Below are positions 1 through 56,406 of a stretch of 56,406 bases of DNA, piece by piece. Position numbers and translations under genes: made by a program. Origin of the DNA: an uncultured Candidatus Saccharibacteria bacterium (GTDB taxonomy: Bacteria; Patescibacteriota; Minisyncoccia; Phycocordibacterales; UBA9973). The DNA is taken from assembly GCA_964645245.1 (NCBI GenBank), contig CAZYBS010000004.1:1-56406 (forward strand). The letters are read 5' to 3'. How positions within the stretch are numbered: the first letter of the stretch is position 1; each line of letters starts with the position of its first letter. The notes beneath the pieces were generated by a model that saw nothing but the letters and a program-made list of their open reading frames with translations, had not been told where the DNA came from and made no database searches.

Positions 1-50
1 ATTGAAAAATTCACTGGCTTTGGCGGCAAATTCTCGCTCTTTGAATTATG

Positions 51-83
51 AAAAAGAAAAACGGTCAGCTTGTGGGCTGACCG
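51..83 (-). terminator. rho-independent terminator closing GC-rich island A
   Basis: Minus-strand hairpin CGGTCAGC/GCTGACCG (62-69/76-83) followed by a T-run (A-run 51-61 on +). Two more hairpins at 85-100 and 108-123. Confidence 0.6.
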
Positions 84-129
84 ACCAACCGATAGGTTGG
101 ATTTGTGCCTTGCGTTTGCAAGGGCTTGA

Positions 130-408
130 TTAGTTCACAGACTTCGGACGGTCAACCGCTGCCTTTCTCTGACCTCCGGAGAAGATGACTTCCATCGCAC
201 GAAGGTCTTTGATGCCTCGACGATCCGTCTCTGCGATCAACTGCCGAATCGTTTCGAGAAACGGTGTATTCGGCAGATGCGTGATTGTGAACACTTCCGT
301 CTCTTCGCCGGTGAGGAAGACATCTTCCTTCGTCTTGAAGTTCTCTGACCCACCCAGCAGGATGACGTAGTGATTGCCGCGGAACAAGTACACGAGCAGA
401 CTAAGCAT
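130..408 (-). CDS. hypothetical protein, island A gene 2 (~92 aa)
   Basis: ORF track 130..435. The internal ATG at 408 is preceded by AGGAGG and overlaps the stop of the upstream ORF (coupled pair). GC-rich codons; no recognisable motif. Confidence 0.45.
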   Translation of the reverse strand: MLSLLVYLFRGNHYVILLGGSENFKTKEDVFLTGEETEVFTITHLPNTPFLETIRQLIAETDRRGIKDLRAMEVIFSGGQRKAAVDRPKSVN

Positions 409-847
409 TGAGTCCTCCTGATGTTGTCGATTCATGTGGGAACGAATGTTGTAGAAAGAACTCCCACGTAACTCCTGGTGGAGCTAGCACGACACACGCC
501 AGCTTCTTCACGAGTACCGCGTAGCGGATCTCGTAACCATCGCTGCGTACGAACCGCAAGTCCTTCGCTTTGAGGATGACGTATCGAAGAGATTTTCCCG
601 CTGTCTCTTGAAGCTGGATCATTTCCTCGCAATCACCATTCTCCGAACTTACGTTGACCCACACAGCGATGTCGTCTGGCAGAGGATCATCTCGAAAAAT
701 CTGCCTTGTCTCCTCACTGTGCTTATTGAGATGAAGTACTCGCACAGGAGTGACAATCGAGTGCCATCTCGGTCTGATTGCGTACAGACCGGGATAGTCC
801 CGAAGAACACTCATTGCCGCTAGATGTCGATGTCTACGTTTTCTCAT
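401..847 (-). CDS. hypothetical protein, island A gene 1 (148 aa)
   Basis: ORF track. GGAGGG lies 7 nt upstream of the ATG, and the 924-952 promoter is upstream. No recognisable family. Confidence 0.45.
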   Translation of the reverse strand: MRKRRHRHLAAMSVLRDYPGLYAIRPRWHSIVTPVRVLHLNKHSEETRQIFRDDPLPDDIAVWVNVSSENGDCEEMIQLQETAGKSLRYVILKAKDLRFVRSDGYEIRYAVLVKKLACVVLAPPGVTWEFFLQHSFPHESTTSGGLNA

Positions 848-923
848 ACCTGAACCCTCCGGTTCTTTGAGGCCCTCCGGCCATCTGGTAGTTCCTGCAA
901 ACGTGATTGTCGCAGGACAGCAA

Positions 924-952
924 ATCTTACCACGAATTAAAAGCTACGTCAA
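924..952 (-). promoter_or_regulatory. sigma70-like promoter driving island A
   Basis: Minus strand reads TTGACG-17 nt-TAAGAT, in AT-rich DNA immediately upstream of the GC-rich segment. Confidence 0.55.
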
Positions 953-1121
953 CAGCAACAAAAAAATCAGCTTTCGCTGAATTAAAAAATCTTATGAAAA
1001 AATTTCTTTTGCTCTTCACGATAAATCCTTTTCCTTTTCGCCAAAAAAGCCCTTTCAAATCCTATGCGAGCGGCGCGTCTCGCGCCGCGAGCTTGCCTCT
1101 GCAAATTTGCATTTTCCCAAC

Positions 1122-1212
1122 TGGCGGAGGAGGTGAGATTCGAACTCACGAACCAGTTGCCTAGTTTCCGCTTTTCAAGAGCGGTGCCTTCAACCACTCG
1201 AGCCACTCCTCC
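1122..1212 (-). tRNA. tRNA-Ser (anticodon TGA), CCA encoded
   Basis: Manual cloverleaf: acceptor GGAGGAG/CTCCTCC, loop CTTGAAA, long variable arm, T-loop TTCGAAT. Close to the E. coli tRNA-Ser pattern. Confidence 0.85.
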
Positions 1213-1265
1213 TTACTTCACTTTCGATGTTATCAAAAAAAGGCTTTTTATGCTAGTCTTTTCTT

Positions 1266-1724
1266 ATGAAAATTCCAGGGAAATTTCTCGGCATTGACTA
1301 TGGCACAAAGAGGGTAGGACTGGCATTATCCGACCAGAATGGGCGGCTGGCTTTTCCGAAGGAAGTGGTGAAGAATAACGGCGAGCTTTTCCGGAAAATA
1401 GGAATTATTCTGTCTAATGAAAAAATTTCGGAGATAGTTGTTGGTGAATCATTTGACTTTACCAATCTGCCGAATGCCTTGATGAAAGAAATAGGTTTTT
1501 TTGTTTCTAAATTGGAGAAAAAATTTAAAATTCCAGTCTATCTTCAGAAAGAATTTTTAACGTCAGTTGAAGCCCGCCGATACTTAAGTTTTGGCGGGCA
1601 AGCCCGGCGTTATGGAAACCCCGAGGAGCACGTAGATGCTTCGGCGGCAGCGCTTATTTTACAGAGGTATTTGGATAAAAAGAATCAACAAAATAATGGC
1701 GGAAATAGCGAGGATGTAATATAA
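1266..1724 (+). CDS. ruvX: Holliday junction resolvase-like nuclease YqgF/RuvX
   Basis: N-terminal GIDYGTKRVGLALSD and C-terminal EAR..GG..VDASAAALILQ pattern typical of YqgF. Confidence 0.85.
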   Translation: MKIPGKFLGIDYGTKRVGLALSDQNGRLAFPKEVVKNNGELFRKIGIILSNEKISEIVVGESFDFTNLPNALMKEIGFFVSKLEKKFKIPVYLQKEFLTSVEARRYLSFGGQARRYGNPEEHVDASAAALILQRYLDKKNQQNNGGNSEDVI

Positions 1725-1731
1725 TGTTGAT

Positions 1732-2823
1732 ATGCCCAGTAATTCATTTAACAGATTTTTCCTCAGATTTTTTCCTGTGCCCAGATTTCTAGCAACACCT
1801 TCTTTCGGTTTAGATATTTCCGATGAATCATTAAAATTTGTAGAGCTTATCAATACAAAGAATGGTATCCGAGTTGGCCGACATGGAGAACGTAATATAC
1901 CGCCGGGGATTATTGAGTCAGGCAAGATTAAAGATTCAAAACGGATGGAGGAAATTTTATTGTCGCTTAGAAAAGAAAAAGGATTAAAATCTGTGCGTGT
2001 TTCTTTGCTGGAAAAACAAGTGTATCTTTTCAAACTTCGATTAGAAAAATCAGGATTAGTGAACATTAGAGAAAACATAGAACTTACCCTAGAGGAGCAT
2101 ATACCAATCTCAGCCCAAGATGCCATCTTTGACTATGAATTACTTAATGAAGATGCCCAGGGTTTAGAGCTTCAAGTTGCTGCTATACCCAAAAATGTAA
2201 TTGAAAGTTATCTCACTATATTTAAACATTCTCAAATATCCGTCCAGTCGTTTGAACTTGAAGCGCAGGCAATTTCCAGAGCGGTTGTTAAAAAGGGCGA
2301 TCTGGAGACTTATATGATTGTGGATTTTGGAGAAAAACGCACCGGCATTTTTATTGTATCTCGCGGTGTTGTGATGTTTACCTCTACTCTGGATGTAGGT
2401 GGAATGATGCTGACCGATATGATTGCCAAGAATTTCAAAATAAGCTTTGCGGAAGCGGAGAAAATGAAAAAGAAATACGGTCTGCAGCGCAATACCGCGA
2501 ATAAAGAAATGTTCTCCGTGCTTTTAAACAGTGTTTCTGTCTTACGTGACGAAGTGGTAAAGCACTTTTTATATTGGTATACGCACAAAGATGAAGAGAG
2601 TAAAGACAATACGATTAAGAAAATAATTCTTTGCGGCGGCGATTCTAACTTAATAGGACTTTCTGACTATTTTTCTGTCAGCATGAAGACTAAGGTGGAA
2701 ATGGCTAATGTTTGGGTTAATATATTAAACACAGAAGATTACGTTCCGGATATAAATTCTAAACAAGCGCTTTCGTTTGCAGCTGCGCTGGGGCTCGCCT
2801 TAGGAGATTTTGACAATAATTGA
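1732..2823 (+). CDS. pilM: type IV pilus assembly ATPase-like protein PilM
   Basis: FGLDISDESLKFVEL start and actin-like fold length (363 aa). Followed by PilN/PilO-like genes. Confidence 0.8.
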   Translation: MPSNSFNRFFLRFFPVPRFLATPSFGLDISDESLKFVELINTKNGIRVGRHGERNIPPGIIESGKIKDSKRMEEILLSLRKEKGLKSVRVSLLEKQVYLFKLRLEKSGLVNIRENIELTLEEHIPISAQDAIFDYELLNEDAQGLELQVAAIPKNVIESYLTIFKHSQISVQSFELEAQAISRAVVKKGDLETYMIVDFGEKRTGIFIVSRGVVMFTSTLDVGGMMLTDMIAKNFKISFAEAEKMKKKYGLQRNTANKEMFSVLLNSVSVLRDEVVKHFLYWYTHKDEESKDNTIKKIILCGGDSNLIGLSDYFSVSMKTKVEMANVWVNILNTEDYVPDINSKQALSFAAALGLALGDFDNN

Positions 2824-2836
2824 CCTTGATTGATTT

Positions 2837-3379
2837 ATGATTAATTTAATTCCAAAGGAAGAAAAGAAAAAAGTGATTAGAGATTCTTACTATAAACTTG
2901 TAATTCTGTTTTTAGTAATGCTTAGCACAGCTATCCTTATCGCTTTTGTCGTAATTCTGCCATCTTATTTTCTTTCGTCTGTGAAAAATAGTATTATTAA
3001 TGTAAAACTAGAAATGCAAAAGAGCGAACCAATGCCCCCGCCTGATCAGCAAACTCTCATAGTAATTAAAAACCTGAATAATAAGCTTACCCTGATTGAA
3101 AATGCCGAAAATAATAAATTTACTATTTCTAGAAAAGTAATAAATGCTATCGTCTTAAAAAAGATGCCGGATATTAAAATTACTGATATTTCCTATGAAA
3201 ATGATCCGTTAAAAGGCAAGAAAATAAGCATAGAAGGAAATGCGCCCTCTCGTGAGGTTTTGCTTTTATTCCGTTTAGCGCTGGAAAATGATAATAACTT
3301 TAAACAGGTTGACCTGCCGATTTCTAATTTTGTCAAAGGCTCCAATATCCAATTTTATTTAAGTCTAATTCCTTCATAA
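2837..3379 (+). CDS. pilN: PilN-like pilus assembly protein
   Basis: MINLIP start, a single N-terminal TM helix, and position after pilM. Confidence 0.65.
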   Translation: MINLIPKEEKKKVIRDSYYKLVILFLVMLSTAILIAFVVILPSYFLSSVKNSIINVKLEMQKSEPMPPPDQQTLIVIKNLNNKLTLIENAENNKFTISRKVINAIVLKKMPDIKITDISYENDPLKGKKISIEGNAPSREVLLLFRLALENDNNFKQVDLPISNFVKGSNIQFYLSLIPS

Positions 3380-3380
3380 T

Positions 3381-3887
3381 ATGCAAAATAACTTTCCAAA
3401 AACACCATTATTCCTTTCTATAATATTCTTTATTTTTTCTTGTTCTGTTTTTTTATATTTTTTAGAGGAAATAAATAATAATAATCAAGAATCGCAACTA
3501 AAAGAAATGGAGTGGCAAACTGAAGCACTTAGACGGTATGAGATAAAAGCGCTTGATCGTTCAATCAAAATAATTGAAGGCGAGAGGGCACAACTGGAAA
3601 CTCATTTCGCAAAAAGTTCCGATATTGTACCCTTTTTGGATACGATTGAAAGATTAGCGCCCCAAGTAGGTACCAAAGCGGAAGTTACTTCGGTCAATGT
3701 TTCAGAAGATCATACTGGGCTCTACGTTGGGATGGAAGCGTCAGGAACTTTTAACGGTCTTTATAAATTTTTAACACTTTTAGAGAATTCTCCGTATGAA
3801 CTGGAGTTTGTTTCCATGGATATAAAAAAAGGATTGGAGTCATGGGAAGCGATTTTAAAAATAAAACTCCTGAGCTTTATAGGGTAA
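3381..3887 (+). CDS. PilO-like pilus assembly protein
   Basis: N-terminal TM helix plus coiled coil; operon position after pilN. Confidence 0.5.
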   Translation: MQNNFPKTPLFLSIIFFIFSCSVFLYFLEEINNNNQESQLKEMEWQTEALRRYEIKALDRSIKIIEGERAQLETHFAKSSDIVPFLDTIERLAPQVGTKAEVTSVNVSEDHTGLYVGMEASGTFNGLYKFLTLLENSPYELEFVSMDIKKGLESWEAILKIKLLSFIG

Positions 3888-3892
3888 AGAAT

Positions 3893-4195
3893 ATGATAAA
3901 ATTTTTCAAAAAAGAAAAGAATTTCAAAAAAGAAAGTTCATTACTTAATTTAAATTTTTACTGGGAGTTAGCTGTCTATTTTGTATTTGTAACGACTCTG
4001 CTATCTTTCTTTTTTGGCTACTATCTTTTCATGCGAATAAATAAAGAACCTGTTTTATCAGCGGGGGGCATTAGCGGGCAAGTTGAAACAGTCAAGAAAG
4101 AAAGAATTGAAAAGGTACTAGAGTATTTTTCTCTACGAAAAGAAAAATCAAATCAAATAATAAATTCGGGACCCGTCGTTGACCCGTCTTTGTAA
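3893..4195 (+). CDS. small membrane protein (pilus operon, unknown)
   Basis: ORF track 3842..4195. The ATG at 3893 avoids overlap with pilO. One TM helix. Confidence 0.4.
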   Translation: MIKFFKKEKNFKKESSLLNLNFYWELAVYFVFVTTLLSFFFGYYLFMRINKEPVLSAGGISGQVETVKKERIEKVLEYFSLRKEKSNQIINSGPVVDPSL

Positions 4196-4198
4196 AAA

Positions 4199-4274
4199 TG
4201 GTGCGCGGTGCAGGACTCGAACCTGCGACCTTCATGGTGTAAACATGTTGCTCTACCAACTGAGCTAACCGCGC
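4199..4274 (-). tRNA. tRNA-Val (anticodon TAC), CCA encoded
   Basis: Acceptor GCGCGGT/ACCGCGC, D-arm GCTCAGTTGGTAGAGC, loop TTTACAC, T-loop TTCGAGT. Confidence 0.85.
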
Positions 4275-4333
4275 ATAGTTACAAATTATCACTTTTATGA
4301 CAATTTTACAAATCAGCTAAACGATAAAACTTG

Positions 4334-4405
4334 TCCTCTCGGAGGGAATCGAACCCCCATTGGAAGGTTAGAAACCTTCTGTTCTATCCATTAAACTACG
4401 AGAGG
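4334..4405 (-). tRNA. tRNA-Arg (anticodon TCT)
   Basis: Acceptor CCTCTCG/CGAGAGG, anticodon stem GAAGG/CCTTC with loop TTTCTAA, T-loop TTCGATT. No encoded CCA. Confidence 0.8.
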
Positions 4406-5079
4406 ATGTCAACACCGAAATACTCCTGTAGACCAAGCTTCCAGCCCATGATTTTTCTGAATAAATTCTTGTCATGAATGATTATAGAGCAGGTTCCATT
4501 GTACAATATATTTTTTCTTTGTCCAAGAGAAGTGGGCTTTATATACGGTTTATAAAATTGGCCTGGCGGAACTTGAGTTATCTTAGACCAGTATTCAATA
4601 ATATCTTCTCTGCAATGTAAAGTATGCATATGGATGTGGATTTTAAATTTTTTTTCAGGTACCCTACAGATCTTTCGGAGCCATTTAATCATTAATAGAA
4701 TCATTTTTTCGTCTGAATTCGCAAATTTGACTGATTCTACTGGATTTTTCGCACCTTCTGCCCAGTAGAGAGCAAGACCGACAAAAAATAACGGATCTTT
4801 GTTAAATGTCTTAACTTCTTTTTTTGCTCTCATAATAATTTCTTCTGTTCTTTTTTTACGATCAGCTACTTTGCTCTTTGCTAGTTCATATCTCATTTTG
4901 TCCATCTTGCCTAGAAGTCTGTTTTTTTGTTCTGTAGTGAGTTCAACCTCTCGTAGCCAAATACTTAGTGTTGACTTAGAAACTTCTATCTTTTTAAGAA
5001 TTTCTTTATAACTTAAACCGTTTTTTCTAAGTTTTAGAGCTAATAACCTCTCTTTGTATTTCATAATAATATTGTACAC
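4396..5079 (-). CDS. HTH plus LAGLIDADG-like homing-endonuclease-like protein
   Basis: N-terminal HTH (GLSYKEILKKIEVSKSTLSIWLRE) and a GLALYWAEGAK dodecapeptide-like motif. The last codons overlap the 5' end of tRNA-Arg. Confidence 0.45.
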   Translation of the reverse strand: MYNIIMKYKERLLALKLRKNGLSYKEILKKIEVSKSTLSIWLREVELTTEQKNRLLGKMDKMRYELAKSKVADRKKRTEEIIMRAKKEVKTFNKDPLFFVGLALYWAEGAKNPVESVKFANSDEKMILLMIKWLRKICRVPEKKFKIHIHMHTLHCREDIIEYWSKITQVPPGQFYKPYIKPTSLGQRKNILYNGTCSIIIHDKNLFRKIMGWKLGLQEYFGVDILS

Positions 5080-5137
5080 TAATGTTTTCTATAATACAAG
5101 TATTGAGGTTCGTTTTATTTGTGTTATAATAACCTAA

Positions 5138-5839
5138 ATGAAGATTAAAATCTTATATGAGGATCCTAATATTCTAGTCATAGATAAACCGTCTGGCATT
5201 TCGGTGCACGCTGATGGTAGGAGCAAGGAGAAAACAATTACTAATTGGGTTTTGAAAAACTATCCAAAAATGGAAAATGTCGGCGAGCCAATAGGAGAAG
5301 TAAAACGCTCTGGTATTGTGCATAGATTAGATAAAGAAACTTCCGGGGTTTTAATTCTGGCTAAAAATAAAAAAGCACATCAATTTTTGAAAAAGCAATT
5401 TATTAATAGGGAAGTCAAGAAAATATATCATTGTGTTGTTTCAGGTTTTGTTAAAAATGACCACGGCGTTATAAACAAGCCGATTGGTCGGAGTCCAAAG
5501 GATTTTCGTCGTCATTTAGCGGGCAGAGGGGCGAGAGGGGCACTGCGTGAGGCCATTACAGAATACAAAGTTCTAAAAAGATTTATTAATAAAAAAGAAA
5601 AATTCACTTATCTGGAAATAAAACCAAAAACTGGCCGGACGCACCAGATTCGTGTGCATATGAAATTCCTAAATCATCCGGTTGTTTGCGATTCGCTGTA
5701 TAGTCCTGGCAAGCCTTGCCCTAAAGGCATAAAACGTTTGGCCCTCCACGCTAAATCTATAGAGTTTAAGAACCTAAATGGTAAAAACATAAAATTAGAG
5801 TCATCCTTGCCCTTGGAGTTTAAAAAAGTGATATTTTAA
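5138..5839 (+). CDS. rluD: RluA-family pseudouridine synthase
   Basis: HRLDKETSGVLILAKN catalytic motif and KTGRTHQIRVH motif. Confidence 0.85.
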   Translation: MKIKILYEDPNILVIDKPSGISVHADGRSKEKTITNWVLKNYPKMENVGEPIGEVKRSGIVHRLDKETSGVLILAKNKKAHQFLKKQFINREVKKIYHCVVSGFVKNDHGVINKPIGRSPKDFRRHLAGRGARGALREAITEYKVLKRFINKKEKFTYLEIKPKTGRTHQIRVHMKFLNHPVVCDSLYSPGKPCPKGIKRLALHAKSIEFKNLNGKNIKLESSLPLEFKKVIF

Positions 5840-5888
5840 CTTTTCTTAAGTTGTTTCCCAAATATTTTTAATATATTTAACGTTTATA

Positions 5889-5917
5889 TTGACAAATAGT
5901 AATAAGTCTGCTATTGT
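5889..5917 (+). promoter_or_regulatory. sigma70-like promoter driving island B
   Basis: TTGACA-17 nt-TATTGT in AT-rich DNA, about 20 nt before the GC-rich segment. GAGGAG SD before the ATG at 5967. Confidence 0.55.
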
Positions 5918-5966
5918 ATAAAGAAAGATTTTCCGTACATCACACTGTCCCTTTGAGGAGACCAGT

Positions 5967-6386
5967 ATGAAACTGATTTTGCTTGCTCTTTGTCTTTTCG
6001 CAGCTACCACCGCCTATGCCCAAGAGGAACCGATCCCACTGGTTTCGGGGAGTGTGTGGCTCGACCTCTTCATAGGTCCGGACGGCGCAGTAGTCTACCC
6101 ACAATACTCGTTCAAGGTGGACGGGTTGCGGATGGTCGTGACAGGCTACGGGTTCTGGGAGAAGGCTCCTGGTGAACCTGACTTCACCAACCACGTCAAC
6201 ACGTTCAACCTGGCACGGCTTCCGTATTTTTCTTTGCGGACGGAAATCGGCGGCCGGGTACGGAAGTTCACAGTCGACACGGCCGCTGGTTCTGTCAGCG
6301 TGCCACCTGCCGGGTTCTTCCAGGCTGGTCCGCAAGCCAACCTGCACCAGGTGTTTCCGCTCAAAGGGATGGATATTACCTGGTAG
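5967..6386 (+). CDS. secreted beta-rich protein, island B ORF1 (139 aa)
   Basis: Gram-negative-type signal peptide MKLILLALCLFAATTAYAQ. Alternating hydrophobic beta-strand pattern; GC-rich. Confidence 0.5.
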   Translation: MKLILLALCLFAATTAYAQEEPIPLVSGSVWLDLFIGPDGAVVYPQYSFKVDGLRMVVTGYGFWEKAPGEPDFTNHVNTFNLARLPYFSLRTEIGGRVRKFTVDTAAGSVSVPPAGFFQAGPQANLHQVFPLKGMDITW

Positions 6387-6643
6387 TGTCTTACTTGCCA
6401 GCCCTGGCTGGCATCCGCCCGAATAACACGATTCTTGCGGGCGGTACGCGGAAATTTGGACTTGGTTCCACTCTGGCGGTCTCCGGGGAAGGCTACCGTC
6501 GCTTCTTTCCGGATGGGGCAGACTACAGTGAGTTCTGGATGTTTGTCGGGGTAGAGCGCATGAAGCACTTCACGCCGGCGGTCTTCATTCTCACTGACGG
6601 AGAGGCGAAGAGCTTCGCCATCGGGGGCAGGTTTTCTCCGTGA
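6386..6643 (+). CDS. island B ORF2 (85 aa): coupled ORF or frameshifted C-terminal half of ORF1
   Basis: The GTG start overlaps the TAG stop of ORF1 (TAGTG). The beta-strand pattern continues and ends in ..FAIGGRFSP. Confidence 0.35.
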   Translation: MSYLPALAGIRPNNTILAGGTRKFGLGSTLAVSGEGYRRFFPDGADYSEFWMFVGVERMKHFTPAVFILTDGEAKSFAIGGRFSP

Positions 6644-6652
6644 AACAAAATC

Positions 6653-6685
6653 GGGCAATCGTTCTCTTAGTGGGAGCGATTGCCC
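6653..6685 (+). terminator. hairpin terminator of island B
   Basis: GGGCAATCG/CGATTGCCC 9-bp stem, 10 nt after the stop. Weak T-tract. Confidence 0.5.
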
Positions 6686-6743
6686 CCACTATTTAGTTTA
6701 TATTTTCTTTGTGAATTAATTGTGGGATAATAAATAGGCATGA

Positions 6744-8522
6744 ATGAAACTAGAAGTTGCCAAAACCCCGAACGAAAGCGAAGCTTCATACGGGGCAGGC
6801 TGCAAAAAAGATATGAGCGATATTAGCGAAAAGAGAATATGTCAGAATTGTCGTGGTGAATTTATAATCGAGCCGGAGGATTTTTCTTTTTACGAAAAAC
6901 TCAAAGTACCGCCGCCGACCTGGTGTCCTGAGTGCCGGATGATTCGGCGCTTCGCTTGCATTAATTGCTGGTCTTTGTTTTATCGGAATTGCGATAAATG
7001 CGGCAAGCGTACGCTCTCCATGTACCCACCCACCCAAAAAATAAATGTCTATTGCCCGCCATGCTGGTGGGGGGATTCTTGGGACGGCACCGAATATGCC
7101 ATGGATTATGATGAAAGCCGGCCGTTTTTAGAACAACTTAGAGAATTGACAGACAAAACTCCTTACATGGCGCTCGAAGCTGATTACCCTACTTTAAAAA
7201 ATTGCGATTACAGTAACGCGCTAGGTTATTGCAAAAATTGCTTTTTAGTGGTTTGGGCGGATAATTGTGAAAATGTTTTCCACTCTTCTATCTTGAACGA
7301 GGATAAAGACATAGCTGACTCTTTATTGGTTTTTAGCTCGGAATTATGTTATGAGTCAAACTGGTTGCACAAATCTTACCGGGTTTTTTATTCGCAGGAT
7401 TGCGATGCGTGCACTGATGTTTGGTTTTCTAGAAATTGTTATGGATGCATGAATTGTGTCGGCTGCGCGAATCTGCGCGGAGCATCGTACTGTATTTTTA
7501 ACGTCAAATATTCAAAAGAAGAATACACAGAAAAATTAAAAGAACTAAAACTAGATACCCGTTCTGGGATAAATGCACTTATAAAAGAAGTAGAAATATT
7601 CTGGAAAAAATTCCCTTACCGTTTCTACCGAGGGGATACATTCAACTTAAACGTGACTGGCGAATATATTCATAAGTCAAAAAACTCGAAAGATATGTAT
7701 ATTGTAGGTTATGCGGAGAATTGCAGGCGCTGCCAACTTATTACCTTTAAGCCCGCCAAAGATTGCATGGACTACTCGGGCTGGGGTCATGGAGCCGAAC
7801 TTATTTATGAATCAGCCAACGTCGGCGTGAAGGTGAGTAATTCAAAGTTCTCCTGCTATTGCTGGCCCGACATAATAAATACGGAATATTGCCTCTTTTG
7901 CACTTCCTCAAAAAACAATTTTGGTTGCGTAAATTTAAAACGTAAAAGCTATAGTATTTTAAACAAGCAGTACAGTAAGGAAGAATACGAAAAGCTCAAA
8001 ACGCAAATTGTCGGGGATATGAAAAATAATCCGTATGTGGATGAACATGGGCGAGCGTGGCCGTACGGAGAGTTTTTCGGGATCGGTTTTTGTAAATTCG
8101 CCTATAATAATTCCAACGCTAATAAATTCTTCCCAAAGACAAAAGAAGAAGCACTGAAGATGGGTTACACTTGGAATGATGAAGAGGAGAAGCAGCCTGA
8201 GGCGACTTTAAATGGCAAAGATTTGCCGGAAACAATAAGCGAAGTGAATGATTCGATTTTAAAAGAAGTTATTTCTTGTACTACTTGTGACAGGAAATAT
8301 AAAATAGCTTCACTGGAATTTGACCTTTTAAGAAAAATGAATATGCCTCTGCCTACTCGGTGCTTAAGATGTCGCGAGAAAGAAATTTTCTCCAGAATAA
8401 ACATACCCGGTCTTTATGATCGAAGGTGTATGAAGTGCGATGTTGATATAAAAACTCCTTATGCGCCCGCTCGGCCGGAAATAGTCTATTGTGAAAAATG
8501 CTATCAGCAGGAATTTGCTTAG
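6744..8522 (+). CDS. large Cys-rich zinc-ribbon repeat protein (unknown function)
   Basis: Many CxxC pairs. The N- and C-terminal ribbons are related (CQNCRGEF..CPEC / CTTCDRKY..CLRC). Start uncertain (6744 or ATG 6813). Confidence 0.6.
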   Translation: MKLEVAKTPNESEASYGAGCKKDMSDISEKRICQNCRGEFIIEPEDFSFYEKLKVPPPTWCPECRMIRRFACINCWSLFYRNCDKCGKRTLSMYPPTQKINVYCPPCWWGDSWDGTEYAMDYDESRPFLEQLRELTDKTPYMALEADYPTLKNCDYSNALGYCKNCFLVVWADNCENVFHSSILNEDKDIADSLLVFSSELCYESNWLHKSYRVFYSQDCDACTDVWFSRNCYGCMNCVGCANLRGASYCIFNVKYSKEEYTEKLKELKLDTRSGINALIKEVEIFWKKFPYRFYRGDTFNLNVTGEYIHKSKNSKDMYIVGYAENCRRCQLITFKPAKDCMDYSGWGHGAELIYESANVGVKVSNSKFSCYCWPDIINTEYCLFCTSSKNNFGCVNLKRKSYSILNKQYSKEEYEKLKTQIVGDMKNNPYVDEHGRAWPYGEFFGIGFCKFAYNNSNANKFFPKTKEEALKMGYTWNDEEEKQPEATLNGKDLPETISEVNDSILKEVISCTTCDRKYKIASLEFDLLRKMNMPLPTRCLRCREKEIFSRINIPGLYDRRCMKCDVDIKTPYAPARPEIVYCEKCYQQEFA

Positions 8523-8550
8523 TTTCTTTTTTTGTGTTAGATTTCTCGCT

Positions 8551-8943
8551 ATGTTAAGCAAAATAAAATTCAGTCCGGTAGACATGGAAGCCCGCAAGAA
8601 ACTCAACTTTAAAGCCGGGGATACGGTGTCCGTCTGGTCTAAGATACAGGACGAAAAAGGTAAGTTTCGCTTACAGGCTTTTGAAGGCATGGTGCTGGCC
8701 AGAAAGCATGGCACAGAAATTGGCGCGACTTTTACTGTCAGAAAAATCGCTTCCGGTATCGGGGTTGAAAGAATTTTCCCGCTTTATTCTCCAATGATAG
8801 ATAAAATTGAAATAATTAAAAAATCTCATGCTCGCCGGTCCAAACTTTATTATATTCGCACCAAGGCGGTCAAAGACGTCCGCAGCAAAATGCGTTCATC
8901 TACACCAATAGCTGAGGAAGCTCTAGCGGAAGAGGCAAAATAA
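8551..8943 (+). CDS. rplS: 50S ribosomal protein L19
   Basis: KAGDTVSVWSKIQDE..RLQAFEGMVLARK..TFTVRKI..GVERIFPLYSP pattern. ATG at 8551 inside ORF 8491..8943. Confidence 0.9.
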   Translation: MLSKIKFSPVDMEARKKLNFKAGDTVSVWSKIQDEKGKFRLQAFEGMVLARKHGTEIGATFTVRKIASGIGVERIFPLYSPMIDKIEIIKKSHARRSKLYYIRTKAVKDVRSKMRSSTPIAEEALAEEAK

Positions 8944-8969
8944 TAAAATAGTTTGGTATACTATAGATT

Positions 8970-9052
8970 GCGCGGGTGGAGAAACGGTAGACTCGCCATC
9001 TTGAGGTGGTGGTGCCTGTAAAGGCGTGGAGGTTCAAATCCTCTCCCGCGCA
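8970..9052 (+). tRNA. tRNA-Leu (anticodon GAG)
   Basis: Acceptor GCGCGGG/CCCGCGC, loop TTGAGGT, long variable arm TGCCTGTAAAGGCGT, T-loop TTCAAAT. Confidence 0.8.
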
Positions 9053-9131
9053 CAGACAACCTAACTTTTTTTTGTATTGATTTTTTATTTAAATATAGGT
9101 ATTCTTTTTCTAAACGTACACAGGGAGGATT

Positions 9132-9350
9132 ATGTCCACGGACGAAGAAAGTGCTCGGAGTCTATTGGTGAGTCAAGGGTTCAAGAAATTTACCCTTACA
9201 TACGATCCGGACGCCCTTCTGGGCATGCGGTGGTGGTGCTCAATTCGTGGCGTTTGGGCGCCAGTCCTACATGGTAGGGCCGAGGACTGGGGTTTTACCG
9301 CTATGGATGCCGTACTCAAGGCGTTGGCGTGTGGCCCAAGAAGGGAGTGA
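9132..9350 (+). CDS. hypothetical small protein, island C (72 aa)
   Basis: GGGAGG SD just upstream, GC-rich, followed by the 9358-9386 hairpin. No recognisable motif. Confidence 0.4.
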   Translation: MSTDEESARSLLVSQGFKKFTLTYDPDALLGMRWWCSIRGVWAPVLHGRAEDWGFTAMDAVLKALACGPRRE

Positions 9351-9357
9351 TTAACAT

Positions 9358-9386
9358 CGCGCCGGCGGAGACCATCCCCCGGCGCG
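9358..9386. terminator. GC hairpin between convergent island C ORF and ogt
   Basis: CGCGCCGG/CCGGCGCG 8-bp stem. No clear T-run on either strand. Confidence 0.45.
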
Positions 9387-9389
9387 AAA

Positions 9390-9644
9390 CTATTTAATCG
9401 CTCCCTCTTTGCGCAAAAGTTTGATTTTGTTTTTTATTCCGCGATTGTAATTGCCTAGACTTCCGTCGGATTTGATGACTCTATGGCAAGGTATTTTCAC
9501 ATCAAAATTCTTAGAGAGAATTCTCCCCACCGCGCGATAAGCCAAAGGGCTCTCCGCGCATTTCGCCACCTCTTTATAGGTTATGGTTTTACCCCTTGGT
9601 ATGGTTTTAACTATATTTAAAACTTTCTCTTTAAAATTAGTCAT
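9390..9644 (-). CDS. ogt: methylated-DNA-protein-cysteine methyltransferase (MGMT/Ogt DNA-binding domain)
   Basis: PCHRVIKSDGSLGNY active-site motif. The ATG at 9644 gives ~84 aa. Confidence 0.8.
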   Translation of the reverse strand: MTNFKEKVLNIVKTIPRGKTITYKEVAKCAESPLAYRAVGRILSKNFDVKIPCHRVIKSDGSLGNYNRGIKNKIKLLRKEGAIK

Positions 9645-9795
9645 ATGTTTATATGATATACTAAAATTAATCATTATGACATTTTTAATAATATCTTTTT
9701 TAGTTGGAGCGCATACCCTTATATTGAAAATAAAAAAACCGGGTGTGAAAATTTTTACATTCACCTTTGGTTAAGGTATAGTACCCTTTAAACTT

Positions 9796-10374
9796 ATGAA
9801 AAATTACAAGAATTTATTGATCGTCCTTATTTCACTTGGCATTATCATTTTTCTGGCCTACTCGCTTCTTGAATACCGAAAAAGCGGTATTGCTGAAGAA
9901 GGGCTAGTTACCTGCGCGGATGAACAATGTTTTTGGAGTTCGCACATTCATATTTATGCCCCGATACAAATTTGCGGTGAGAAATATGCCTTGCCTAAGT
10001 TTAAGGGGCCTCTTAGTGGCTTGCATACCCATGCGGATGAAAATATTATTCATTGGCACGATAAAGTCATTTTTGATGCCGAGAAAAAACAACCTTCTGA
10101 ACCAACTCCATTTGCGCTCAATTTAATTTTCAAAACCCTCGAACTTCCGATTACGGAAGAAAATCTGCTCAATAAAAAAAATGGCGATATGTGCCGCAAT
10201 TCCGCAAGTACATGGAAAATTTTTGTGAATGTAATGCCGTATCCCGACTGGAGAAACTATGAATGGAGAGATCAAGATATTATTTTTTTTGTCTTTGACG
10301 AGCGGACAGTGGAAGATGTTGAGAAAGAACTTCGCCAAAATCCCATAAAATTTCCTGCCCTTGGGGAGGGATAA
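9796..10374 (+). CDS. membrane-anchored extracytoplasmic protein (unknown)
   Basis: N-terminal TM helix. His-rich patch HTHADENIIHWHD and several Cys. Upstream of the thiol-redox genes. Confidence 0.5.
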   Translation: MKNYKNLLIVLISLGIIIFLAYSLLEYRKSGIAEEGLVTCADEQCFWSSHIHIYAPIQICGEKYALPKFKGPLSGLHTHADENIIHWHDKVIFDAEKKQPSEPTPFALNLIFKTLELPITEENLLNKKNGDMCRNSASTWKIFVNVMPYPDWRNYEWRDQDIIFFVFDERTVEDVEKELRQNPIKFPALGEG

Positions 10375-10415
10375 AAAGTTGACGCTTTATTGGAAAATAA
10401 GCTATACTCATAATT

Positions 10416-10589
10416 ATGGATAGCAGCACAGATAAAAAAACATGTGTCCGGTGCAATAAAAGAGACTGTGCGCAATGCGTTGAAGAAAGTGGCAAAAGTT
10501 TCTGCTGTCAGATCTGTTGCGATGAATATAAAAAGAGGAAAGATGAGCAGAAGAAAGAAGAGCCAGTCAATGTTTGTAATTTTTGTTAG
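10416..10589 (+). CDS. small Cys-rich protein (57 aa, below ORF-track cutoff)
   Basis: Read manually: MDSSTDKKTCVRCNKRDCAQCVEESGKSFCCQICCDEYKK...NVCNFC, 11 Cys. TATACT -10 box upstream. Confidence 0.4.
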   Translation: MDSSTDKKTCVRCNKRDCAQCVEESGKSFCCQICCDEYKKRKDEQKKEEPVNVCNFC

Positions 10590-10605
10590 CCAGAGAACAT
10601 AAAAT

Positions 10606-11298
10606 ATGGAAATAAATAGTTTAACTATTCCTATTCTAGTGGGAGCCGCTATTATTGACAGCATTAATCCCTGCGCGTTTGGGGTACTCGTTTTTTTACT
10701 TGCCTATCTTTTTAAGGCTTTTAATTCCCGCCGGTTGGTGCTTGCGCATGGTCTTACTTATATAAGCGCTGTTTTCCTGACTTATCTTCTGGCCGGACTT
10801 CTGCTTCTTCCAATTATCAGCCAATTGGGCAGAATTAGTACTTGGGCGTATGTCGGCATAGGAGTTATTCTGATTGTTTTTGGAGTACTGGAAATTAAAG
10901 ATTTCTTCTTTTATGGTAAGGGCTTTTCTCTGGGGATTTTTCCGTCAGCTGGCCGGCGCATTGAAATACTTGTCCGACATATTACCGGGAGACTCTCCAC
11001 CTCTTTCTTTCTGGGTGTCTTCGTGGCCCTTGTTGAACTGCCCTGCACGGGAGCGGTGTATCTTGGTGTGTTAACACTAGTATCTATTGTCGGCCTCACC
11101 GCCAATAACATTTTTCTCTTAGTAATATATAATCTTCTTTTCGTTCTTCCGCTAGTAATTATCCTGTTTTTAATTCATCGCGGCGGTCAGACAGAAAAAT
11201 TCGAGAAATGGCGAGAAAAATATCGTAGATATATGCGCTTGGCCATTGGATTGCTCTTGGTGGTCTTGGGTGTCTGGATGATTAAATTTATTTTTTAA
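10606..11298 (+). CDS. ccdA: CcdA/DsbD-family thiol-disulfide transporter membrane protein
   Basis: Conserved Cys in TM helices (INPCAFGVL and ELPCTGAVY); 6-TM layout. Confidence 0.8.
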   Translation: MEINSLTIPILVGAAIIDSINPCAFGVLVFLLAYLFKAFNSRRLVLAHGLTYISAVFLTYLLAGLLLLPIISQLGRISTWAYVGIGVILIVFGVLEIKDFFFYGKGFSLGIFPSAGRRIEILVRHITGRLSTSFFLGVFVALVELPCTGAVYLGVLTLVSIVGLTANNIFLLVIYNLLFVLPLVIILFLIHRGGQTEKFEKWREKYRRYMRLAIGLLLVVLGVWMIKFIF

Positions 11299-11312
11299 GA
11301 TACAATACCTCC

Positions 11313-11771
11313 ATGCTGTTTTCAAACGATATTTTTGTAAGAGTAATAATTTGTGTTTTAGGAATATGCGGCTTTATAGTGGCCTATCATATCTATAAGC
11401 ACAAAAAAGCTGACAAACCTCTTATTTGTCCAATTGGATTTGATTGTACTTTTGTCGTCCATAGTGATTATTCTGAATTCATGCATGTGCCGCTGGAGAT
11501 TTTTGGGATGATCTACTATGCTCTCCTGTCTCTCTTCTACCTCCTGTCTATATTTATGTTTACTGTTATACCAGTTATGCTATCTAGTTTTTTACTGTTA
11601 GCGTCTCTTGGCGCCTTTCTTTTTTCTATGTATCTTCTGTGCGTACAAATTTTCATATTGAAAAAAGGATGTTCTTGGTGCATAGTTTCTACTCTTATTT
11701 CAGTTTTTATTTTTATTTTAACCGTATTTATTTTCGACTTCAGTAGCATTTATGGCTATTTTTTGATATAA
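11313..11771 (+). CDS. vitamin K epoxide reductase (VKOR) family protein
   Basis: Loop Cys pair (CPIGFDC) and CSWC redox motif within a TM helix. Confidence 0.75.
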   Translation: MLFSNDIFVRVIICVLGICGFIVAYHIYKHKKADKPLICPIGFDCTFVVHSDYSEFMHVPLEIFGMIYYALLSLFYLLSIFMFTVIPVMLSSFLLLASLGAFLFSMYLLCVQIFILKKGCSWCIVSTLISVFIFILTVFIFDFSSIYGYFLI

Positions 11772-11783
11772 ATAACAACATAT

Positions 11784-11821
11784 GGTGCCTATGGTGTAAT
11801 AGTAGCACAAGAGCTTGTGGA
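11784..11821 (+). pseudogene. tRNA-His-like 5' half (acceptor, D-arm, GTG anticodon loop) lacking a 3' half
   Basis: GGTGCCTATGGTGTAATAGTAGCACAAGAGCTTGTGGA parallels the 5' half of tRNA-His at 12890. No T-arm or acceptor 3' strand follows. Confidence 0.4.
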
Positions 11822-11878
11822 TTTATTCCACAAGGTTTCCTGTTTACAAATTCTGGCTCTAGATGATATAATATAGTT

Positions 11879-12400
11879 ATGCAAACTATTTTCTGTGATT
11901 ATTGCCGGAAAAGTTTCAAACGCAAGAAGTCCCAAATAGAAAAAGCAAAGAAACATTTTTGCTCAAATCAATGCAGGTATTTAGGTAGGAAAAAAGGAAA
12001 AGTTTTTAATTGTTTTATTTGTGGTAAGAAAACTTACAAGTCTCTTAAAAATATTAGGCTCTCAAAGAGTAAAAAATTTTTCTGCAATCGTCAATGTTCT
12101 ATGCAGTATCTCAATTTAATGCAACGAGAAGAAAAAAATCCTAATTGGAAAGGGGGCAAAAGTTCTTACAAAGAAATACTGCCAAGATATATCCCTAAAT
12201 TTAAATGTTTTATCTGTGATGTTCGTGACCAAAGAATTCTAATAGTTCACCATGCTGATAAAGATAGGAATAATAATTTACCTGATAATTTGATATGGCT
12301 TTGTCAGAACTGTCATTTTTTAGTCCACCATGATAGAAAAACAACCAGTATTTTCCAAGAAAAATTCAAAAAATATGTTAAAGCCAAACACAAAATGTAA
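11879..12400 (+). CDS. HNH endonuclease with N-terminal zinc-ribbon repeats
   Basis: ILIVHHADKDRNNNLPDNLIWLCQNCHFLVHH HNH motif and repeated C..C...FC..QC units. Confidence 0.75.
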   Translation: MQTIFCDYCRKSFKRKKSQIEKAKKHFCSNQCRYLGRKKGKVFNCFICGKKTYKSLKNIRLSKSKKFFCNRQCSMQYLNLMQREEKNPNWKGGKSSYKEILPRYIPKFKCFICDVRDQRILIVHHADKDRNNNLPDNLIWLCQNCHFLVHHDRKTTSIFQEKFKKYVKAKHKM

Positions 12401-12881
12401 AATTTGTAATAGGAAATTCTATGCAAGGCCATCTTTCTTAAAACATGGATGGGGTTTATACTGTTCTCGTATTTGTCATCATGGGGGCATGATAAAACCT
12501 CGAAGAAAGTTTAGTTGTTTTACATGTGGTAAGGATGTTTTTATTGAGCAGTCAAAAATAAAAAAATCCAAGAGCGGTAAATTTTTTTGTGATAAATCAT
12601 GCCAGACAAGGTGGCGTAATAAAGTATTTTCAGGGATAAGGCACAGGAATTGGAAAGACGGATCCCAAATTTATCGGAGAAAATTATTAAACAGTCGAAA
12701 GGTTAAACGATGTATATTATGCAGACAGGATGACTTTCGTGTTCTTGCCGTGCATCATGTTGATCAAAATAGGAAAAACCAAAAACTTGAAAACTTAGAA
12801 TGGTTGTGCCACAATTGCCATTACCTTGTCCATCATGATGAAAAAGAGCAAAAAAAATTCCTGCGCTTGATTGGTAGATAA
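12375..12881 (+). CDS. HNH endonuclease paralog
   Basis: LAVHHVDQNRKNQKLENLEWLCHNCHYLVHH. Same architecture as the upstream gene. ATG at 12375 inside ORF 12330..12881. Confidence 0.75.
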   Translation: MLKPNTKCKICNRKFYARPSFLKHGWGLYCSRICHHGGMIKPRRKFSCFTCGKDVFIEQSKIKKSKSGKFFCDKSCQTRWRNKVFSGIRHRNWKDGSQIYRRKLLNSRKVKRCILCRQDDFRVLAVHHVDQNRKNQKLENLEWLCHNCHYLVHHDEKEQKKFLRLIGR

Positions 12882-12889
12882 GGGTATAT

Positions 12890-12963
12890 GGTACCCGTGG
12901 TGTATTGGTTTCGCACGTACCCCTGTGGAGGGTGAAGAAAGGGTTCAAATCCCTTCGGGTACC
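12890..12963 (+). tRNA. tRNA-His (anticodon GTG) with encoded G-1
   Basis: G-1 opposite C73, acceptor GTACCCG/CGGGTAC, loop CTGTGGA, T-loop TTCAAAT. Confidence 0.8.
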
Positions 12964-12965
12964 CA

Positions 12966-13631
12966 ATGGATATATTAGTTAATGAGTTTCCAGAATATTG
13001 CGAAAGGGTTCAAAACTTTTGGTTTTCTGAACCCCTCAATGTTTTATCAAATTTAGCTTTTTTAATCGGAGCCTGTTTTTTGTGGAGATTTATAAAACGT
13101 AATTATTTAAATTCTAATTTAGGTCTAACCCTGTGTAGCTTAATAATTATATTAAGTTTTGGTAGTTTTGCCTGGCATGCTTCCCGATCTGAACTGACAC
13201 TATGGTTTGATACTATACCTATTTATATATTTATTATTTACATTGCTTTCTTATTGATTCAATCTTTAACTAGGAATATCAAATACACTTCAGGCTTCGT
13301 TGCTTTAATTAGCCTTATATATTTTTTGGTTTTTACTTATATACCAAATATTAATATCTTAAGCGGACTCTCTAAGTATATATTTGCTTTCTGTGTCTTT
13401 ATCATAATTACTATATTCGTTAGCATTAAGTATGGAATGAAACACGATTTTATCTATCCATTAAGTATCTTCGGCCTTGCTATTGTTTTTAGGGGGATTG
13501 ATCTACTTGTGTGCTCCAATTTTCCTTTAGGCACTCATTTTCTTTGGCATATTACAGTTGCTGCAGCTATGTATTCATCTTCGTTGGTTGTGTTAACATT
13601 AAATACTAAAGTTAATAAACTGCAAGCATAG
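12966..13631 (+). CDS. ceramidase-family-like 7-TM membrane protein
   Basis: EYCE..FWFSEPLNVLSNLAF N-terminal motif resembles alkaline ceramidase-type membrane hydrolases. Confidence 0.5.
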   Translation: MDILVNEFPEYCERVQNFWFSEPLNVLSNLAFLIGACFLWRFIKRNYLNSNLGLTLCSLIIILSFGSFAWHASRSELTLWFDTIPIYIFIIYIAFLLIQSLTRNIKYTSGFVALISLIYFLVFTYIPNINILSGLSKYIFAFCVFIIITIFVSIKYGMKHDFIYPLSIFGLAIVFRGIDLLVCSNFPLGTHFLWHITVAAAMYSSSLVVLTLNTKVNKLQA

Positions 13632-13651
13632 ATAATTATCTTATTTTTCTT

Positions 13652-14047
13652 TTATTTCTTTTTCTCTATATCTTCGTCAATATGGTCTAGCTTTTTCTCT
13701 AGTCTATGCAAAGTATTTTGCAGATTTTTAAGCTGGGTTTCTTCTGTTTCAACTTCTTCTTCCACTTTTTCAGCCATTTTTTCTTCACCAATCAGGCCGG
13801 AAATAATAAGCCGGCTCCCAATAAAAGCGGAGACAAATACCCCTGTTATCAGAAGGAGAATAGAGCCGATAATTATTGAAACAATACTACTGGTATTTAT
13901 GTCATCCGCCAGATGCCATACTCCGCGCCAAAATAGTATGACCCCAATCCCTCCTACAAAACCATAAAGAATAGGATAGTGGCTTAATTTACCTCTTACT
14001 TTATCTTCTAATTTATCAAAAAATTGTATAATCTTTTTTAGCTTCAT
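13652..14047 (-). CDS. membrane protein with C-terminal coiled coil (unknown)
   Basis: Two TM helices, then an acidic coiled coil. The start codon abuts the 71-nt repeat. Confidence 0.5.
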   Translation of the reverse strand: MKLKKIIQFFDKLEDKVRGKLSHYPILYGFVGGIGVILFWRGVWHLADDINTSSIVSIIIGSILLLITGVFVSAFIGSRLIISGLIGEEKMAEKVEEEVETEETQLKNLQNTLHRLEKKLDHIDEDIEKKK

Positions 14048-14118
14048 CCCAGTACTAAAATTTTAAATAATAATGTTTATCTTTATGTCTCGTAATCAAA
14101 AATTTAGTACGGGACAAG
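14048..14118 (-). repeat. 71-nt hairpin (TIR-bearing) element, copy 1, forming the 5' leader of 13652..14047
   Basis: The reverse complement matches 18518-18588 at 64/71 positions. Arms CCCGTACTAAATTTT / AAAATTTTAGTACTGGG. Confidence 0.75.
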
Positions 14119-14155
14119 TATTGCTTAATCATACACTAAGAGTAGAATTATTGCG

Positions 14156-14707
14156 ATGATATGGGATGATGAAAACCTTATTAAGGTACTTGAAGGAAAT
14201 GGCGTAGTGGTCATGCCTACAGACACCTTGTATGGAATTGTAGGCAAGGCATTGAGTGAAATCACTGTAGAGCGTATTTATAAACTACGGAAAAGAAACC
14301 TGGAAAAACCTTGCATTATATTAATCGGCGATATAAATGAGTTAAAAAAATTTGACATAGTTCTGACAAAAGCGCAGAGAAATGAAATTGGAAAATATAG
14401 AGAACCAACCAGTTTTATTGTTGATTGCGCTGATGAAAAATTTTCGTATTTACACCGCGGCACGTGCACACTTGCTTTTCGTTTACCCGCTTCAAAGTCC
14501 TTGCGAAATTTTTTGATAAAAACAGGCCCGCTTGTCGCGCCTTCTGCAAATCCGGAAGGGTTATCTCCGGCTCATACCGTTTTTGAAGCGCAAGAATATT
14601 TTGGTGACCAAGTAGACTTATATATTGACGGCGGGGAAATTAGAGGCAAGGCGTCAAAGATCGTTAAATTGCATAAAAATGGTTCTGCGAGTATAATTAG
14701 GCAATAA
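14156..14707 (+). CDS. tsaC: L-threonylcarbamoyladenylate synthase (YrdC/TsaC family)
   Basis: VVVMPTDTLYGIVG and APSANPEG motifs. Confidence 0.85.
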   Translation: MIWDDENLIKVLEGNGVVVMPTDTLYGIVGKALSEITVERIYKLRKRNLEKPCIILIGDINELKKFDIVLTKAQRNEIGKYREPTSFIVDCADEKFSYLHRGTCTLAFRLPASKSLRNFLIKTGPLVAPSANPEGLSPAHTVFEAQEYFGDQVDLYIDGGEIRGKASKIVKLHKNGSASIIRQ

Positions 14708-14711
14708 GAAT

Positions 14712-15242
14712 ATGGCACAAAATCACGTTTCATTTTTAAAAGCACTATTTGGCGAAAGCGAAGAGTCGCGAAGGAGAATATTTCACAGCATCAAGGCAAA
14801 AGCTGACGCTAGAAGAACAACAACAGAAAGAATTGCAGACTGGATGACTTCGCGTTTTGGGAGCATAACTTTTTTATTATTGAACATGTTGTTGTTTTTG
14901 GTGTGGATACTTATCAATACTAACCAGATAAAAGGAATTACGGCATTTGATCCTTTTCCTTTTAATCTTCTAACTACCATTGTTTCTTTGCAGGCTATTA
15001 TTCTGGCAATCTTCGTACTCGTCTCTCAAAATCGAAATCTGAAAGTAGATGATTTACGGGAGGAAACTCATTTGCAAATCAATCTTATTGCTGAAAAAGA
15101 AATTACCAAACTTATGAAAATGCTGGCAATACTTCTTGAGAAACAGGGCGTAGATCTTTCACAAGACCCCGAATTAAAAAAACTGCTTAAACCCATTAGT
15201 GAAGAAGAAATAGAAAAAAGATTAGAAAAAGAGATTTTGTAA
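14712..15242 (+). CDS. DUF1003-family membrane protein
   Basis: FDPFPFNLLTTIVSLQAIILAIFVLVSQNR signature. Confidence 0.7.
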   Translation: MAQNHVSFLKALFGESEESRRRIFHSIKAKADARRTTTERIADWMTSRFGSITFLLLNMLLFLVWILINTNQIKGITAFDPFPFNLLTTIVSLQAIILAIFVLVSQNRNLKVDDLREETHLQINLIAEKEITKLMKMLAILLEKQGVDLSQDPELKKLLKPISEEEIEKRLEKEIL

Positions 15243-15243
15243 T

Positions 15244-16266
15244 ATGGAAATTCTAAGAAATTACGATTTGAAAAATTTGAATACTTTTGGTATATCAGCT
15301 AAGGCTAAATTTTTTGTAGAGATTGCGAATGAAAGAGAATTAAAAGAGCTTTTTGTTAATCCGGTATTTGTGGAAAATGAAAAACTTTTTTTAGGTGGTG
15401 GCAGCAATGTGCTTTTCACTAAAGATTTTGATGGAATAGTAATTTTAAATAAATTGAAGGGTGTAGAAACATTGAGTGAAAGTTCCACTGATGTTCTGAT
15501 TCGGTCAATGGGTGGGGAAATATGGCATGATCTGGTAATTTTTGCCGTAGAGCGAGGATATTGGGGTATTGAAAATTTATCGCTGATTCCGGGCACAGTC
15601 GGTGCCGCGCCGATGCAAAATGTTGGAGCATATGGGGCAGAACTGGAGAATGTTTTAGAGACGGTTGAAGCATACAACATAGAAAATGGCAGAGAGAATA
15701 AGAGAAGAATTTTTAAAAAAGAAGAATGCGAATTAGGTTACAGAGATAGTGTTTTTAAAAATAGATTAAAAGGAAAATATTTTATTTCTGCCATAACCTT
15801 AAAATTAAGCAAAGTAGAGAGAAAAAATATCAGTTATAAATCTCTGCTTGATTATTTTAAAAAACATAAAACTGAAATTAATAGCCCCAAAGACATAAGT
15901 GACGCAGTAACAATTATTCGCAGAAGTGTGTTACCAGATCCGGCCGTCATCGGCAATGCTGGAAGTTTTTTTAAAAGCGTTTTTGTGAAAAAAGAAAAAA
16001 TAGAAGAAATGCTGGTAACTTATCCCAATATGCCATATTTTGAGGACAGTGGAGTTTTGAAAATTCCCGCTGGGTGGCTGGTAGAACAAGCTGGGTGGAA
16101 AGGCAAAAGAATAGGCAATGTCGGTGTACACGAAAAACACGCTTTGGTCTTGGTAAATTATGGCGGAGGGAGTGGTGAAGAAGTTAAAAATTTAGCCGAG
16201 CAAATTATGGCTTCGGTTTTCTCCAAATTTGGTTTAAAGCTTGTTCCCGAAGTTAATTTGATTTAA
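15244..16266 (+). CDS. murB: UDP-N-acetylenolpyruvoylglucosamine reductase
   Basis: FAD-binding N-terminus (NTFGI..GGGSNVLF) and C-terminal GSFFK..PAGWLVEQAGWKG motifs. Confidence 0.9.
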   Translation: MEILRNYDLKNLNTFGISAKAKFFVEIANERELKELFVNPVFVENEKLFLGGGSNVLFTKDFDGIVILNKLKGVETLSESSTDVLIRSMGGEIWHDLVIFAVERGYWGIENLSLIPGTVGAAPMQNVGAYGAELENVLETVEAYNIENGRENKRRIFKKEECELGYRDSVFKNRLKGKYFISAITLKLSKVERKNISYKSLLDYFKKHKTEINSPKDISDAVTIIRRSVLPDPAVIGNAGSFFKSVFVKKEKIEEMLVTYPNMPYFEDSGVLKIPAGWLVEQAGWKGKRIGNVGVHEKHALVLVNYGGGSGEEVKNLAEQIMASVFSKFGLKLVPEVNLI

Positions 16267-16295
16267 TAATTATGGATGTGTATAATTAAGGTATT

Positions 16296-17099
16296 GTGCC
16301 CAATGAATACATAAAAAATTTATCTAAAGCAGCGCTTGTTTTTCTAGTCATCCTCTCTCTATTTTTTGCCGTAAAATTAATGGCTGAACTTCGGTCTTAC
16401 GGCATGATGGGAAGCAAAGATGTGAATACCATTACCTTGTCTGGACATGGAGAAGTGCAAGCCGTACCGGACATTGCCAATGTTTATTTCACTATTTTAA
16501 AAGAAGCCAAGACAGTAAAAGAAGCGCAAGAGGCCGTGGCTCTGGTTGAAAAAGTGTCATTAGATTTCTTAAAAAATAATAATGTGGCAGAAAAAGATAT
16601 AAAAACAGACAATGTTTCTGTCTATCCAAAATATGAATACAAGTATGATACAAAGATAATGATGCCTTGTAGTGAGTTTGATTGTCCACCTCGTCCGGGA
16701 AAGAATGTAATTACCGGGTATACGGCTTCCGAGAGTATCACAGTCAAAGTTCGCAAAATTGATGATGTTGGGAAAATTATGCAGGGTTTGGGCGGCTTGG
16801 GAGTTTCTAATTTAAACGGCCCTAATTTCGCGATAGATAATGAAGATGGATTAAAAGCTGAAGCCAGAAAAAAAGCGATTGATGATGCGAAAGTCAAGGC
16901 TAAAGTTTTAGCAAAAGATTTGGGCATAAGATTGGGCAGGATTGCGAATTTCAGCGAAAATAACTATGGGGGACCTATTTTTTATGGTAAGGCTACAATG
17001 ATGTCAGCAGATGGTGCCGCCGAAGCAGCTCCAGCCGAAATCCCTAAAGGCGAGAACACTATTAGCTCGGATGTGACGATTTCTTACGAAATCAGGTAA
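16296..17099 (+). CDS. SIMPL/DUF541 periplasmic protein
   Basis: ITLSGHGEVQAVPDIANVYFTI start of the SIMPL domain. GTG start; N-terminal TM helix. Confidence 0.75.
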   Translation: MPNEYIKNLSKAALVFLVILSLFFAVKLMAELRSYGMMGSKDVNTITLSGHGEVQAVPDIANVYFTILKEAKTVKEAQEAVALVEKVSLDFLKNNNVAEKDIKTDNVSVYPKYEYKYDTKIMMPCSEFDCPPRPGKNVITGYTASESITVKVRKIDDVGKIMQGLGGLGVSNLNGPNFAIDNEDGLKAEARKKAIDDAKVKAKVLAKDLGIRLGRIANFSENNYGGPIFYGKATMMSADGAAEAAPAEIPKGENTISSDVTISYEIR

Positions 17100-17169
17100 A
17101 TGCATAAGTTCACATACATAAGGCGTTTCCTCTTGTTGTTTTTTAGCTATTACGATATAATGGGTCATT

Positions 17170-17445
17170 ATGACGAGAAATATTAAAGTCAATAAAAAAA
17201 TAAAAATGGAAGTAGAAACCTTGTACGGAACATTTCAGGTAATTCTTGAACCAGAACCAGATATGGGCGGCTATATGGTTACTGTTCCAAAACGGCCGGA
17301 TGTTATTTCTTGGGGCAAGACCCAAGCACATGCTCGACGTATGGCCAAGGAAGCAATCGAATGCTCTGTCGAGGGGGAAATGCTTATTACCTTTGAAAAA
17401 GAAGGGATTGTGACCATCAAAAAACAACGGCTTTCTCTAGCATGA
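17170..17445 (+). CDS. hicB: HicB-family antitoxin
   Basis: Small ORF overlapping the hicA start (ATGA). HicB-like N-terminal fold pattern. Start may be ATG 17206. Confidence 0.6.
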
Positions 17446-17663
17446 GTATTCTTCCGATACTAGCCGCCCGAGAAGTGCTTCGCCGATTGATACGCGCCGG
17501 TTTTAGAATTGTTTCACAAAAAGGGAGCCATGTGAAGCTGTTTAATCCTACTTCTGGCAGGCGTACTGAAATTCCAATGCATCCTGGCAACTTAGGACGT
17601 AAACTTATTATGAAAATTCTCAAACAAGCGGGGATATCCGTCAAGAAATTTCTAGGTTTGTAG
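17442..17663 (+). CDS. hicA: HicA-family mRNA interferase toxin
   Basis: [21 protein letters not shown].....[10 protein letters not shown] typical HicA. Confidence 0.8.
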
Positions 17664-17712
17664 GTAAGACTTAAGTTTGACTATTTCGTAAAAAAAGGAT
17701 ATTATTGAAACC

Positions 17713-18249
17713 ATGAAACAACTTGATCCGAAAGCGGTTTGGTTATTTTTTATAAATTCAGTTCTGTCTTGGTCCTTTCTAGTAGCTTGTATGGGTACTT
17801 TAGCTTTTGTATTTTTCGGGAGATTATTAGATAAAGCAAATATAGGCTTTGAAGAAAACGTTGTTTCTTTTGAATTATTTCTAAATTGGTTGTGGATTAT
17901 TTTTCCGGCTTTTTTTGTTCTGTGTTTTGTTTTGGCAAAGCTTACTTATCATTACTACCGATACGAAATGACCGAGCACGTTTTTAAGAAAGAGCATGGC
18001 ATTATTTGGAAGAAGTATGTCTCCATCCCTTACGACCGGATCCAGAATGTAGATATTTACCGGGGAATATTGGCGCGCCTTCTCGGTCTATCCGACATCC
18101 AAATTCAGACAGCCGGAGGCATAACCGCTGGTAGCTACGGAGCGTTTTCTGAAGGAAGGCTAATCGGAGTATCAAAAGAAGAGGCTGAAAGATTAAGAGA
18201 CGAACTAATTCAAAGAGCTCGCAGTTCTCGTACCGGCCAAGGACTTTAA
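17713..18249 (+). CDS. bPH_2 (YdbT-like PH domain) membrane protein
   Basis: YDRIQNVDIYRGILARLLGLSDIQIQTAG motif after two TM helices. Confidence 0.7.
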   Translation: MKQLDPKAVWLFFINSVLSWSFLVACMGTLAFVFFGRLLDKANIGFEENVVSFELFLNWLWIIFPAFFVLCFVLAKLTYHYYRYEMTEHVFKKEHGIIWKKYVSIPYDRIQNVDIYRGILARLLGLSDIQIQTAGGITAGSYGAFSEGRLIGVSKEEAERLRDELIQRARSSRTGQGL

Positions 18250-18258
18250 TTTTTGAAT

Positions 18259-18313
18259 TTGACTATTTGAGAGAATTAGAGTAGAGTTAAAAGAGCCCTG
18301 AAGGGGCTTTTTT
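18259..18313 (+). promoter_or_regulatory. TTGACT-17-TAGAGT promoter whose predicted start abuts a hairpin+T6 just before secE
   Basis: Promoter 18259-18287. Hairpin AGCCC/GGGCT 18294-18308, T-run to 18313. secE ATG at 18319. Confidence 0.45.
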
Positions 18314-18318
18314 AAGAG

Positions 18319-18501
18319 ATGTCAAAAATTACCGAATATTTTAAAGAAACGAAGACAGAACTAAAACATGTAATTTGGCCCAACCGGAGCCAGACTTTTT
18401 ACTACACTCTGATTGTTATAGCTTTGTCTGTTGTCATAGCCTATTATTTAGGTATTTTTGATTTTATTTTTTCCAAGGGTTTAGAAAAGTTATTACAATA
18501 A
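18319..18501 (+). CDS. secE: preprotein translocase subunit SecE
   Basis: ETKTELKHVIWP motif, then a single TM helix. Precedes nusG. Confidence 0.85.
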   Translation: MSKITEYFKETKTELKHVIWPNRSQTFYYTLIVIALSVVIAYYLGIFDFIFSKGLEKLLQ

Positions 18502-18517
18502 GCCCCAAGCCTATACA

Positions 18518-18588
18518 CCTGTCCCGTACTAAATTTTTGATTACGGGGCATAACGATAAAGATTAATAATTAAAATTTTAGTACTGGG
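18518..18588 (+). repeat. 71-nt hairpin element, copy 2, forming the 5' leader of nusG
   Basis: Matches the reverse complement of 14048-14118 at 64/71 positions. Ends exactly at the nusG ATG. Confidence 0.75.
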
Positions 18589-19131
18589 ATGAAACAAGAA
18601 GAACAAGGAGTTAGAAACTGGTATGCCATCCATACTTATGCCGGATATGAAAATGTCGTGTTGCGCAACTTAAAACAGCGCATTGATTCTCTCGGAATGC
18701 ATGAAAAAATTTTCAATGTTATCGTTCCGATTGAAAAGAAAATAAAAATAAAAGCTGGCAAAAGAGTTGAGGTGGAAGAAAAAATTTATCCGGGCTATGT
18801 CTTGGTTGATATGATTGTAACCGATGATTCCTGGTATGTGGTGCGCAATACTCCGCGAGTTACCGGCTTTGTCGGCGCGGGAGTCAACCCGGTGCCCCTC
18901 AAAAAAGAAGAAGTGGACTATCTTTTCAAAAAAATGGATGCCGGCGCGACTAAACACAATATTGACATAGTTATCGGTGAGAGTATTTTGATTATTGATG
19001 GTCCGTTCAAAGACCTGGAAGGGAAAATCAATTCCGTTGACCAGGAACGTGGTAAAGTAAAAGTGCTTGTTTCGATGTTCGGTCGTGAGACTCCGGTAGA
19101 ACTAGACTTCTTGCAAGTGAAAAAGATTTAA
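18589..19131 (+). CDS. nusG: transcription termination/antitermination factor NusG
   Basis: WYAIHTYAGYENVV NGN start and C-terminal KOW (GPFKDLEGKI..KVKVLVSMFGRETPVELDF). Confidence 0.9.
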   Translation: MKQEEQGVRNWYAIHTYAGYENVVLRNLKQRIDSLGMHEKIFNVIVPIEKKIKIKAGKRVEVEEKIYPGYVLVDMIVTDDSWYVVRNTPRVTGFVGAGVNPVPLKKEEVDYLFKKMDAGATKHNIDIVIGESILIIDGPFKDLEGKINSVDQERGKVKVLVSMFGRETPVELDFLQVKKI

Positions 19132-19153
19132 GATAATGTAACATAATAAATAT

Positions 19154-19579
19154 ATGGCAAAAAAAATAGCCAAAAAAATAAAACTCCAGATTCAGGCGGC
19201 CAAAGCTACTCCGGCGCCTCCGCTCGGACCGGCGCTCGGTCAGGCCGGAATCAATATCGGAGACTTTGTGACCAAGTTCAATGCCGCGACACAAAAGATG
19301 GCAGGGGATAAGGTTTCGGTGCTGATTACCGTCTTTGAAGACCGAAGCTATGATTTTATTGTGAAAACTCCTCCCGTTTCCGGCCTTATTTTAAAAGCGG
19401 CCGGGGTGGAAAAAGGTTCTGGTAAAAATGTTGCGACCAAGGCTGGGAAAATTACCAAAAAACAGGCACAAGAAATTGCCGAGAAGAAAATGCCTGACTT
19501 GAATGCCAAAGATATGAAAGGCGCTTTCCGTATCATTGCCGGCTCCGCCCGCTCCATGGGCATAGAGGTGAAGGAATAA
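19154..19579 (+). CDS. rplK: 50S ribosomal protein L11
   Basis: [26 protein letters not shown] signature. Confidence 0.95.
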
Positions 19580-19588
19580 ATTCTTCTA

Positions 19589-20449
19589 ATGAAAAATAAT
19601 TTAACCAAGCTTCTGTCTCAAAAGAAAAAAACTTTAATCATGGGCATACTCAATGTTACCCCCGATTCTTTTTCTGACGGCGGATTGTATTTCAACAATA
19701 TTGTAAATGCTCTAAAGCAGGCGGGCAGAATGATCAAAGATGGCGCTGACATTATTGACATCGGAGGTGAATCAACTCGGCCTGGCTCTCTGCCGGTTAG
19801 CGTTGACGAGGAAATACGCCGAGTTTTGCCGGTTATTAAAAGGGTACGACAGAAATTGGGGAAAGATGTAATTATTTCGATTGACACTAGTAAAGCCAAG
19901 GTTGCTGAAATGGCTATTAAAGCTGGAGCTAATATGGTGAATAGTTTAGGCGGTTTTACTTCTGGTGTTGAACTTGCCAAAGTCGTTGCCGATAAAAAAG
20001 TTCCGGTGGTGCTTTACCACATCAAAGGCGAGCCGAGAACCATGCAATCTGGTGAAATAAAATATAAAAATGTTATTAAAGAGATAAATACTTTTTTCGA
20101 AAAACAGATGGCTATTGGCAGGAGTTACAGTATTAAAAAAGAGCAATACATTCTTGATCCCGGAATCGGATTTGGTAAGAGAATCGGGCATAACTTGACC
20201 ATCATCAAGGAATTTAAAAAATTCACCAAATGGAAAATGCCTCTGCTTGTTAGTATTTCCCGCAAAAGTCATCTTGGCTTGATATTGCAAAATAAGTTAA
20301 ATTTAAAAAAAATTCCTTCGCCGGAAGAGCGGCTTGAAGCAGGACTAGCCGAAGTGGCCGTGGCTGTTTTGAATGGAGCCAGCATTGTGCGAACGCACGA
20401 TGTACTTCAAACTAAATATTTTCTTACTATCTTAGACGAATTGCGCTAG
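19589..20449 (+). CDS. folP: dihydropteroate synthase
   Basis: GILNVTPDSFSDGG and DIGGESTRPG motifs. Confidence 0.9.
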   Translation: MKNNLTKLLSQKKKTLIMGILNVTPDSFSDGGLYFNNIVNALKQAGRMIKDGADIIDIGGESTRPGSLPVSVDEEIRRVLPVIKRVRQKLGKDVIISIDTSKAKVAEMAIKAGANMVNSLGGFTSGVELAKVVADKKVPVVLYHIKGEPRTMQSGEIKYKNVIKEINTFFEKQMAIGRSYSIKKEQYILDPGIGFGKRIGHNLTIIKEFKKFTKWKMPLLVSISRKSHLGLILQNKLNLKKIPSPEERLEAGLAEVAVAVLNGASIVRTHDVLQTKYFLTILDELR

Positions 20450-20475
20450 TTTTATTTTGATGCTAGTATTTCAGC

Positions 20476-21153
20476 ATGAAACATAAAGCATTCTTTAACC
20501 AGCTTTCAGAAGTTATAGAGAAAAAATCGATTCTTCAGCATCCTTTTTATCAGTGCTGGCAAGCCGGAAAATTGCAAAAGGAGGAACTACAAGATTATAT
20601 GAAGCAGTACTTTCATCTGGAAAATGCCTTTCCCAGATTTATGAGCGGGATTCATGCCAATTGCGAAGATGCTAAAATGCGTCAGGTAATGCTGCAAGAC
20701 CTGATAAGCGAAGAAGGGGAAACTACTAATCATGTAAACCAGCTCCTCACTTTTTCTAAAGCTCTTGGTTTGACGACAGAGGAGGTTTTGAATTCTAAAC
20801 CGAATGCAAACACCAGCCAGGCTATTGAAACTTTTTTGGCCTTGTCGCAGGACAAAAATACAAACAGGGGACTAGCCGCTTTGGCCACTTACAAAGAGCA
20901 AATTGCCAAAGTTGCCCTGACCAAAGAGCACGGCCTTAAAAAATATTACGGCATAGAAGAGGACGAGGCTCTGCAATTTTTCCGAACGCATGCTAAAAGA
21001 AATGTTGCTTGGCATGAACTGCTAGACCAAAATATATCCGAGAAAGAATATCCTCTGGCCCTAAATGCTGGGAGCTCTCTATGCGATGCTTGGTGGTACT
21101 ATTTGGACGGGGTGACGACAGAGTCCATGACCGAGCGCATAGCAGCGTGTTAA
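20476..21153 (+). CDS. CADD/PqqC-like heme-oxygenase-fold protein (candidate non-canonical pABA synthase)
   Basis: HPFY..W..G.L.KEELQ.Y.KQYFH...AFP......IH..CED pattern parallels Chlamydia CADD (CT610). Adjacent to folP. Confidence 0.7.
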   Translation: MKHKAFFNQLSEVIEKKSILQHPFYQCWQAGKLQKEELQDYMKQYFHLENAFPRFMSGIHANCEDAKMRQVMLQDLISEEGETTNHVNQLLTFSKALGLTTEEVLNSKPNANTSQAIETFLALSQDKNTNRGLAALATYKEQIAKVALTKEHGLKKYYGIEEDEALQFFRTHAKRNVAWHELLDQNISEKEYPLALNAGSSLCDAWWYYLDGVTTESMTERIAAC

Positions 21154-21157
21154 AATA

Positions 21158-21877
21158 ATGCGAATTAAAGCGATTAAGACCAGAATATTCCGCGAGAATG
21201 AAGATTTGCTCCATTTTATTTTTAAGTATGTCAAAAAAATTCCAGAGAATTCGGTACTAGTAATAACTTCCAAAATTTTGGCGTTATCCGAAGGTAGAAC
21301 TCTAAAAATTAAGGGCGAAAAGGAGAAAATTAAAGTGATAAAACGGGAAAGCGACTTTGCTCTGAAGACCAAATACGTCTGGCTCACCATAAAAGACGGA
21401 ATGGCCATGGCCTCCTCTGGGATTGACGAGTCAAACGCGGACGGCAAAATAATTTTGTTACCCGGGGACAGTTTTAAGTCCGCCTCCCTTGTCCGCGGAG
21501 CTCTTCGTAAGAAGTTTAAAATAAGAAATTTAGGCGTTTTGATTACCGACAGCCGGCTTTTCCCCCTTAGAGCCGGCATAGTGGGGGTGGCGCTCGGATA
21601 TGCCGGATTTGCCGGGATAAAAAGCTATATCGGGGAAAAAGATATATTCGGCCGAAAGTTGAAAATGTCTAAAACGGACATCGCGGATTCTCTGGCCACT
21701 TCGGCGGTGCTTTGTATGGGTGAAGGCAAAGAAAAGCAACCGCTGGCTTTAATAATCAGCGCTCCAGTTAAATTTGTGGAAAAAGTAAACAAAAAAGAGC
21801 TCTACATTGATCCACGTGAAGATCTTTATCAGCCTCTTTTTGAAAAAATTAGAAAAATAAAATTCAAGAGCAGATAA
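21158..21877 (+). CDS. CofE-family gamma-glutamyl ligase (FolC2-like candidate folylpolyglutamate synthase)
   Basis: VITSKILALSEGR, SGIDESNA, LITDSRLFPLRAGIVGVALGYAG, DIADSLATSAVLCMGEG CofE signatures. Confidence 0.7.
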   Translation: MRIKAIKTRIFRENEDLLHFIFKYVKKIPENSVLVITSKILALSEGRTLKIKGEKEKIKVIKRESDFALKTKYVWLTIKDGMAMASSGIDESNADGKIILLPGDSFKSASLVRGALRKKFKIRNLGVLITDSRLFPLRAGIVGVALGYAGFAGIKSYIGEKDIFGRKLKMSKTDIADSLATSAVLCMGEGKEKQPLALIISAPVKFVEKVNKKELYIDPREDLYQPLFEKIRKIKFKSR

Positions 21878-21926
21878 CTATTATAACATCATTGGTATTT
21901 TTACTCTTTTAGAGTATATTAAAGAT

Positions 21927-22256
21927 ATGGCTAACCTGAGAAAATTGCAAAAAGAGGTGATGCGCAATAAACTGAAGAAAGGATTTAATACGACTGATAT
22001 TGCGTTGGAGTTTTGTCATGCCCACGAAGAACTCTCAGAAGCATTTCATAAGCATAATAAACGTGGGGAAGGTGTTGCTGAAGAACTTGCCGATGTGGCT
22101 ATATTTTTACTTGGAATGTCAGAAATTTTGGGTTTTGATTTGGAAAAAGAATTGATTGCGAAAATAGAAAAAAATAAAAAACGCCAATACAAAAAAGAGA
22201 AGTCTCCGGATGGCAAAGATGTTTTTATCAGGATAAGAACTTCAGAAGACCCTTAG
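21927..22256 (+). CDS. MazG-like nucleotide pyrophosphohydrolase
   Basis: EELSEAF....EELADVAIFLLGMSE..DLEKELIAKIEKNKKR pattern. Confidence 0.7.
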   Translation: MANLRKLQKEVMRNKLKKGFNTTDIALEFCHAHEELSEAFHKHNKRGEGVAEELADVAIFLLGMSEILGFDLEKELIAKIEKNKKRQYKKEKSPDGKDVFIRIRTSEDP

Positions 22257-22738
22257 AATTTTTCGTAATTTGTAAAAGTATAAGAGAAAATATTTTTTTC
22301 ATCTTTCCCGTGTTCTTCTCTGAATACTTCTTTCCAAGTTGAATCTATAACTGGGAAAAACACATCAGCATCTTTGTCTTCGGCTTTTATGTGGGTGATG
22401 TAAAGTTTGTCGGCAACAGATATACTCTGCTTGTATATTTCCGCTCCGCCTATTATAAAAATTTCCTCGGCAGTATTTTTAAATAATTTCAATGCTCCAT
22501 CTATAGAGTGAACGATTTCCACTCCCTCTTTTTGATAATTTACATCTCGTGTAATTACTATATTTCTTCTATTTGGCAACGGTTTTCCCAGGGATTCAAA
22601 AGTCTTGCGTCCCATAATGACCGCATGCCCGGAGGTAGTTTCCCTGAAGTGCTTCATGTCTTCAGGCATATGCCAAAGGAGAGTGTTGCCTTTTCCCAAT
22701 TCGTTATTTTTGCCGATTGCCGCAATAAGTGAAATCAT
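22253..22738 (-). CDS. folA: dihydrofolate reductase
   Basis: ISLIAAIGKNNELG..LLWHMPEDMKHFRETTSGHAVIMGRKTFES. Confidence 0.9.
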   Translation of the reverse strand: MISLIAAIGKNNELGKGNTLLWHMPEDMKHFRETTSGHAVIMGRKTFESLGKPLPNRRNIVITRDVNYQKEGVEIVHSIDGALKLFKNTAEEIFIIGGAEIYKQSISVADKLYITHIKAEDKDADVFFPVIDSTWKEVFREEHGKDEKNIFSYTFTNYEKF

Positions 22739-23571
22739 TATAGAGCAATTTCCAGCCCTCTAATTGGAGGCAATGGATTATATTGTATTTGTAAGTCCGC
22801 CAAAATTTCCCCAACCAAAGCTTCATCTTTTTTCTCGGCGCGAAGCAAAGAGTCTTTAGGTAGATGCAATTCTATTTTCTGATGATTATTTGTCCTAGAA
22901 ATTATTTCTTTTGCGCCGTCGTAGTGGTTATCATAAATGTGGGCATTAGATATTGAGTGTGTGTAGATTCCGGGGCGGACGCCGAGCCGCTGCGCAATCA
23001 TACATTGCAAAAGTGCGAAACCGAAAGTGTCAAAAGGACAACCGAGCATCATGTCGTTTGACCTTACTATGTTGTGCATATGAAGCCTACCGCCAATTAT
23101 GTTTATTGTATAAGCAAAAGGGCAGGGAATATTTTTTTTGGGTGTTCCGCCATGGCCGTCATCACTCGGATCCCACGTTATAATCACACCATGGCGCGAA
23201 CTCGGCTCCTTTTCCAAAAGTTCAATTGCATTTCCAAGCTGGTTTCGTCCGAAGTGATTACGCCAGCGCCAGCCGTAGGAAAATGGCAGTGTCCCATCGC
23301 TCTCCATGAACGGGTCCCACATTTTCGTAAATTTCCGCAGGAAAGTCGTATCTTTTTCCCCCTGTATAAACCACACCTGTTCCGCGATGGGGGATTTGAG
23401 CGGCTGTTTGCGGAGTGTTAGTACAGGGAAGCCATCTTTTTCTATATCAATTTGGAAAGTGATCCCGGGCAAAGCTTTTGTTTTATGACCTGTTCTCTCG
23501 TTGAGCTCTTCTATTCCTTCAGACATTATTTTCTTTATAATGTTTTGGTAGATTGTGTCAAAAGTAGTCAT
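22738..23571 (-). CDS. thyA: thymidylate synthase (ThyA)
   Basis: PCPFAYTINIIGGRLHMHNIVRSNDMMLGCPFD core with catalytic Cys. Confidence 0.9.
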   Translation of the reverse strand: MTTFDTIYQNIIKKIMSEGIEELNERTGHKTKALPGITFQIDIEKDGFPVLTLRKQPLKSPIAEQVWFIQGEKDTTFLRKFTKMWDPFMESDGTLPFSYGWRWRNHFGRNQLGNAIELLEKEPSSRHGVIITWDPSDDGHGGTPKKNIPCPFAYTINIIGGRLHMHNIVRSNDMMLGCPFDTFGFALLQCMIAQRLGVRPGIYTHSISNAHIYDNHYDGAKEIISRTNNHQKIELHLPKDSLLRAEKKDEALVGEILADLQIQYNPLPPIRGLEIAL

Positions 23572-23596
23572 ATAGTAGAGTATACAATATAAACTT

Positions 23597-24085
23597 ATGG
23601 AAACAAGAAATATAAAATATCCTTATCTACCAGAAGACAGAGTTATTTTTTATGTTCCAGAGGATAATAAATATATGTCTTTTGCTAAAGAAGTCGCGCT
23701 CAAAGAATCTACCGACAAAAAGATTTCAACTGGAGTTGTAATTGTAGATGGACAGGGTGAGATTTTAATAAAAACCGCAAACCAATCCGCGCTCAAAAAT
23801 CAATATCTTTTAGATACCCATAAAAACTGGTGCATCAGAAAACTTTTTAAAATTCCTTCGGGGCAAAAATATTGGCTGTGCCCCGGATGCGCTTCGCACA
23901 GAAATCATGGGGAATATAGAGCAATAAAAATGCTGGAAAAGAACTTCCCAAACAAAATCGGTTCAAATTTGGATTTATATTTATGGGGACATTGGTGGTG
24001 TTGCAAGCCTTGCTGGGATAAAATGATAAAAGCTGGAATCAAGAATGTATATCTTCTGCAGGGGATAGATAAACTTTTTAAATAA
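23597..24085 (+). CDS. dCMP/cytidine deaminase-like zinc protein
   Basis: HGEYRAI (HxE) and CCKPC (PCxxC-like) zinc ligand motifs. Next to thyA. Confidence 0.5.
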   Translation: METRNIKYPYLPEDRVIFYVPEDNKYMSFAKEVALKESTDKKISTGVVIVDGQGEILIKTANQSALKNQYLLDTHKNWCIRKLFKIPSGQKYWLCPGCASHRNHGEYRAIKMLEKNFPNKIGSNLDLYLWGHWWCCKPCWDKMIKAGIKNVYLLQGIDKLFK

Positions 24086-24086
24086 T

Positions 24087-24518
24087 ATGAAAAAGAAACT
24101 TTACATCGTCTGTGCCTTGACCAATCTTTCTGACCAGGACGGAAAGAGTTTTTTGGCAACAATATCAAATATAAAACAGATGCTCCGGGGTACTTTTGAA
24201 ATTTTAGAATTCATAGGCGTGGATGATTTGAAAAGCGCCAATCCTATTTCTCCACAAGAAATTTACGAACATTCGATTAAAAAATCAGTAGCCGAAGCAG
24301 ATTACATGCTCGCAATCTGCGATTATCCCTCGATCGGGCTGGGTTATGAAATAGCCGTTGCTGTTGAAAAACGTGGCATTCCAGTATTGGCTGTAGCCAA
24401 GAAAGATTCCCAGGTTACACGCTTAATTCGCGGAATTGACCATAAGAATTTTCATTTTATGTATTATGATTCTGCTGAAGATATTATTGAAAAAATCTTC
24501 AAAACATTGACAAAATAG
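24087..24518 (+). CDS. nucleoside 2-deoxyribosyltransferase-like protein
   Basis: Rossmann-like KLYIVCAL.. start and PSIGLGYEIAVAVEKGIPVL pattern. Confidence 0.45.
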   Translation: MKKKLYIVCALTNLSDQDGKSFLATISNIKQMLRGTFEILEFIGVDDLKSANPISPQEIYEHSIKKSVAEADYMLAICDYPSIGLGYEIAVAVEKRGIPVLAVAKKDSQVTRLIRGIDHKNFHFMYYDSAEDIIEKIFKTLTK

Positions 24519-24582
24519 GGGTAAAATGCTACTCTCTTAACATCATTCTCATCTATTTATTACATATTGGGAGTGACCCATT

Positions 24583-25824
24583 GTGTACACACAACATCCA
24601 TCAAGAGGACCAAAGAAGTTTGGCCGTTCTGCATCGTCTTTTAGAGCCAAACCCGGTTTCCGGGCTGGACGTTTTTCTCGTCCCAAGAATAAGAAAAGAT
24701 TCAGAGGCGAGCGGATAGATTTTTCGCGTTTCATAAAAAAAGGACAACACGTGGAAGAAAAACCGTATGTTTCAAAACATACCTTCGCAGATTTTCCTTT
24801 CAATCCGCAGCTGCACAAAAATATAGCTCGTGCCGGGTTTATCCACCCTCGGCCTATTCAAGACCAGGCGATACTGACAGTGCTCAAGGGCTCGGATGTT
24901 TTCGGTATGGCTAATACCGGTACCGGCAAGACTGCAGCTTTTCTCTTGCCTTTGATAGAAAAAATTTCCAAGACTAGAGGCAAAAACATGAGAGAAAAAG
25001 TGCTGATTATGGCGCCGACCCGCGAACTTGCGCTTCAAATAGAGGAGGACTTTAAAATTCTTGCTTTCGGCTTCGAAATGTTTTCGGTTGCTTGCGTGGG
25101 GGGACTTCCGATAATGAAACAAATCAGGGAAATAAAAATGGGAGTGTCTTTTGTGATTGGTACACCAGGGCGACTGCGTGACTTAATAGAGAAAAAAATT
25201 CTAGATTTATCAATTTGCCATAGCGTGGTCTTAGACGAGGCTGATAGAATGCTGGATATGGGTTTTCGGGACGATATGGTGTATATCATCGGCAAAACTG
25301 CGAAAGAGAAGCAGACGCTCTTCTTTTCCGCGACGCTTTCTCCGGAAATTAAAAAATTAACGCAGCTGTATCTAAAAGACCCCGTTTTTATTTCCGTAAT
25401 TTCCGGCGAGACATTAAAAAATATTGACCAAGACGTTATTCGTACCAGAAGCAAAGAAGAGAAATTGAAAAAATTGCACGAAGTTTTAAAAAAAGACGGC
25501 TCGGATAAAGTACTCATTTTCCGGGAGATGAAACACAGCGTGGATACTCTAGCAAAAGAGCTTACACACTTTGGATTTAAAGTAGGTGGAATTCATGGTA
25601 ATAAAAGAAGCCGTGAGCGTATCCGCATATTGGATTCGTTTAAAAAAGACAAAATTAATATTTTAATTGCCACCGACGTGGCCGCGCGCGGGCTTGATAT
25701 CCCGGATGTAACCCATGTCATCAACTACGACGTGCCGCAAACCTACAACACATACATCCACCGCATCGGCCGAACCGGCCGTTCCGGCAAAAAAGGTACC
25801 GCATTAACCTTTGTGCCGGCGTAA
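24583..25824 (+). CDS. DEAD-box ATP-dependent RNA helicase
   Basis: TGTGKTAAF, PTRELA, VLDEADRMLDMGF, SAT, HRIGRTGR motifs. GTG start; basic N-terminal tail. Confidence 0.9.
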   Translation: MYTQHPSRGPKKFGRSASSFRAKPGFRAGRFSRPKNKKRFRGERIDFSRFIKKGQHVEEKPYVSKHTFADFPFNPQLHKNIARAGFIHPRPIQDQAILTVLKGSDVFGMANTGTGKTAAFLLPLIEKISKTRGKNMREKVLIMAPTRELALQIEEDFKILAFGFEMFSVACVGGLPIMKQIREIKMGVSFVIGTPGRLRDLIEKKILDLSICHSVVLDEADRMLDMGFRDDMVYIIGKTAKEKQTLFFSATLSPEIKKLTQLYLKDPVFISVISGETLKNIDQDVIRTRSKEEKLKKLHEVLKKDGSDKVLIFREMKHSVDTLAKELTHFGFKVGGIHGNKRSRERIRILDSFKKDKINILIATDVAARGLDIPDVTHVINYDVPQTYNTYIHRIGRTGRSGKKGTALTFVPA

Positions 25825-25902
25825 AGTTGATTAGTATAGTCTAATTTTATTCCAAACTGCCAGTAACTTTGAGTTAGGTTTAGAGTCTGATAAACTTTAA
25901 AT

Positions 25903-26991
25903 ATGTCATCTTTAAAACAGGTAGACAAAATTAAATTAGAAAAACTTTTTGGAATGAACACAGGATATGTTTGTGATTTTTGGGATTCGACATTTGGTGA
26001 GTTTGTTAAGGAAAACACAGGAATTGATGTATATACTGAGGAGTATGCGCGAGGTGGTACCTCTAAGGCAAATAGATTGAGGACTTTCTGGAAAAAAGAA
26101 TCAGATGAGTTAACAGCAAAGTTAGTAGGAGCGTTATTAGAATATTGGAGAACACTTCAACTTGTTTCAGGTCAAGATATGCAACTTTCTGACCATCATT
26201 TATATCTTGAGGGTCTCAAAATAATTAAGAACCTTGAGTCTGGTGGCGCCACTAGTAACAATAAAATTACAACTGGAATAGTTGATGAACCAAATGCTAA
26301 GCAAGTGTTTAATGTTCAAGGCTCACAACTTCATTTTGGGAAGGGTGACAATATTGAACAAAACAAAAACATAAACCCAAAAACGAACTTCTTTCATAAA
26401 TACTGGCGGGAGTTTTTTCTCACTGTAATTGCTGGGGTTACTATTTTTATAATTACAGAAGGCAAAATTCCACAGATTTTTAATAAAAATAATGGTTTAA
26501 ATAGTGAAATTCAAAATACTCAAAATATTTTAAAAGGAAGTAACTTAATAAAAGACAATCTACGTTCCTTAGAACCACTCGAAACAGGTAAAAATATAAG
26601 TAAGCTTCCTGATAATACATATTTTTATGCGCTCTCCACTTCTATTGTCTATGAAATAGAAAATACAAAAGAAGACTTTCTGCAAGCAACAAATGACTAT
26701 TTCAATAATTATTCTTTTGAAATTCAAAAAATATCCAACCGTTATTATTTGGTTGGTTCTATATCTGATGAAGCCTACTCAAATATAGGCTCTGTAAGTA
26801 CAAATAATCCCTTATATACAATATTATTTCCAAAATCTTGGGGGGGAGCCACTCATTACATAGCGATACCTTTTGATAAAATTTATACTATTAAAAGTAG
26901 AACTATCAACTTAGATGAAAATACAAAAATGGATGTTTTTGACATTGGTTTTAAGGAAGTGAAAGATTATCCAGACACTCATATAAAATAA
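25903..26991 (+). CDS. orphan protein with central TM helix (362 aa)
   Basis: ORF track. Soluble N-terminal domain, TM at FFLTVIAGVTIFIITEG, Asn/Ile-rich C-terminal domain. Very AT-rich; no motif recognised. Confidence 0.5.
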   Translation: MSSLKQVDKIKLEKLFGMNTGYVCDFWDSTFGEFVKENTGIDVYTEEYARGGTSKANRLRTFWKKESDELTAKLVGALLEYWRTLQLVSGQDMQLSDHHLYLEGLKIIKNLESGGATSNNKITTGIVDEPNAKQVFNVQGSQLHFGKGDNIEQNKNINPKTNFFHKYWREFFLTVIAGVTIFIITEGKIPQIFNKNNGLNSEIQNTQNILKGSNLIKDNLRSLEPLETGKNISKLPDNTYFYALSTSIVYEIENTKEDFLQATNDYFNNYSFEIQKISNRYYLVGSISDEAYSNIGSVSTNNPLYTILFPKSWGGATHYIAIPFDKIYTIKSRTINLDENTKMDVFDIGFKEVKDYPDTHIK

Positions 26992-27025
26992 TTGGTTCTC
27001 ACGTCGTACCAGTTGGCCAGCAATT

Positions 27026-27115
27026 TTATTTTATTAACCCTGCCTTAAGGAGAGTGGCGTAAACGCCTCTTTTTTTCATGGTGCGCATGCCTTGGACGGA
27101 GACTTCTATATTGAT
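27026..27115 (-). pseudogene. duplicated 3' fragment of rpmB (last 29 codons)
   Basis: Minus strand reads INIEVSVQGMRTMKKRGVYATLLKAGLIK*, compared with the intact L28 C-terminus INIEVSVQGLRTMKKRGAYATLLKAGLIKA*. Confidence 0.7.
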
Positions 27116-27148
27116 TGACTTGAATACAATTTTTGATATACTTCAAAT

Positions 27149-27397
27149 ATGAAAAGTTATTCATTTCGCACGATAATTGAAAAAGACGGCAAACAATATC
27201 ACGGTTTTGTGCCGGCTCTTTTGGGTTGTCATACTTACGGCAAAACCATCGAGGAAACGAAAAAAAATCTAAATGAAGCGATTGAGAGCTATCTTATTTC
27301 CTGTATTAAACACGGAGATAGAATTCCAAGCGATAACGGACTTCAATCCATTGAAACTGTATCTATTCCGATTTTTTCCAAGAGGGCTTATGCCTAA
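27149..27397 (+). CDS. hicB: HicB-family antitoxin
   Basis: YSFRTIIEKDGKQYHGFVPALLGCHTYGKTIEETKKNLNEAIE typical HicB N-domain. Confidence 0.75.
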   Translation: MKSYSFRTIIEKDGKQYHGFVPALLGCHTYGKTIEETKKNLNEAIESYLISCIKHGDRIPSDNGLQSIETVSIPIFSKRAYA

Positions 27398-27629
27398 ATT
27401 GCCAAACATAAAAGGTAAACAACTTTTAAAAATTCTGCAAGGAATCGGTTATGATTTAGACCATATACAGGGTAGCCACCATGTGCTCCGACGTTCTGAT
27501 GGAAAGAAAACTACTATCCCAATCCACAGTAATAAAGAAATTCCTAAAGGTACGCTTTTGGGCATATTAACCGATTTAGATATTTCGAAAGAAGAGTTTA
27601 TTTCCTTATTAAAAAAGAAAAAACAATAA
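27390..27629 (+). CDS. hicA: HicA-family toxin
   Basis: KGKQLLKILQGIGYDLDHIQGSHHVL....KKTTIPIH. The ATG at 27390 overlaps the hicB stop. Confidence 0.8.
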   Translation: MPKLPNIKGKQLLKILQGIGYDLDHIQGSHHVLRRSDGKKTTIPIHSNKEIPKGTLLGILTDLDISKEEFISLLKKKKQ

Positions 27630-27631
27630 TT

Positions 27632-28519
27632 ATGCTAAAAGGAAGTTTAGTTAAAACAGTTACTTCTGACGGCTTAGAACTAGCTGGTTTTTGGGTAGAT
27701 GCTAAAAGTGATGTTGCCGTATTTCATTCTCATGGCACAGCTGGGGACTTTTACACCCATAAATTCATTGAAGTTGAGGGAGAGAAATTGGCACAAGAAG
27801 GCATCTCTTTTTTGACAGCCAATAATAGAGGGCACGATGTATATGCTGATATTAGAAAACATAAAAAAGGAAGGGTGGAGTGGACTCAAATTGGCGGGGG
27901 ATTTGAAAAATTTGAGGACTGTCTTTTGGATATTGAAGCTTGGATAAATTTTTTAATAAAAAATGGTGTAAAAAAAATTATTCTCCAAGGGCATAGTCTT
28001 TCTCAAAAAATTCTATATTACCAGTATGTTAAAAAAAATCCAAAAGTAATTGGTCAAATTCATCTATCACCGCAAAACGATGATGGTTTGATGTATTATT
28101 CTTTAGGTGAAAAGAAATATAGAGAAGTAAATAAAAAAATTAGGCAAATGATTAAAGAGGGTAAAGGAAATAAAATACTTCCCAAAAACCTTTCGCCAGT
28201 CAGTTATGTTACTTCAGCTCAGATGTACTCTGGTTATTTGACTGATTATGGAGCTGGGACTTTGACTCCTTATCACAATCCTCAATCCAAAAACTGGCAA
28301 GTGCTAGAAAAAACGAAAAGTCCCCTGTTGTTTATTTTTGGTAGTAAGGATATTTACATGAAACCGTCCCCAGAAATTGCCGCCAAACTTATAGAGGAAA
28401 AGACGAAATCAGCCAAATCAATTAGAGTCAAAATTATCAAAGGTGCCACCCATGGTTATATCGGTCATGAAAAAGAGTTAGTGAAAATTATTACTGATTG
28501 GGTTCTAAAATACAAATAG
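27632..28519 (+). CDS. alpha/beta-fold hydrolase
   Basis: HGTAGDFY oxyanion region, nucleophile-elbow-like LQGHSLSQ, C-terminal GATHGY. Confidence 0.6.
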   Translation: MLKGSLVKTVTSDGLELAGFWVDAKSDVAVFHSHGTAGDFYTHKFIEVEGEKLAQEGISFLTANNRGHDVYADIRKHKKGRVEWTQIGGGFEKFEDCLLDIEAWINFLIKNGVKKIILQGHSLSQKILYYQYVKKNPKVIGQIHLSPQNDDGLMYYSLGEKKYREVNKKIRQMIKEGKGNKILPKNLSPVSYVTSAQMYSGYLTDYGAGTLTPYHNPQSKNWQVLEKTKSPLLFIFGSKDIYMKPSPEIAAKLIEEKTKSAKSIRVKIIKGATHGYIGHEKELVKIITDWVLKYK

Positions 28520-28542
28520 ATAAATATCTCTGTATAAAATTA

Positions 28543-28791
28543 CTACGCTTTTATCAAACCAGCCTTGAGGAGCGTGGCATAGGCGCCGCGCTTTTTCATG
28601 GTGCGCAGGCCTTGGACGGAGACTTCTATATTGATGTATTTATTGATTTCAGGAATAAAAATTCTCTTCTTTTGAAGATTTAAGTATTTTCGGACTTTGC
28701 CGGTAGGGTTAAATTTAGTGGCACGAGTCCTGTTGGAATACCCGCCCCCGACAATTGAACCCTTTTTTGTTATCGCGCATATTTTCGCCAT
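28543..28791 (-). CDS. rpmB: 50S ribosomal protein L28
   Basis: MAKICAITKKGSIVGGGYSNRTRATKF..N(L)QKKRIF typical L28. Confidence 0.9.
   Translation of the reverse strand: MAKICAITKKGSIVGGGYSNRTRATKFNPTGKVRKYLNLQKKRIFIPEINKYINIEVSVQGLRTMKKRGAYATLLKAGLIKA
28551..28635. repeat. direct repeat copy 2 (inside rpmB 3' end), paired with 27031-27115
   Basis: About 85 bp aligned. The distal 45 bp are identical except for one base. Confidence 0.75.
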
Positions 28792-28823
28792 GATTTTTTC
28801 ATGTTATCATTACATACAGCATT

Positions 28824-29444
28824 ATGCAAGCGACTGATGCAATTTTTTATATAGCCATACTGGTGATGTCAATCGTCATTCACGAAGTCTCGCACGGCTT
28901 TATGGCGGAATATTTCGGTGACCAGACGGCGCGGTATGCCGGCCGTCTTACTCTCAATCCCCTGAAGCATTTAGATTTATTTGGCTCGGTTCTTTTGCCA
29001 GCGTTTTTGGTTTTATCAAATGCTCCTTTTTTGTTTGGCTGGGCGAAACCGGTGCCGTATAATCCGGATAATTTAAGCAATAAGAAATGGGGAACTGTAG
29101 CCGTCGCTGCGGCTGGAGTACTCGCCAATTTCTCCATCGCAATTTTATTTGGAATTATCACTCGTCTTACCTCTGGCCTGGCAATGCCCGCGGGTTTTTA
29201 TTTTATAACTTCCGTAATTATTATAGTGAATCTCGCTTTAGGAATATTCAACTTAGTCCCAATTTCACCTCTTGATGGTTCCAAAATACTTCTATCTTTT
29301 TTGCCCGAATCTTTTTCGGGAATAGTGAGACTATCTGAGCAATATTCTCTCATCTTGCTCCTTATTTTTATTGTTTTCTTCGCTAATTACTTATCTCCAA
29401 TACTCTCTTATCTTTTTACCCTTATCACTGGGCTTGCGCTTTAA
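28824..29444 (+). CDS. site-2 protease family (peptidase M50) membrane metalloprotease
   Basis: HEVSHG (HExxH) and NLVPISPLDGSK motifs. Confidence 0.75.
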   Translation: MQATDAIFYIAILVMSIVIHEVSHGFMAEYFGDQTARYAGRLTLNPLKHLDLFGSVLLPAFLVLSNAPFLFGWAKPVPYNPDNLSNKKWGTVAVAAAGVLANFSIAILFGIITRLTSGLAMPAGFYFITSVIIIVNLALGIFNLVPISPLDGSKILLSFLPESFSGIVRLSEQYSLILLLIFIVFFANYLSPILSYLFTLITGLAL

Positions 29445-29497
29445 GATTATAAATAGTATATTATTTCCATAGTCCTATGGGGCTTTTTTGTTTGTTT

Positions 29498-29914
29498 ATG
29501 CCAACAATTAACCAGTTAATTAAAAAAAATAGGGTCAAAGTCCATGCCAAGCACAAGACTGTAGCCTTGGCCAAGGGCTTCAATGTCTTAAAAAATAGAC
29601 CGGTCTTTTTCCCGGCACCTTTTAAGCGTGGTGTTTGTACGAAAGTTTCCACCACGACTCCCAAGAAGCCAAACTCGGCATTGCGAAAGATTGCCAGAGT
29701 CCGCTTGACCAATGGTATGGAAGTTACGGCTTATATTCCGGGCGAAGGCCATAATTTACAAGAACACTCCGTGGTTATGCTGCGCGGAGGACGCGTGAAA
29801 GACTTGATTGGAGTCAGATATCATATTGTGCGCGGAGTTTTGGATACGCAAGGAGTTGAAAAACGCAAACAAGGCAGGTCTTTATATGGCAACAAGAAGC
29901 CGAAGAGTAAGTAA
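29498..29914 (+). CDS. rpsL: 30S ribosomal protein S12
   Basis: [10 protein letters not shown] start, [10 protein letters not shown] motif. ATG at 29498 within ORF 29477..29914. Confidence 0.95.
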
Positions 29915-29979
29915 CTAGTTTCTAGTTGCTAGTGACTAGTAAGAATACTAGAACCTAGAAGCTAAAACCTAGAACCTAA
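29915..29979. repeat. CTAG-rich short repeat cluster between rpsL and rpsG
   Basis: Seven CTAG tetramers in ~65 nt. Palindrome AACTAGTTTCTAGTT. Direct repeats ACCTAGAA. Confidence 0.6.
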
Positions 29980-29986
29980 TCATTTT

Positions 29987-30457
29987 ATGAGACGCAAAGT
30001 TAAAAATAGAAATATAATTTCCCCTGATTTCGTCTACAATTCCCAGAAATTAGAGAAATTTATCAATTACATCATGTGGTCTGGGAAAAAAGAAACTGCC
30101 AGAAAAGTAATGTATCAGGCTTTTGATGTGATCAAAGAAAAAACAGGCAACCCGAATCCATTGGAAATTTTTGATTTGGCGCTTAGAAATGCTGGTCCCT
30201 CAACCGAAGTGCGTTCCAAGCGCATCGGGGGCGCGAACTATCAGGTACCGATAGAAGTGCGAGCTGAACGCCGTCTGGCTTTAGCTATGCGCTGGATTCG
30301 CGACGCGGCTCGCAGTGGCAAAGGGCGTCCGATGCATTTGAAACTGGCCGATGAGTTGATTTCCGCTTCCAGGAACGAAGGTTCGGCGATTAAAAAGAAA
30401 GAAGACACGCACAAGATGGCCGAGGCCAATAAAGCTTTTGCCCATTTTGCATGGTGA
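29987..30457 (+). CDS. rpsG: 30S ribosomal protein S7
   Basis: Typical S7 length and motifs (GKKETARKV, VRSKRIGGANYQVP, ..HFAW end). Confidence 0.95.
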   Translation: MRRKVKNRNIISPDFVYNSQKLEKFINYIMWSGKKETARKVMYQAFDVIKEKTGNPNPLEIFDLALRNAGPSTEVRSKRIGGANYQVPIEVRAERRLALAMRWIRDAARSGKGRPMHLKLADELISASRNEGSAIKKKEDTHKMAEANKAFAHFAW

Positions 30458-30506
30458 TAGAAAATAAGGAGCAAGGCGACTATATTTTCATCATCCTGCT
30501 CAAATT
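30457..30506. repeat. direct repeat copy 1 flanking island D (starts at the rpsG stop)
   Basis: ATAGAAAATAAGGAGC..GGCGACTATATTTTCAT.. recurs at 31483-31533 (roughly 40 of 50 positions). Confidence 0.7.
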
Positions 30507-30561
30507 TTGCCGCTGCTTACTCTAAATGTTTTAAATAAACACTTAACTCAATATTGAAAAT

Positions 30562-30616
30562 AAAATCTGCGGGGCCGAATAGGCCGTCCCTCATGGGCGA
30601 AGCGGATTTTTCTGTT
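30562..30616 (+). terminator. branched stem-loop plus T-tract downstream of rpsG
   Basis: Outer stem AAAATCTGC/GCGGATTTT encloses hairpins GGCC-GAATA-GGCC and CCC-TCAT-GGG, followed by TTTTTCTGTTT. Confidence 0.45.
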
Positions 30617-30642
30617 TATATCCCGTAAAATTTAGGCTAGAT

Positions 30643-30709
30643 AATAAGAAAGTCCCGGCAACCACGAAGGCCGCCGGGACTGAGATGCGCGAGTGCTAGG
30701 CCACTCGCG
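30643..30709 (-). terminator. tandem hairpin terminator of island D gene
   Basis: CGCGAGTG/CACTCGCG (30688-30709) and AGTCCCGGC/GCCGGGACT (30651-30681), followed on the minus strand by TTCTTATT. Confidence 0.55.
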
Positions 30710-30750
30710 AGTTGATGATTTTTTCCGTTTACCTAGAACGTCTTTTGCCG

Positions 30751-31287
30751 TTATTGTTTAACGGCTATTTCAAGCAACCTGAGATCGTTCGGCACGTCGA
30801 AGATATTGAACGCACTGGCGATGTTCTGAGCCCGTCGTACCGCTCTGTACGCCTTTCGGTCACCACGACGTGCGTTTCGCATAGCAGAGCGCTTGTCTCT
30901 CAGACCAAAGAGGGAGTTTACCTCCCAGCGCTCCACTTCCTCAACGCGTCCTCTACATGCGTTAAGCGAGCCAACACGCCGCTTGAGTTCTCGCTTGATT
31001 TCCTTCTCAAGCATCGGACGCTCACTCCAATCGGGAGGTATGTGATACGGTGGGTGCACTCTGTAGATGATACAGAAGATAATGCACCACCATGTCCACA
31101 CCAGACCCACGCCGATTCCGAGGATCGTTCCGCCCGCACTTGCCGTGAAGACGAGTGCCACCACGATGGTGATTAACCCGCCTTGAGTGGCTTGGACAGG
31201 CGCGTGGGCTTGCATATACATCAGTGTATAAACGAGCACCACGACTGAAGGGGCGCCAACCAACAGGTAGCCTAATGCTCTTCTCAC
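30751..31287 (-). CDS. hypothetical membrane protein, island D (178 aa)
   Basis: GTG start 5 nt after AAGGAGG. Two to three N-terminal TM helices, then an Arg/Glu-rich cytoplasmic tail. GC-rich. Confidence 0.5.
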   Translation of the reverse strand: MRRALGYLLVGAPSVVVLVYTLMYMQAHAPVQATQGGLITIVVALVFTASAGGTILGIGVGLVWTWWCIIFCIIYRVHPPYHIPPDWSERPMLEKEIKRELKRRVGSLNACRGRVEEVERWEVNSLFGLRDKRSAMRNARRGDRKAYRAVRRAQNIASAFNIFDVPNDLRLLEIAVKQ

Positions 31288-31379
31288 GATTTCCTCCTTC
31301 TGCGACCCTGTCTAAACTAGCTCCTTGCCAGTCAGACCTAAGCCTCTTTGGCTCAGTGAATCGCTCGAGACACTCGATC

Positions 31380-31408
31380 ATCATAGCACTTATTCCTATA
31401 AAAGTCAA
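31380..31408 (-). promoter_or_regulatory. sigma70-like promoter driving island D
   Basis: Minus strand reads TTGACT-17 nt-TATGAT. The GC-rich sequence begins immediately after the -10 box. Confidence 0.6.
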
Positions 31409-31425
31409 GGGCTAAAATAAAACTA

Positions 31426-31480
31426 TTGCAAAAAATAGCTTTATGCTATATAGTATTCCTAGCGCAACAGGCGCTTTTTA
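31426..31480 (+). promoter_or_regulatory. TTGCAA-17-TATAGT promoter followed at the predicted start by hairpin+T-run
   Basis: Promoter 31426-31454. AGCGC-AACAG-GCGCT hairpin 31461-31475, then TTTTT. Confidence 0.45.
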
Positions 31481-31482
31481 TT

Positions 31483-31533
31483 ATAGAAAATAAGGAGCTT
31501 TGGCGACTATATTTTCATAACCCTGTTAAATTA
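31483..31533. repeat. direct repeat copy 2 flanking island D
   Basis: See 30457-30506. Lies just upstream of the GIY-YIG gene. Confidence 0.7.
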
Positions 31534-31542
31534 TTTTAAATT

Positions 31543-31806
31543 ATGGGAAAGTACTACTATGTATATGTCTTACTGTCTGATAAAGATGGAAACTTCTATA
31601 CAGGTTTTACAGAAGATTTAAAATCAAGATTTGAGCGACACAGTAACAAGTTCGTAAAATCTACAAGAGATAGAGGTAAGCTTACCCTTGTATATTCTGA
31701 AGCTTGTTTAAGTAAAAAGGACGCCCTACACCGTGAGAAGTATTTGAAAACCTATCACGGCAAGCAATTTTTACGAAATAGGCTCAAATCTTATTTAACA
31801 GGGTAG
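31543..31806 (+). CDS. GIY-YIG nuclease family protein
   Basis: YYVYVLLSDKDGNFYTGFTEDLKSRFERH motif; 87 aa. Confidence 0.85.
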   Translation: MGKYYYVYVLLSDKDGNFYTGFTEDLKSRFERHSNKFVKSTRDRGKLTLVYSEACLSKKDALHREKYLKTYHGKQFLRNRLKSYLTG

Positions 31807-31841
31807 TGATTTTCTAATCGCTATGCTCAAGAAAATCAACT

Positions 31842-33989
31842 ATGGAACGCGATTACCCTTTAGAAAAAGTCAGGAATATTGGAATTATTGCGCACATTGA
31901 TGCGGGCAAGACGACGACGACCGAGCGGGTGCTTTTTTATACTGGCGTGTCGCATAAAATTGGTGAAGTGCATGAAGGGGATACGGTTACCGACTGGATG
32001 GAGCAAGAGCGGGAACGCGGGATTACAATTACCTCCGCCGCAGTCACCTGTTTCTGGACACCGACATATGCATTAACGGATAAGACAAAAAAACACCGCT
32101 TTAATATTATTGATACTCCAGGGCACATTGATTTCACCGTAGAAGTGAAACGTTCTCTGCGTGTTCTGGACGGCGCGGTAGTTGTTTTTGACGGTGTGGC
32201 TGGAGTAGAACCCCAGTCGGAGACAAATTGGCGTTACGCCGATGAAGCCAAAGTACCTCGTATTTGTTTTATAAATAAGTTGGACCGAACGGGGGCTTCT
32301 TTTGAGCATTCCTATGCGTCTATTTTAGACAGACTAAGTAAAAAAGCCGTATGCGTGCAAATTCCTATCGGCTTGGAAGAAAAGTTTGAAGGAGTTATTG
32401 ATTTGCTCCGCATGAAGGCTTATTACTTTGAAGGAGAAATGGGCAATCTGGTCATTGAAAAAGAAATTCCAGAAATTTTAAAAACCGAGGCGGAAAAATA
32501 TCATAGCGAATTAGTGGAAAAAATAGTTGAGACTGACGAAGTTATGATGACAGAATATTTAGAAGGCATGATTCCCAGTTTTGATACGCTGAAGAAAACT
32601 CTCCGCAAGGCGGTCATTGGGAATACTATTTTCCCAGTCTTCACCGGAAGCGCGTTAAAGAATAAAGGTGTTCAGCTAGTGCTAGACGCCGTGGTAGATT
32701 ATTTGCCGTCACCACTGGATATACCGCCAATTTCCGGCATTGACCCAAATACGGAGGAAATGATTAGCAGAAACGCATCCGACGAAGAGCCTTTCTCGGC
32801 GCTCGCTTTCAAAGTCGCGACCGACCCTTTCGTCGGCCAGCTTATTTTTTTCCGCGTTTATTCTGGAACCCTTTCGGCTGGCAGCTATGTCTACAATCCG
32901 CGCACGCAGAATAAAGAGCGCATCGGAAGAATTCTACGCATGCATGCCAACGACCGAGAAGAAGTAAAGAAAGTTTTTGCCGGAGAGATAGCGGCCGCGG
33001 TGGGGCTCAAGGACACTATCACCTCGGATACTCTTTGTGAGGAAAATAATCCGATTATTCTGGACAGAATTGTTTTCCCAGAGCCGGTCATATCGCTCCG
33101 CATTGAGCCCAAAACCAAAGCCGACCAGGAAAAAATGGGGATGGCTCTAAACCGCCTGGCGCAGGAGGACCCCACTTTTAAAGTTAGTACCGACCAGGAA
33201 ACGGGCGAGACGATTATCGCTGGTATGGGAGAATTGCATTTAGAAATTATTGTGGACCGCATGAAACGCGAATTTACCGTGGAGGCAAATGTCGGCAAAC
33301 CGCAAGTGGCATATCGTGAAACGATTACTAGCACCGCCGAGGCCGAAGGAAAATATATCAAGCAGTCAGGCGGACGCGGAAACTATGGACATGTCAGGAT
33401 CAAAGTCAAACCAATGGCCGCCCTTACCAAAGAAGAGCTGGAAGACTTGCCAAAAAATACTAAGAGGTCCCCGGGTTTTGAATTTATAAACACTATCAAG
33501 GGAGGGGTGATTCCGCAGGAATATATCATACCTTGCGAAAAAGGTTTCAAAGAAGGCTTGGAGCGTGGAATTTTGGCTGGATTCAAAATGGTTAATGTTT
33601 CAGTAGAGCTTTGGGATGGAAGCTATCATGAAGTTGACTCAAATGAAATGGCTTTCAAGATTGCTTCATCGATGGCCGTGCAAGACGCCTGCCGCCGGGC
33701 CAACCCGGTAATCTTGGAACCAATGATGAAAGTGGAAGTCGTCACCCCGGATAAATTCATGGGAGATGTCACCGGGAACCTTTCTTCTAAACGAGCCTTG
33801 ATCGAAGGAATGGAAGACCGCGGAATAAATAAAGTCATTCGCGCTCTGGTGCCTCTCTCGGAAATGTTCGGTTACATGACCGGACTGCGTTCCATGACCG
33901 AAGGCCGCGCCTCCTTCACGATGGAATTCTTTAGGTATGATATGGTCCCACAGAATGTAGCCGAGACGATAATCGCGGCCAGGAAATAA
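31842..33989 (+). CDS. fusA: elongation factor G
   Basis: [33 protein letters not shown] motifs; 715 aa. Confidence 0.97.
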
Positions 33990-34025
33990 CTTTTGTTTTT
34001 TATATTTTTTGCTACTATATTAGAG

Positions 34026-35102
34026 ATGCTTCTTACCCCATTTTACGACCCGGAAAAGTCTTACGAAGAGAATTTTAAAGAAGGCCCTTTTGGAGCTTTT
34101 GCCGACGGAGTGGTAATAGATTACGGAGGAAACTCCTCCGTAATGCCCAAGTTTGATTTTCTTGGTTTCAAAGTAAATTCGCCTTTTGGTATTGCCGCCG
34201 GACCGCTACTTAATGGTAATTTTATTAAGGCGGCACTTGATAAAGGTTTTGATATCCCGATGCAAAAAACTTTGCGCACTAGAAAAAGGCTGAGTCACGC
34301 CTGGCCGAATGTTTTACCCGTAGATGTATCTGGTGACTTAAAAATTAACTCTAGACCACTACACACAAAATCTAATTTTGAAGATCCAATTTCCATTACA
34401 AATTCCTTTGGTAATCCTTCAGTTGATCCGAGTGTTTGGCAAGAGGACCTTAAATCGGCTGTGGCTTATGCAAAAGGCGGGCAAATAGTCTCAGCTAGTT
34501 TTGAAGGTACAAGATGGGAAGGATGCAGCGAAGAAGATTATATAAATGATTGGGTTCTGGCAGCCAAGCTTTTAAAAGAAACAGGTGTTCATTTTATTGA
34601 AGCTAATTTGAGCTGCCCGAATGAAGGTATTACATCACTGCTTTGTTATGATGCATCGCGAGTGGAGATTATTGCGCGAGCTATCAAAAGAGAAATTGGG
34701 TCTTTGCCCTTGGTCCTGAAAATCTCTTATTTCACTGATGAAGCAGAGTTGCATGACCTGGTCAAGCGAGTCGGAAATATTGTGGATGGATTCGCTTCCA
34801 CTAATACTATCCAAGCCGAAGTAGTGGACAATAAAGGCAAGCAAATCCTGCCCGGGGAGGGGAGATTACGAAGCGGTATCTGTGGGTGCTCCGTGAAATG
34901 GGCAGGGTTAAGTATGGTAAAAAGATTAAAAAAACTGCGCGAAGAGTTAGGGTATTCATATGCTATTATCGGCGTCGGTGGAGTGATGACTCCGGAAGAT
35001 TTCTTTGAATATAGAAATGCCGGCGCGGATATCGTAATGTCGGCAACCGGCGCGATGTGGAACCCATATCTTGCAAAGGAGATTAAAGAAAGGTTAAGAT
35101 GA
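34026..35102 (+). CDS. pyrD: dihydroorotate dehydrogenase family (class 1-like)
   Basis: SPFGIAAGP and NLSCPN active-site motifs, C-terminal GVGGV. ATG at 34026. Confidence 0.65.
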   Translation: MLLTPFYDPEKSYEENFKEGPFGAFADGVVIDYGGNSSVMPKFDFLGFKVNSPFGIAAGPLLNGNFIKAALDKGFDIPMQKTLRTRKRLSHAWPNVLPVDVSGDLKINSRPLHTKSNFEDPISITNSFGNPSVDPSVWQEDLKSAVAYAKGGQIVSASFEGTRWEGCSEEDYINDWVLAAKLLKETGVHFIEANLSCPNEGITSLLCYDASRVEIIARAIKREIGSLPLVLKISYFTDEAELHDLVKRVGNIVDGFASTNTIQAEVVDNKGKQILPGEGRLRSGICGCSVKWAGLSMVKRLKKLREELGYSYAIIGVGGVMTPEDFFEYRNAGADIVMSATGAMWNPYLAKEIKERLR

Positions 35103-35716
35103 ATTATATGCGGGATATAATAAGTATTTTAAAAGGCGTCGGAGCAATTATTACTGATAGCCATTTTGTCGGTACTTCTGGCAGACATATGTCGGCATAT
35201 ATCAATAAAGATGCGCTTCTTCCCTACACGAAACATGTGTCAGAGGTTGGAAAGTTATTTGCAGAAAAATTTAAAAATAAAAAAATAGAAGCTGTAGTTG
35301 CTCCAGCAGTGGGAGGAATTCCTTTATCCCAATGGACTGCGTATCATTTGAGCAAAATGTCCAAAAAGGACGTTTTGAGTTTATATACCGAGAAGACTCC
35401 GGATAATAACCAGATATTAAAAAGAGATTATGAAAATTTGGTTAAGAATAAAAGAGTGCTTGTCGTTGAAGATACCACTACTACGGGCGGTTCAGTTAAA
35501 AAAGTAATACGAAGCGTTAAAAAAGCGAAAGGGAGGGTCGTCGCAGTATGCATTATGGTAAATCGAGATCCCAAAATAGTGAATTCCAAGAGTATCGGCG
35601 CGCCTTTTTCTTCCTTGGGAGTTTTTAAAGTACCTTCTTACGAAGCCAAGAACTGCCCGTTATGCAAAAAAGGCGTACCGATTAATACACAGTTGGGCCA
35701 TGGAAAAAAATTTTAG
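35099..35716 (+). CDS. pyrE: orotate phosphoribosyltransferase
   Basis: PRPP motif VLVVEDTTTTGGS. Confidence 0.8.
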   Translation: MNYMRDIISILKGVGAIITDSHFVGTSGRHMSAYINKDALLPYTKHVSEVGKLFAEKFKNKKIEAVVAPAVGGIPLSQWTAYHLSKMSKKDVLSLYTEKTPDNNQILKRDYENLVKNKRVLVVEDTTTTGGSVKKVIRSVKKAKGRVVAVCIMVNRDPKIVNSKSIGAPFSSLGVFKVPSYEAKNCPLCKKGVPINTQLGHGKKF

Positions 35717-36527
35717 AAAAGAAAAAATGATTATCGACAAATATAATAAAAGAGCCAAGAAAATAAATTCGCTCCTCTGCGTTGGGCTGGATGCGGATTT
35801 TGCTAAAATTCCAAAACGTTTTTTGAGCCGTAAATTTCCGCAGTTTGAGTTTAATAAATGGATTATAGGGGAAACGCATCAGTTCTCGTCTGCATATAAG
35901 TTGAATATGTCAATTTATGAAGATCGCGGGGAGGAAGGTTTGAGTGAAATGAAAATGACAACTTCTTATCTTCAAAAAAATTACCCTGACATATTTACTA
36001 TATGTGATGCAAAACGAGGAGATATTGGACCCTACAATAAAGGTTATGTGAATTCCACTTTTGATATTATGGGTTTTGATGCAATGACCCTGCATCCTTA
36101 TTTAGGTAAAGAATCTTTAGAACCATTTTTAGACCGAAAGGATAAAGGATGTATTATTATCTGTCGTACTTCTAATCCTGGGGCGGGAGAATTGCAAGAT
36201 CTTATTGTAGATAGCGTGCCTCTCTGGCAAAAAGTTGCACAAAAAGTGGTAAATGAATGGAATAAAAATAAAAATTGTATGCTGGTCGTCGGTGCAACCT
36301 ATCCGAAAGAAATGAAAAAGATTCGGAGACTGGTTGGCGATATGACTTTCCTAGTACCAGGCATCGGGGCGCAAGGAGGAGACTTAAAGAGTGTATTAAA
36401 AGCGGGACTCAACAAAAAAGGTCTCGGTCTTATCATCAATTCTTCTCGAAGTATTATTTTTTCCAAAAATCCAAAGAAAGAAGCCAGGAAACTTTATGAG
36501 GAGATTAGAAAATATAATTTTTCATAA
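35700..36527 (+). CDS. pyrF: orotidine 5'-phosphate decarboxylase (type 2)
   Basis: LCVGLDAD and CDAKRGDIG motifs. Confidence 0.8.
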   Translation: MEKNFRKEKMIIDKYNKRAKKINSLLCVGLDADFAKIPKRFLSRKFPQFEFNKWIIGETHQFSSAYKLNMSIYEDRGEEGLSEMKMTTSYLQKNYPDIFTICDAKRGDIGPYNKGYVNSTFDIMGFDAMTLHPYLGKESLEPFLDRKDKGCIIICRTSNPGAGELQDLIVDSVPLWQKVAQKVVNEWNKNKNCMLVVGATYPKEMKKIRRLVGDMTFLVPGIGAQGGDLKSVLKAGLNKKGLGLIINSSRSIIFSKNPKKEARKLYEEIRKYNFS

Positions 36528-36665
36528 TTCTACTATAAAACCGATCGGAAAGTTGGTAGAATTTTTATGTTATTCAACCTTTTCCCATTTTACTCCCGGG
36601 ATACCGAGCGGAGGTCTTCTTTCAAATGGGTTTTTCATAACCACATTATAAACGAAGCTTGAAAT

Positions 36666-36720
36666 TTGACAACGTTTTTTAATCTGCTAGTATATTCAGA
36701 ACTGCACTTTTGCAGTTTTT
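36666..36720 (+). promoter_or_regulatory. TTGACA-16-TAGTAT promoter with hairpin+T-run at the predicted start (tuf leader)
   Basis: Promoter 36666-36693. AACTGCA-CTTT-TGCAGTT 36700-36717, then TTT. The -10 context TGCTAGTAT is shared with the rpsS promoter. Confidence 0.5.
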
Positions 36721-36794
36721 ATTATGGTTTTTTTTAATATCGTTAGTAATTAAGCCTTAGCAGCTATTCCTGTATGTTAAGTCTTAATTGTTAG

Positions 36795-36823
36795 CTTGCC
36801 CGCCACTGGCGTGGCACAAAAAA
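36795..36823 (+). repeat. CTTGCCCGCC..GGCG(T)GG..AAAA GC palindrome, non-coding copy before tuf
   Basis: CTTGCCCGCCACTGGCGTGGCACAAAAAA. Related copies at 45185-45210 and 56228-56252. Confidence 0.55.
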
Positions 36824-36824
36824 T

Positions 36825-38018
36825 ATGACAGAAGAATTTAAAAGAGACAGGCCGCACATCAATGTCGGCACTATCGGTCACGTTGACCACGGCAAGACCA
36901 CTTTGACCGCTGCAATCTTGCACGTGCTCAACATGGCTGGAAAGCAAGTCAGGCTTCGAGGCGTTGATCAGATTGACAATGCTCCGGAAGAAAAAGCTCG
37001 CGGAATTACTATTAACATTTCGCATAACGAGTATTCAACCGACGCCCGCCACTATGCGCACATTGATGCTCCGGGACATGCCGATTACATTAAAAACATG
37101 ATTACCGGAGCAGCCCAGATGGATGGCGCGATTCTGGTGGTTGCGGCGACCGACGGTGCGATGCCGCAGACTCGCGAACACGTTTTGCTGGCCAAGCAAG
37201 TTGGCGTGCCAAAAATGATTGTCTTCTTGAACAAGTGCGATATGGTTAATGATAAAGATATGATTGACCTAGTGGAAGAAGAAATTCGCGAACTTCTAAC
37301 CAAGCAAGGCTTTGATGGAAAAGGCGCTCCGGTTATCAGGGGGTCCGCTCTTAAAGCTCTTGAATCCAAATCTCTTGATGATGAATGGGCGAAGAAAGTT
37401 CTTGAACTTGTGAATGCCCTGGATACTTATATTCCAATCCCGGAGAGAGACATATCCAAACCTTTCCTGATGCCGGTTGAAGATATTTTCTCGATTGAAG
37501 GGAGGGGCACGGTCGTGACTGGCAAGATTGAAAGAGGAGTGGTAAAAGTCGGTGAAGATGTGGAAGTTGTCGGAATTAAGCCAACTCAAAAAACAACGGT
37601 TACCGGTATTGAAATGTTTAATAAAAATCTGCAGGAAGGCATGGCCGGGGACAATGCCGGGGTGCTTCTGCGAGGCCTAAAGAAAGAAGACATAACTCGC
37701 GGACAAGTTCTAGCCAAGCCGGGCACCGTTACCCCGCACGATAATTTTACCGCCGAGATTTACGTCTTGAAAAAAGAGGAGGGCGGGCGCCACACCCCGT
37801 TCTTTAAAGGCTACAAGCCCCAATTCTATATCCGAACGACCGACGTAACCGGCGATGTTGCCTTAGCCGAGGGAATGGAAATGGTTATGCCCGGAGATAC
37901 GGTCAAGATTACGGTTAAATTAGTTACCCCGGTTGCATTGGAGGAAGCACAGAAGTTCGCTATTCGCGAAGGAGGCAAGACTGTCGGCGCAGGAGTGGTT
38001 ACAAAGATTTTGGGTTAA
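36825..38018 (+). CDS. tuf: elongation factor Tu
   Basis: [33 protein letters not shown] motifs. Confidence 0.97.
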
Positions 38019-38025
38019 CTGTTAT

Positions 38026-38454
38026 ATGGCAATCAAAGAAAGAAAAACCAAAAAGTCGAAGGCCACCGCCAAGGCGGGGCAAGCAGCAAAGACTGTAAAA
38101 GTTACGAGAATTGTTCCCAAGAAAGAGAAAAAAGATAAAGAGGAAAGTAAAGTGATACTTCGCATACGCGTACGAGCGTATGAAAGTAAAATTCTTGATA
38201 GCTCGGTGAAACAAATTATGGACACTGCCATACGCTATGATGCAATCATCGTCGGACCGGTGCCATTACCTACGGAGATTAAAAAATATACGGTCAATCG
38301 TTCCCCTTTTATTTATAAAAATACGCGGGAACAATTTGAGATTCGGGTGCATAAAAGATTGATTGATATTATAAATCCAAATTCAAAGACTGTTGAAGCT
38401 CTGACCAATTTGTCGCTTCCTTCCGGAGTAGATATTGATGTGAAAATGCTATAA
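38026..38454 (+). CDS. rpsJ: 30S ribosomal protein S10 with ~40-aa Lys-rich N-terminal extension
   Basis: S10 core RIRVRAYESKILD..PLPTEIKKYTVNRSPF. ATG at 38026. Confidence 0.9.
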   Translation: MAIKERKTKKSKATAKAGQAAKTVKVTRIVPKKEKKDKEESKVILRIRVRAYESKILDSSVKQIMDTAIRYDAIIVGPVPLPTEIKKYTVNRSPFIYKNTREQFEIRVHKRLIDIINPNSKTVEALTNLSLPSGVDIDVKML

Positions 38455-38459
38455 AAGTT

Positions 38460-39017
38460 ATGGTTAAATTTATTCTTGGGAAAAAACAAAACATGACTCA
38501 GTATTTTTCCGAGGACGGAAAAGTAATTCCAGTTACTTTATTGCAGGCCGGTCCGGTAACGGTGGGTCAAATTTTTCAGAAAGAAAAAGATGGTTATGAT
38601 GCTGTCCAAGTGGACTTTGCCTCACAGAAAAAAGAATTTAGATTAAAACCCTTGGATAAAATTGATGTTAAAAAAGGAGATGTAATTGATGTCTCAATTT
38701 TTGCTCCAGGCGACCGCCTTCAAGTTTCAAGTGTGTCCAAAGGTAAAGGCTTTCAGGGTGTGGTAAAACGTCATGGTTTTCACGGTGGTCCGCGTACCCA
38801 TGGTCAAAAGCATTCAGAAAGAGAAGCCGGAAGTATCGGCGGAGGTCTGCGAACTCACGTTCCGAAAGGCATGAGAATGGCGGGTAGAATGGGTGGCGAC
38901 AGGATTACCCAAAAGAATTTAACAGTTGTTTCTGTTGATAAAGAAAATAACATCATGCTGGTGAAAGGAGCAATAGCCGGCAAGCGTGGAAGTTTGGTGG
39001 AGATTATTAGTAGATAG
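38460..39017 (+). CDS. rplC: 50S ribosomal protein L3
   Basis: GKKQNMTQYF..SKGKGFQGVVKRHGF. Confidence 0.92.
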   Translation: MVKFILGKKQNMTQYFSEDGKVIPVTLLQAGPVTVGQIFQKEKDGYDAVQVDFASQKKEFRLKPLDKIDVKKGDVIDVSIFAPGDRLQVSSVSKGKGFQGVVKRHGFHGGPRTHGQKHSEREAGSIGGGLRTHVPKGMRMAGRMGGDRITQKNLTVVSVDKENNIMLVKGAIAGKRGSLVEIISR

Positions 39018-39054
39018 AGTTTTAGACTCTAGATAGAGGCTAAACCTCTATCTG
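39012..39054. repeat. 43-bp element (AGATAGAGG-CTAAA-CCTCTATCT hairpin plus flank), copy 1
   Basis: Perfect reverse complement of 48802-48844. Confidence 0.85.
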
Positions 39055-39062
39055 CGATAACA

Positions 39063-39722
39063 ATGGAAGTAAAAATATACAATCAAAAAGGCGCCGAGGT
39101 GGGAATGATAACTCTTCCGGCAAAAGTTTTTGCCGCTAAGTGGCGCAGTGATTTGGTGCATCAAGTTGTAGAAGGGATGCGCAGTAATAAGCGAGCAGGT
39201 ACGGCTGACACCAAGGATCGTGGAGAAGTGCGGGGCGGAGGCAGAAAGCCTTGGAAACAAAAGGGAACGGGGCGAGCGCGACATGGGTCCTCACGTAGTC
39301 CCATCTGGGTGGGTGGGGGCGTAACTCATGGTCCGCTGGCGGAGAAAAATTATAAGAGAAAAATTTCAAAGAAAATGCGTGCGCAGGCTCTTTTCTCCGT
39401 TCTGTCTAAAAAATTAAAAGACGGGGAAATACTTTTCGTTGATTCACTTACTGTACCTACGATAAAGACAAAATCGGCTGTGGCTATAGTTAAAAATTTA
39501 ATCAAAGCTTCCGGATGGAAAACTATTACAACTTCTAAAAAAGCCAGAATGCTGGTCGCTTTATTTGAGCGAAATGAAAGTACAGAAAAGAGTTTTAGAA
39601 ATATACCAGCACTAGAAATAGTATTTCTTAAAAATCTAAATCCGCTGGATGTATTAAATTATCGATATCTTTTGATAGAAAATCCGACTGAAAGCGTAAA
39701 ATTTTTAGAATCTAGAGGATGA
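39063..39722 (+). CDS. rplD: 50S ribosomal protein L4
   Basis: GGGRKPWKQKGTGRARHGS motif. Confidence 0.92.
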   Translation: MEVKIYNQKGAEVGMITLPAKVFAAKWRSDLVHQVVEGMRSNKRAGTADTKDRGEVRGGGRKPWKQKGTGRARHGSSRSPIWVGGGVTHGPLAEKNYKRKISKKMRAQALFSVLSKKLKDGEILFVDSLTVPTIKTKSAVAIVKNLIKASGWKTITTSKKARMLVALFERNESTEKSFRNIPALEIVFLKNLNPLDVLNYRYLLIENPTESVKFLESRG

Positions 39723-40015
39723 TGCTTCGCTTCACAAAAAATAACATGACAAACATTATTAAAAATCCAAGAGTTACTGAAAAAGCATCTTTTGCCCAAG
39801 AGCAAAATGTTTACACTTTTGATATTTCTTCTTCGGCCAATAAAACGGAAATAAAGAAGGCAATTTTTACGCTTTATAAAGTAAAACCTGTAAAAGTGAA
39901 TGTTTTGAGAGTACCAAGAAAAAATATTATGTCCAAAGGCAAGGCTGGAGTAAAAGGTGGAGGTAGAAAAGCTCTTGTTTATTTAAAGATGGGTGATAAG
40001 ATAGAATTTATTTAA
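39719..40015 (+). CDS. rplW: 50S ribosomal protein L23
   Basis: IIKNPRVTEKA..YTFDI..NKTEIKKA pattern. Start may be the internal ATG. Confidence 0.9.
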   Translation: MMLRFTKNNMTNIIKNPRVTEKASFAQEQNVYTFDISSSANKTEIKKAIFTLYKVKPVKVNVLRVPRKNIMSKGKAGVKGGGRKALVYLKMGDKIEFI

Positions 40016-40018
40016 TTT

Positions 40019-40858
40019 ATGAAGAGCTATAAACCGACAACTAAATCTAGAAGACAAATGACCAATGTATCTTACCGGGGAGTTTTGACGCGCTCGGAGT
40101 CAACCAAATCCCTTACTGCTGGTTTCAAGCGTTCACAGGGGCGAAATAGTCAAGGACGCATCACTATGCGGCACAAGGGCGGAGGGCACAAGCGTCTTTT
40201 TCGAGATGTGGACTTTTTATATAACAAGAAAGAAATTCCGGCCAAAATAAAGTCTATTGAATATGACCCGAATCGCTCGGCTTTTATCGGGTTAGCTGTC
40301 TACCGAGACGGAGAAAAAAGATACGTGGTATTGCCAAAGTCCGTCAAGCCTGGGGATTCATTCACTGTATCTGATAAGGCGTCCTTAACAGCAGGCAACA
40401 GACTTCCTCTTAAAAATATTCCAGTCGGAACTTTTGTTTATAATATTGAAATCAAACCCAATGGCGGTGCGAAGATTGCCCGTTCGGCGGGAATTTTTGC
40501 GCAAGTAGTTGCTAATGCTGATGGATATACGAACATAAAAATGCCTTCATCCGAAATCAGAAAAATAAATGAAAACTGCTGGGCCTCTATCGGCACTGTT
40601 TCAAACGAAGAGCATCATTTGGAAAATTACGGTAAAGCTGGACGGTCTCGCTGGAAAGGAATCAGGCCGACAGTTCGCGGTACGGCCATGAACCCGGTAG
40701 ACCATCCATACGGAGGCGGAGAAGGCAGACAGGGTCGCGGAACCAAGCGTCCAAAGACAATGTGGGGCAAAGTTACCGGCGGACGCAAAACCCGCGGTCC
40801 AAAGAAATACTCAAATGTGTTTATCATCTCCCGCCGCAGGACTGGGAAGAATAAATAA
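40019..40858 (+). CDS. rplB: 50S ribosomal protein L2
   Basis: RGTAMNPVDHPYGGGEGR motif. Confidence 0.96.
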   Translation: MKSYKPTTKSRRQMTNVSYRGVLTRSESTKSLTAGFKRSQGRNSQGRITMRHKGGGHKRLFRDVDFLYNKKEIPAKIKSIEYDPNRSAFIGLAVYRDGEKRYVVLPKSVKPGDSFTVSDKASLTAGNRLPLKNIPVGTFVYNIEIKPNGGAKIARSAGIFAQVVANADGYTNIKMPSSEIRKINENCWASIGTVSNEEHHLENYGKAGRSRWKGIRPTVRGTAMNPVDHPYGGGEGRQGRGTKRPKTMWGKVTGGRKTRGPKKYSNVFIISRRRTGKNK

Positions 40859-40865
40859 AAAGTAT

Positions 40866-40938
40866 AACCCCTCCCTAACCCTCCCCTTATCAGGGGAGGG
40901 TTTTACGTTTCCCCCTGACAAGGGGGATTTGGGGGGTT
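40866..40938 (+). repeat. CCCCTCC/GGAGGGG three-way-junction repeat element (includes the rplB terminator)
   Basis: Outer AACCCC/GGGGTT. Inner hairpins CCCTCCCC-TTATCA-GGGGAGGG+TTTT (40879-40904) and CCCCCT-GACA-AGGGGG. Confidence 0.6.
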
Positions 40939-41022
40939 GTATTATTCTACAGATGTTATAGACTTTAAATCGAAGTTCACCCGTTAGTTTCGTTCACGTA
41001 CGTTGTTGGCGGAGGTAGCTGT

Positions 41023-41205
41023 ATGAAAGATGGCAAAAGGCGTCGCGAGGCTCGTTTGGTAGCCAGCAAGGAAGTTGAGGCACGCAGGGCGGTCCAACAG
41101 GATGGCACTTCATCGGCCCCGCCGCCGCGCTATTTGCCGGGGACGCCACGACCCTGGCAGCCAAGGCAGGTTCGCCACGGGGACCAAGGGCGTCGGTGGC
41201 GCTAG
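41023..41205 (+). CDS. hypothetical Arg-rich small protein, island E (60 aa)
   Basis: GGAGG 7 nt upstream of the ATG. About 63% GC. Arg-rich (MKDGKRRREARL..). Followed by GAGAC/GTCTC and GAGGG/CCCTC hairpins. Confidence 0.3.
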   Translation: MKDGKRRREARLVASKEVEARRAVQQDGTSSAPPPRYLPGTPRPWQPRQVRHGDQGRRWR

Positions 41206-41295
41206 TTCCCCCACATTTTTCGTGAGACTCGCCATGGGTCTCGAGGGACGTCGTTCATTCGGCGCCCCTCTTCTTATTTATACTCAATATTTACA

Positions 41296-41325
41296 TTTAC
41301 TTTATTTTGCATAAAATGCTATAAT
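41296..41325 (+). promoter_or_regulatory. extended -10 promoter (TGCTATAAT) for the island E RNA
   Basis: TTTACT -35-like hexamer. TGCTATAAT at 41317-41325. Confidence 0.5.
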
Positions 41326-41330
41326 ACAAA

Positions 41331-41627
41331 TGGATCTGTTCTCAACCGGTTTCTCTCAGCCGGTCAGGTCCAGGAAGGGGATGTACGGCGTTGACGGATC
41401 ATCGACGGGAGCCTCCTAGGGTTGTGTGCTCCTCGGGGCGCACAGAAGAGGAACAAAGGGTTTGGGACACGGTGGCTGCCGTGATCCCTGACAGTCTCAA
41501 GGGGCCAGGATGGTCCCCGAAGGGAGTGTTCGAGCAGATGGTAGTGGCGGCTCAGAAGAAGTAGGGTCGCCAAGTTTGAGGGTGACTACACCCCTGGGGT
41601 CCAAGAACATCGGACCCCAGTTTTTTT
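41331..41627 (+). ncRNA. candidate ~295-nt structured GC-rich RNA of unknown class
   Basis: Own promoter. At least 5 local hairpins (41345-64, 41424-44, 41464-88, 41501-18, 41565-87). Strong intrinsic terminator CTGGGGTCC/GGACCCCAG + T7 (41594-41627). No convincing ORF. Confidence 0.45.
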
Positions 41628-41634
41628 ATTTTAA

Positions 41635-41722
41635 TTGACATTTTAGCCATATTTGCTAGTATGAAATAACACGAATACAACGAATCTAGTGCGAATGACA
41701 CGAATTCGTATCATTCGTTTTT
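41635..41722 (+). promoter_or_regulatory. TTGACA-16-TAGTAT promoter plus 13-bp hairpin/T-run leader upstream of rpsS
   Basis: Promoter 41635-41662. Palindrome CGAATGACACGAA/TTCGTATCATTCG 41692-41717, then TTTTT. Four CGAAT repeats. Confidence 0.5.
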
Positions 41723-41742
41723 ATTTGTAACCATTAGTGTTT

Positions 41743-42090
41743 ATGACTAGAAGTATCAAAAAAGGCATATATGTGGATGAAGGGCTGCTTCAAAAGATTG
41801 CCGGCAAAAACCCGCTGCAGACTCCGGCCATCAAGACCTGGAAAAGGGCCTGTGTTATATCTCCCGAAATGCTGGGTTTTACTTTTGGTGTTTACAACGG
41901 CAAAGTTCATGTAGATGTTCTGGTGACCGAAGACATGGTCGGGCACCGATTGGGAGAGTTTTCTCCGACCAAGAAATTTATAAAACACGGCGGAAAAATG
42001 CAGAAAGAACTTGAGCAAAAGAAAAAGGAAGCGGAAATAAATGCTGCCAAGGGAGCGACCGCTGCCGTAGCTGATGCGAAGAAAACATAA
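41743..42090 (+). CDS. rpsS: 30S ribosomal protein S19 with C-terminal extension
   Basis: MTRSIKKG start; GHRLGEFSPT motif. Lys/Ala-rich tail of ~25 aa. Confidence 0.9.
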   Translation: MTRSIKKGIYVDEGLLQKIAGKNPLQTPAIKTWKRACVISPEMLGFTFGVYNGKVHVDVLVTEDMVGHRLGEFSPTKKFIKHGGKMQKELEQKKKEAEINAAKGATAAVADAKKT

Positions 42091-42091
42091 T

Positions 42092-42457
42092 ATGAAAGCA
42101 TTTTTAAAAAATTACAGACAGTCTCCGAGAAAAGTTCGTCTAGTTGCCGGACTGATGAGGGGGAAAAATATTGCGGAAGCGATTACCGAGCTTGATTTTT
42201 TGGCGAAGCGCGCGGGATTGCCAATAAAGAAGCTTTTGCTCTCGGCAGTTTCTAATGCAAAGCAAATGGGAGTAGAAAAGGAAAATTTATTTATAAAAGA
42301 ATTGCGAGTGGATAAAGGCATCACCATGAAACGAATGATGCCGGCGGCTATGGGCACCGGGCACAGGATAAATAAACGCACCAGCCATATAACTTTATTA
42401 CTAGGACACCACCCCTCTGTCCCCTCCTTAAATAAGGAGGGGAGGAAGGGGAGGTAA
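42092..42457 (+). CDS. rplV: 50S ribosomal protein L22 (last 16 codons encoded by a repeat element)
   Basis: SPRKVRLVAGLMRG motif. The usual ..SHITLLLG end is followed by HHPSVPSLNKEGRKGR. Confidence 0.9.
   Translation: MKAFLKNYRQSPRKVRLVAGLMRGKNIAEAITELDFLAKRAGLPIKKLLLSAVSNAKQMGVEKENLFIKELRVDKGITMKRMMPAAMGTGHRINKRTSHITLLLGHHPSVPSLNKEGRKGR
42407..42454 (+). repeat. CCCCTCC/GGAGGGG repeat element inside the rplV 3' end
   Basis: CCCCTCCTT-AAAT-AAGGAGGGG hairpin (42421-42442) with CACCACCCC.. flank. Related to 40866 and 52757. Confidence 0.55.
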
Positions 42458-42465
42458 TTTATAAC

Positions 42466-43158
42466 ATGAGTAAAATAGTTCATCCATATGCGCATAGACT
42501 GATTATACTAAGGGATTGGAAATCTCGCTGGTTTGCTGACCCGAAAAAATATGTCTCTTATTTAAAAGGGGATGTCCTGATACGCCAGTATTTGGAAAAG
42601 AAACTGCGCGCTATGTATATTTCCACAATTGAAATTGAAAGAAGCAGAAAAGCTACCAGATTTATCATCCGAACTTCTCGTCCGGGGCTGATCATAGGAC
42701 GAAATGGCGAGGGAGCGACCAAGCTCAAGGAAGATATCTTGAAGAAAATGGATGAACTGCAGCTTCCAAGACCGGAGGATTTTAAGCTTGAAATTGTTGA
42801 AGTTCCAAATCCGGAGGCCGATGCCGCCATTGTTGCCTACATGATTGCTGAAGGATTGGAGAAAAGAATGCCCTATCGCCGAGTCATTAAAACGATTATT
42901 GAAAAAGTGATGACGGCGCGCGGGGTAGAAGGCGCCAGAGTAGTCCTCTCCGGCAGGTTAGGCGGAGCTGATATTGCCCGCACCGAAGAACTTAAGCGCG
43001 GAAGTATCCCGCTGCAGACTTTTCGCGCAGACATAGATTTCAAGCGTGAACGCGCAACCCTGTCTTACGGCGTTGTCGGCATAAAGGTTTGGATTTACAG
43101 GGGCAAGATTTTCGCGGACAAAAAGAAAGAGGCTTCCGCCCAAGGCGGAAAAAATTAA
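42466..43158 (+). CDS. rpsC: 30S ribosomal protein S3
   Basis: KH domain and GRLGGADIARTE motif. Confidence 0.95.
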   Translation: MSKIVHPYAHRLIILRDWKSRWFADPKKYVSYLKGDVLIRQYLEKKLRAMYISTIEIERSRKATRFIIRTSRPGLIIGRNGEGATKLKEDILKKMDELQLPRPEDFKLEIVEVPNPEADAAIVAYMIAEGLEKRMPYRRVIKTIIEKVMTARGVEGARVVLSGRLGGADIARTEELKRGSIPLQTFRADIDFKRERATLSYGVVGIKVWIYRGKIFADKKKEASAQGGKN

Positions 43159-43168
43159 TTACACTATC

Positions 43169-43597
43169 ATGTTATTACCGAAAAAAGTAAAATTTAGAAA
43201 ATGGCAGACCATGCGCAGCAATCCAAAAGCGGTGTCACCAGATACCAGGGGCACGAAGCTGTCTTTTGGTTCTTACGGACTCAAGTCTGAGACTCAAGCA
43301 CGGGTGAAATCAACTCAAATTGAATCCGCCCGAAAGGTAATATCTCGCACCTTGACCAAGGCCGGTAAATACTGGATTCGTATTTTTCCAGACCGTCCTT
43401 ACACTTCCAAAGCTGCGGAAATGGGTATGGGAAAAGGAAAAGGAGATCCGCAAGGATATTGTTTTGATGTTTATCCGGGACGTATTGTTTTTGAAGTGGA
43501 TGGCGTAGCAGAGACTATTGCCCATGAAGCATTAAGAAAAGCCGGTACTAAGCTTCCGATTAAAACAAGAATTATTTCCAGAGCGCATAAACAATAA
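43169..43597 (+). CDS. rplP: 50S ribosomal protein L16
   Basis: MLLPKKVKFRK start; MGKGKG motif. Confidence 0.95.
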   Translation: MLLPKKVKFRKWQTMRSNPKAVSPDTRGTKLSFGSYGLKSETQARVKSTQIESARKVISRTLTKAGKYWIRIFPDRPYTSKAAEMGMGKGKGDPQGYCFDVYPGRIVFEVDGVAETIAHEALRKAGTKLPIKTRIISRAHKQ

Positions 43598-43601
43598 TTA
43601 T

Positions 43602-43787
43602 ATGACAAAGAAGAAAGACATTTTTAGAAATATGAAAAAAGATGAGCTAAAGAAAAAGCTTGATCTTTTACAGGAAAATGCCAGAGTTATCAGATTTAAA
43701 GCCGAAGGGTCAAAATCAAAGAATGTCAAAGAGTTGGCAACTTTGAGAAAAGAGATAGCTCGAATTTTAACGGAAATCAATAAATAA
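43602..43787 (+). CDS. rpmC: 50S ribosomal protein L29
   Basis: Size, position and ..[10 protein letters not shown] pattern. Confidence 0.88.
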
Positions 43788-43788
43788 T

Positions 43789-44013
43789 ATGAACACAAAA
43801 GCAAAAAAAGGAATAGTTGTTTCGGACAAAATGGATAAGACTGTTGTTGTTTCTGTTTCTAGATTTATTAAGCATCCATTATATGGAAAATTTTATAAAG
43901 TAAACAAAAAATACAAAGCGCATGATGAGGAAAATAAATATAAGATAGGAGACAAAGTGGAAATAATTGAGACAAGACCAATTTCAAAAGATAAAAGATT
44001 CAAGGTAATTTAA
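43789..44013 (+). CDS. rpsQ: 30S ribosomal protein S17
   Basis: [26 protein letters not shown] pattern. Confidence 0.92.
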
Positions 44014-44017
44014 TTTT

Positions 44018-44389
44018 ATGATACAAAATGAAAGTTTAGTAAAAATAACAGACAATGCCGGAGGCACCATGGGCAAGGTGTTCAAGATTTTAGGGTCTTC
44101 CAAAAAAAGATATGCAACTTTGGGTGAATTAGTTATTATTTCCGTAAAAGTAGCCAGCCCCAGAAAAGGGGTTAAAAAGAAAGATGTGCACCAGGCAGTC
44201 GTCGTGCGTACTAGAAGCGCCTATAGAAGGAAGGATGGGTCTTATATTCGTTTTGACGATAACGCGGTGGTTCTTCTAGAGAAAGGCAAGAAGGATCCGA
44301 AAGCTGGACGTATATTCGGGCCGATCCCGAGAGAACTCGCCGAGAAAGGATTCCAGAAAATAATTTCTTTGGCCCAAGAGGTAATTTAA
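44018..44389 (+). CDS. rplN: 50S ribosomal protein L14
   Basis: [15 protein letters not shown] start; AVVVRT..R..DGS.IRFD.NA. Confidence 0.95.
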
Positions 44390-44399
44390 AAAAATATAT

Positions 44400-44618
44400 A
44401 TGAAAATAAAAAAGGGAGATAATGTAATAATTATAACCGGCAAAGACAAAGGCAAAAAAGGCAAAATTGTCCGTGTTTTGGTGCAAGAAAATAAAGTCAT
44501 TATCGAAGGGGCGAATATGAATAAAAGGCACCAGCGTCCCAGGAAGTCCGGCGAAAAAGGAACAATGAAAAATATCGCCATGCCAATACATGCTTCAAAC
44601 GTTAAAAAGGTAGAATAA
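44400..44618 (+). CDS. rplX: 50S ribosomal protein L24 (short)
   Basis: [23 protein letters not shown] motif. Confidence 0.9.
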
Positions 44619-44632
44619 ATCAAATAAAATAT

Positions 44633-45220
44633 ATGACCAAACGTTTAACCGTAAAAGAAAAAGAAATACACGCATTTAAGAAAATGAAAATATTTTTTCA
44701 TTACAAAAATGCCTTGGCTGCGCCCAGGATGCAGAAAATTGTAATAAACACTGGCACAGGGACAGCCCTAAAGAAGGATAAAAATAAAAATAACGCTATT
44801 GGAGAACGTTTGGCCAAGATTGCCGGACAGAAAGCAGTTTTGAAAGGCGCCAAGCAATCAATCGCGTCTTTTAAAATTCGCCAGGGTGATCCGATTGGAA
44901 TTGTGGTAACACTACGGGGCAAAAGGATGTACGCTTTCCTGGAAAAATTTATAAATGTCGCTCTGCCTCGCACCAAAGACTTTCGCGGTATCGCCCGCCC
45001 GGCAGTAGACAATATCGGCAACCTGACTATCGGCGTCAAAGAGCACACTATTTTCCCGGAAACAGCCGACGAAGACATCCGAGACGTTTTCGGTCTCTCG
45101 GTCACTCTTGTCTCCACCGCTAAAAATAAAAAAGAAGGCACCGCCTTCTTTGAACTTCTAGGTATTCCTTTTAAAAAAGAAGAACTTGCCCGTCCGGCAG
45201 GCGGGGAAAAGAAGAAGTAA
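44633..45220 (+). CDS. rplE: 50S ribosomal protein L5 with short C-terminal extension
   Basis: PRMQKIVINTG, DGRGNLTIGVKEH-like core. The tail ..ELARPAGGEKKK is encoded partly by a GC palindrome. Confidence 0.93.
   Translation: MTKRLTVKEKEIHAFKKMKIFFHYKNALAAPRMQKIVINTGTGTALKKDKNKNNAIGERLAKIAGQKAVLKGAKQSIASFKIRQGDPIGIVVTLRGKRMYAFLEKFINVALPRTKDFRGIARPAVDNIGNLTIGVKEHTIFPETADEDIRDVFGLSVTLVSTAKNKKEGTAFFELLGIPFKKEELARPAGGEKKK
45185..45210 (+). repeat. CTTGCCCG(T)CC..GGCGGGGAAAA GC palindrome read in-frame at the rplE 3' end
   Basis: CTTGCCCGTCCGGCAGGCGGGGAAAA encodes LARPAGGEK. Compare 56228 (LARRFGGK) and 36795. Confidence 0.55.
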
Positions 45221-45337
45221 AAATTCTCAGCTTAATAGGTATCTGTTGACATGACGTCTAGCTACGTTAGGATACTTATCCACAGTCAGTTTACCAATCT
45301 ACCGAGCCGTTGTTGTATAATAATACAGACACTAGAC

Positions 45338-45829
45338 ATGGCTATCAATAAAAAGAAGTATCAGAACACTATTTTATATTTATGCCAAAAGCTTGGCGGA
45401 AAAATAAAAGGCAAAAAAAAGCTTGCAAAGCTTTTATATTTTGTTGACTTTGATTTTTATGAAAAATACCAAAAAGTTATAACTGGGGATATCTATAAAG
45501 CACTTCCAATGGGACCTTTCCCTGTGGAACTTGAACAAATTACAAGTGAGATGTTAAAGAAAAAATTTCTAGATATTAATTTAATCAAAGAAAGGGAGGG
45601 GTATTTGTCTACAGAAACCTACAGTTGTATGTCTGAGCCAGATGTATCTTTGTTTAATGTAAATGAAATAAAAATGCTCGATAGAGTTATTACCAAATAC
45701 GGGCATTTAAATGGGAAACAATTAGAAGAATTATCTCATTCTGAAGCGCCTTTTATTGCTACAAAACCTAAAGAAAAAATACCCTATGAATTATCATTTT
45801 ATCGTGGTACAGATTTTACAGAAATATGA
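45338..45829 (+). CDS. Panacea/DUF4065 (SocA/GepA-like) antitoxin-domain protein
   Basis: KKLAKLLYFVDFDFYEKYQKVITGDIYKALPMGPFP signature. The ATG at 45338 follows a TATAAT box. Confidence 0.7.
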   Translation: MAINKKKYQNTILYLCQKLGGKIKGKKKLAKLLYFVDFDFYEKYQKVITGDIYKALPMGPFPVELEQITSEMLKKKFLDINLIKEREGYLSTETYSCMSEPDVSLFNVNEIKMLDRVITKYGHLNGKQLEELSHSEAPFIATKPKEKIPYELSFYRGTDFTEI

Positions 45830-46194
45830 TTGAGTTTTGGTATCACGATGGAATTAAAAAAGAAATCGTTTCGCTTGAACGACGATTCCGTACTATTAGG
45901 CAAGCTTTTTCTTTATTTGAAAGATTATGTGAAGTACAATTTAATCCTATTAATCCAAAGCAAGTTATTTCACCAGCCAAAATACACAGAATAAATCAAA
46001 ACGATATATGGACTTTATGGAAAGTTGAACTTGTTGTACCAGATTCTGGCTTGAGACCTAATCAATATCCGAGGATGTGGTTTGTTGTAAAAGGCTCAAT
46101 TATTGTTTTTCTTTGCATTTCCACACATATTGATAACTATAAGGATAATGAAATCACAAACCTAGCATTATCACGAATTGCTGACCTTATTTGA
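45826..46194 (+). CDS. putative toxin partner (unclassified, possibly RelE/ParE-fold)
   Basis: 4-bp ATGA overlap with the Panacea gene; 122 aa. KVELVVPDSGLRPNQYPRMWFVV strand pattern. Confidence 0.5.
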   Translation: MIEFWYHDGIKKEIVSLERRFRTIRQAFSLFERLCEVQFNPINPKQVISPAKIHRINQNDIWTLWKVELVVPDSGLRPNQYPRMWFVVKGSIIVFLCISTHIDNYKDNEITNLALSRIADLI

Positions 46195-46325
46195 CTATTT
46201 TACGGCAATTTGCTAATATCAAAAAGTCTAGGAAATAGATTGATCTGTATTTCTCCTTAAGGCTTATCGGGAGTTTTAAGAAAAAATATACGATATCATC
46301 TATAAAAATAGGCGATATTTTAATT

Positions 46326-46511
46326 ATGGCAAAAACATCAGTTGTCGCAAGAAGCAAAAAGAAACCAAAATTCAGCACTCGGCAGAAAAACCGCTGTTTT
46401 CGCTGTGGCCGAGGCAATGCTTTTATGAGAGACTTCGGCCTTTGCCGTATTTGTTTCAGAGAATTAGCAAACGAAGGAATGCTCCCCGGAGTAAGAAAGT
46501 CAAGTTGGTAG
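46326..46511 (+). CDS. rpsN: 30S ribosomal protein S14 type Z
   Basis: [15 protein letters not shown] zinc motif; 61 aa. Confidence 0.93.
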
Positions 46512-46537
46512 CCTGAAGTCTTTTTGAAACTCACTAT

Positions 46538-46981
46538 ATGGATTCAATTTCAAACATGTTAATAATAATGAAGAATGGAAGTTTGGCCGGTAAAGAATCT
46601 GTATTTTTCCCATATTCTAAGATGAAGCATGCTATTGCGAAATGTTTGAAAAAGGAAGGATACATAAATGACATTTTGAAAAAAGTTTCCGCTAAAGGCG
46701 CCGCGCCTGCCAAATTCGGCGGGCAGGGATCCGCCTCGGGCGGAAAAAACAAGCAGCCCGTGCTTGAAGTTAAATTAGTTTATATAGAAAAAAAACCAAA
46801 AATTACGGAAGTTGAAAGAATTTCAAAACAATCTCGGCGCGTTTATTTTAAAATGAAAGATATTCATTCAGTCAGAAATGGGTCCGGATTACTTGTCCTT
46901 TCGACACCCAAGGGAATTTTATCAGGCAAAGAAGCTAGACGCGAGCAAGTCGGAGGTGAGGCATTATTTAGAATTTGGTAA
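46538..46981 (+). CDS. rpsH: 30S ribosomal protein S8 with an internal ~18-aa Gly/Ala insertion
   Basis: S8 core. The GC-rich insert 46691-46750 encodes AKGAAPAKFGGQGSASGGKN. Confidence 0.92.
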   Translation: MDSISNMLIIMKNGSLAGKESVFFPYSKMKHAIAKCLKKEGYINDILKKVSAKGAAPAKFGGQGSASGGKNKQPVLEVKLVYIEKKPKITEVERISKQSRRVYFKMKDIHSVRNGSGLLVLSTPKGILSGKEARREQVGGEALFRIW

Positions 46982-46986
46982 ATTTT

Positions 46987-47538
46987 ATGAGCAGAATAGG
47001 CAAACAAGAAATAGTTATACCGAATGGAGTTAAAGTCAGCCTTGCTGGCAATGTTGTTACCGTGGTTGGCCCAAAAGGCACGCTCTCCAAAACTTTCCGG
47101 GACGACATCACTATTGCCCTTGCTGACCAATCGGTAACTTTGAACATAAAGAGAAACGATAAATTTTCAAAATCTCTATGGGGCACTTATGCTTCTCATA
47201 TAAAAAATATGATTGCTGGCGTGCAGACGCCATACCAAAAGAAATTAATACTAGAAGGCGTGGGATTCAAATCTGAAGTTAAACCTGCTCGCGCAGGCGG
47301 GGGTAAAGAGTTTAATTTTGCTCTCGGTTTTTCTCATCCTGTTGTCGTACCGATTCCGGCCGGCATTACTGCTACTGTCGACAAAAACAACATTACGATT
47401 ACTGGGATTGATAAAGAATTAGTCGGAAGTTTTACCGCAGCCATTCGCGCCTTAAAGAAACCAGAGCCTTATAAAGGTAAAGGTATGCGTTATGAGGGCG
47501 AAGTTATCAGACGCAAGCAAGGTAAAAAGACTGTTTAA
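46987..47538 (+). CDS. rplF: 50S ribosomal protein L6
   Basis: MSRIGKQEIVIP start; LGFSHPV motif. Confidence 0.93.
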   Translation: MSRIGKQEIVIPNGVKVSLAGNVVTVVGPKGTLSKTFRDDITIALADQSVTLNIKRNDKFSKSLWGTYASHIKNMIAGVQTPYQKKLILEGVGFKSEVKPARAGGGKEFNFALGFSHPVVVPIPAGITATVDKNNITITGIDKELVGSFTAAIRALKKPEPYKGKGMRYEGEVIRRKQGKKTV

Positions 47539-47541
47539 TTA

Positions 47542-47586
47542 ACGGATAGCGCTTTAGGCGCTCAGAGCGCCTAAAGCGCTATCCGT
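47542..47586. repeat. 45-bp perfect palindrome (two inverted GGATAGCGC-loop-GCGCTATCC units) after rplF
   Basis: ACGGATAGCGCTTTAGGCGCTC-A-GAGCGCCTAAAGCGCTATCCGT. Confidence 0.8.
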
Positions 47587-47601
47587 AGAACATAAAGTAA
47601 T

Positions 47602-47943
47602 ATGCAAAAGAAGAATAACAAAAGAATAAGGCTGAAGAAAAGGATTAGAGTAAAAATCAAAGGCACAAAAGCGCGTCCAAGACTTACCGTTTTTCGTTCC
47701 AATAAATTTGTTTATGCGCAAGTAATTAATGATCTGACAGGAAAAACCTTAGCGCAAGCGAATGATGTTAAAATAACAAAAGGCACGAAAACCGAGAGAG
47801 CCAAAGAAGTGGGTCGCATGATAGGTCAAGTGTGTCTGAAAGAAAAAATCAGCAAAGTTGTTTTTGACCGCAATGGATTTAAATATACTGGAAGAATAAA
47901 GACAGTTGCGGATGAAGCCAGAGCAACTGGGCTTAAATTTTAA
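47602..47943 (+). CDS. rplR: 50S ribosomal protein L18
   Basis: RPRLTVFRSNKFVYAQVI motif. Confidence 0.93.
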   Translation: MQKKNNKRIRLKKRIRVKIKGTKARPRLTVFRSNKFVYAQVINDLTGKTLAQANDVKITKGTKTERAKEVGRMIGQVCLKEKISKVVFDRNGFKYTGRIKTVADEARATGLKF

Positions 47944-47948
47944 TTTAT

Positions 47949-48512
47949 ATGGAAAAAGGCAAAGAAAAAAAGAATAGCGCTCGCCGATCATCCTCTTTTG
48001 GACGATTGAAGCCGGAATTTGATCAAAAAATCGTAAATATTCGCCGCGTGACCAGAGTTGTGGCTGGAGGGCGCAGATTTTCTTTCAGCGTTGCGTTAGT
48101 AGCCGGGGATAAAAAAGGATCTATTGGTTTGGGCTTAGGCAAAGCGGGAGACACTGCTCTGGCGATAAATAAGGCGGTACGAAATGCCAAGAAAAATATG
48201 GTCAAATTAAATCTGACTAAAACCATGTCTATTCCTCACGAGCTTTCGGCTAAATTTTCAAGTTCGCGAATTATCCTTATACCCAACAAAGGTCGCGGAC
48301 TGGTGGCCGGAACAGTTGTTCGTGATATAGTAAAACTATCCGGCATGAAAGACATCACGGGGAAAGTTTTATCTAATAGCAAGAATAAATTAAATAATGC
48401 TAAAGCGGTCATGGCGGCGCTTTCTGTTATTTCTTCAAAATACACAAAACCAATTCCTGAAAATGCCATTGTCGTTAATAAAGAAATTGTCTTACCAAAT
48501 GCAGATACATAA
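47949..48512 (+). CDS. rpsE: 30S ribosomal protein S5
   Basis: IRRVTRVVAGGRRFSFSVALVAGD motif. Confidence 0.93.
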   Translation: MEKGKEKKNSARRSSSFGRLKPEFDQKIVNIRRVTRVVAGGRRFSFSVALVAGDKKGSIGLGLGKAGDTALAINKAVRNAKKNMVKLNLTKTMSIPHELSAKFSSSRIILIPNKGRGLVAGTVVRDIVKLSGMKDITGKVLSNSKNKLNNAKAVMAALSVISSKYTKPIPENAIVVNKEIVLPNADT

Positions 48513-48801
48513 TTTAAAAAGACAACATCAGAATAAAAAAGATCGGACAGTGGGCCGTGGAGGCAAGCATGCTAAAACTTCGGGCCGTGGAGGTAAAGGT
48601 CAGACAGCTCGCGCCGGCAACAAGCGCCGTCCGGAACTTCGTGATATTATAAAAAAGTTGCCCAAGAATCGCGGCTACAGATTTAAGTCCGTCCAGAGAG
48701 CGTTCGTTCTGCCGAAAGAAAAACTCGCTTCTTCTGGTGAGAAATTTTCAGCAATTCGCAAGCGTCTCGGAATTAAAGGAAGGAAGATTAAAATAAAGTA
48801 A
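48499..48801 (+). CDS. rplO: 50S ribosomal protein L15 (short, ~100 aa)
   Basis: VGRGGKHAKTSGRGGKGQTARAG motif. The ATG at 48499 overlaps the rpsE end. No rpmD between them. Confidence 0.85.
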   Translation: MQIHNLKRQHQNKKDRTVGRGGKHAKTSGRGGKGQTARAGNKRRPELRDIIKKLPKNRGYRFKSVQRAFVLPKEKLASSGEKFSAIRKRLGIKGRKIKIK

Positions 48802-48844
48802 CAGATAGAGGTTTAGCCTCTATCTAGAGTCTAAAACTCTATCT
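48802..48844. repeat. 43-bp element, copy 2 (inverted relative to 39012-39054)
   Basis: Perfect reverse complement of copy 1. Hairpin AGATAGAGG-TTTAG-CCTCTATCT. Confidence 0.85.
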
Positions 48845-48856
48845 GTAAAAAGTAAA

Positions 48857-50128
48857 ATGCAAAATTTCTGGAATAAAATAAAATTAGTTTGGACAGATGC
48901 TTCTTTGCGCAGACGGGTTTTGTTTGTATTTTTTGCTTTAATCGTGTTCAGGCTGCTTTCCGCTATTCCTATCCCGAGCATCGATACCTTACAGCTCAAT
49001 CGGTTCCTTTCCAACAATCAATTTTTCGGTATCTTAAATATATTCTCCGGAGGCGGACTAACGAACCTTTCCATCATAATGCTGGGTGTCGGTCCATACA
49101 TCACTAGTTCAATCATTATGCAACTTCTGACTATTATGGTCCCTGCCTTAAAGAAGATTTACCACGAAGAAGGTGAAGCCGGTAGGAAAAGATTTACCCA
49201 GTACTCAAGATTACTCACTGTGCCGCTCTCCGCCATTCAAGGCTTTGCCCTTTTGGCTATTCTTGAAAATCAAAATATTTTGGTTAATTTAACGGCTTTT
49301 GATAGAATTACGAATTTGCTTATTGTTATCGCCGGGTCGGTACTATTAATGTGGCTCGGAGAACTTGTATCTGAATTTGGCATTGGCAATGGCGTCTCGC
49401 TCATAATTTTTGCCGGCATTGTGGCAACTCTGCCTTCGCAAGTCAGCCAGCTTATTTTTACCTTTGACATTTCCCAAGTTCCGCTTTATCTTATGTTTGC
49501 GGTAGTGGGCGTGCTGGTCATCGCGGGGATTGTCCTCGTTACCGAAGCCGAACGCCCAATCCCGGTGACTTACGCCAAGCGCGTCCGGGGAATGAAAATG
49601 TACGGCGGTGGCTCTACCTATTTGCCTCTGCGGGTAAATCAAGCTGGAGTTATTCCCATAATCTTCGCTCTTTCTATTCTTCTTTTCCCACAAATGATTG
49701 GTACTTTTTTGTCGCGCTTTGATAATGTGATAATTGCGAAAATTTCCAGCCTACTCGTTTCATTTACGCAGACTTCAGTGCTTTATGCAATACTGTATTT
49801 CATTTTAGTATTTCTTTTTACTTATTTCTATACGGCCGTCACCTTTGACCCCGAGGCGCTTTCCACTAATTTGCAGAAAAATGGCGCTTTTATTCCGGGT
49901 ATTCGTCCGGGGGCGTCAACCTCCCTTTATATCTCGAACGTCCTAAACCGCATTACCTTGCTGGGCGCGGTCTTTCTTGGTTTTATCGCCGTTCTGCCTC
50001 TGATTATGCAGTTTGCCACAGGGATAACCGCTCTGGCCCTGGGCGGCACCTCAATCCTCATCGTCGTCTCCGTCGTCCTGGACCTCTTGAAAAAAGTAGA
50101 TTCCCAGATTTCCATGCGGGAGTATTAA
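48857..50128 (+). CDS. secY: preprotein translocase subunit SecY
   Basis: 10-TM layout; LGVGPYITSSIIMQLL motif. Confidence 0.95.
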   Translation: MQNFWNKIKLVWTDASLRRRVLFVFFALIVFRLLSAIPIPSIDTLQLNRFLSNNQFFGILNIFSGGGLTNLSIIMLGVGPYITSSIIMQLLTIMVPALKKIYHEEGEAGRKRFTQYSRLLTVPLSAIQGFALLAILENQNILVNLTAFDRITNLLIVIAGSVLLMWLGELVSEFGIGNGVSLIIFAGIVATLPSQVSQLIFTFDISQVPLYLMFAVVGVLVIAGIVLVTEAERPIPVTYAKRVRGMKMYGGGSTYLPLRVNQAGVIPIIFALSILLFPQMIGTFLSRFDNVIIAKISSLLVSFTQTSVLYAILYFILVFLFTYFYTAVTFDPEALSTNLQKNGAFIPGIRPGASTSLYISNVLNRITLLGAVFLGFIAVLPLIMQFATGITALALGGTSILIVVSVVLDLLKKVDSQISMREY

Positions 50129-50165
50129 GAAGATTATAAAACGATTAGGTAAGACCTAGTCAAAT

Positions 50166-50750
50166 ATGGATTACAAAACAATAATTAGTGTCATCTCAGT
50201 TATTTTGGTTTTTGTAGGATATGGACCTTATGTTTTTGATATTCTAAAAAAGAAAACAACACCCCACACTTTTACTTTTTTAATTTGGAGTCTTGCCAGC
50301 TCAATCACTTGGGCGCTTCAAGTCAAGGGGGGGGCAGGTGTAGGCGCATGGATAACTTTTGCCGTCTCCTTGGTTTGCATAGCAATCTTTTTTCTTTGTC
50401 TTAAATATGGAGAAAAAAGTATAACTGTTTCAGATATAATATTTTTTCTTCTAGCTTTATTTTCCCTTTTTCTTTGGCTTGTAGTCAATCAGCCAGTTTG
50501 GTCTGTAATACTTGTTGTCCTTACTGATGTTTTAGGATTTGCTCCGACTATTCGAAAATCGTGGAATAAGCCGCATTCTGAGACCTTATTTACTTGGTGG
50601 GTTGCCGCATTTAGACATGGGTTCGGTATTCTTGCTTTACAGAAATTTAATCTTCTTACGCTTCTATATCCAGTAGCTTGGGCAGCCTCTAATTTAATTT
50701 TCTGTCTAATTTTAATTATAAGACGCAAACAAGTTAAACAAGAAATTTAA
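50166..50750 (+). CDS. polytopic membrane protein (unknown) between secY and adk
   Basis: About six TM helices. No motif recognised. Confidence 0.5.
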   Translation: MDYKTIISVISVILVFVGYGPYVFDILKKKTTPHTFTFLIWSLASSITWALQVKGGAGVGAWITFAVSLVCIAIFFLCLKYGEKSITVSDIIFFLLALFSLFLWLVVNQPVWSVILVVLTDVLGFAPTIRKSWNKPHSETLFTWWVAAFRHGFGILALQKFNLLTLLYPVAWAASNLIFCLILIIRRKQVKQEI

Positions 50751-50752
50751 AT

Positions 50753-50777
50753 CAGATAGCGCCTAAAGCGCTATCTG
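50753..50777. terminator. bidirectional hairpin CAGATAGCGC-CTAAA-GCGCTATCTG between convergent genes
   Basis: 10-bp stem. Overlaps the last codons (..QIAL*) of the minus-strand gene. Same family as 39031 and 48803. Confidence 0.6.
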
Positions 50778-51365
50778 ACACTCTTTAATGGCCCTAAGGA
50801 CATCTTTCGTGACTTTCGGAATCGGCTGATTGCCGTTGATTGTTTTTAGTTTCTTCAGGCTTTTAAAATATTTTACGGTTTTGCTGACCTGATTTTTATA
50901 ATACTCAATTCTAGCTCTAATTAATTTATTCGTGTCCAGTACTTTGTAAATTTTTTTTACATTACTTTCTCGGCGCTTGAGCGAGCGTTTGTAAACTTCC
51001 TTAATCGGAAGAGTAAGGTAAAAAACAATAAAATTTTCTTTACGCGAGTCAAGAATCTTTTTCAAAAGCTGAGCCTCTGGCTTAAGTCTAGGACCGCCCA
51101 GGAAAAGTAAATTCTTGTTTGTCGGTTTGTTTTTCATCTCTTTGATTAAAAATTTCTTTAATAAAGGAACTGGTAAAGGCAAGCCTTTGCCGGTAGTACG
51201 TCTAGACCAATCCCCATTTTTACTTTTTTCTTTTAAAAGTTTGCGTGAATACACTCCGGTTTCCACAAACTTAAGGGCATACTTCCTCTTCAAAATATTT
51301 GCTTGCGTTTCTTTACCTGAAGCGGTATCTCCCAGCAGCACTATATTAAATCCTAGTTTTTTCAT
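50763..51365 (-). CDS. adenylate/nucleoside-monophosphate kinase-like paralog with degenerate P-loop
   Basis: IVLLGDTASGKETQ (compare GxxGxGK), with LID/NMP-like spacing. ATG at 51365. Confidence 0.55.
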   Translation of the reverse strand: MKKLGFNIVLLGDTASGKETQANILKRKYALKFVETGVYSRKLLKEKSKNGDWSRRTTGKGLPLPVPLLKKFLIKEMKNKPTNKNLLFLGGPRLKPEAQLLKKILDSRKENFIVFYLTLPIKEVYKRSLKRRESNVKKIYKVLDTNKLIRARIEYYKNQVSKTVKYFKSLKKLKTINGNQPIPKVTKDVLRAIKECQIAL

Positions 51366-51387
51366 GGGTTTATGATATAGTAAATTC

Positions 51388-51975
51388 ATGCAAAGTTCAA
51401 CTTTCGTATTTTTCGGCAATGTCGGTTCCGGCAAGGGGACCCAGGTCAAGCTGCTGATGGATTTTTTGAGAAAGAAAGATGGCAGGGGTTGTGTTTATGT
51501 CTACCCAGGCGATGAATACAGAGAATTGGCTAAGCGCAATAGTCTAGCCGGATCTTTGGTGAAGGGCCCCATTTCCCGTGGCGAACTCCTTCCCGGGTTT
51601 TTGACGGATGCCATAGTTGTTAATATTCTTATTTCTAACCTTTCCAAAGACAAACACCTCATCATAGACGGATATCCGCGCGCCGTAACACAATCAACAA
51701 GTTTTGAGCAAATGATGAATTTTTTTGAGCGCGATGAAGTAAAAATCATCTGCATTGGGATAGGAGAAGAAGAAGCAAAAAAACGTAATTTCCTACGTCG
51801 TAGACATGACGATACCGAGGAAGGTTTAGAACAAAGACTTAAAGAATATAAAGACAATGTTATTCCAGCCCTAAAGTATTTTGAGGATAAACCAGACTAC
51901 AAAACCTATCAGATTAACGGAGAACAATCCATTGAAGATGTGCATGAAGAAATAATTAAAAAACTTGGATACTAG
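51388..51975 (+). CDS. adk: adenylate kinase
   Basis: FFGNVGSGKGTQ P-loop, IIDGYPR motif. Confidence 0.9.
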   Translation: MQSSTFVFFGNVGSGKGTQVKLLMDFLRKKDGRGCVYVYPGDEYRELAKRNSLAGSLVKGPISRGELLPGFLTDAIVVNILISNLSKDKHLIIDGYPRAVTQSTSFEQMMNFFERDEVKIICIGIGEEEAKKRNFLRRRHDDTEEGLEQRLKEYKDNVIPALKYFEDKPDYKTYQINGEQSIEDVHEEIIKKLGY

Positions 51976-51978
51976 TTC

Positions 51979-52755
51979 ATGATAATCATAAAAACACCAG
52001 AAGAAATAGAAATACTGCGGGAAGGCGGCAGACATTTAGCGACGGTGCTTTACAAAGTAAAAGAGAAAATTCTCCCTGGGGTTGCTACAAAAGACCTGGA
52101 CCTATACGCCGAGAAATTAATCAAAGATATGGGCGACTCTCCGGCATTTTTAAATTATCGTCCAGCCGGCGCGAAAGTTCCATTTCCTGCGTCATTGTGC
52201 GTCTCAATTAATGATGAAGTGGTGCACGGTATTCCAAGCGAGGGGAGAATTTTAAAAGAAGGTGATATTGTCGCGCTTGATTTGGGTCTCAAACATAAGG
52301 GGCTTTTTACCGACATGGCGCTCACGGTGCCGGTCGGCGCCGTGAGCGCCAGAAATCAAAAGCTTATTGAAGTCACAGAACAAGCTCTGCAGATGGGTAT
52401 TGATGCGGCTAGGGCTGGTAACACAATAGGCGATATAAGCAATAGCATAGAGAATTTTGTTCGTTCACGTAAAGAAGGCAAATACGGCATTGTGGAAGTT
52501 CTCTCCGGGCATGGGGTGGGTCGGGCAATTCATGAAGACCCCTACATTCCGAATTTTGGGAAAAAGGAAACAGGCGCGAAGCTTGTTCCCGGCATGGTTA
52601 TGGCTCTGGAGCCGATGATAAATAATGGCACAAAAAATGTCACTCTGGACACCGACGGATATACTTTTCGCACGGCCGACGGAAAAAACAGCGCGCATTT
52701 TGAACATACTGTTTTGATTACCGAAGACGAGCCGGAGATTTTGACCAAGATTTAA
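51979..52755 (+). CDS. map: type I methionine aminopeptidase
   Basis: VVHGIP, DIVALDLG, GHGVGRAIHE, EHTVLIT metal-ligand motifs. Confidence 0.93.
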   Translation: MIIIKTPEEIEILREGGRHLATVLYKVKEKILPGVATKDLDLYAEKLIKDMGDSPAFLNYRPAGAKVPFPASLCVSINDEVVHGIPSEGRILKEGDIVALDLGLKHKGLFTDMALTVPVGAVSARNQKLIEVTEQALQMGIDAARAGNTIGDISNSIENFVRSRKEGKYGIVEVLSGHGVGRAIHEDPYIPNFGKKETGAKLVPGMVMALEPMINNGTKNVTLDTDGYTFRTADGKNSAHFEHTVLITEDEPEILTKI

Positions 52756-52756
52756 T

Positions 52757-52839
52757 TACCACCTTGCCTTCGGCACTCCTCCTAATTCTAGGAGGAGAGG
52801 ATTCCTCCCCTCCTTTTGGAGGAGGGGATAGGGGTGGTG
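52757..52839 (+). repeat. CCCCTCC/GGAGGGG three-way-junction repeat element after map
   Basis: Outer TACCACC/GGTGGTG. Inner CTCCTCC-TAATTCTA-GGAGGAG and CCTCCCCTCC-TTTTGG-AGGAGGGGATAGG. Confidence 0.6.
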
Positions 52840-52853
52840 TATAATGTTATATA

Positions 52854-55460
52854 ATGGAACAGTCATTTTTTAAGGAAATGCCGAAATTCAAGACTCCCGA
52901 AGAGGAACTGGAATATTTGCGCGCGCATGTTGCCAAGCGCGAAGAGGAGCTTATTAAAATAGGTCATGTGGAAAATGCGAAAGATAATGCAGCACACGAC
53001 GTAGTCGGAGCCTATAAAGATTTACCGGCGGAGCAAGTAGTGCATGAAAGCAATATTCTAAATGAAAAAAAAGTAGAGGGCATAGTCTTGGCGCTTAAAC
53101 CTGAATCCCACGATAGTGTCATGGAGGAGCTTTTAGGCATTGTCATAACCAAAGGAATACGCAATGCGCTCTCGGTGGCAGAAGCGATGGGCAGTCCGCA
53201 TATTGAAGACGATTTTCACCGCTTTCTGGTTCAGTATTTAAAGACGGGCCAAGCTGTGCTCGATTTTAAAGAAGGCACGCCCCTTTACAAGTCCCTCCAT
53301 ATGACCCTCTTTGAAATAACACTTCCGCCGCCGGCCGATGAGGCCGATAAATCAAAAGGTTTCAAAGAATTTATCGGCGCTATGGAGCAGTTTTATGCCG
53401 GCATGCAATCCATCTCTTCGGATAAAAAAAATGAAAAAGAAAATTATTTTACACTGGAAGTGGCACTGGGCAACCAGAGTGACGAAGTAGTCGTTTATGC
53501 CGCAATACCAAACAAACATCTCTCGCTTTTTGAAAAGCAGATTTTAGCTTTTTATTACAATGCCAAAGTTCGTGAAGTGACGGATGATTACAATATTTTT
53601 AATGAAAACGGCGGGTCCGCCGGAGCTTATGCCAGTCTGGCGGAACGCGGGGTGATGCCCATTAAGACTTATGACAACATCGAGCATGACCCGATGAATA
53701 CGATACTGAATGTATTTTCTAAATTGCAAACTAAGGGTGAAGGCGCGGCGATTCAGCTGGTCGTCGCGCCCGCCGGCGACAAATTTATAAATGAATTTCA
53801 CATGATTTTGGATGATGTGAAAGACGGCATGTCCGTCAAGCACGCGGCCGATAATTTTTATAAGTTCAATCAAGCATTTCTCAAGGCAGGCAAAGATCTC
53901 ATTTTTGGCGCCAAAAAAGAAGAAGAGAAAAAAGAAAAATACATGAAAGGCCGGCGCGCCGTCGATGAAGGCGCGGCCGAAAAGATAGGCAATAAGGTCA
54001 AAAGCACTATTATGAAAGCCAATATCCGTGTTATCGCTTCTGCCGAAAACCGCGAACGCGCTCTGGCGATATTGCAAGAAATAGAATCCTCCTTCAATCA
54101 ATTTTCTGAAGCGGCCAGCAATTCTTTTATTTTTGAGGAGGCTCATGGAAATAATTTGAAGCAGCTTTTTCGTGACTTCTCTTTTCGTTCTTTTTCGGCC
54201 GAAAAAATAATGCCCTTGAACTTAAAAGAACTTGCTTCGGTCTTTCACTTTCCGGTCGGCATCGGTAGCCAGCCGCAATTAAAAGAAGCCAAGGCTGGCA
54301 TCGCGCCGGTGCCTTTGGAGATGGGTCAAGAGGGAATAGTTTTGGGAGTGAATAGCTATCGGGGTAAAGACACTGAAATTCACCTGGCCCGCGAAGACCG
54401 CCTGAGGCATTTCTATGTTATCGGTCAGACTGGGACAGGTAAAACAAATATTATGCTTAATATGATTGCGCAGGACATCAGAAATGGCGACGGCTGTTGC
54501 TATGTTGACCCGCACGGCACCGATATTCAAACTATTCTTTCACGCATTCCGAAAGAACGCATTGATGATGTTATTTATTTTGACCCGGCTTATACGGCGC
54601 GGCCGATGGGGCTCAATATGCTGGAATATGACCCGAAATATCCGGAACAAAAAACTTTCGTAGTGAACGAAATGATGGGGATTTTCAATAAGCTTTTTGA
54701 TATGAAGATAGGCGGCGGGGCGATGTTTGAGCAGTATTTCCGAAATAGCGCATTTTTAGTGATGGAAGACCCGGCCTCCGGCTCAACCTTGCTGGAAATC
54801 ACCCGTGTTTTGGCGGATAAAGAATTCCGTGATTTAAAACTCTCTCGCTGCAAGAATCCGATTATTAAACAATTTTGGGTCTCGGCCGAGCAGACGACTG
54901 GGGACCAGTCGCTGGCTAACTTTGTACCCTATATTTCTTCCAAATTTGACAACTTTATTTCCAACGACATTATGCGCCCAGTGGTGCTGCAGCAAAATTC
55001 GGTTTTTAATTTCCGTAAAATTATGGATGAGAGAAAAATTCTGCTGGTGAATCTTTCTAAGGGCCGACTGGGCGATATCAATGCAAACTTGATTGGGCTG
55101 GTCCTGGTGGGCAAAATTCAAATGGCCGCGCTTTCCCGAGTGGATATGTTCGGCCAGCCGATGAATGACTTTTATTTATACATTGATGAATTTCAAAACG
55201 TCACTACCGATTCCATTGCTTCTATTTTGTCGGAAGCCAGAAAATACAGACTATCGCTAAACATTGCTCATCAATACATCACTCAATTGGAAGAAAATAT
55301 TAAAAATGCTGTTTTTGGCAACGTCGGCTCGATGGCGGTCTTTCGTGTCGGTACCGAAGATGCGACTTTTCTAGAGCCGAAATTCAAGCCGATATTTACT
55401 GCACAAGATATAACCAAACTCGATAATTACAATTGTCAAATACGGCCGCGACCGCGCTGA
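52854..55460 (+). CDS. VirD4/TraD-TraG-like (HerA-FtsK superfamily) P-loop ATPase, probably 3'-disrupted
   Basis: Walker A GQTGTGKT and Walker B LYIDEFQN. After ..KLDNYN the frame ends abruptly, while the +1 frame continues KYGRDRAEVEAEIMARYNTME* to 55503. Confidence 0.7.
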   Translation: MEQSFFKEMPKFKTPEEELEYLRAHVAKREEELIKIGHVENAKDNAAHDVVGAYKDLPAEQVVHESNILNEKKVEGIVLALKPESHDSVMEELLGIVITKGIRNALSVAEAMGSPHIEDDFHRFLVQYLKTGQAVLDFKEGTPLYKSLHMTLFEITLPPPADEADKSKGFKEFIGAMEQFYAGMQSISSDKKNEKENYFTLEVALGNQSDEVVVYAAIPNKHLSLFEKQILAFYYNAKVREVTDDYNIFNENGGSAGAYASLAERGVMPIKTYDNIEHDPMNTILNVFSKLQTKGEGAAIQLVVAPAGDKFINEFHMILDDVKDGMSVKHAADNFYKFNQAFLKAGKDLIFGAKKEEEKKEKYMKGRRAVDEGAAEKIGNKVKSTIMKANIRVIASAENRERALAILQEIESSFNQFSEAASNSFIFEEAHGNNLKQLFRDFSFRSFSAEKIMPLNLKELASVFHFPVGIGSQPQLKEAKAGIAPVPLEMGQEGIVLGVNSYRGKDTEIHLAREDRLRHFYVIGQTGTGKTNIMLNMIAQDIRNGDGCCYVDPHGTDIQTILSRIPKERIDDVIYFDPAYTARPMGLNMLEYDPKYPEQKTFVVNEMMGIFNKLFDMKIGGGAMFEQYFRNSAFLVMEDPASGSTLLEITRVLADKEFRDLKLSRCKNPIIKQFWVSAEQTTGDQSLANFVPYISSKFDNFISNDIMRPVVLQQNSVFNFRKIMDERKILLVNLSKGRLGDINANLIGLVLVGKIQMAALSRVDMFGQPMNDFYLYIDEFQNVTTDSIASILSEARKYRLSLNIAHQYITQLEENIKNAVFGNVGSMAVFRVGTEDATFLEPKFKPIFTAQDITKLDNYNCQIRPRPR

Positions 55461-55545
55461 GGTGGAAGCCGAAATTATGGCGCGGTATAACACGATGGAA
55501 TAAATTTAAACATTTCAGTATTTAAATATTTAAACAAAAGATTAA

Positions 55546-56004
55546 ATGGCTACAATTTCAAAATTTGAAGACTTGATTTGTTTTAATAAGGCTAGGGAGC
55601 TAACCAAGTCCATTTACGAAGAATTTAAAGACTGCAAAGATTACGGTTTTAAAGATCAGATTACTCGGGCGAGCGTTTCTATATTGAGTAATATTGCGGA
55701 AGGTTTTGAAAGGGGCACGAAAAATGAATTTTTAAATTTTCTTTATATTGCCAAAGGTTCTGCAGGCGAAGTGCGAGCGCAGCTTTATGTGGCGCTAGAT
55801 GCTGGCTATTTAAATCTTGAAACATTTAAATATTTAAATAATCTTGCATTGGAATGTTCGCGTCTAATTCAGAGTTTTTCGGAGAAAGTTAAAAAAGGCG
55901 CCAGCGCCGGCACGCAATTTAAGAAACTTGAAAAAGATGATCCGATGAAGGAGATTTTACGTCACCACGCCCCCGATGTTTATAAGCGTTTTTATGGTAA
56001 TTAA
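55546..56004 (+). CDS. four-helix-bundle protein (23S rRNA intervening-sequence protein / Avd-like family)
   Basis: FKDQITRASVSILSNIAEGFERGTKNEFLNFLYIAKGSAGEVRAQL signature. Confidence 0.8.
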   Translation: MATISKFEDLICFNKARELTKSIYEEFKDCKDYGFKDQITRASVSILSNIAEGFERGTKNEFLNFLYIAKGSAGEVRAQLYVALDAGYLNLETFKYLNNLALECSRLIQSFSEKVKKGASAGTQFKKLEKDDPMKEILRHHAPDVYKRFYGN

Positions 56005-56037
56005 ATCCTTAAATATTTCTATTTTTAAATAAATTAT

Positions 56038-56130
56038 ATGGAAGAATTTGAAATAAAATTTTTAGAAGTTGATATGCCGGAATTGGAAAAGAAAACCACA
56101 CTAACTTTCGAAGGAATGATAAAAAAGTAG
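56038..56130 (+). pseudogene. 30-codon remnant resembling the N-terminus of a CYTH-domain protein
   Basis: MEEFEIKFLEVDMPELEKK.. then a premature stop. Read manually. Confidence 0.3.
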
Positions 56131-56206
56131 ATATGGGGGTTATCCCCATAATTTTCCTTCTAACACAAAGGTATTTCTGGTACAATTAAGGGGTCCTAAA
56201 ATAAAA

Positions 56207-56406
56207 ATGATTAAAAAGAATTTTAGGCTTGCCCGCCGATTTGGCGGGAAAATATCATTGTCGGTGAAATTTTCACTCGGACTTTTGGTCTTGGTCGTTT
56301 TGGTTTCGTCTCCGGCGCCAGCGCAAGCGATTTCACTGGACGATTTTGTTAAAATCGACTTCTCCCCCACCGTTGCCAAACTCCACTCCCTCGGCCGGAG
56401 CCTGAC
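56207..56406 (+). CDS. secreted protein, 5' partial (runs off window)
   Basis: MIKKNFRLARRFGGKISLSVKFSLGLLVLVVLVSSPAPAQA signal peptide. Open to the window end. Confidence 0.5.
   Translation, partial: MIKKNFRLARRFGGKISLSVKFSLGLLVLVVLVSSPAPAQAISLDDFVKIDFSPTVAKLHSLGRSL
56228..56252 (+). repeat. CTTGCCCGCC-GATTT-GGCGGGAAAA GC palindrome read in-frame in a signal-peptide n-region
   Basis: Encodes LARRFGGK. Related to 45185 and 36795. Confidence 0.55.

Follow-up and report, generated by a model that had tools for sequence, protein, structure and literature searches.

The five GC-rich islands (A–E) in the window, the whole 56,406-nt stretch of DNA analysed here, are best explained as small accessory units that were laterally acquired and sit in permissive intergenic slots in a moron-like manner (probability about 0.55). 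Repeated lateral capture, proposed in a sequence-only reading of this DNA, is the best reading for islands A, C, D and E but not for island B as a recent capture. The islands do not form the single feature class of that proposal. They comprise one conserved protein family together with ORFans, an ORF of doubtful status and a candidate RNA.

Composition and codon usage of the islands

All five islands are real GC outliers. The whole window has a GC content of 40.3%, and 700-nt windows of the backbone have a mean of 0.394 (sd 0.043, maximum 0.504). The GC content is 0.51 for A, 0.56 for B, 0.55 for C, 0.53 for D, 0.56 for the E1 region and 0.58 for E2, with 200-nt peaks of 0.53–0.655. The island means of 51–58% fall short of the 55–65% originally estimated, and A is the weakest outlier. 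Islands D and E differ from their surroundings, but by less than claimed, given that nearby ribosomal-protein and tuf genes reach a GC content of about 0.50. In the dinucleotide signature (delta*), A, B, D and E2 exceed the 95th percentile of backbone chunks. The host genome is that of an AT-rich, Nomurabacteria-like member of the Patescibacteria from groundwater.

The islands are also foreign in codon usage. The combined codon usage of A, C and D correlates with that of native genes at r = -0.25, whereas native chunks correlate at r = 0.54–0.90 (mean 0.74). The same set correlates positively with B-family genes of other genomes (r = +0.60; null maximum 0.09) and with GC-rich cassettes in the relatives L015 and L005 (r = +0.48). 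Native high- and low-expression gene sets correlate with each other at r = 0.81. With the low-expression native set as the starting point, the codon shift toward the islands correlates with that toward the highly expressed set at only 0.19, and the island shift is therefore not an exaggerated high-expression bias.

Junctions in independent assemblies

The island junctions are real DNA. Most of the junctions checked recur in independent assemblies, which in practice excludes assembly chimerism. An ENA contig (L029) matches at 100% identity over 20.8 kb spanning D and E, Logan contigs cross B and, of D, the S7-side junction, and island A is crossed by both ENA and Logan contigs. Abrupt composition switches and ORFs without homologues would be expected of assembly or binning chimeras that join reads of a GC-richer organism. 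Such an origin is nevertheless extremely improbable, since the NCBI MAG, ENA MEGAHIT and Logan assemblies are identical base for base at the A, B, D and E junctions, and B cassettes with the same AT-rich flanks are seen again in other samples.

Islands A and C beside tRNA genes

Islands A and C contain the following features.

56–955, minus strand: island A, autonomous two-gene cassette, GC 0.51, outlier in GC and signature
62–83, minus strand: terminator hairpin of A, 8-bp stem and then a T-run (scan)
130–408, minus strand: A2 ORF, 92 aa, ATG preceded by an SD (sequence reading, assembly calls, frame test)
401–847, minus strand: A1 ORF, 148 aa, ORFan
924–952, minus strand: predicted promoter of A, TTGACG-17-TAAGAT, TG-extended -10 (promoter scan)
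1122–1212, minus strand: tRNA-Ser(TGA), 3' end toward island A
8970–9053, plus strand: tRNA-Leu(GAG), directly upstream of island C
9100–9400, plus strand: island C, GC 0.55, SD GGGAGG
9132–9350, plus strand: island C ORF, 72 aa, candidate ORFan (sequence reading, Pfam, frame test)
9357–9387, plus strand: island C hairpin

The A2 start and the A1 stop overlap by 8 nt (ATGCTTAG), and in the preferred reading island A would be a translationally coupled two-gene operon. A1 retrieves only itself from 5.8e9 proteins and has no match in Pfam, PHROG, NCBIfam or PADLOC; its called frame is the best of six. The product of C is, in the same reading, a small soluble candidate ORFan. The case for coding by A1, A2 and C consists of SD sites, the overlap within the operon and a frame test biased toward open frames.

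Both islands adjoin tRNA 3' ends as originally described, A at ~170 nt from tRNA-Ser and C at ~50 nt from tRNA-Leu, and it is composition that marks them as insertions. A strain variant (L023) has a breakpoint exactly at the tRNA-Ser 3' CCGCCA and has, on both sides of island A, a GC-rich hairpin element of ~110 nt in two copies. This element is absent from the deposited version, and no copy was found in the window.

Island B and a conserved secreted protein family

Island B consists of a promoter, a split gene and a terminator.

5889–6690, plus strand: island B, promoter, split gene for a predicted beta-barrel and terminator, GC 0.56
5889–5917, plus strand: predicted promoter of B, TTGACA-17-TATTGT, TG-extended -10 (scan)
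5967–6386, plus strand: B1, N-terminal 139 aa, signal peptide (cleavage motif AYA/QEE)
6375–6376, plus strand: extra 'AT', the frameshift that splits B
6386–6643, plus strand: B2, C-terminal 85 aa, same family as B1
6653–6697, plus strand: terminator hairpins of B, kept in L020, L021 and L025

B is a copy, split by a frameshift, of a secreted protein of ~222 aa that is conserved as a family. Removal of the extra 'AT' yields a 224-aa protein that is colinear with the homologues, and the split is also present in the Logan assembly. The family is predicted to fold into a 12-stranded antiparallel beta-barrel, and the product is modelled as a secreted, porin-like barrel that is broken here by the 2-nt insertion. 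Because its dN/dS is about 0.12–0.2, B represents a real gene family under purifying selection.

At least three further AT-rich genomes (L020, L021 and L025) have a homologue of B, in every case GC-rich, at this locus. The locus has the terminator and the downstream gene in common in all three and the promoter as well in L025, where the terminator hairpin shows a compensatory change. B is therefore not a recent capture, and for B the horizontal-capture proposal is not supported. The syntenic copies are saturated in dS (1.5–2.9) and have GC3 values of 0.59–0.75 at flank GC values of 0.21–0.40. Simple acquisition and amelioration should erase such GC-richness, so the composition of B must be maintained otherwise. 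The persistent GC-richness of B lies outside what simple lateral acquisition explains. On a 57% GC contig (L006), the one natively GC-rich contig with a B homologue, this homologue has a GC3 of 0.77 versus 0.66–0.72 in the neighbouring MurD and GatC genes, and B is compositionally native there. Similarities are star-like: identity of the window copy is 62% with the L006 copy and 61–62% with the syntenic copies.

Islands D and E in ribosomal operons

Islands D and E are inside ribosomal operons, as proposed; D occupies the S7–fusA gap and E the L2–S19 gap.

30457–30508, plus strand: DR1, native, directly after the S7 stop, kept in L012
30644–31424, minus strand: island D cassette, GC 0.53, edges set by alignment with the relative L012
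30651–30681, minus strand: terminator of D, 13-bp stem (scan)
30751–31287, minus strand: D ORF, 178 aa, ORFan (ORF length P = 0.002; frame test)
31380–31408, minus strand: predicted promoter of D, TTGACT-17-TATGAT, TG-extended -10 (scan)
31483–31535, plus strand: DR2, copy of DR1 and 5' edge of the GIY-YIG insertion
31543–31806, plus strand: GIY-YIG nuclease ORF, 87 aa, AT-rich
40865–40945, plus strand: hairpins with G/C runs following L2, among them a terminator (11-bp stem)
41023–41205, plus strand: E1 'ORF', 60 aa, 22% Arg, GC 0.66
41296–41325, plus strand: predicted promoter of E2, TTTACT-18-TATAAT, TG-extended -10 (scan)
41330–41627, plus strand: E2, candidate structured RNA (~300 nt) with a hairpin and T-run at its end
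41635–41662, plus strand: native S19-operon promoter, kept in relatives, right edge of the E slot

In the D product, the N-terminal part includes hydrophobic stretches that are putative TM helices, and the C-terminal domain is charged; D is a putative membrane-protein ORFan. Searches of 5.8e9 proteins and, by HMMER, of 1.8e9 proteins returned only self-matches. The direct repeats described around D exist, but they enclose native DNA and the fusA promoter together with D and are no D-specific signature. DR1 is native, being present in L012, and DR2 belongs with the GIY-YIG ORF to a separate insertion (31484–31841) that ends directly before the fusA ATG; the pair was accordingly discarded as an insertion signature of D.

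E1 is probably non-coding: its ORF length has P = 0.44, its frame ranks third of six with a negative score, and its RNA fold has z = -1.3. E2 folds with z = -3.65, and none of 100 shuffles is equally stable. Rfam gave no match for E2, even at E <= 10. E2 is a candidate structured small RNA with its own predicted promoter and terminator, and this promoter is weakly similar to the same position in L012.

The slots of D and E vary among sister genomes, and empty sites were found for both. S7 and fusA are contiguous in L013, L014 and L015; in L012 a small AT-rich ORF fills the slot, and in L019 it is filled by toxin-antitoxin modules. The L2–S19 gap is 105 nt in L014, and in L012, L013 and L019 the slot is taken by HicAB or by different GC-rich hairpin RNAs. 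No relative of D or E was detected by tblastn or tblastx in 13 sister loci, several of them with empty slots. Elsewhere, the pyrF–tuf gap of L015 has the same architecture (promoter, SD, GC-rich 213-aa ORF and terminator), and L005 carries three GC-rich cassettes beside its 16S gene.

Predicted expression signals

The promoters and terminators of the islands are consensus predictions. The three promoters quoted in the sequence-only reading (A minus strand, 952–924; B plus strand, 5889–5917; D minus strand, 31408–31380) were recovered exactly in place, each with a TG-extended -10, and a fourth was found ahead of E2. Consensus promoter matches are abundant in AT-rich DNA (31 and 42 observed versus ~22 expected). 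TG-extended predicted promoters number only nine in the 24 kb scanned, of which four are at island edges and three are just upstream of native rluD, tuf and S19. Predicted terminator hairpins were identified by the scan in A and D and by reading of the sequence in B, C and E2, and GGAGG-type SD sites were likewise seen on reading. In A, B, D and E2 a complete transcription unit, as claimed for every island, is plausible; C has no convincing promoter, and the E1 ORF does not exceed chance.

Proposed acquisition route and alternative explanations

In the lateral-acquisition reading, the slots would lie at operon boundaries in the ribosomal str/S10 cluster and beside tRNA 3' ends, and the source would be a higher-GC gene pool, most likely other Patescibacteria. 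Most transfers detected in aquifer Patescibacteria are reported to run from Patescibacteria to Patescibacteria (PMC12455944). Each unit would have arrived with, or since acquired, its expression signals: a sigma-70 promoter of host type whose -10 is TG-extended, a strong SD and an intrinsic terminator. With these signals it could be expressed alone, leaving its neighbours undisturbed as phage morons do. The likely route would be DNA uptake followed by homology-assisted recombination, which is suggested by the partial 3'-end gene duplications that flank other inserted cargo (L28 here; L2 and S7 in relatives). Such duplicated 3' ends flank none of the five islands. No donor of A, C, D or E was identified, and this counts against the reading.

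The units may instead be long-resident, clade-specific genes and RNAs rather than recent imports, with a composition actively maintained by selection on mRNA or RNA stability, by GC-biased gene conversion at recombination-prone surface-protein loci or by continual allele replacement via conserved flanks. The shared B locus and its GC3 at saturated dS favour this view, the star-like similarities of B fit allele exchange, and the L2–S19 slot of L012 and L013 holds a GC-rich, strongly folded unit with a weakly similar promoter and 5' end. We consider it unlikely for the set as a whole, although it deserves some weight: A1 and D have no relatives anywhere searched, D and E are missing from the 13 sister loci, the island codon usage is off the native high-expression trend, and the copy of B in this genome is already in decay.

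A doubtful explanation is that the units are cargo of a mobile system of cassette type, so far undescribed, that inserts promoter-ORF-terminator modules, whether the system is integron-like, targets tRNA or gene 3' ends or is mobilised by the neighbouring GIY-YIG nuclease. The tRNA 3' ends abutting A and C, the L023 breakpoint with hairpin copies on both sides of A, the GIY-YIG gene next to D and the duplicated 3' ends of L28, L2 and S7 around other cargo are consistent with it. The ends of the five islands, however, have no common sequence or structure, boundary motif, terminal inverted repeats, target-site duplication or attC-like sites, and Pfam reveals no integrase or transposase in or beside them. 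DR1 is native, the GIY-YIG insertion is distinct from D, and the L023 hairpin element is not part of the window. The new insertion mechanism once considered for the islands is thus not borne out. Descent from phage morons or decayed prophage remnants is improbable, even though the islands match the moron definition in their predicted promoter, terminator and deviant GC content (PMC3594210) and D has a marginal PHROG match to 'moron/membrane protein' (E = 0.15). PHROG gives no family match below E = 0.1, A1, A2, B, C and D have no relatives in 2.9 million IMG/VR contigs, the neighbourhood contains no phage genes, and the islands are single and scattered through housekeeping operons.

Comparison with known systems

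The B family resembles the KdgM/NanC porins and PcoB, 12-stranded outer-membrane beta-barrels, in combining a signal peptide with a predicted 12-stranded antiparallel barrel. The B model matches PcoB with TM-scores of 0.50/0.58 and KdgM with 0.43/0.55 (probability 1.0 each), but the B family shows neither sequence-family membership nor a terminal aromatic residue. KdgM/NanC and PcoB are outer-membrane barrels, whereas the genes of the B family are found in Patescibacteria, for which the absence of an outer membrane has been proposed (PMC12102498).

Integrative elements that target tRNA or gene 3' ends are similar to A and C in their position beside tRNA 3' ends, and in this clade conserved genes have duplicated 3' ends on the flanks of other inserted cargo; unlike such elements, the five islands have no integrase or att-type repeat. 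The genomic islets and horizontally transferred genes of aquifer Patescibacteria (PMC12455944) are alike in lineage and habitat, and compositional deviation is their detection criterion. Typical predicted islands there are far larger than the present units of 0.3–0.9 kb, which have one or two ORFs, are ORFan and would each form a complete transcription unit.

The architecture itself, first described as no familiar feature class, is that of phage morons, which carry a promoter and a terminator of their own, deviant GC content and independent expression (PMC3594210). The islands differ from morons in being chromosomal, in ribosomal-protein operons or by tRNAs, GC-richer than their surroundings and without phage relatives found. 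Like morons of the HK97 gene 15 type, they are single genes or small operons with their own (here predicted) promoter and terminator, differ in GC content from their neighbours, separate genes that adjoin each other in related genomes and would be expressed independently.

Composition and expression signals of the islands

The GC content of the window is 40.3%, and its backbone averages 0.394 in 700-nt windows (sd 0.043, maximum 0.504). Six segments in five islands (A–E) stand out from this background:

56–955, minus strand: island A, adjoining tRNA-Ser, with two ORFs (A1 and A2); GC 0.51
5889–6690, plus strand: island B, a gene split into two halves (B1 and B2); GC 0.56
9100–9400, plus strand: island C, adjoining tRNA-Leu, with one ORF; GC 0.55
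30644–31424, minus strand: island D, between S7 and fusA, with one ORF; GC 0.53
41023–41205, plus strand: E1, an ORF of island E between L2 and S19; GC of the E1 region 0.56
41330–41627, plus strand: E2, an RNA candidate of island E; GC 0.58

By dinucleotide signature, A (274), B (161), D (187) and E2 (262) all lie farther from the backbone than the 95th percentile of the backbone's own chunks (153). The sequence-only reading described an abrupt switch to 55–65% GC; the switch is real in both GC content and dinucleotide signature, but the island means are lower (51–58%).

The promoters quoted in that reading for A, B and D are present, each with a TG-extended -10 element, and a fourth consensus promoter with the same extension precedes E2. 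Sites with this extension are few: the 24 kb scanned contain nine, of which four lie at island edges and three shortly upstream of the native genes rluD, tuf and S19. A, B, D and E2 each combine a predicted consensus promoter with a terminator hairpin; C lacks a clear promoter. The terminator hairpins, the GGAGG-type SD sites and the positions adjoining tRNA-Ser, tRNA-Leu, S7/fusA and L2/S19 were likewise confirmed.

The codon usage of A, C and D correlates negatively with that of native genes (r = -0.25); among native chunks the lowest value is 0.54. The correlation is positive with B-family genes from elsewhere (r = 0.60, against a null maximum of 0.09) and with GC-rich cassettes on two retrieved contigs, L015 and L005 (r = 0.48). 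With a codon model trained on these foreign cassettes, a test that favours open frames, the called frames of A1, A2, C and D each scored highest among the six. The GC3 values of the native genes scored range from 0.32 to 0.42. In codon usage, the high- and low-expression native sets correlate at 0.81. Expression-linked codon bias was considered as the source of the GC-richness and rejected, as the shift from low-expression native genes to islands corresponds at only 0.19 to the shift from low to high expression. Several of the cassettes were probably drawn from one compositionally distinct gene pool.

Island junctions and slots in sister genomes

The window corresponds to the initial ~56 kb of contig VMFV01000001.1 (assembly GCA_007376215.1), and the reads behind it come from a groundwater project (PRJNA512237; PMC11549363). 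Chimeric assembly, which the sequence-only reading had allowed for, was assessed with independent assemblies. Island A is present on ENA and Logan contigs, B lies with both flanks on one Logan contig, and D is contained as far as S7 on another. D as a whole and E are covered by a 55.5-kb ENA MEGAHIT contig with 100% identity to window positions 25700–46527. Islands A, B, D and E are not chimeras; a search for an independent contig across the junction of C retrieved none.

Another ENA contig from the same population (k139_320273; L023) is identical to the window across island A and diverges exactly at the tRNA-Ser 3' CCGCCA (L023 positions 1–720 and 1775–1885, compared with window positions 975–1127 and the region just left of position 1). 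This break concerns a segment other than island A. On L023, island A is flanked on both sides by a copy of a GC-rich hairpin element (~110 nt; motif TTTGCCCGCCCG); the deposited contig lacks both copies, and the element does not occur in the rest of the window.

The closest species-level relatives found with the pyrD-like gene are MAGs that bear the label Candidatus Nomurabacteria or Patescibacteria. The gene order common to these relatives is helicase, M50 peptidase, S12, S7, fusA, pyrD/E/F, tuf and the S10 operon. In the window, the pyrD-like gene, pyrE and pyrF occupy positions 33993–36527 between fusA and tuf, an order conserved in the Nomurabacteria-like relatives retrieved.

Empty sites, for which the sequence-only reading looked to sibling genomes, were found for D and E. 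S7 and fusA are contiguous in three sister loci (L013–L015), and the E slot measures 105 nt from L2 to S19 in L014. D and E are thus inserted between genes that are adjacent in relatives, as phage morons are. Other sister loci carry different cargo. At the exact position of D, L012 has an AT-rich small-ORF cassette, and the S7/fusA slot of L019 contains toxin-antitoxin modules with a duplicated S7 3' end. The L2/S19 slots of L012, L013 and L019 hold other GC-rich, strongly folded units (z = -6.8 in L013); in L013 the slot additionally contains a HicAB pair, bordered by a duplicate of the L2 3' end. Intergenic slots in these genomes are thus reusable, and their cargo changes. Conserved ribosomal operons and the flanks of tRNAs would provide such slots, in which small cassettes, predicted to be independently expressed, are gained and lost between sister genomes.

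Further accessory segments were observed in the window and its relatives. In the Nomurabacteria relative L015 (positions 12575–13460), a GC-rich ORFan of 213 aa (GC3 0.73), preceded by a consensus promoter and an SD site and followed by a terminator, lies between pyrF and the probable tuf leader. A HicB-HicA-hydrolase segment of the window (27149–28519) is bracketed by the duplicated 3' end of L28 (27029–27115 and 28549–28635); the copy, 87 nt long and 86% identical to the 3' end of the L28 gene (28543–28791, minus strand), lies upstream of the segment. The same pattern of duplicated gene ends surrounds the inserted toxin-antitoxin modules of L013 (L2) and L019 (S7). Just after L5, inside the ribosomal-protein operon, an AT-rich segment (45251–46194) encodes a 192-aa SocA/Panacea-domain protein and an overlapping 122-aa ORF, likely a toxin-antitoxin pair that represents an accessory insertion in a housekeeping operon. 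A near-perfect palindromic hairpin (47534–47594) with weak matches to one miRNA model on both strands occupies the gap between two ribosomal-operon ORFs (ending at 47538 and starting at 47602), where it probably serves in termination or processing.

ORFs of islands A, C and D and the RNA candidate of island E

Island A contains two ORFs with a stop/start overlap (ATGCTTAG) and an SD site before each. Island C contains a 72-aa ORF, and the 178-aa product of island D combines hydrophobic helices at the N-terminus with a charged C-terminal part. Among the island ORFs, only that of D exceeds chance length. Searches of Pfam, PHROGs, NCBIfam and PADLOC assigned no family to any island ORF, and homologue searches with A1 and D among billions of proteins returned only self-hits. 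A single-sequence AF2 model of A1 was unusable as a structural clue (pLDDT 35).

The E1 ORF encodes 60 residues rich in Arg, Pro and Gly. It is probably non-coding, given its length within chance and its poor frame-test score. E2 has its own predicted promoter and terminator, and its fold is more stable than those of all shuffled sequences (z = -3.65). At the gathering threshold, no Rfam covariance model (SRP, 6S, RNase P, tmRNA or any other) matched E2, and relaxing the cutoff to E ≤ 10 brought no meaningful match. Across the window and three sister loci, Rfam detected only tRNAs at gathering and permissive thresholds. An SRP-like motif in E2 (GGUCAGGUCC-AGGAAGG) is only apparent and was backed by no model. 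Homology of E2 to the same-slot units of L012, L013 and L019 was also rejected, because the similarity is weak and confined to the promoter and 5' end. Downstream of E2, AAT(N)ACACGAAT occurs three times in the S19 leader (41665–41717), together with a 16-nt palindrome (CGAATGACACGAATTC / GAATTCGTATCATTCG); this stretch between promoter and start codon may be a regulatory site.

Island B encodes a predicted β-barrel protein

The two B ORFs (139 and 85 aa) correspond to the halves of one 211–240-aa protein family with a signal peptide. The gene is split by an extra AT at positions 6375–6376, without which a colinear 224-aa protein is obtained, and the split is identical in the Logan assembly. 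Of this family (window 5967–6643 and proteins P0002–P0007), a search of 5.8 billion proteins found only seven 90%-identity clusters; it is under purifying selection (dN/dS ~0.12–0.2, with dS saturated at 1.5–2.9). An AlphaFold (AF2) model from six members (pLDDT 84.5) forms a 12-stranded β-barrel, predicted to be closed and antiparallel, and a cleavable signal peptide is read from the sequence. The best structural matches of the model in Foldseek are PcoB and the porin KdgM (TM 0.50–0.58, probability 1.0). The B family is predicted to be a signal-peptide-bearing 12-stranded transmembrane β-barrel of Patescibacteria-type contigs. Its predicted barrel resembles the fold of the KdgM and PcoB outer-membrane barrels, signal peptide included; no Pfam or NCBIfam family, described OMP families among them, matched at E ≤ 1. 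Patescibacteria have been proposed to have no outer membrane (PMC12102498), and a porin-like predicted barrel is unexpected in such a lineage. A tentative possibility is that the barrel is destined for the host cell's outer membrane. The prediction is relevant to the cell envelope of episymbionts and to how they interact with their hosts.

The B gene is also GC-rich in four contigs from other samples (L020, L021, L025 and L026; GC 0.51–0.59, GC3 0.55–0.75), where its flanks have GC contents of 0.21–0.40. The terminator hairpins of the window's B and the promoter of the downstream gene recur in L020, L021 and L025; L021 in addition reaches into the homologous gene that follows, with its start preserved, and the promoter upstream of B is common to L025 and the window. 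The homologue in L006, a contig of 57% GC, is compositionally native. At one locus in at least four AT-rich genomes, B thus has a GC3 of 0.59–0.75 despite saturated synonymous divergence, which implies that its composition is maintained or that its alleles are repeatedly replaced. This lasting GC-richness conflicts with the usual expectation of amelioration and makes B a concrete test case for what maintains base composition.

A B homologue was also observed on L005, a CPR-like contig from the same ENA assembly. Three GC-rich cassettes (5750–8930; 58–69% GC), with an AT-rich gene between them, lie directly upstream of a 16S rRNA gene bearing an insertion and encode a 68-aa protein, a 211-aa Pro-rich secreted protein and the B homologue.

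Origin of the islands and comparison with known elements

Known routes of insertion were evaluated against the islands. The direct repeats around D (30457–30508 and 31483–31535, plus strand) do not mark its insertion: alignment with L012, L013 and L019 ruled out a target duplication. The former repeat is native sequence past the S7 stop, conserved in L012, and the latter constitutes the 5' border of a GIY-YIG nuclease gene that was inserted immediately before the fusA ATG. This AT-rich gene (31484–31841; 87 aa; Pfam PF01541, E = 4.9e-13) lies beside D, is preceded by a copy of the post-S7 sequence and abuts the fusA start codon. In L012, L013 and L019, the fusA leader hairpin runs straight into the ATG; from this absence in relatives, we infer that the GIY-YIG gene may be mobile.

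No repeats, inverted repeats, imperfect palindromes or recombinase genes common to the islands were found. Integron gene cassettes carry promoterless ORFs, whereas the islands carry their own predicted promoters; moreover, no attC-like site was detected, nor any integrase domain among the part of the window ORFs scanned against Pfam. Insertion as an IS element or MITE would leave terminal inverted repeats with a target-site duplication, and this combination was not observed; the edge repeats are short, weak and at chance level. The tRNA-adjacent positions of A and C recall tRNA-integrating islands, yet no integrase was found and no 3' repeat of tRNA-Ser or tRNA-Leu occurs at their distal edges in the window.

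The best-supported account is lateral acquisition of small autonomous cassettes from a higher-GC pool into permissive slots, by an insertion route that is inferred. Once there, the cassettes would be transcribed from promoters of the host type, with their terminators as insulation. Transfers among Patescibacteria have been reported to dominate in aquifers (PMC12455944). A more specific proposal is tentative, with a probability of about one in five: a pool of GC-rich self-contained cassettes would circulate in AT-rich Patescibacteria, their composition kept, as in B, over a long residence by selection or by repeated replacement of alleles through conserved flanks instead of reflecting recent import, with one family (B) being a porin-like barrel possibly exported to the host outer membrane. 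Patescibacteria have tiny genomes, and their way of gaining new functions is poorly known. Should ordinary gene transfer account for everything, the islands would be mainly of descriptive value; the main points of interest are the B paradox and the E2 RNA candidate.

Phage morons are expressed autonomously from their own promoters and insulated by terminators (PMC3594210). The islands resemble them in a composition that departs from that of the surrounding genes; own promoters and terminators are predicted for A, B, D and E2. Morons sit in phages or prophages, whereas the neighbours of the islands are housekeeping genes. All PHROG matches of the island ORFs have E > 0.1, and five IMG/VR scans for viral relatives of the islands were negative; with nothing phage-like present, the islands are not morons in the strict sense. 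The sequence-only reading was partly right: the DNA is foreign and, on the best-supported account, was acquired repeatedly. Its suggestion of a new class of feature or a new mode of insertion finds no support; the islands are probably a variant of the known moron- or islet-type acquisition.

Follow-up and report, generated by a model that had tools for sequence, protein, structure and literature searches.

A spare rpmB 3' end at the join of two gene fillings in a variable slot of a CPR genome

Known systems of gene exchange beside conserved genes

MGE-free HGT hotspots have variable gene content between conserved flanks and contain no integrases (Oliveira et al. 2017, PMC5635113). The 'minimal mobile elements' of Neisseria (Saunders and Snyder 2002, as cited in PMC3787668) are a further case, and exchange at such hotspots and elements is attributed to homologous recombination of probably transformed DNA in the flanks (PMC3787668, PMC5635113). 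The locus analyzed in this study, a slot between the ribosomal protein gene rpmB and a DEAD-box RNA helicase gene, lies in a stretch of 56,406 nt (contig CAZYBS010000004.1), the whole of which is called the window below. Like the hotspots and minimal mobile elements, the slot has the same two flanks, varying content, and no integrases, and the same cargo appears in the same slot of more distant relatives. Unlike in those cases, a scar is still visible in about a quarter of the occupied slots, where the tail of one flanking gene is duplicated; this implies that the exchange lacked a clean homologous crossover at one end. Further, the flanks are convergent here with almost no spacer, and the hosts are uncultivated CPR bacteria.

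The first descriptions of homology-facilitated illegitimate recombination (HFIR) during natural transformation came from Acinetobacter, Streptococcus pneumoniae, and Pseudomonas stutzeri. In this process, one homologous and one illegitimate end are joined (PMC3240628). The slot shares with HFIR an end with little or no homology and the gain of foreign DNA beside a conserved gene, and the other end would be a homologous anchor as in HFIR. HFIR is known mainly from laboratory selection, whereas here it would be read from natural scars, which a Campbell-like crossover fits equally well.

In streptococci, ICE and IME insert in rpsI, rplL, and rpmG. Tycheposons are among the integrase-mediated islands in the 3' ends of tRNA or protein genes (bioRxiv 10.1101/2020.12.28.424599). 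Repeats of the target 3' end, a rebuilt intact gene, accessory and toxin-antitoxin (TA) cargo, and a recurrent site are common to these elements and the rpmB slot. In contrast to the integrase islands, the 41 occupied sites considered here have no recombinase, tiny cargo, and no conserved element ends, the tail of the neighboring gene is sometimes duplicated, and scar-free alleles exist.

The duplicated rpmB tail and the genes around it

The features of the locus, in window coordinates, are as follows.

24583..25824, plus strand: DEAD-box RNA helicase gene (Pfam DEAD, 2.9e-45; Helicase_C, 1.8e-34)
25903..26991, plus strand: accessory ORF of 362 aa (ORF362), low GC, the first slot filling
27029..27115, minus strand: spare rpmB 3' end (A'), the last 28-29 L28 codons and the stop, in frame
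27115..27142, plus strand: promoter-like element for hicBA, TTGACT-16 nt-TATACT (with TG), 10/12 matches, the best plus-strand site of the region
27149..27397, plus strand: predicted hicB antitoxin gene, 82 aa (PF21748, 6e-10; PF15919, 5e-8)
27390..27629, plus strand: predicted hicA toxin gene, 79 aa (PF07927, 4.4e-16)
27632..28519, plus strand: alpha/beta hydrolase gene, DUF1749 family, 295 aa (PF08538, 2.2e-12; PF12146, Hydrolase_4, 1.5e-7)
28543..28791, minus strand: intact rpmB, ribosomal protein L28, 82 aa (Pfam Ribosomal_L28, E=2.5e-8)
28824..29444, plus strand: M50-family peptidase gene, conserved right flank (Pfam)
29477-29914, after the M50 gene: rpsL, right flank (Pfam)
29987-30457, after rpsL: rpsG, right flank (Pfam)

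A repeat search detected a single direct repeat, 27029-27115 versus 28549-28635 (87 nt, 86% identity), whose copies lie 1520 nt apart, start to start. The copy within the intact gene (A, 28549-28635) consists of the last 81 coding bases of rpmB and 6 nt. The other copy, A', has neither a start codon nor the 5' part of the gene; the minus-strand translation of 27026-27127 is VFKSINIEVSVQGMRTMKKRGVYATLLKAGLIK, and the C-terminus of the intact product is INIEVSVQGLRTMKKRGAYATLLKAGLIKA. The 44 nt nearest to the body of rpmB (27072-27115 versus 28592-28635) contain one mismatch, and the remaining 11 of the 12 differences are located within the other 43 nt. With three or fewer mismatches allowed, this 44-mer has exactly two occurrences in the window, as compared to 0.00 expected (100 shuffles). 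The 1433 nt between the copies encode HicB, HicA, and the DUF1749 hydrolase. As in integrase-mediated elements, direct repeats of a gene 3' end bracket the inserted DNA, and rpmB stays intact. A first-pass annotation of this DNA had given the repeat as 85 bp, two bases less than measured, with a distal 45 bp differing at one base, where we find 44 nt with one difference; its translations of the two L28 tails were as given here, and its assignment of the ~1.4 kb between the repeats to a HicB/HicA pair and an alpha/beta hydrolase is borne out by Pfam.

Since the window was assembled from metagenome data and relatives differ in the contents of the slot, the assembly might have chained two strain versions of it via their common rpmB sequence. 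Such an artefact is barely credible, because A and A' differ at 12 of 87 positions (identical k-mers would be expected from an error in the assembly graph) and separate assemblies agree, the same arrangement being found with different assemblers in ENA ERZ27284378, Logan SRR8863434, and NCBI GCA_007376215.1. For a related locus, L009, contigs of six or more samples show an analogous structure.

On its left, the slot is bounded by the conserved DEAD-box helicase gene, which converges with rpmB in 72 related loci; on the other side, the M50 gene is located directly upstream of rpmB in nearly all related loci. ORF362 has a GC content of 29-35%, versus 40-45% in the flanks, and no Pfam match. The closest match to it has 62% identity across 53% of the length, and PF14355 (Abi_C, abortive infection C-terminus) is present in many of the distant matches; judging by these matches, ORF362 appears to be distantly related to the Abi_C-domain proteins. 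It was not found in the slot of any of 80 relatives, and none of its homologues was close enough to reveal an 'ORF362-rpmB' allele.

The second filling begins with the hicB and hicA genes, which overlap by 8 nt and are 87% and 86% identical, respectively, to the copies in the related locus L028. As in type II HicAB modules, the HicA toxin domain and the HicB antitoxin domain are encoded by neighboring genes that overlap and are preceded by one promoter-like element, and on these domains we predict a toxin-antitoxin pair. The pair differs from such modules in that HicB has only the HicB/UPF0150 N-terminal domain (82 aa) and the gene order is hicB, then hicA. The promoter-like element starts with the last base of the repeat and is followed, 6 nt past its second hexamer, by the hicB ATG; a homologous stretch precedes hicB in L028, starting there 7 nt past the DEAD stop, and the element is a candidate promoter of hicBA. 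The sequence past the DEAD stop of the window also seems homologous to the hicB upstream region; this likeness was not relied on, because both are promoter-like and AT-rich.

The hydrolase gene starts 2 nt past the hicA stop and thus may be co-transcribed with hicBA. It is 82% identical to the rpmB-adjacent copy in locus L007, and 81% identical copies occur in an unrelated context in contigs named Roizmanbacteria (L015, L016), where no duplication of a flanking gene end was found. PADLOC gave no match for ORF362, HicB, HicA, or the hydrolase, and Rfam no structured-RNA family in or near the locus.

The rpmB slot in related genomes

Relatives from 80 species (Nomurabacteria/Paceibacteria, CPR) were compared. 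Between the rpmB stop and the end of the DEAD gene lie 258-4415 nt in 39/72 loci, which hold differing small cargo, and 0-206 nt in 33/72; for instance, a relative with a 95% identical L28 has an empty slot of 101 nt. Between the conserved M50-rpmB and DEAD flanks the contents are unrelated, as at hotspots and minimal mobile elements, and include HicAB, BrnTA, RelE/ParD-like, Fic, AAA_14-DUF4143, DUF3800, metallopeptidase, and Cas2-like PaaX_M proteins; in L064 there is no cargo gene. By its gene content, the rpmB-DEAD gap is a gene-exchange hotspot whose small accessory genes vary between species, and its ancestral state is a convergent pair of rpmB and DEAD stop codons that almost abut.

In the window, the slot holds two tandem fillings, ORF362 and then hicB-hicA-hydrolase, with the spare tail exactly at the join; A' is the marker of this join. 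Components of the second filling occur separately in other loci. The hydrolase is found in the slot with neither the rpmB repeat nor hicBA in L007/L021 and L103, and hicAB is found in L028 without the hydrolase and the rpmB repeat, with a duplicated tail of the DEAD-box helicase gene alongside. These loci do not support the discrete hicBA-hydrolase element that had been proposed initially, and the hydrolase of L007/L021 and L103 is a case of what the proposal had itself named as speaking against it, the cassette elsewhere without repeats.

Contig-level searches for the species of the window yielded the filled form only. In JGI metagenome contigs, the exact A'-type tail had 0 matches, and the conserved repeat core matched only an already-known contig of the L009 type. 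One candidate for an uninterrupted A' allele, P0124/L102 (a contig of only 691 nt), was rejected: its L28 is intact and shares the ending LIK* with A', but at the DNA level other relatives are just as close to A'.

An own copy of the rpmB tail, on the same strand and downstream of the gene, is present in 11/82 loci, around unrelated cargo. The 11 copies are 37-90 nt long (E = 1e-7 to 1e-35) and lie 173-3220 nt away. The start of the repeat varies across loci from 37 to 92 nt before the stop, with breakpoints at different codons, and all repeats take in the last ~30 nt of the coding sequence. The cargo-side junctions of the scarred loci have no common motif and no consistent microhomology. At 27115/27116 of the window, rpmB-derived sequence meets the promoter region of hicB, and the two have no more than a few bases in common; the same is true of the other 10 rpmB-tail junctions. 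Overall, 0-3 nt are shared at the junctions. As in HFIR, the acquired DNA thus has one end at which a new joint formed with little or no homology.

The tail of the DEAD-box helicase gene is copied in three loci, instead of the rpmB tail in L028 and L053 and in addition to it in L009, where the order is rpmB-A / orf146 / DEAD' / IS200 / A' / DEAD. The DEAD' fragment of L028 includes the stop codon and lies 2 nt from the rpmB stop, so that the empty junction is preserved. The most recent-looking scars are those of L099 (98% over at least 90 nt, terminator included), L053 (96%), L028 (93%), and L052 (92%). Some cargo consists of just one TA pair, or of 173 nt without an ORF.

No tyrosine or serine recombinase was found among the 57 cargo ORFs annotated in the 41 occupied slots, that of the window included. 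Pfam detected none in the window cassette, nor in the called genes that flank it out to about 8 kb in both directions, in agreement with the first-pass annotation, which had seen no recombinase. Mobility genes in the slots are limited to those for two IS200-like Y1 transposases (L009, L081), which belong to separate insertion sequences; no mobility gene is tied to the variable region itself, as is the case at hotspots and minimal mobile elements, and neither the single specific target with conserved element ends nor the internal recombinase of an integrative element was observed. In the repeat core, GGTGCGCAT, which presumably resembles one arm of E. coli dif, was considered as a Xer/dif-like site and rejected: an inverted partner is missing, the bases simply encode Met-Arg-Thr, and the GC skew does not switch at this point.

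These observations bear on the possibility of site-specific integration, by which a small element carrying the rpmB 3' end would have inserted via a tyrosine or serine recombinase, since lost or acting in trans from elsewhere, as for a cis-mobilisable or cassette-like element, and the repeats would be attL and attR. Direct repeats of the 3' end together with an intact rebuilt gene and low-GC cargo fit this explanation, as does the recurrence at rpmB in 11 loci; the ~30 nt common to all repeats are compatible with a fixed crossover site, and a system acting in trans would likewise yield stop-reaching repeats with variable starts. Nevertheless, we consider it unlikely. The recombinase is missing from all 41 occupied slots, including the recent-looking L099, L052, L028, and L053, and from the 8 kb around the window site. 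Cargo as small as one TA pair or 173 nt without an ORF, the absence of a conserved arm at the cargo-side ends, and the presence of the same genes in the slot without repeats in other species also argue against it, and the helicase tail duplicated in three loci would need a second specificity. Of the initial interpretation as the footprint of an integrated element, the scar of acquired DNA with a second rpmB tail is supported, and the integration by a recombinase 'as tRNA-targeting islands do' is not supported, in view of the unrelated cargo of the 11/82 loci, the variable starts, and the count of 0/57 integrases. Distinctly unlikely, too, is a dedicated recombinase encoded in trans that would pick up small cassettes with their own promoters and place them at the very 3' ends of rpmB and the convergent helicase gene; if it existed, it would be a cassette-acquisition system of CPR bacteria with integron- or Xer-like logic, using the tail of an essential gene as the attachment site.

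Divergence of the two tails and origin of the duplication

The tail copies of the window have 9 synonymous and 3 nonsynonymous differences, that is, they differ at 41% of synonymous and 4.6% of nonsynonymous sites. Pooled over loci, the ratio is 47.2 synonymous to 27.8 nonsynonymous (pN/pS 0.20; P = 1e-11 against neutrality). Against a model of in situ duplication, P = 0.006-0.015 for the window and 1e-4 to 3e-6 for the pooled data. As judged from these substitutions, the two tails are shown to have diverged under coding constraint, and since the differences are mostly synonymous, A and A' would be orthologous tails from different lineages and not products of a local duplication.

The simplest route to a direct repeat would be local: replication slippage or unequal sister exchange would duplicate the rpmB end in tandem, cargo would then insert, and the spare copy would decay. 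The very similar copies in L099, L052, and L064 fit a local origin there, and L099 and L052 could equally be very recent local events. As an explanation of the repeat in the window it is very improbable: a decaying copy should gain mostly nonsynonymous changes, contrary to the 9 to 3 of the window, a separate mechanism is still required for the 1.4 kb between the copies, and the likeness of the hydrolase-side tail to the tails of other hydrolase-bearing genomes is left unexplained. The synonymous excess likewise disfavors an unrelated tandem duplication, the fallback of the first-pass annotation.

The first 168 nt of intact rpmB find their best match in L009 (95.2% identity), and the tail is best matched by the hydrolase-bearing L021 (74/87) and poorly by L009 (63/87). 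This is suggestive of a mosaic rpmB with an L009-like head and an L021-like tail, a signal of 87 nt with no close donor or recipient allele. In the nearest-neighbor analysis among relatives, A pairs with L021 and A' has no clear partner.

We suggest that the repeat is probably a scar left when two alleles of the slot became joined in tandem, either by recombination that was homologous at one end and illegitimate at the other or by Campbell-like integration. The mainly synonymous differences and the L021-like tail support both a scar of horizontally acquired DNA and a second, orthologous rpmB tail at the locus. Two alternative versions of the slot from different Nomurabacteria lineages would recombine, with DNA of a relative entering probably by natural transformation; homologous-recombination and competence genes are common in Patescibacteria (PMC12455944). 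At one end, the incoming DNA would recombine homologously in a conserved flanking gene, and its other end would be joined illegitimately, presumably by HFIR; the outcome would be the same if a circularised fragment had entered by one homologous crossover (Campbell-like). Since the convergent coding sequences leave almost no neutral space, a breakpoint inside a gene tail would survive only if the incoming DNA brings a working tail, and the second, unused tail would remain as the scar. Either the hicBA-hydrolase filling may have arrived with a new rpmB tail, or ORF362 may have arrived, dragging along the rpmB tail of the donor; the structure is symmetrical and thus indicates neither order, and the search among the relatives yielded neither a donor nor a recipient allele near enough to locate the crossover points. 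The recombination route is a known kind of process, here documented in CPR genomes.

CPR/Patescibacteria have tiny genomes with few recognisable mobile elements and cannot be manipulated in the laboratory, and gene gain in them is inferred mostly from gene content. The rpmB slot of the window and its relatives provide sequence-level scars that point to a mechanism of accessory-gene gain: small defence-type and TA cargo is apparently swapped and stacked between the two conserved genes by general recombination with one illegitimate end, without integrases. For annotation, a duplicated gene 3' end alone is not evidence for an integrase-driven island. Finally, duplicated gene tails mark single events, and their genome-wide counts could be used to estimate the natural rate of one-sided recombination.

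Layout of the duplicated rpmB tail

One strong direct repeat was found in the region (27029-27115 and 28549-28635; 87 nt, 86% identical, offset 1520 nt). Its copies are the tail of the intact rpmB gene, A, and a spare rpmB tail, A', whose in-frame translation gives the final 29 L28 residues and the stop codon. They differ by a single mismatch in the 44 nt nearest the rpmB body, and this 44-mer occurs exactly twice in the window, with no occurrence expected by chance. The gene order is as follows.

24583-25824, plus strand, DEAD-box RNA helicase gene
25903-26991, plus strand, 362-aa ORF without a Pfam match
27029-27115, minus strand, spare rpmB tail A'
27149-28519, plus strand, hicB, hicA and a hydrolase gene
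28543-28791, minus strand, intact rpmB (82 aa, Pfam L28), with copy A at its end
from 28824, plus strand, M50 peptidase gene, rpsL and rpsG

Between the tails lie hicB, hicA (overlap of 8 nt) and, starting 2 nt past hicA, the DUF1749/Hydrolase_4 alpha/beta hydrolase gene. No recombinase gene was found in this cassette or within ~8 kb. The first-pass annotation, which described a duplicated rpmB end around these three genes without a recombinase, is right in every detail that could be checked. Since the two copies are non-identical and the repeat structure is common to contigs of three different assemblies, we reject an assembly artefact as scarcely credible. The GC content is 29-38% over ~25,900-28,500, compared with 40-45% in the flanks, and thus the 362-aa ORF belongs to the same tract, though it lies outside the repeats. 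The homologue search found no close homologue of this ORF; the Abi_C (abortive infection C-terminus) domain is frequent among its distant relatives.

Elsewhere in the window, ~1.4 kb (30458-31841) separate rpsG from fusA, which are adjacent in the related loci L007 and L009. This interval, which may be a second, unrelated insertion, in the str operon, contains a GC-rich block (51-55% versus ~40%) with one copy of a 34-nt direct repeat at each edge (30475-30508 and 31502-31535, 82% identical). After the block comes a free-standing ORF for a GIY-YIG endonuclease (31543-31806, Pfam 4.9e-13). Pfam matches none of the block's ORFs, and no Rfam match was found in the interval. Near the window end (55504-56032), there are four AT-rich, ATTTAAA-rich 34-nt direct repeats, 71-100% identical.

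A variable slot between rpmB and the helicase gene

Exact-protein look-ups retrieved the same strain only. Searching for homologues and scanning a single genome per species added 80 loci, whose labels are Nomurabacteria, Paceibacterota or Patescibacteria; in each, M50-rpmB precedes the convergent DEAD helicase gene. Of 72 loci, 33 have 0-206 nt between the rpmB stop and the helicase end and the other 39 have 258-4415 nt; the slot is empty (101 nt) in a relative with a 95% identical L28. Thus the gap between the two genes is a variable slot. In L007/L021 and L103, the hydrolase gene (82% identical) is its sole occupant, with spacers of 20 nt and 5 nt and no rpmB repeat, and in L028 the slot contains only hicA and hicB, 86-87% identical to the window copies. 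Since the hydrolase gene and hicAB each occupy the same slot separately, and the hydrolase alleles are repeat-free, the cassette is not a unit, contrary to its initial description as one element. In L009-L014 (L28 98% identical), the slot is filled by a 146-aa ORF and an IS200-like transposase gene.

Among the 57 ORFs annotated in the 41 occupied slots (the window's included), HicAB, BrnT/BrnA, a RelE/ParD-like pair and a Gp49/HTH pair are represented. Other products are Fic, AAA_14-DUF4143, DUF3800, a recurrent Cas2-like PaaX_M protein, a zinc metallopeptidase, patatin, GNAT, APH, a metallophosphoesterase and a 1218-aa DUF285 protein; many ORFs have no match. The sole mobility genes encode two IS200-like Y1 transposases, and there is no tyrosine or serine recombinase. 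In L064, the two rpmB tails are separated by 173 nt without an ORF.

The PaaX_M protein (120-190 aa) is the commonest occupant, found in five species (L043, L044, L050, L053, L055), and could be a semi-conserved resident instead of cargo. In contigs named Roizmanbacteria, the DUF1749 hydrolase shows 81% identity, comparable to that of the sister Nomurabacteria copy (82%), and in a Micrarchaeales archaeon it shows 61% (P0008, P0020, P0115; L015-L020). These identity levels suggest transfer between CPR lineages and possibly between domains. The hydrolase is identical in L015 and L016, and its left-hand neighbours differ.

A 23-nt palindrome, TGTCAAACACCCGATGTTTGACA, occurs three times at and inside the IS200-like Y1 transposase unit of L009 (8879-8901, 9369-9391, 9592-9614), the last copy abutting the displaced rpmB tail; the copies probably represent hairpin ends of the insertion sequence. 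In L037, L055, L072, L074, L076, L077, L081 and L098, an inverted repeat (perfect, 17-19 nt; in L098 imperfect, 22 nt at 91%) begins in the last rpmB codons, with its partner 15-18 nt downstream, and is probably a terminator hairpin over the stop codon, common to the convergent genes. The opposite side of rpmB is also variable within one species-level group, since L106-L108 (identical L28, P0129) have small ORFs in place of the upstream M50 gene, which L105 retains.

Gene-tail scars and the origin of the two tails

When the rpmB tail of each of 82 loci, including the window, was blasted against its own locus, a downstream same-strand copy was found in eleven (L009, L024, L050, L052, L059, L064, L067, L069, L078, L099 and the window; 37-90 nt, E 1e-7 to 1e-35, 173-3220 nt from the stop). 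A gap of 0-45 nt separates the spare tail from the helicase stop in L009, L050, L059 and L064, an arrangement that is the ancestral empty junction; in the remaining scarred loci, as in the window, an extra ORF lies between them. The same test with the helicase tail revealed a duplicated helicase 3' end (DEAD') in L009, L028 and L053. In L028, a 54-nt DEAD' fragment with its stop codon lies 2 nt from the rpmB stop, and hicAB is positioned between it and the intact helicase gene. L009 has both kinds of scar (rpmB-A, orf146, DEAD', IS200, A', DEAD), and in L053 DEAD' divides two cargo blocks. In total, about a quarter of occupied slots bear a tail scar. The L009 insertion sequence lies exactly at the neutral DEAD'/rpmB' junction.

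A promoter-like TTGACT-16-TATACT element starts at 27115, on the end base of the repeat, with the hicB ATG 6 nt past its second hexamer. The homologous element of L028 starts 7 nt past the helicase stop, and therefore the hicBA-hydrolase filling of the window takes up essentially a whole slot, from just past the would-be helicase stop to 87 nt within rpmB. In the eleven loci, the repeat starts vary by codon, 37-92 nt before the rpmB stop, and no shared motif or consistent microhomology was found in the 30 nt that flank each junction on its cargo side. A trans-acting recombinase with its site in the last ~30 nt of rpmB, a stretch present in all repeats, would also have to recognise the helicase tail through a second specificity; moreover, a conserved cassette end is absent and none of the 41 occupied slots holds an intact element. 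We consider this explanation unlikely.

The two tails in the window differ by nine synonymous and three nonsynonymous changes (pS 0.41, pN 0.046). Pooling the eleven loci gives 47.2 synonymous versus 27.8 nonsynonymous changes (pN/pS 0.20; P = 1e-11 against neutral divergence). A local duplication of the rpmB tail, modeled as a constrained intact copy and a drifting fragment, is very improbable, since it would rarely produce such a synonymous excess either in the window (P = 0.006-0.015) or in the pooled loci (P = 1e-4 to 3e-6). The excess indicates that the tails were functional coding sequence while they diverged, in separate lineages, and that they were joined later. Consistent with this, the window rpmB seems to be a mosaic: over its first 168 nt, identity is 95.2% to L009 and 91.7% to L021, whereas the 87-nt tail A has its best match among all loci in the hydrolase-bearing L021 (74/87), and matches L009 poorly (63/87). 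L103 has the same tail signature as L021 and A. Among the loci compared, no clear nearest relative of A' was found.

Proposed recombination between alternative slot alleles

The observations are consistent with recombination between alternative hotspot alleles. At one end, the incoming DNA would recombine by homology with a conserved flank, either rpmB with the str-operon genes or, on the opposite side, the helicase gene, and the other end would be joined illegitimately; integration of a circularised fragment via a single homologous crossover would have the same outcome. Either route would duplicate the tail of whichever flanking gene holds the breakpoint, preserve the original tail-to-tail junction at one side, make an element-encoded enzyme unnecessary and leave scar-free alleles where the crossovers at both ends are homologous. 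Each of these four outcomes is seen. Since the two convergent genes have stop codons that nearly abut, breakpoints would often fall inside a gene tail, and such events would be tolerated only if the incoming DNA brings a replacement, hence scars that are gene tails. Each element of this mechanism has separate support in the literature, including homology-facilitated illegitimate recombination (PMC3240628) and the presence of homologous-recombination and competence genes in Patescibacteria (PMC12455944); the entry route, the pathway and the direction of the event are inferred. As the structure is symmetrical, two directions are compatible with it: the hicBA-hydrolase genes may have entered with a new rpmB tail, displacing the resident one, or, in reverse, the 362-aa ORF may have entered from the helicase side, dragging its donor's rpmB tail.

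Of the original interpretation, the acquisition of foreign DNA with the rpmB tail rebuilt or spared is retained. The mechanism put forward there, integration of a tRNA-targeting-type island, is not supported, given the 41 slots without a recombinase, the lack of conserved ends and the duplicated helicase tail. The locus adds one more example of known processes in a group with scarce evidence of this kind, and its scar is unusually legible.

What the first reader, a model, noticed from the sequence alone, without database searches (positions are those of the whole stretch)
30457..31533. Island D: direct-repeat-flanked cassette inserted between rpsG and fusA
A ~50-bp sequence starting at the rpsG stop (ATAGAAAATAAGGAGC..GGCGACTATATTTTCAT.., 30457-30506) recurs at 31483-31533, with roughly 40 of 50 positions identical. 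The two copies bracket ~980 bp. That interval holds a minus-strand unit: promoter TTGACT-17-TATGAT, a ~95-nt leader, AAGGAGG-GTG, a 178-aa protein with 2-3 TM helices and an Arg/Glu-rich tail, and tandem GC hairpins. Duplication of the sequence immediately 3' of a ribosomal protein gene is the footprint expected from site-specific or duplicative insertion. No integrase or transposase is present.
Basis: seen in the sequence. Interest (0 to 1): 0.72.

Follow-up and report, generated by a model that had tools for sequence, protein, structure and literature searches.

The report
Nuclease-cassette hairpin repeats flanking foreign cargo
The two ~55-base repeats are real, but they are end hairpins of a small mobile GIY-YIG nuclease cassette in front of fusA, with one extra solo copy at the rpsG stop, and not a duplication footprint left by insertion of the GC-rich island, which is separate strain-specific cargo in a recombination hotspot.

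Summary
The repeat is confirmed: 30457-30510 and 31483-31537 align with a score of 69, against a maximum of 42 in 2000 controls.

- **What the repeat is.** It is the conserved left-end hairpin motif of a ~360-bp cassette encoding an 87-aa single-domain GIY-YIG nuclease (31483-31841). The same motif precedes homologous genes upstream of fusA, rpsS, rplJ and rpsL in other CPR genomes.
- **How many copies.** A covariance model built only from those other loci finds exactly three copies in the window: copy B (left end), an inverted right end abutting the fusA ATG, and copy A (a solo end abutting the rpsG stop).
- **What lies between the copies.** The interval is composite. It holds GC-rich cargo with one possible ORFan membrane gene, plus the native fusA promoter and hairpin that relatives share.
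- **The site is a hotspot.** The nearest relatives have rpsG, 9 nt, then fusA. Others carry unrelated cargo there.
- **The copies are not a fresh duplication.** Copy A is closer to another genome's cassette than to copy B.
- **Closest known system.** The Ssn/SRM system, which pairs ssDNA-specific GIY-YIG nucleases with flanking hairpin repeats.

The target-duplication reading is not supported.

The parts
29987..30457 (+). rpsG (ribosomal protein S7). Its TGA stop ends at 30457 and overlaps the first base of copy A.
   Evidence: Pfam Ribosomal_S7 E 2e-57; 84-93% identical to Nomurabacteria/Paceibacterota S7.
30457..30510 (+). Copy A, a solo left-end motif of the GIY-YIG cassette. It comprises hairpin H1 (stem GAAAATA 30460-30466 / TATTTTC 30483-30489, loop AAGGAGC..GGCGAC) and a decayed IR-L (ATCCTGCTCAAAT, 30493-30505). 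No nuclease ORF follows it.
   Evidence: CM R1 52.6 bits, E 3e-10; alignment; no GIY-YIG remnant downstream; no partner IR-R above chance.
30511..30650 (.). AT-rich spacer, then a GC-rich hairpin cluster (about 30561-30612). It has no homology in any fetched locus.
30651..30709 (-). Two GC hairpins downstream of ORF178 on the minus strand. The first, 30681-30651, has 13 bp and a TTCTTATTAT tail and looks like a terminator. The second is 30709-30688.
   Evidence: fold z = -4.1.
30751..31287 (-). ORF178, a candidate ORFan membrane protein with three N-terminal hydrophobic helices and a charged helical tail. GC is 0.59/0.44/0.59 by codon position.
   Evidence: No homolog in 5.8e9 or 1.84e9 proteins. 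No Pfam, PHROG, PADLOC or NCBIfam family. An alternative gene call exists in the second assembly.
31293..31408 (-). Expression signals of ORF178: promoter-like TTGACT-17-TATGAT (31408-31380, TG-extended), a leader of about 86 nt, and AAGGAGG (31299-31293).
31426..31482 (+). Native fusA promoter TTGCAA-17-TATAGT (31426-31454), 5' hairpin AGCGC-aacag-GCGCT (31461-31475) and T-run. It is shared with relatives that carry other cargo or none.
   Evidence: homologous segments directly upstream of fusA in L002, L003, L006, L081, L094 and L183.
31483..31537 (+). Copy B, the left end of the GIY-YIG cassette. It comprises hairpin H1 (GAAAATA 31486-31492 / TATTTTC 31510-31516) and IR-L ACCCTGTTAAAT (31520-31531).
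   Evidence: CM R1 75.1 bits; the same leader occurs in about 25 cassettes elsewhere.
31543..31806 (+). 87-aa single-domain GIY-YIG nuclease gene, Ssn-like / UPF0213-like. Y6/Y8, Y19, R29 and E65 are present.
   Evidence: Pfam PF01541 E 5e-13; PDB 1zg2 E 3e-9; more than 1696 homologs, best 89-91% identity.
31793..31841 (-). Right end of the cassette, an inverted copy of the end motif. It comprises IR-R ATTTAACAGGGT (31793-31804, overlapping the last codons and the stop) and hairpin H3 (TGATTTTCT 31807-31815 / AGAAAATCA 31830-31838). It ends 3 nt before the fusA ATG.
   Evidence: CM R1 hit on the minus strand, 32.1 bits, E 4e-5; 12-nt perfect inverted repeat I9; compensatory changes across loci.
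31842..33989 (+). fusA (EF-G), the host gene whose 5' UTR carries the cassette.

Best explanation
**What the repeats are.** They are copies of the ~55-nt terminal motif of a compact GIY-YIG nuclease cassette. The motif is an A/T-stemmed hairpin whose loop carries TAGTC...CTCCTTA on one strand, followed by a 12-nt arm, ACCCTGTTAAAT.

**The cassette.** It spans 31483-31841 and consists of a left end, an 87-aa nuclease ORF and an inverted right end. It sits in the fusA 5' UTR, between the native promoter-hairpin and the ATG. The same arrangement occurs in relatives L094 and L081. The same cassette family occupies the equivalent position before rpsS, rplJ and rpsL in other CPR genomes. Copy B is the cassette's own left end.

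**Copy A.** It is a solo left end abutting the rpsG stop codon. It most likely came from a different (L094-type) cassette copy, or from a recombination between two cassette-bearing alleles. It was not created when the island arrived.

**Island D.** About 30511-31425 is separate, strain-specific GC-rich cargo with its own promoter, Shine-Dalgarno sequence and terminators. It occupies the rpsG-fusA gap, which is a cargo-exchange hotspot in this lineage.

**Inferred mechanism (not shown).**
- By analogy with Ssn nucleases, the GIY-YIG protein binds the hairpin motif as single-stranded DNA on one strand and cuts next to it.
- This would account for the cassette's mobility and persistence.
- It could also affect recombination of incoming transforming DNA around the SRM-gene-SRM arrangement seen here.
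- Cargo turnover itself would occur by natural transformation, with crossovers in rpsG and in fusA or the cassette.
For: 1. The same leader precedes homologous GIY-YIG genes (70-91% identity) at fusA (L081, L094), rpsS (L083-85, L095, L116), rplJ (L086-93, L096-97) and rpsL (L101).
2. CM R1, built from 15 non-window leaders, finds exactly three elements in the window: copy B, copy A and the inverted right end. In 99 other loci, every plus-strand hit lies directly upstream of a GIY-YIG ORF, and minus-strand hits lie at its 3' end.
3. Hairpin and IR pairing are kept by compensatory changes:
   - GAAATTA/TAATTTC and GAAAGCC/GGCTTTC in the hairpin.
   - TCCTG/CAGGA, CCCCG/CGGGG and CCCGA/TCGGG in the IR.
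   - GTGAGAT/ATCTCAC in the IR.
4. Filled and empty sites can be compared directly. L003 reads hairpin-ATTTTTT-ATG, whereas the window and L094 read hairpin-TTTTATT-[cassette]-ATG.
5. The site is a hotspot:
   - L179-182 (EF-G 94% identical, same synteny) have a 9-nt rpsG-fusA spacer.
   - L183-187, L094, L081, L002, L003 and L009 each have different cargo.
6. Copy A has 4 differences from the L094 leader and 7 from copy B.
7. Solo or ORF-less ends exist elsewhere: L007, right before fusA, and L130.
8. Published precedent: Ssn genes are single-domain GIY-YIG proteins of about 94 aa flanked on both sides by 20-50-nt hairpin repeats. Extra copies cluster round membrane-protein genes and modulate transformation (PMC11893778).
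Against: - The published SRM degenerate consensus gives no hit in the window.
- Assignment to cd10448, or homology to N. meningitidis SsnA, could not be tested. The best solved relatives are UPF0213 proteins.
- No biochemical or read-level evidence for cleavage or mobility was available.
- Only one window-like case of an extra left end upstream of cargo was seen among about 25 cassettes, so the origin of copy A is inferred from 49 aligned bases.
- Copy A does not sit in the usual cassette context (after a GC hairpin plus T-run, before an ATG).
- The hairpins could act at the RNA level instead.
Confidence: 0.75

Rival explanations
1. Island D inserted by a site-specific or duplicative mechanism that duplicated about 50 bp of the sequence immediately 3' of rpsG, giving attL/attR sites or a long target-site duplication.
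For: There are two direct copies about 1 kb apart bracketing GC-rich foreign-looking DNA. The region is absent from the nearest relatives.
Against: - The repeated sequence is part of the GIY-YIG cassette and occurs at unrelated loci.
- Empty sites in relatives lack it.
- The bracketed interval includes the native fusA promoter and hairpin.
- The copies are not each other's closest relatives.
- A third, inverted copy exists.
- No recombinase is present.
Confidence: 0.05
2. Composite mobile unit. The whole 1385-nt insert (30457-31841) moved as one piece into a compact rpsG-fusA spacer. Copy A would have served as an alternative left end and the normal right end as the other terminus, so that the cassette carried the cargo and a promoter with it.
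For: - The insert is bounded exactly by a left-end-type motif at the rpsG stop and a right-end motif 3 nt before the fusA ATG.
- The nearest relatives have only 7-10 nt between these two points.
- The ancestral spacer TAGAAA(A)TAT resembles the first bases of the end motif.
Against: - The internal fusA promoter-hairpin is homologous to that of relatives with other cargo at the same place. This fits in-situ history better.
- No second example of a cargo-carrying cassette was found among about 25 cassettes.
- Copy A's IR-L arm (ATCCTG) does not match the right end's IR-R (CAGGGT).
Confidence: 0.12
3. The hairpins are cis-acting RNA elements, for example stabilisers or processing sites, or translational control of the nuclease and the downstream gene. 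On this view copy A serves as a 3' stabiliser of the rpsG mRNA and has no DNA-level role.
For: - All elements lie in transcribed UTRs on the sense strand.
- H3 ends at the host gene's ATG.
- The 12-bp IR would enclose the ORF in an RNA stem.
- Copy A's stem is extended by pairing of GGUGAU (the rpsG end) with AUCAUC.
Against: - There is no Rfam match.
- The predicted RNA energy is weak (consensus -1.96 kcal/mol).
- The filled/empty polymorphism and the inverted-terminal architecture point to a DNA element.
- Characterised Ssn enzymes bind ssDNA, not RNA.
- This reading is not exclusive of the main explanation.
Confidence: 0.06
4. Assembly chimera: the GC-rich segment was mis-joined into a CPR contig through the repeated sequence.
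For: There is a sharp GC shift (55% against 40%) and repeats lie at both borders.
Against: - Two independent assemblies (NCBI VMFV01000001.1 and ENA ERZ27284378 k139_396193) are identical over 8.4 kb across the region.
- The island carries AT-rich host-type promoter and terminator signals.
- Several similar islands lie in the same contig, and in another contig of the same sample.
Confidence: 0.02

Closest known systems
Ssn nucleases with NTS/SRM hairpin repeats (Chenal et al. 2025, Nat Commun, PMC11893778)
   Same: - The protein is a single-domain GIY-YIG of about 90 aa, with Tyr/Tyr/Glu at nearly the same positions (Y6, Y17, E64 in SsnA; Y6/Y8, Y19, E65 here).
- The gene is flanked 5' and 3' by inverted, hairpin-forming, oriented repeats of 20-50 nt.
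- Extra repeat copies occur away from the gene, next to a membrane-protein gene (an SRM-gene-SRM layout).
- The motif grammar is similar: GTC, then a short palindrome, then TC(C). For example, L083 has TAGTC-ATTGC-AA-GCAAT-TCC, against the NTS CGTC-ATTCCCGC..GCGGGAAT-CYRG.
- The host is naturally competent and symbiotic.
   Different: - The published SRM consensus does not match.
- The hairpin here has an outer A/T stem.
- A further 12-bp (plus a second helix) inverted repeat encloses the ORF itself.
- Only three motif copies occur in 56 kb, not hundreds.
- The cassette sits precisely between a 5'-UTR hairpin and the start codon of translation genes, and shows presence/absence polymorphism.
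- cd10448 membership and ssDNA cleavage are untested.
Minimal mobile elements (MMEs) of Neisseria: variable gene cassettes between conserved genes, exchanged by transformation (from my own knowledge: Saunders and Snyder 2002; Snyder et al. 2007)
   Same: The conserved flanking genes (rpsG, fusA) hold different, unrelated cargo in different close relatives, or none. No dedicated recombinase is present. Repeats lie at the borders.
   Different: The site lies inside the str ribosomal operon. A dedicated internal promoter restores fusA expression. The organism is a CPR bacterium.
IS200/IS605 and REP/RAYT systems (hairpin-end elements acting on ssDNA)
   Same: - The ends are subterminal hairpins, and there is no target-site duplication.
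- A tiny single-ORF element.
- Solo and ORF-less derivatives exist (L007, L101, L130).
- The right end abuts a fixed point of the target.
   Different: The enzyme is a GIY-YIG nuclease, not an HUH/Y1 transposase. No ligation activity is known for it. The copy number is very low.
Free-standing GIY-YIG homing endonuclease genes (phage Seg/Mob, I-TevI type)
   Same: The GIY-YIG catalytic domain. Insertion between or inside conserved genes at the same position in different genomes. A patchy distribution among close relatives.
   Different: At 87 aa the protein has no DNA-binding domain or linker. The ends are structured inverted repeats, which homing endonuclease genes lack.

Membership tests
Ssn/SRM system (cd10448 GIY-YIG ssDNA nucleases) | Single-domain GIY-YIG protein of about 90-100 aa with catalytic Tyr, Tyr, Arg and Glu | tested here: met
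   87 aa; PF01541 covers residues 4-74. YVY, FYTG, R29 and E65 are read from the sequence and from the alignment to 1zg2.
Ssn/SRM system (cd10448 GIY-YIG ssDNA nucleases) | Gene flanked on both sides by hairpin-forming repeats in inverted orientation | tested here: met
   CM hits at 31478-31531 (+) and 31793-31845 (-). The same holds in about 25 homologous loci.
Ssn/SRM system (cd10448 GIY-YIG ssDNA nucleases) | Additional copies of the motif elsewhere in the genome | tested here: inconclusive
   One extra copy (copy A) in 56 kb. Orphans occur in L007 and L130. The rest of the 219-kb contig was not searched.
Ssn/SRM system (cd10448 GIY-YIG ssDNA nucleases) | Match to the published SRM consensus HGTCWYN(0-2)YYVSBRHN(0-5)WNVSBRGN(0-2)RNCYNB | tested here: not met
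   A regular-expression scan of both strands of the window gave 0 hits. Only the general grammar (GTC, palindrome, TCC) is shared.
Ssn/SRM system (cd10448 GIY-YIG ssDNA nucleases) | CDD cd10448 assignment, or blast E < 1e-10 to N. meningitidis SsnA | not testable with these tools
   No CDD and no SsnA sequence were on hand. The best solved relatives are UPF0213 proteins BH0048 and EF2693.
Ssn/SRM system (cd10448 GIY-YIG ssDNA nucleases) | Strand-specific binding and cleavage of the motif as ssDNA only | not testable with these tools
   Biochemistry is required.
Target-site duplication or att sites of an inserted island | The repeat equals the pre-insertion target sequence, present once in empty sites | tested here: not met
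   Empty or compact sites in L001, L005, L012, L008 and L179 have 7-10 nt with no such sequence. The motif belongs to the cassette.
Target-site duplication or att sites of an inserted island | The segment between the repeats is one foreign unit | tested here: not met
   31426-31482 is the native fusA promoter and hairpin shared with relatives.
Target-site duplication or att sites of an inserted island | An integrase or transposase in or beside the unit | tested here: not met
   No Pfam, PHROG or NCBIfam recombinase was found. The only enzyme nearby is the GIY-YIG nuclease.
Hairpin-end insertion sequences (IS200/IS605-like) | HUH/Y1 transposase | tested here: not met
   The ORF is a GIY-YIG protein.
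Hairpin-end insertion sequences (IS200/IS605-like) | Structured ends and filled-versus-empty sites | tested here: met
Free-standing GIY-YIG homing endonucleases | Catalytic domain plus a separate DNA-binding domain | tested here: not met
   87 aa with the catalytic domain only. TIGR01453 scores 18.5 bits against a cut-off of 56.
MME-type cargo hotspot | The same conserved flanks hold different or no cargo among close relatives | tested here: met

The most novel reading that the evidence does not exclude
The ~360-bp unit (hairpin end, 12-bp inverted repeat, 87-aa GIY-YIG ORF, inverted repeat, hairpin end) may be an autonomous mobile element of a kind not yet described. On this reading, a single-domain Ssn-like ssDNA nuclease serves as its own mobility enzyme. 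The element homes to a fixed point just upstream of the start codons of translation genes in CPR bacteria, and to one codon position of ORF6N and 23S-IVS-protein genes in other phyla. Solo ends such as copy A could then let it capture and move, or protect, neighbouring cargo such as Island D.
Probability: 0.3. Interest if true: 0.75.

Novelty: new variant of a known kind. Interest (0 to 1): 0.5.

Why it matters
Island D itself is ordinary: ORFan cargo in a recombination hotspot. The repeats lead to something more useful.

- **A compact nuclease cassette.** It is Ssn-like, has covarying structured ends, and sits directly in front of fusA, rpsS, rplJ and rpsL in many CPR genomes. Filled and empty sites can be compared cleanly.
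- **A link to an open question.** The 2025 Ssn paper noted that NTS-ssnA-NTS looks like an insertion sequence but did not show mobility. These loci give comparative evidence for mobility and a defined insertion point.
- **Relevance to CPR biology.** They place such a system in naturally competent, host-dependent CPR bacteria. There, control of incoming ssDNA could shape how foreign GC-rich DNA is gained or lost inside essential operons.
- **Possible practical use.** New motif/nuclease pairs are candidate ssDNA-cutting reagents.

Tried and rejected
- **Homology searches for ORF178** found nothing beyond itself. I tried the word-indexed search of 5.8e9 proteins, full phmmer over 1.84e9 representatives, Pfam, PHROGs, PADLOC and NCBIfam, and IMG/VR.
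- **AlphaFold on ORF178**, without an alignment, gave an all-helical model at pLDDT 59.5 and pTM 0.26. This is too poor for a fold search, so none was run.
- **Remnant of a GIY-YIG ORF after copy A.** tblastn with 120 homologs gave only chance-level hits. An in-register 20-mer at offset 1029 did not extend.
- **A partner IR-R for copy A.** Hits were not above chance.
- **Rfam** gave nothing for the region or for the rplB-rpsS island.
- **The published SRM regular expression** gave no hits.
- **Plasmid tblastn** gave only distant GIY-YIG genes. The Sinorhizobium homolog is flanked by its own hairpin repeats, but this does not settle family membership.
- **The paper's supplementary files** are not held.
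- **A leader pattern scan of IMG/VR** gave no match.
- **Strain polymorphism.** The only other assembly carrying the same S7 and GIY-YIG proteins is identical in sequence.
- **A 7-nt target duplication (AGAAAAT) at the cassette ends.** I considered this and rejected it, because the outer hairpin arms differ between the two ends in other cassettes such as L086 and L098.
Full report
**Context**

The window comes from NCBI GCA_007376215.1, contig VMFV01000001.1 (218,975 bp). It is a 40% GC Nomurabacteria/Paceibacterota (CPR) genome. The finding lies in the str operon, which runs rpsL 29477-29914, rpsG 29987-30457 and fusA 31842-33989.

**1.

- Copy A (30457-30510) and copy B (31483-31537) share exact blocks of 16 and 17 nt, separated by a small indel, followed by a decaying tail.
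- The local alignment score is 69. The maximum was 39 in 2000 shuffles and 42 in about 2000 random real pairs from the window.
- Each exact block occurs nowhere else in the 56 kb.
They are the minus-strand TTGACT-17-TATGAT promoter, AAGGAGG 5 nt before a GTG, a 178-codon ORF with three hydrophobic helices and a charged tail, and two GC hairpins, one with a T-rich tail.

**2. What the repeat is**

*The repeat is part of a structured cassette.* Copy B abuts an 87-aa GIY-YIG gene at 31543-31806 (Pfam E 5e-13). A 12-nt perfect inverted repeat, ACCCTGTTAAAT / ATTTAACAGGGT, brackets that ORF (I9).

*The same leader precedes homologs elsewhere.* Homologs of the protein are abundant, with more than 1696 hits. 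I fetched their DNA. The same leader precedes the homologous gene in other CPR contigs. It runs hairpin GAAAATAAGGAGC..GCGACTATATTTTC, then ACCCTGTTAAAT, then about 12 nt, then ATG. A second hairpin follows the gene and ends right at the start codon of a host gene. The host gene differs between loci:
- fusA in L081 and L094
- rpsS in L083-85, L095 and L116
- rplJ in L086-93 and L096-97
- rpsL in L101

*The pairings covary.*
- Hairpin stem: GAAAATA/TATTTTC changes to GAAATTA/TAATTTC, GAAAGCC/GGCTTTC and AAAAATA/TATTTTT.
- 12-nt arms: CCCTG/CAGGG changes to TCCTG/CAGGA (L094), CCCCG/CGGGG (L110) and CCCGA/TCGGG (L130). TTAAAT/ATTTAA changes to TGAGAT/ATCTCA (L137, L142).

*An independent model finds three copies.* I built a covariance model from 15 leaders of other loci, with no window sequence. 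Run over the whole window without filters, it returned exactly three significant hits:

| Element | Coordinates | Strand | Score |
|---|---|---|---|
| Copy B | 31478-31531 | + | 75 bits |
| Copy A | 30452-30505 | + | 52.6 bits, E 3e-10 |
| Inverted copy | 31793-31845 | - | 32 bits, E 4e-5 |

So the nuclease ORF has ~55-nt inverted terminal motifs, and copy A is a third, solo left end. In 99 other loci, every plus-strand hit lies directly upstream of a GIY-YIG ORF, and the minus-strand hits lie at its 3' end. The exceptions are orphans in L007 (immediately before fusA, beside ORF-less mini-cassettes) and L130.

**3. What lies between the copies**

The interval is not one unit.
- Its right part, 31426-31482, is the fusA promoter TTGCAA-17-TATAGT, the hairpin AGCGC..GCGCT and a T-run.
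- Homologous segments sit directly upstream of fusA in L002, L003, L006, L081, L094 and L183.
- L003 shows the empty site (hairpin-ATTTTTT-ATG). The window, L094 and L081 show the filled site (hairpin-TTTTATT-[cassette]-ATG).
- The cassette is therefore 31483-31841 (359 bp), inserted in the fusA 5' UTR.
- The rest of the interval, 30511-31425, has no similarity to any fetched locus.

**4. The rpsG-fusA gap is a hotspot**

| Relative | Content of the gap |
|---|---|
| L179-182 (EF-G 94% identical, same gene order); also L001, L005, L012, L008 | rpsG, 7-10 nt, fusA |
| L183-187 (S7 93% identical) | three minus-strand ORFs, including a NYN-domain gene |
| L094 | two unrelated ORFs, then the GIY-YIG cassette |
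| L081 | two 70-aa ORFs |
| L002, L003 | other genes |
| L009 | a GC-rich small ORF flanked by duplicated terminator hairpins |

This is the pattern of a cargo-exchange hotspot between conserved genes. It resembles the minimal mobile elements of Neisseria; that comparison rests on my own knowledge.

**5. Island D's gene**

- ORF178 has no homolog in two very large searches.
- It matches no family model.
- The predicted fold is helical and of low confidence (pLDDT 59.5).
- Codon-position GC (0.59/0.44/0.59) is compatible with coding, but the opposite strand gives the same pattern.
- A second, sequence-identical assembly has a different frame called there.
- The promoter, strong Shine-Dalgarno sequence, hydrophobic helices and terminator favour ORF178. 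Translation is unproven.

Other GC-rich islands in the window (60-900, 5940-6680, 40860-41625) behave like foreign cargo too. The 5967-6386 ORF is the truncated N-terminus of a 211-240-aa family. Another member of that family again sits in a GC-rich island of a 45% GC contig from the same sample.

**6. Why the target-duplication model fails**

- The motif is absent from empty sites.
- It is intrinsic to the nuclease cassette.
- The bracketed interval contains native DNA.
- A third, inverted copy exists.
- Copy A is nearer to the L094 leader (4 differences, 3 of them in the arm that has lost its partner) than to copy B (7 differences).
- Copy A carries ATCCTG, as L094 does, where it pairs with CAGGAT. 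The window's own right arm is CAGGGT, which matches copy B.

Copy A therefore most likely descends from another cassette copy or allele. The hairpin part of copy A is intact, and its 3' flank (ATCATC) pairs with the rpsG end (GGTGAT). This hints, weakly, that the hairpin is maintained by selection.

**7. Mechanism**

*Shown here:* the architecture, the covariation, the filled/empty sites and the hotspot.

*Inferred:* the nuclease acts on the hairpin motif as single-stranded DNA.

The closest characterised system is Ssn/SRM (PMC11893778):
- The proteins are single-domain GIY-YIG enzymes of about 94 aa.
- Their genes are flanked on both sides by oriented hairpin repeats of 20-50 nt.
- Extra copies cluster near membrane-protein genes.
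- The enzyme binds one strand of the hairpin, cuts a few nt upstream, and lowers integration of transforming DNA that carries the motif.
- The authors note that the architecture resembles an insertion sequence.

In that orientation, the motif here reads A/T arm, TAGTC, a short GC palindrome, CTCCTTA, A/T arm. It lies on the minus strand for copies A and B and on the plus strand for the right end. L083's right end, TAGTC-ATTGC-AA-GCAAT-TCC, is close to the NTS grammar.

Against membership, the published SRM consensus does not match. Neither cd10448 assignment nor activity could be tested. The best solved relatives are UPF0213 proteins. I therefore say it works like Ssn/SRM and do not file it as a proven member.

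**8. Rivals**

- *Composite unit.* The whole 1385 nt would be bounded by copy A and the right end and inserted as one piece into a compact spacer. The boundaries fit exactly. The in-situ homology of the fusA promoter and the mismatch between copy A's arm and the right arm argue against it.
- *RNA-only role of the hairpins.* This cannot be excluded, and it is not exclusive of the main explanation.
- *Chimeric assembly.* This is unlikely, given two identical assemblies.

**9. Verdict**

Island D is ordinary strain-specific cargo. The repeats belong to an Ssn-like GIY-YIG cassette that is a new variant of a recently described kind. Its comparative evidence for mobility, and its fixed position in front of translation genes, are the most interesting results. 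Overall interest is 0.5.

Noticed in passing
window 27029-27115 and 28549-28635: An 87-nt, 86% identical copy of the 3' end of rpmB (L28) lies 1.5 kb upstream of the real gene. The two copies bracket hicB/hicA plus a hydrolase gene. Relative L179 has helicase-hydrolase-rpmB without hicBA. This looks more like a true duplication footprint of an insertion than Island D does.
   Followed up: partly
window 39012-39054 and 48802-48844: A 43-nt perfect inverted repeat, itself made of two hairpins, brackets about 9.7 kb of the S10/spc ribosomal-protein operons (I2).
   Followed up: no
window 40860-41625: A GC-rich island lies between rplB and rpsS. It holds hairpins, a ~60-codon Arg-rich ORF (41024-41206), a promoter-like TTTACA..TATAAT, and about 290 nt of GC-rich sequence ending in a hairpin plus T-run. 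This could be an unknown ncRNA; there is no Rfam hit. In L083-85 and L095 the same gap holds a GIY-YIG cassette, and the rpsS promoter (TTGAC-17-TAGTAT) is shared.
   Followed up: partly
window 5940-6680; L189 6001-6669: The signal-peptide ORF 5967-6386 is the truncated N-terminal 139 aa of a 211-240-aa family of unknown function (52-68% identity). A full-length member also lies in a 59-61% GC island of a 45% GC contig from the same sample. GC-rich island genes seem to circulate among lower-GC genomes of this community.
   Followed up: partly
L103-105, L108, L112, L118, L121, L126, L127, L132; L141, L143, L145, L146: Outside CPR, the same inverted-repeat-bounded GIY-YIG unit interrupts ORF6N-type genes at one and the same codon position (..VNI | IMR..), and also interrupts 23S-rRNA-IVS/four-helix-bundle genes. 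Removing CACCCTG...CAGGGTAA restores the reading frame in L103. This suggests site-specific homing into coding sequences.
   Followed up: partly
L007 6530-6790; L101 1480-1600; L130 1-115: ORF-less mini-versions of the cassette occur, with paired arms enclosing 40-60 nt. In L101 the filler is a GC-rich hairpin. Solo hairpin ends also occur. In L007 they fill the same rpsG-fusA gap.
   Followed up: partly
L009 6490-6841: In another Paceibacterota genome, a GC-rich small ORF between rpsG and fusA is flanked by 26-nt direct repeats of a terminator hairpin, AAAAGAAAAGGCCGTCC.GAA.
   Followed up: no
window 14036-14119 and 18517-18600: An 84-nt inverted repeat, 88% complementary, with arms 4.4 kb apart (I1). 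Its nature was not examined.
   Followed up: no
window 1-900: A GC-rich (about 50%) island at the window start holds two overlapping minus-strand ORFs (130-435, 401-847) with no PHROG or PADLOC family. The Pfam call that included them failed on a bad coordinate, so they were not scanned against Pfam. The island lies next to tRNA-Ser.
   Followed up: partly

Follow-up and report, generated by a model that had tools for sequence, protein, structure and literature searches.

Structured elements at the 5' ends of bacterial mRNAs are well described: stem-loops located at the very 5' terminus stabilise certain transcripts, as in the 5' UTR of Escherichia coli ompA and the leaders of Bacillus subtilis aprE and ermC, and ribosomal-protein operons may carry autoregulatory leaders such as the S10 leader, which is bound by L4. 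Orphan small-protein genes and proto-genes represent a further, protein-coding category. So-called morons, as described for phages, are defined by insertion between adjacent conserved genes, by the possession of their own promoter and terminator, by deviating GC content, and by the presence of different units at the same hotspot (PMC2920897).

The spacer between rplB and rpsS in the 56,406-nt stretch of DNA that was analysed (hereafter the window) recalls phage morons in that its two cassettes, designated units 1 and 2, are located between genes that lie side by side in other genomes, carry their own promoter and terminator signals (as predicted from sequence), deviate from the genome in GC content (0.60-0.67 versus 0.40), and share their hotspot with different units in related genomes. 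Unlike morons, however, they sit in a ribosomal-protein operon of a cellular genome, that of a CPR bacterium, and not in a phage or prophage, and searches of the window's cassettes returned no phage or PHROG similarity. Their payloads are also tiny orphans, and it is the 5' and 3' non-coding modules, not the ORF bodies, that are conserved and reshuffled. The cassettes fit the category of orphan micro-protein genes: the cassette ORFs across the clade are short (median 53 codons, mostly basic), without homologues, partly disordered and subject to fast turnover, as is the case for other orphan genes and proto-genes, yet they differ from these in being tied to a single locus, where a conserved expression scaffold precedes them, and in being much GC-richer than the genome. 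They do not belong to any of the defence families searched. An analogy to integron cassettes was set aside, as the units have their own promoters while the palindrome that follows rplB occurs once per gap and not once per cassette.

The reading that we favour, with somewhat better than even confidence, is that the spacer represents two autonomous 'moron-like' orphan micro-gene cassettes positioned in a clade-wide operon break. According to this reading the spacer would consist of a palindromic terminator element, the two micro-gene cassettes, and the conserved promoter and leader of rpsS. Each cassette would be transcribed on its own, from an extended -10 through a structured 5' leader ending in an SD and a small orphan ORF of high GC content to 3' hairpins with an intrinsic terminator. 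The features of the locus are as follows:

40019-40858, + strand, rplB (ribosomal protein L2), the upstream flank (TIGR01171 rplB_bact, 373 bits)
40861-40943, + strand, nested palindromic element with an outer stem around two hairpins (MFE -51.6 kcal/mol, z -4.77)
40954-40962, + strand, putative extended -10 promoter-like site of unit 1, TGTTATAGA, with a weak -35 (read from the sequence)
40963-41022, + strand, 5' leader of unit 1, with CGTT repeats and the SD GGAGG at 41011-41015 (nhmmer profile)
41023-41205, + strand, ORF of unit 1, with an ATG start, 60 aa, Arg- and Pro-rich, net charge about +10 (ORF list; peptides AVQQDGTSSAPPPR, YLPGTPRPWQPR)
41212-41279, + strand, 3' module of unit 1, with UUUUCGUGAG, a hairpin at 41224-41242, a terminator hairpin at 41243-41270 and a U-rich tail (z -3.04)
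41296-41325, + strand, promoter of unit 2, TTTACT-18-TATAAT with a TG extension (promoter scan, 10/12 matches)
41331-41380, + strand, 5' leader of unit 2, with the outer stem GGAUCUG/CAGGUCC, an inner hairpin whose loop is related to UUYCCCAG, and the SD AGGAAGGGG at 41372-41380 (covariance model)
41381-41419, + strand, short out-of-frame ATG ORF of 12 codons that abuts the SD, its ATG lying 0-2 nt from it (sequence)
41391-41564, + strand, ORF of unit 2, with a TTG start and a TAG stop, 57 aa, about neutral, the proposed product (ORF list; peptides VWDTVAAVIPDSLK, GVFEQMVVAAQK)
41545-41627, + strand, 3' end of unit 2, with hairpins at 41545-41572 and 41580-41593 and an intrinsic terminator at 41594-41620 followed by U7 at 41621-41627 (z -4.68, 0/200 shuffles as stable)
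41635-41662, + strand, promoter of rpsS, TTGACA-16-TAGTAT with TG (promoter scan)
41664-41742, + strand, 5' UTR of rpsS, with CGAAT repeats and a terminator-like hairpin at 41691-41718, then a U run (z -3.01)
41743-42090, + strand, rpsS (ribosomal protein S19), the downstream flank (TIGR01050 rpsS_bact, 106.6 bits)

Much of this layout had been anticipated by the original prediction, which described a repeat element between rplB and rpsS (identified here as the nested palindrome), an Arg-rich ORF of 60 aa with GGAGG 7 nt upstream of its ATG at 41023, an extended -10 in unit 2 (TGCTATAAT at 41317-41325), a terminator composed of a 9-bp stem and T7 at 41594-41627, and a separate promoter for rpsS. 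All of these were found to be present; the extended -10 has TTTACT 18 nt upstream, the terminator was missed by a simple scan with a loop limit of 8, and the rpsS promoter was furthermore shown to be conserved in dozens of relatives. The description of two separate GC-rich units also held: GC content is 0.62-0.67 at 41000-41224 and 0.60-0.62 at 41375-41599, compared to 0.40 for the whole window, and each unit exhibits its own promoter-like and terminator signals.

Profile matches verified rplB as L2 and rpsS, from its ATG, as S19, and the wider flanks were found to encode L23 and L2 before the spacer and S19, L22 and S3 after it, i.e., the S10 ribosomal operon, in which rplB and rpsS are here separated by 884 nt. 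The window is a contig of Candidatus Nomurabacteria (Paceibacterota, CPR), and its closest rplB relatives are MAGs of the Nomurabacteria/Paceibacterota, with an amino-acid identity of at most 91%. The sample of relatives comprised 160 rplB-anchored loci from genomes and metagenomes. Among those with an rplB identity of at least 83% (n=51), the median rplB-rpsS gap was 399 nt (range 69-1650), with gaps of at least 250 nt in 36 loci and a GC-rich island in 19, while for distant relatives with an rplB identity below 63% (n=38) the median gap was 40 nt. Gaps of 7-60 nt were observed in many distant relatives, and gaps of 69-170 nt in several close ones. The original prediction had implied a unique insertion, whereas a long and variable gap is in fact the norm in this clade. 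Other cargo at the same junction in relatives includes genes for diacylglycerol kinase, rplJ-rplL (L10/L12), a mechanosensitive channel, ComEC and orphans, while loci L111 and L191 carry a HicA toxin module together with a duplicated 3' end of rplB. Because close relatives possess long gaps, and because the cargo at this one junction differs between them, the spacer most likely reflects a clade-wide break of the S10 operon in the Nomurabacteria lineage that serves as a hotspot for insertion and turnover; as a whole, this is a reading that we consider probable.

The GC-rich islands of the relatives repeat one layout: an AT-rich promoter that contains an extended -10 is followed by a short leader with secondary structure and a purine-rich SD, the ORF behind it is GC-rich, and the 3' end carries one or two hairpins ahead of an intrinsic terminator. 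The promoters, SDs, ORFs and terminators were intact in each cassette examined. Between species only the last ~70 nt of the gap, encompassing the rpsS promoter and its hairpin-plus-U-run leader, can be aligned. The bodies of the cassette ORFs were unalignable between species, including pairs whose rplB products are 85-91% identical, and the encoded peptides are of low complexity or disordered. The cassette ORFs of the relatives returned no Pfam, PHROG or PADLOC family, nor did an Rfam scan of 16 related loci yield a match.

Unit 1 is headed by a putative -10 at 40954-40962 that was not flagged by the consensus promoter scan; the ...GATGTTATA(A/G)T motif seen in this site also heads cassettes in L002, L087 and L004. 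Its leader, composed of CGTT repeats and CGGAGGT, recurs in L087 and in L083/L215, the nhmmer profile matching positions 40955-41025 of the window, 2991-3057 of L087 and 3374-3421 of L083. A profile of its 3' module matches L083, L215, L004 and L148 with E values of 1e-13 to 3e-14. The product of this unit would be the Arg/Pro-rich basic peptide of 60 aa, which in a word-indexed search of 5.8 billion proteins matched only itself. Its ORF ranked top of the six frames (z 1.9) in a codon model that was trained on the clearer cassette ORFs, chosen by eye; training-free 3-periodicity gave a p value of 0.40, and the folding z relative to shuffles was -0.60. Single-sequence AF2 modelling of the peptide returned a helix at residues 3-26 followed by coil (pLDDT 72). 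The peptides of unit-1-type cassettes are 23-33% identical and have no more than a loose pattern in common, in which the N-terminus is basic, the middle rich in Pro and the tail rich in Arg, and it is plausible that such basic peptides would function in nucleic-acid or ribosome binding.

A profile search identified a single close homologue of the L083 peptide, i.e., P0013 of locus L215. The two ORFs differ by six synonymous and six non-synonymous substitutions (pS 0.120, pN 0.040, pN/pS 0.33, from 12 substitutions) and by a single, in-frame indel of 18 nt, while the flanking non-coding regions differ at 3/81 and 2/200 positions, the non-coding ends being more conserved than the synonymous sites. 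Such a pattern suggests, from few substitutions and for a relative of the window's ORF and not that ORF itself, that the L083/L215 ORF is translated and under some constraint. The pairs L111/L191 and L004/L148 show at most one difference each and are too alike to inform on selection.

The L083/L215 comparison bears on the possibility that the cassettes are transcribed and yet largely functionless, representing decaying GC-rich foreign DNA or proto-genes on a conserved scaffold with near-neutral turnover. This would account for ORF bodies that cannot be aligned even between species with closely similar rplB, for their orphan status in each library searched, for low-complexity or disordered peptides, for an L083/L215 ORF that diverges faster than its non-coding flanks, and for a junction at which unrelated genes, among them a HicA toxin module, are gathered as well. 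It is less easily reconciled with expression signals and ORFs that are intact in all cassettes examined, with a GC content of 60-70% that, if unconstrained, should decay in a 40% GC genome, or with the pN/pS value and in-frame indel, which point to some amino-acid constraint, albeit from those 12 substitutions only. We consider this possibility rather unlikely. The elevated GC content of the bodies may possibly derive from a GC-rich source pool, from GC-biased recombination at a hotspot beside highly conserved genes, or from selection for mRNA stability.

The first ~65 nt of unit 2 (41328-41393) have homologues among the leaders of L087, L004/L148, L111/L191, L095, L002, L085 and L082. A covariance model, R1, built from eight sequences, matches nine loci (eight species, the window's included) with E values of 6e-6 to 5e-18, all on the + strand within the rplB-rpsS gap, and produces a single match in the 56-kb window. 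In the outer stem 88.5% of cells are paired and 8/11 pairs change on both sides; the covariation score was reached by 0/500 shuffles, and slid controls were at most 52% paired. The sequence AG(G/A)A(G/A)G follows directly 3' of the stem. As judged by these comparisons, the conserved leader is a 5' UTR that contains an SD, with an ORF behind it in each of the eight species in which it occurs. A scan of 185k genomes for the leader motif returned one true match, L191, which belongs to the same species as L111, among ~50 chance matches. Crude regex scanners for the leader and promoter were replaced by the covariance model.

In unit 2 the last nucleotide of the -10 is 41325 and the stem begins 6-7 nt further on, at 41331/41332; the spacing is equal in L004 and L087. 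The stem is thus predicted to begin at the 5' end of the transcript or no more than 1-2 nt from it, with a strong SD immediately downstream, and it is maintained by compensatory changes; in these respects it resembles the 5'-terminal stem-loops that stabilise bacterial mRNAs. It is unrelated to them in sequence, and the likeness is one of predicted geometry. Positioned at or beside the predicted transcript start and abutting the SD, the stem would protect the 5' end while keeping the SD exposed, and the result would be a stable, well-translated short mRNA. Masking of the SD by the leader loop was rejected by eye, as the two sequences, read antiparallel, do not complement each other. The inner-loop motif related to UUYCCCAG suggests an additional recognition function. 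Like ribosomal-protein autoregulatory leaders, the 5' UTR of unit 2 is conserved and structured and belongs to a cluster of ribosomal-protein genes, but the ORFs that follow it do not encode ribosomal proteins (no NCBIfam or Pfam match) and differ in every species, and no Rfam leader family matches it.

The original prediction regarded unit 2 as a free-standing structured RNA with no credible ORF, and on both counts the present results differ. A TTG-initiated ORF of 57 codons (41391-41564) starts 10 nt after the SD AGGAAGGGG, and unit 2 would most likely be an mRNA for the corresponding 57-aa protein. Since the ATG at 41381 lies too near the SD, translation is expected to start at TTG 41391, and the 12-codon ATG ORF is probably not the main start; analogous ATG ORFs of six and four codons are present in L087 and L095, respectively. 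In 8/8 leader-bearing cassettes the SD is followed, at a distance of 7-11 nt, by the start of an ORF with 31-59 codons. The start codon is ATG in L004, L111/L191, L002 and L085, whereas the window, L087, L082 and L095 have TTG or GTG. The chance of such an SD-coupled ORF in composition-matched shuffles is 0.04-0.13 per cassette, with a Fisher combined p of 2.3e-4, the eight cases being independent because their ORF bodies are unrelated. An open frame of 57 codons at 60% GC is by itself not rare (P about 0.055).

Codon usage also prefers the TTG frame, which in the codon model described above scores 5.0 versus -18 to -22 for the other sense frames and is the best of six (z 2.88, with 0.05% of shuffles as high), although the antisense frame is nearly as good at 2.1. 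The GC1/2/3 values of this ORF (.63/.48/.67) are like those of the clearer cassette genes, and its training-free 3-periodicity gave a p value of 0.10. A single-sequence AF2 model of the product contains two helices (pLDDT 73), which is compatible with a small helical protein and constitutes weak evidence for one. Apart from the self match of the 60-aa ORF, no homologue of either ORF was found in protein libraries of 5.8 billion and 1.84 billion sequences, nor did either produce anything significant in Pfam, NCBIfam, PHROGs, PADLOC or the PDB. Exhaustive HMMER searches linked the 57-aa ORF only to HYR and WD40 repeat proteins, through the summation of weak matches that were dismissed as spurious.

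It may be argued instead that unit 2 constitutes a new structured non-coding RNA of ~295 nt, extending from its own promoter to its own terminator, in which the SD-like purine run and the ORF are incidental. Both of these transcription signals are indeed present, the whole unit folds with a z of -3.26 on the + strand versus -1.37 on the - strand, the source annotation calls no gene in unit 2, the ORF depends on a TTG start and has a periodicity p of just 0.10, and the inner-loop motif of the leader has no explained role. The z of the whole unit is, however, due to the three 3' hairpins (z -4.68), and neither unit has excess structure outside its leader and 3' end; the 174-nt body at 41391-41564 folds much like its shuffles (z -1.41, 19/200 folding as well). 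Furthermore, nhmmer and blastn searches of the 160 rplB-anchored loci detected the leader alone and no similarity to the body, nor was any found in viral contigs or in phage or plasmid collections; within unit 2, homologues are restricted to the 5' leader (41331-41372), which covaries. As the body has no detectable homologues, no conserved structure can be demonstrated for it. In L004, L111, L002 and L085 the ORF behind the leader begins with ATG and is correctly spaced from the SD, which, together with the codon preference for the TTG frame, speaks against an incidental ORF.

Database comparison is in agreement with this. The earlier failure to match RNase P, tmRNA, 6S or SRP consensus elements was reproduced and extended, as a scan against Rfam 15 (including these families, riboswitches and ribosomal-protein leaders) returned no gathering-level match of any kind in the gap. 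At E<=10 on 40700-41900 the best hit reached 19 bits, compared to cut-offs of 34-154, and none covers 41340-41630, while ARAGORN identified five tRNAs and no tmRNA in the window. A likeness of GGUCAGGUCC-GGAAGG to the helix 8 motif of SRP RNA was also considered and discarded, there being no match to an SRP model. Taking both sides into account, the non-coding RNA explanation is judged unlikely. For unit 2 as an mRNA, the 3' hairpins would be expected to serve in transcription termination and RNA stabilisation.

The way in which the two units are distributed among relatives is also informative. In the window the unit-1 leader, ORF and 3' end are followed by the unit-2 leader, an ORF and its own 3' end, while L083/L215 possess the unit-1 type alone. 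L004/L148 represent a chimera of the unit-2 leader, a unit-1-like ORF tail (PRPWQ) and the unit-1 3' end, L087 has the unit-2 type ahead of the unit-1 leader, i.e., in the opposite order to the window, and L002, L085, L095, L082 and L111 combine the unit-2 leader with unrelated bodies. Neither unit type is present in most relatives. On account of this mosaic of 5' and 3' modules from species to species, the sequence data argue for recombining expression modules as opposed to a co-evolving RNA-protein complex. A dedicated RNA-protein module in which the Arg-rich peptide of unit 1 partners the unit-2 RNA, as had been speculated, would be in keeping with the adjacency of the units in this genome and with the highly basic nature of the peptide (about +10). 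The unit types nevertheless occur alone, reversed or chimeric in L083/L215, L002, L085, L095, L082, L111, L087 and L004, without consistent co-occurrence, and the body of unit 2 is not conserved, rendering such a module extremely improbable.

The reuse of these modules may also be interpreted more ambitiously, with the rplB-rpsS junction acting as a dedicated expression slot in which a conserved promoter, the covarying leader with its UUYCCCAG-related loop motif and the 3' hairpin modules are employed for ever-changing GC-rich payloads. Such payloads, e.g., host-interaction or anti-phage peptides or RNAs, would be captured or diversified on purpose, and the leader would represent a new class of cis-regulatory RNA that recognises some factor; in one variant, the payload of unit 2 acts as RNA. 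This we regard as quite unlikely.

If the favoured reading of two micro-gene cassettes in a broken operon is true, CPR bacteria with tiny genomes tolerate a break in the near-universal S10 operon, and this break is a hotspot at which small, strongly signalled and compositionally foreign genes come and go. It would furthermore entail an uncatalogued 5' leader RNA that is conserved across species although its cargo is not, and would provide a concrete, testable case for the origin or exchange of orphan micro-proteins in streamlined symbionts. Unit 2, being unannotated in the source assembly, would illustrate that small genes of this kind are missed by annotation pipelines. The locus yields neither a new housekeeping RNA nor a new RNA-protein machine; a conserved leader with hypervariable GC-rich cargo at a fixed locus represents new detail, and nothing points to new machinery.

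The two ends of the spacer display variation of their own. The palindrome at 40861-40943, which is probably either the terminator of rplB or a REP-like element, occurs once in the window, and related copies are present in the same gap of L005, where the order of the inner hairpins is swapped, and of L008, L085 and L027. At the opposite end, the rpsS 5' UTR of relatives carries a different hairpin-plus-U-run, AAGCUCGUUAGGAGCUUUUUU.

Three of the cassettes that carry the unit-2 leader, i.e., the covarying 5' stem that ends in the SD, possess a very short ATG ORF at that SD, namely those of the window and of two of the rplB-anchored related loci, L087 and L095:

Window 41381-41419: short ATG ORF, 12 codons
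L087 2731-2751: short ATG ORF, 6 codons
L095 gap 134-148: short ATG ORF, 4 codons

In each of these cassettes the long ORF begins 7-10 nt further on, at a TTG or GTG of the +1 frame, a recurrent layout that could represent translational coupling or regulation.

The rplB-rpsS junction was also found to harbor other cargo among the relatives, as follows:

L111 3397-3928 (also in L191, same species): HicA toxin gene insert (Pfam PF07927, E 3.5e-10)
L060 5638-6544: rplJ-rplL
L027 8036-8428: diacylglycerol kinase gene
L015 5572-7062: comEC

The HicA insert is positioned at the rplB 3' end, where the hicA gene is preceded by a 98-aa ORF that may encode its antitoxin, and beyond the insert the rplB 3' end is present a second time, as a duplicate of ~100 nt. 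The last three loci belong to more distant relatives, in which rplJ-rplL, the diacylglycerol kinase gene or comEC occupies the junction, so that rearrangement of the S10 operon at the rplB-rpsS point extends across a wider group.

The rpsS 5' UTR of the window (41664-41742) contains, shortly before the start codon, a hairpin that resembles a terminator and leads into a U run. CGAAT/ATTCG repeats make up this hairpin in the window, and in most relatives it reads AAGCUCGUUAGGAGCUUUUUU (e.g., L148 3835-3860); together with the U run it may act as an attenuator that controls the split S10 operon in its distal half. The source annotation places the rpsS start at 41773, 10 codons downstream of the ATG at 41743, giving a product of 105 aa. 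This public start call looks too short, because the S19 model aligns with the ORF opened by ATG 41743 from its very first residue.

Elsewhere in the window, two further GC-rich orphan loci were observed:

5880-6700: GC-rich orphan gene (GC up to 0.65)
5967-6386: 139-aa ORF within it, N-terminus signal-peptide-like
8970-9053: tRNA-Leu(GAG), ARAGORN
9132-9350: 72-aa GC-rich orphan ORF with SD and terminator

The orphan gene at 5880-6700 has a TTGACA promoter and a terminator of its own, and searches of Pfam, PHROG and PADLOC returned no match to it. By eye, its 139-aa ORF seems to run on in a different frame to 6643, and this would imply a frameshift or a pseudogene. The tRNA-Leu(GAG) gene, found by ARAGORN, is absent from the list of the Rfam gathering-threshold scan, and the 72-aa ORF directly downstream of it may be another insertion adjoining a tRNA gene.

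Finally, a 43-nt intergenic repeat of double-hairpin form is located in the rplC-rplD gap (39012-39054), with a perfect inverted match 9.7 kb downstream (48802-48844); it differs from the nested palindromic element directly after rplB (40861-40943).
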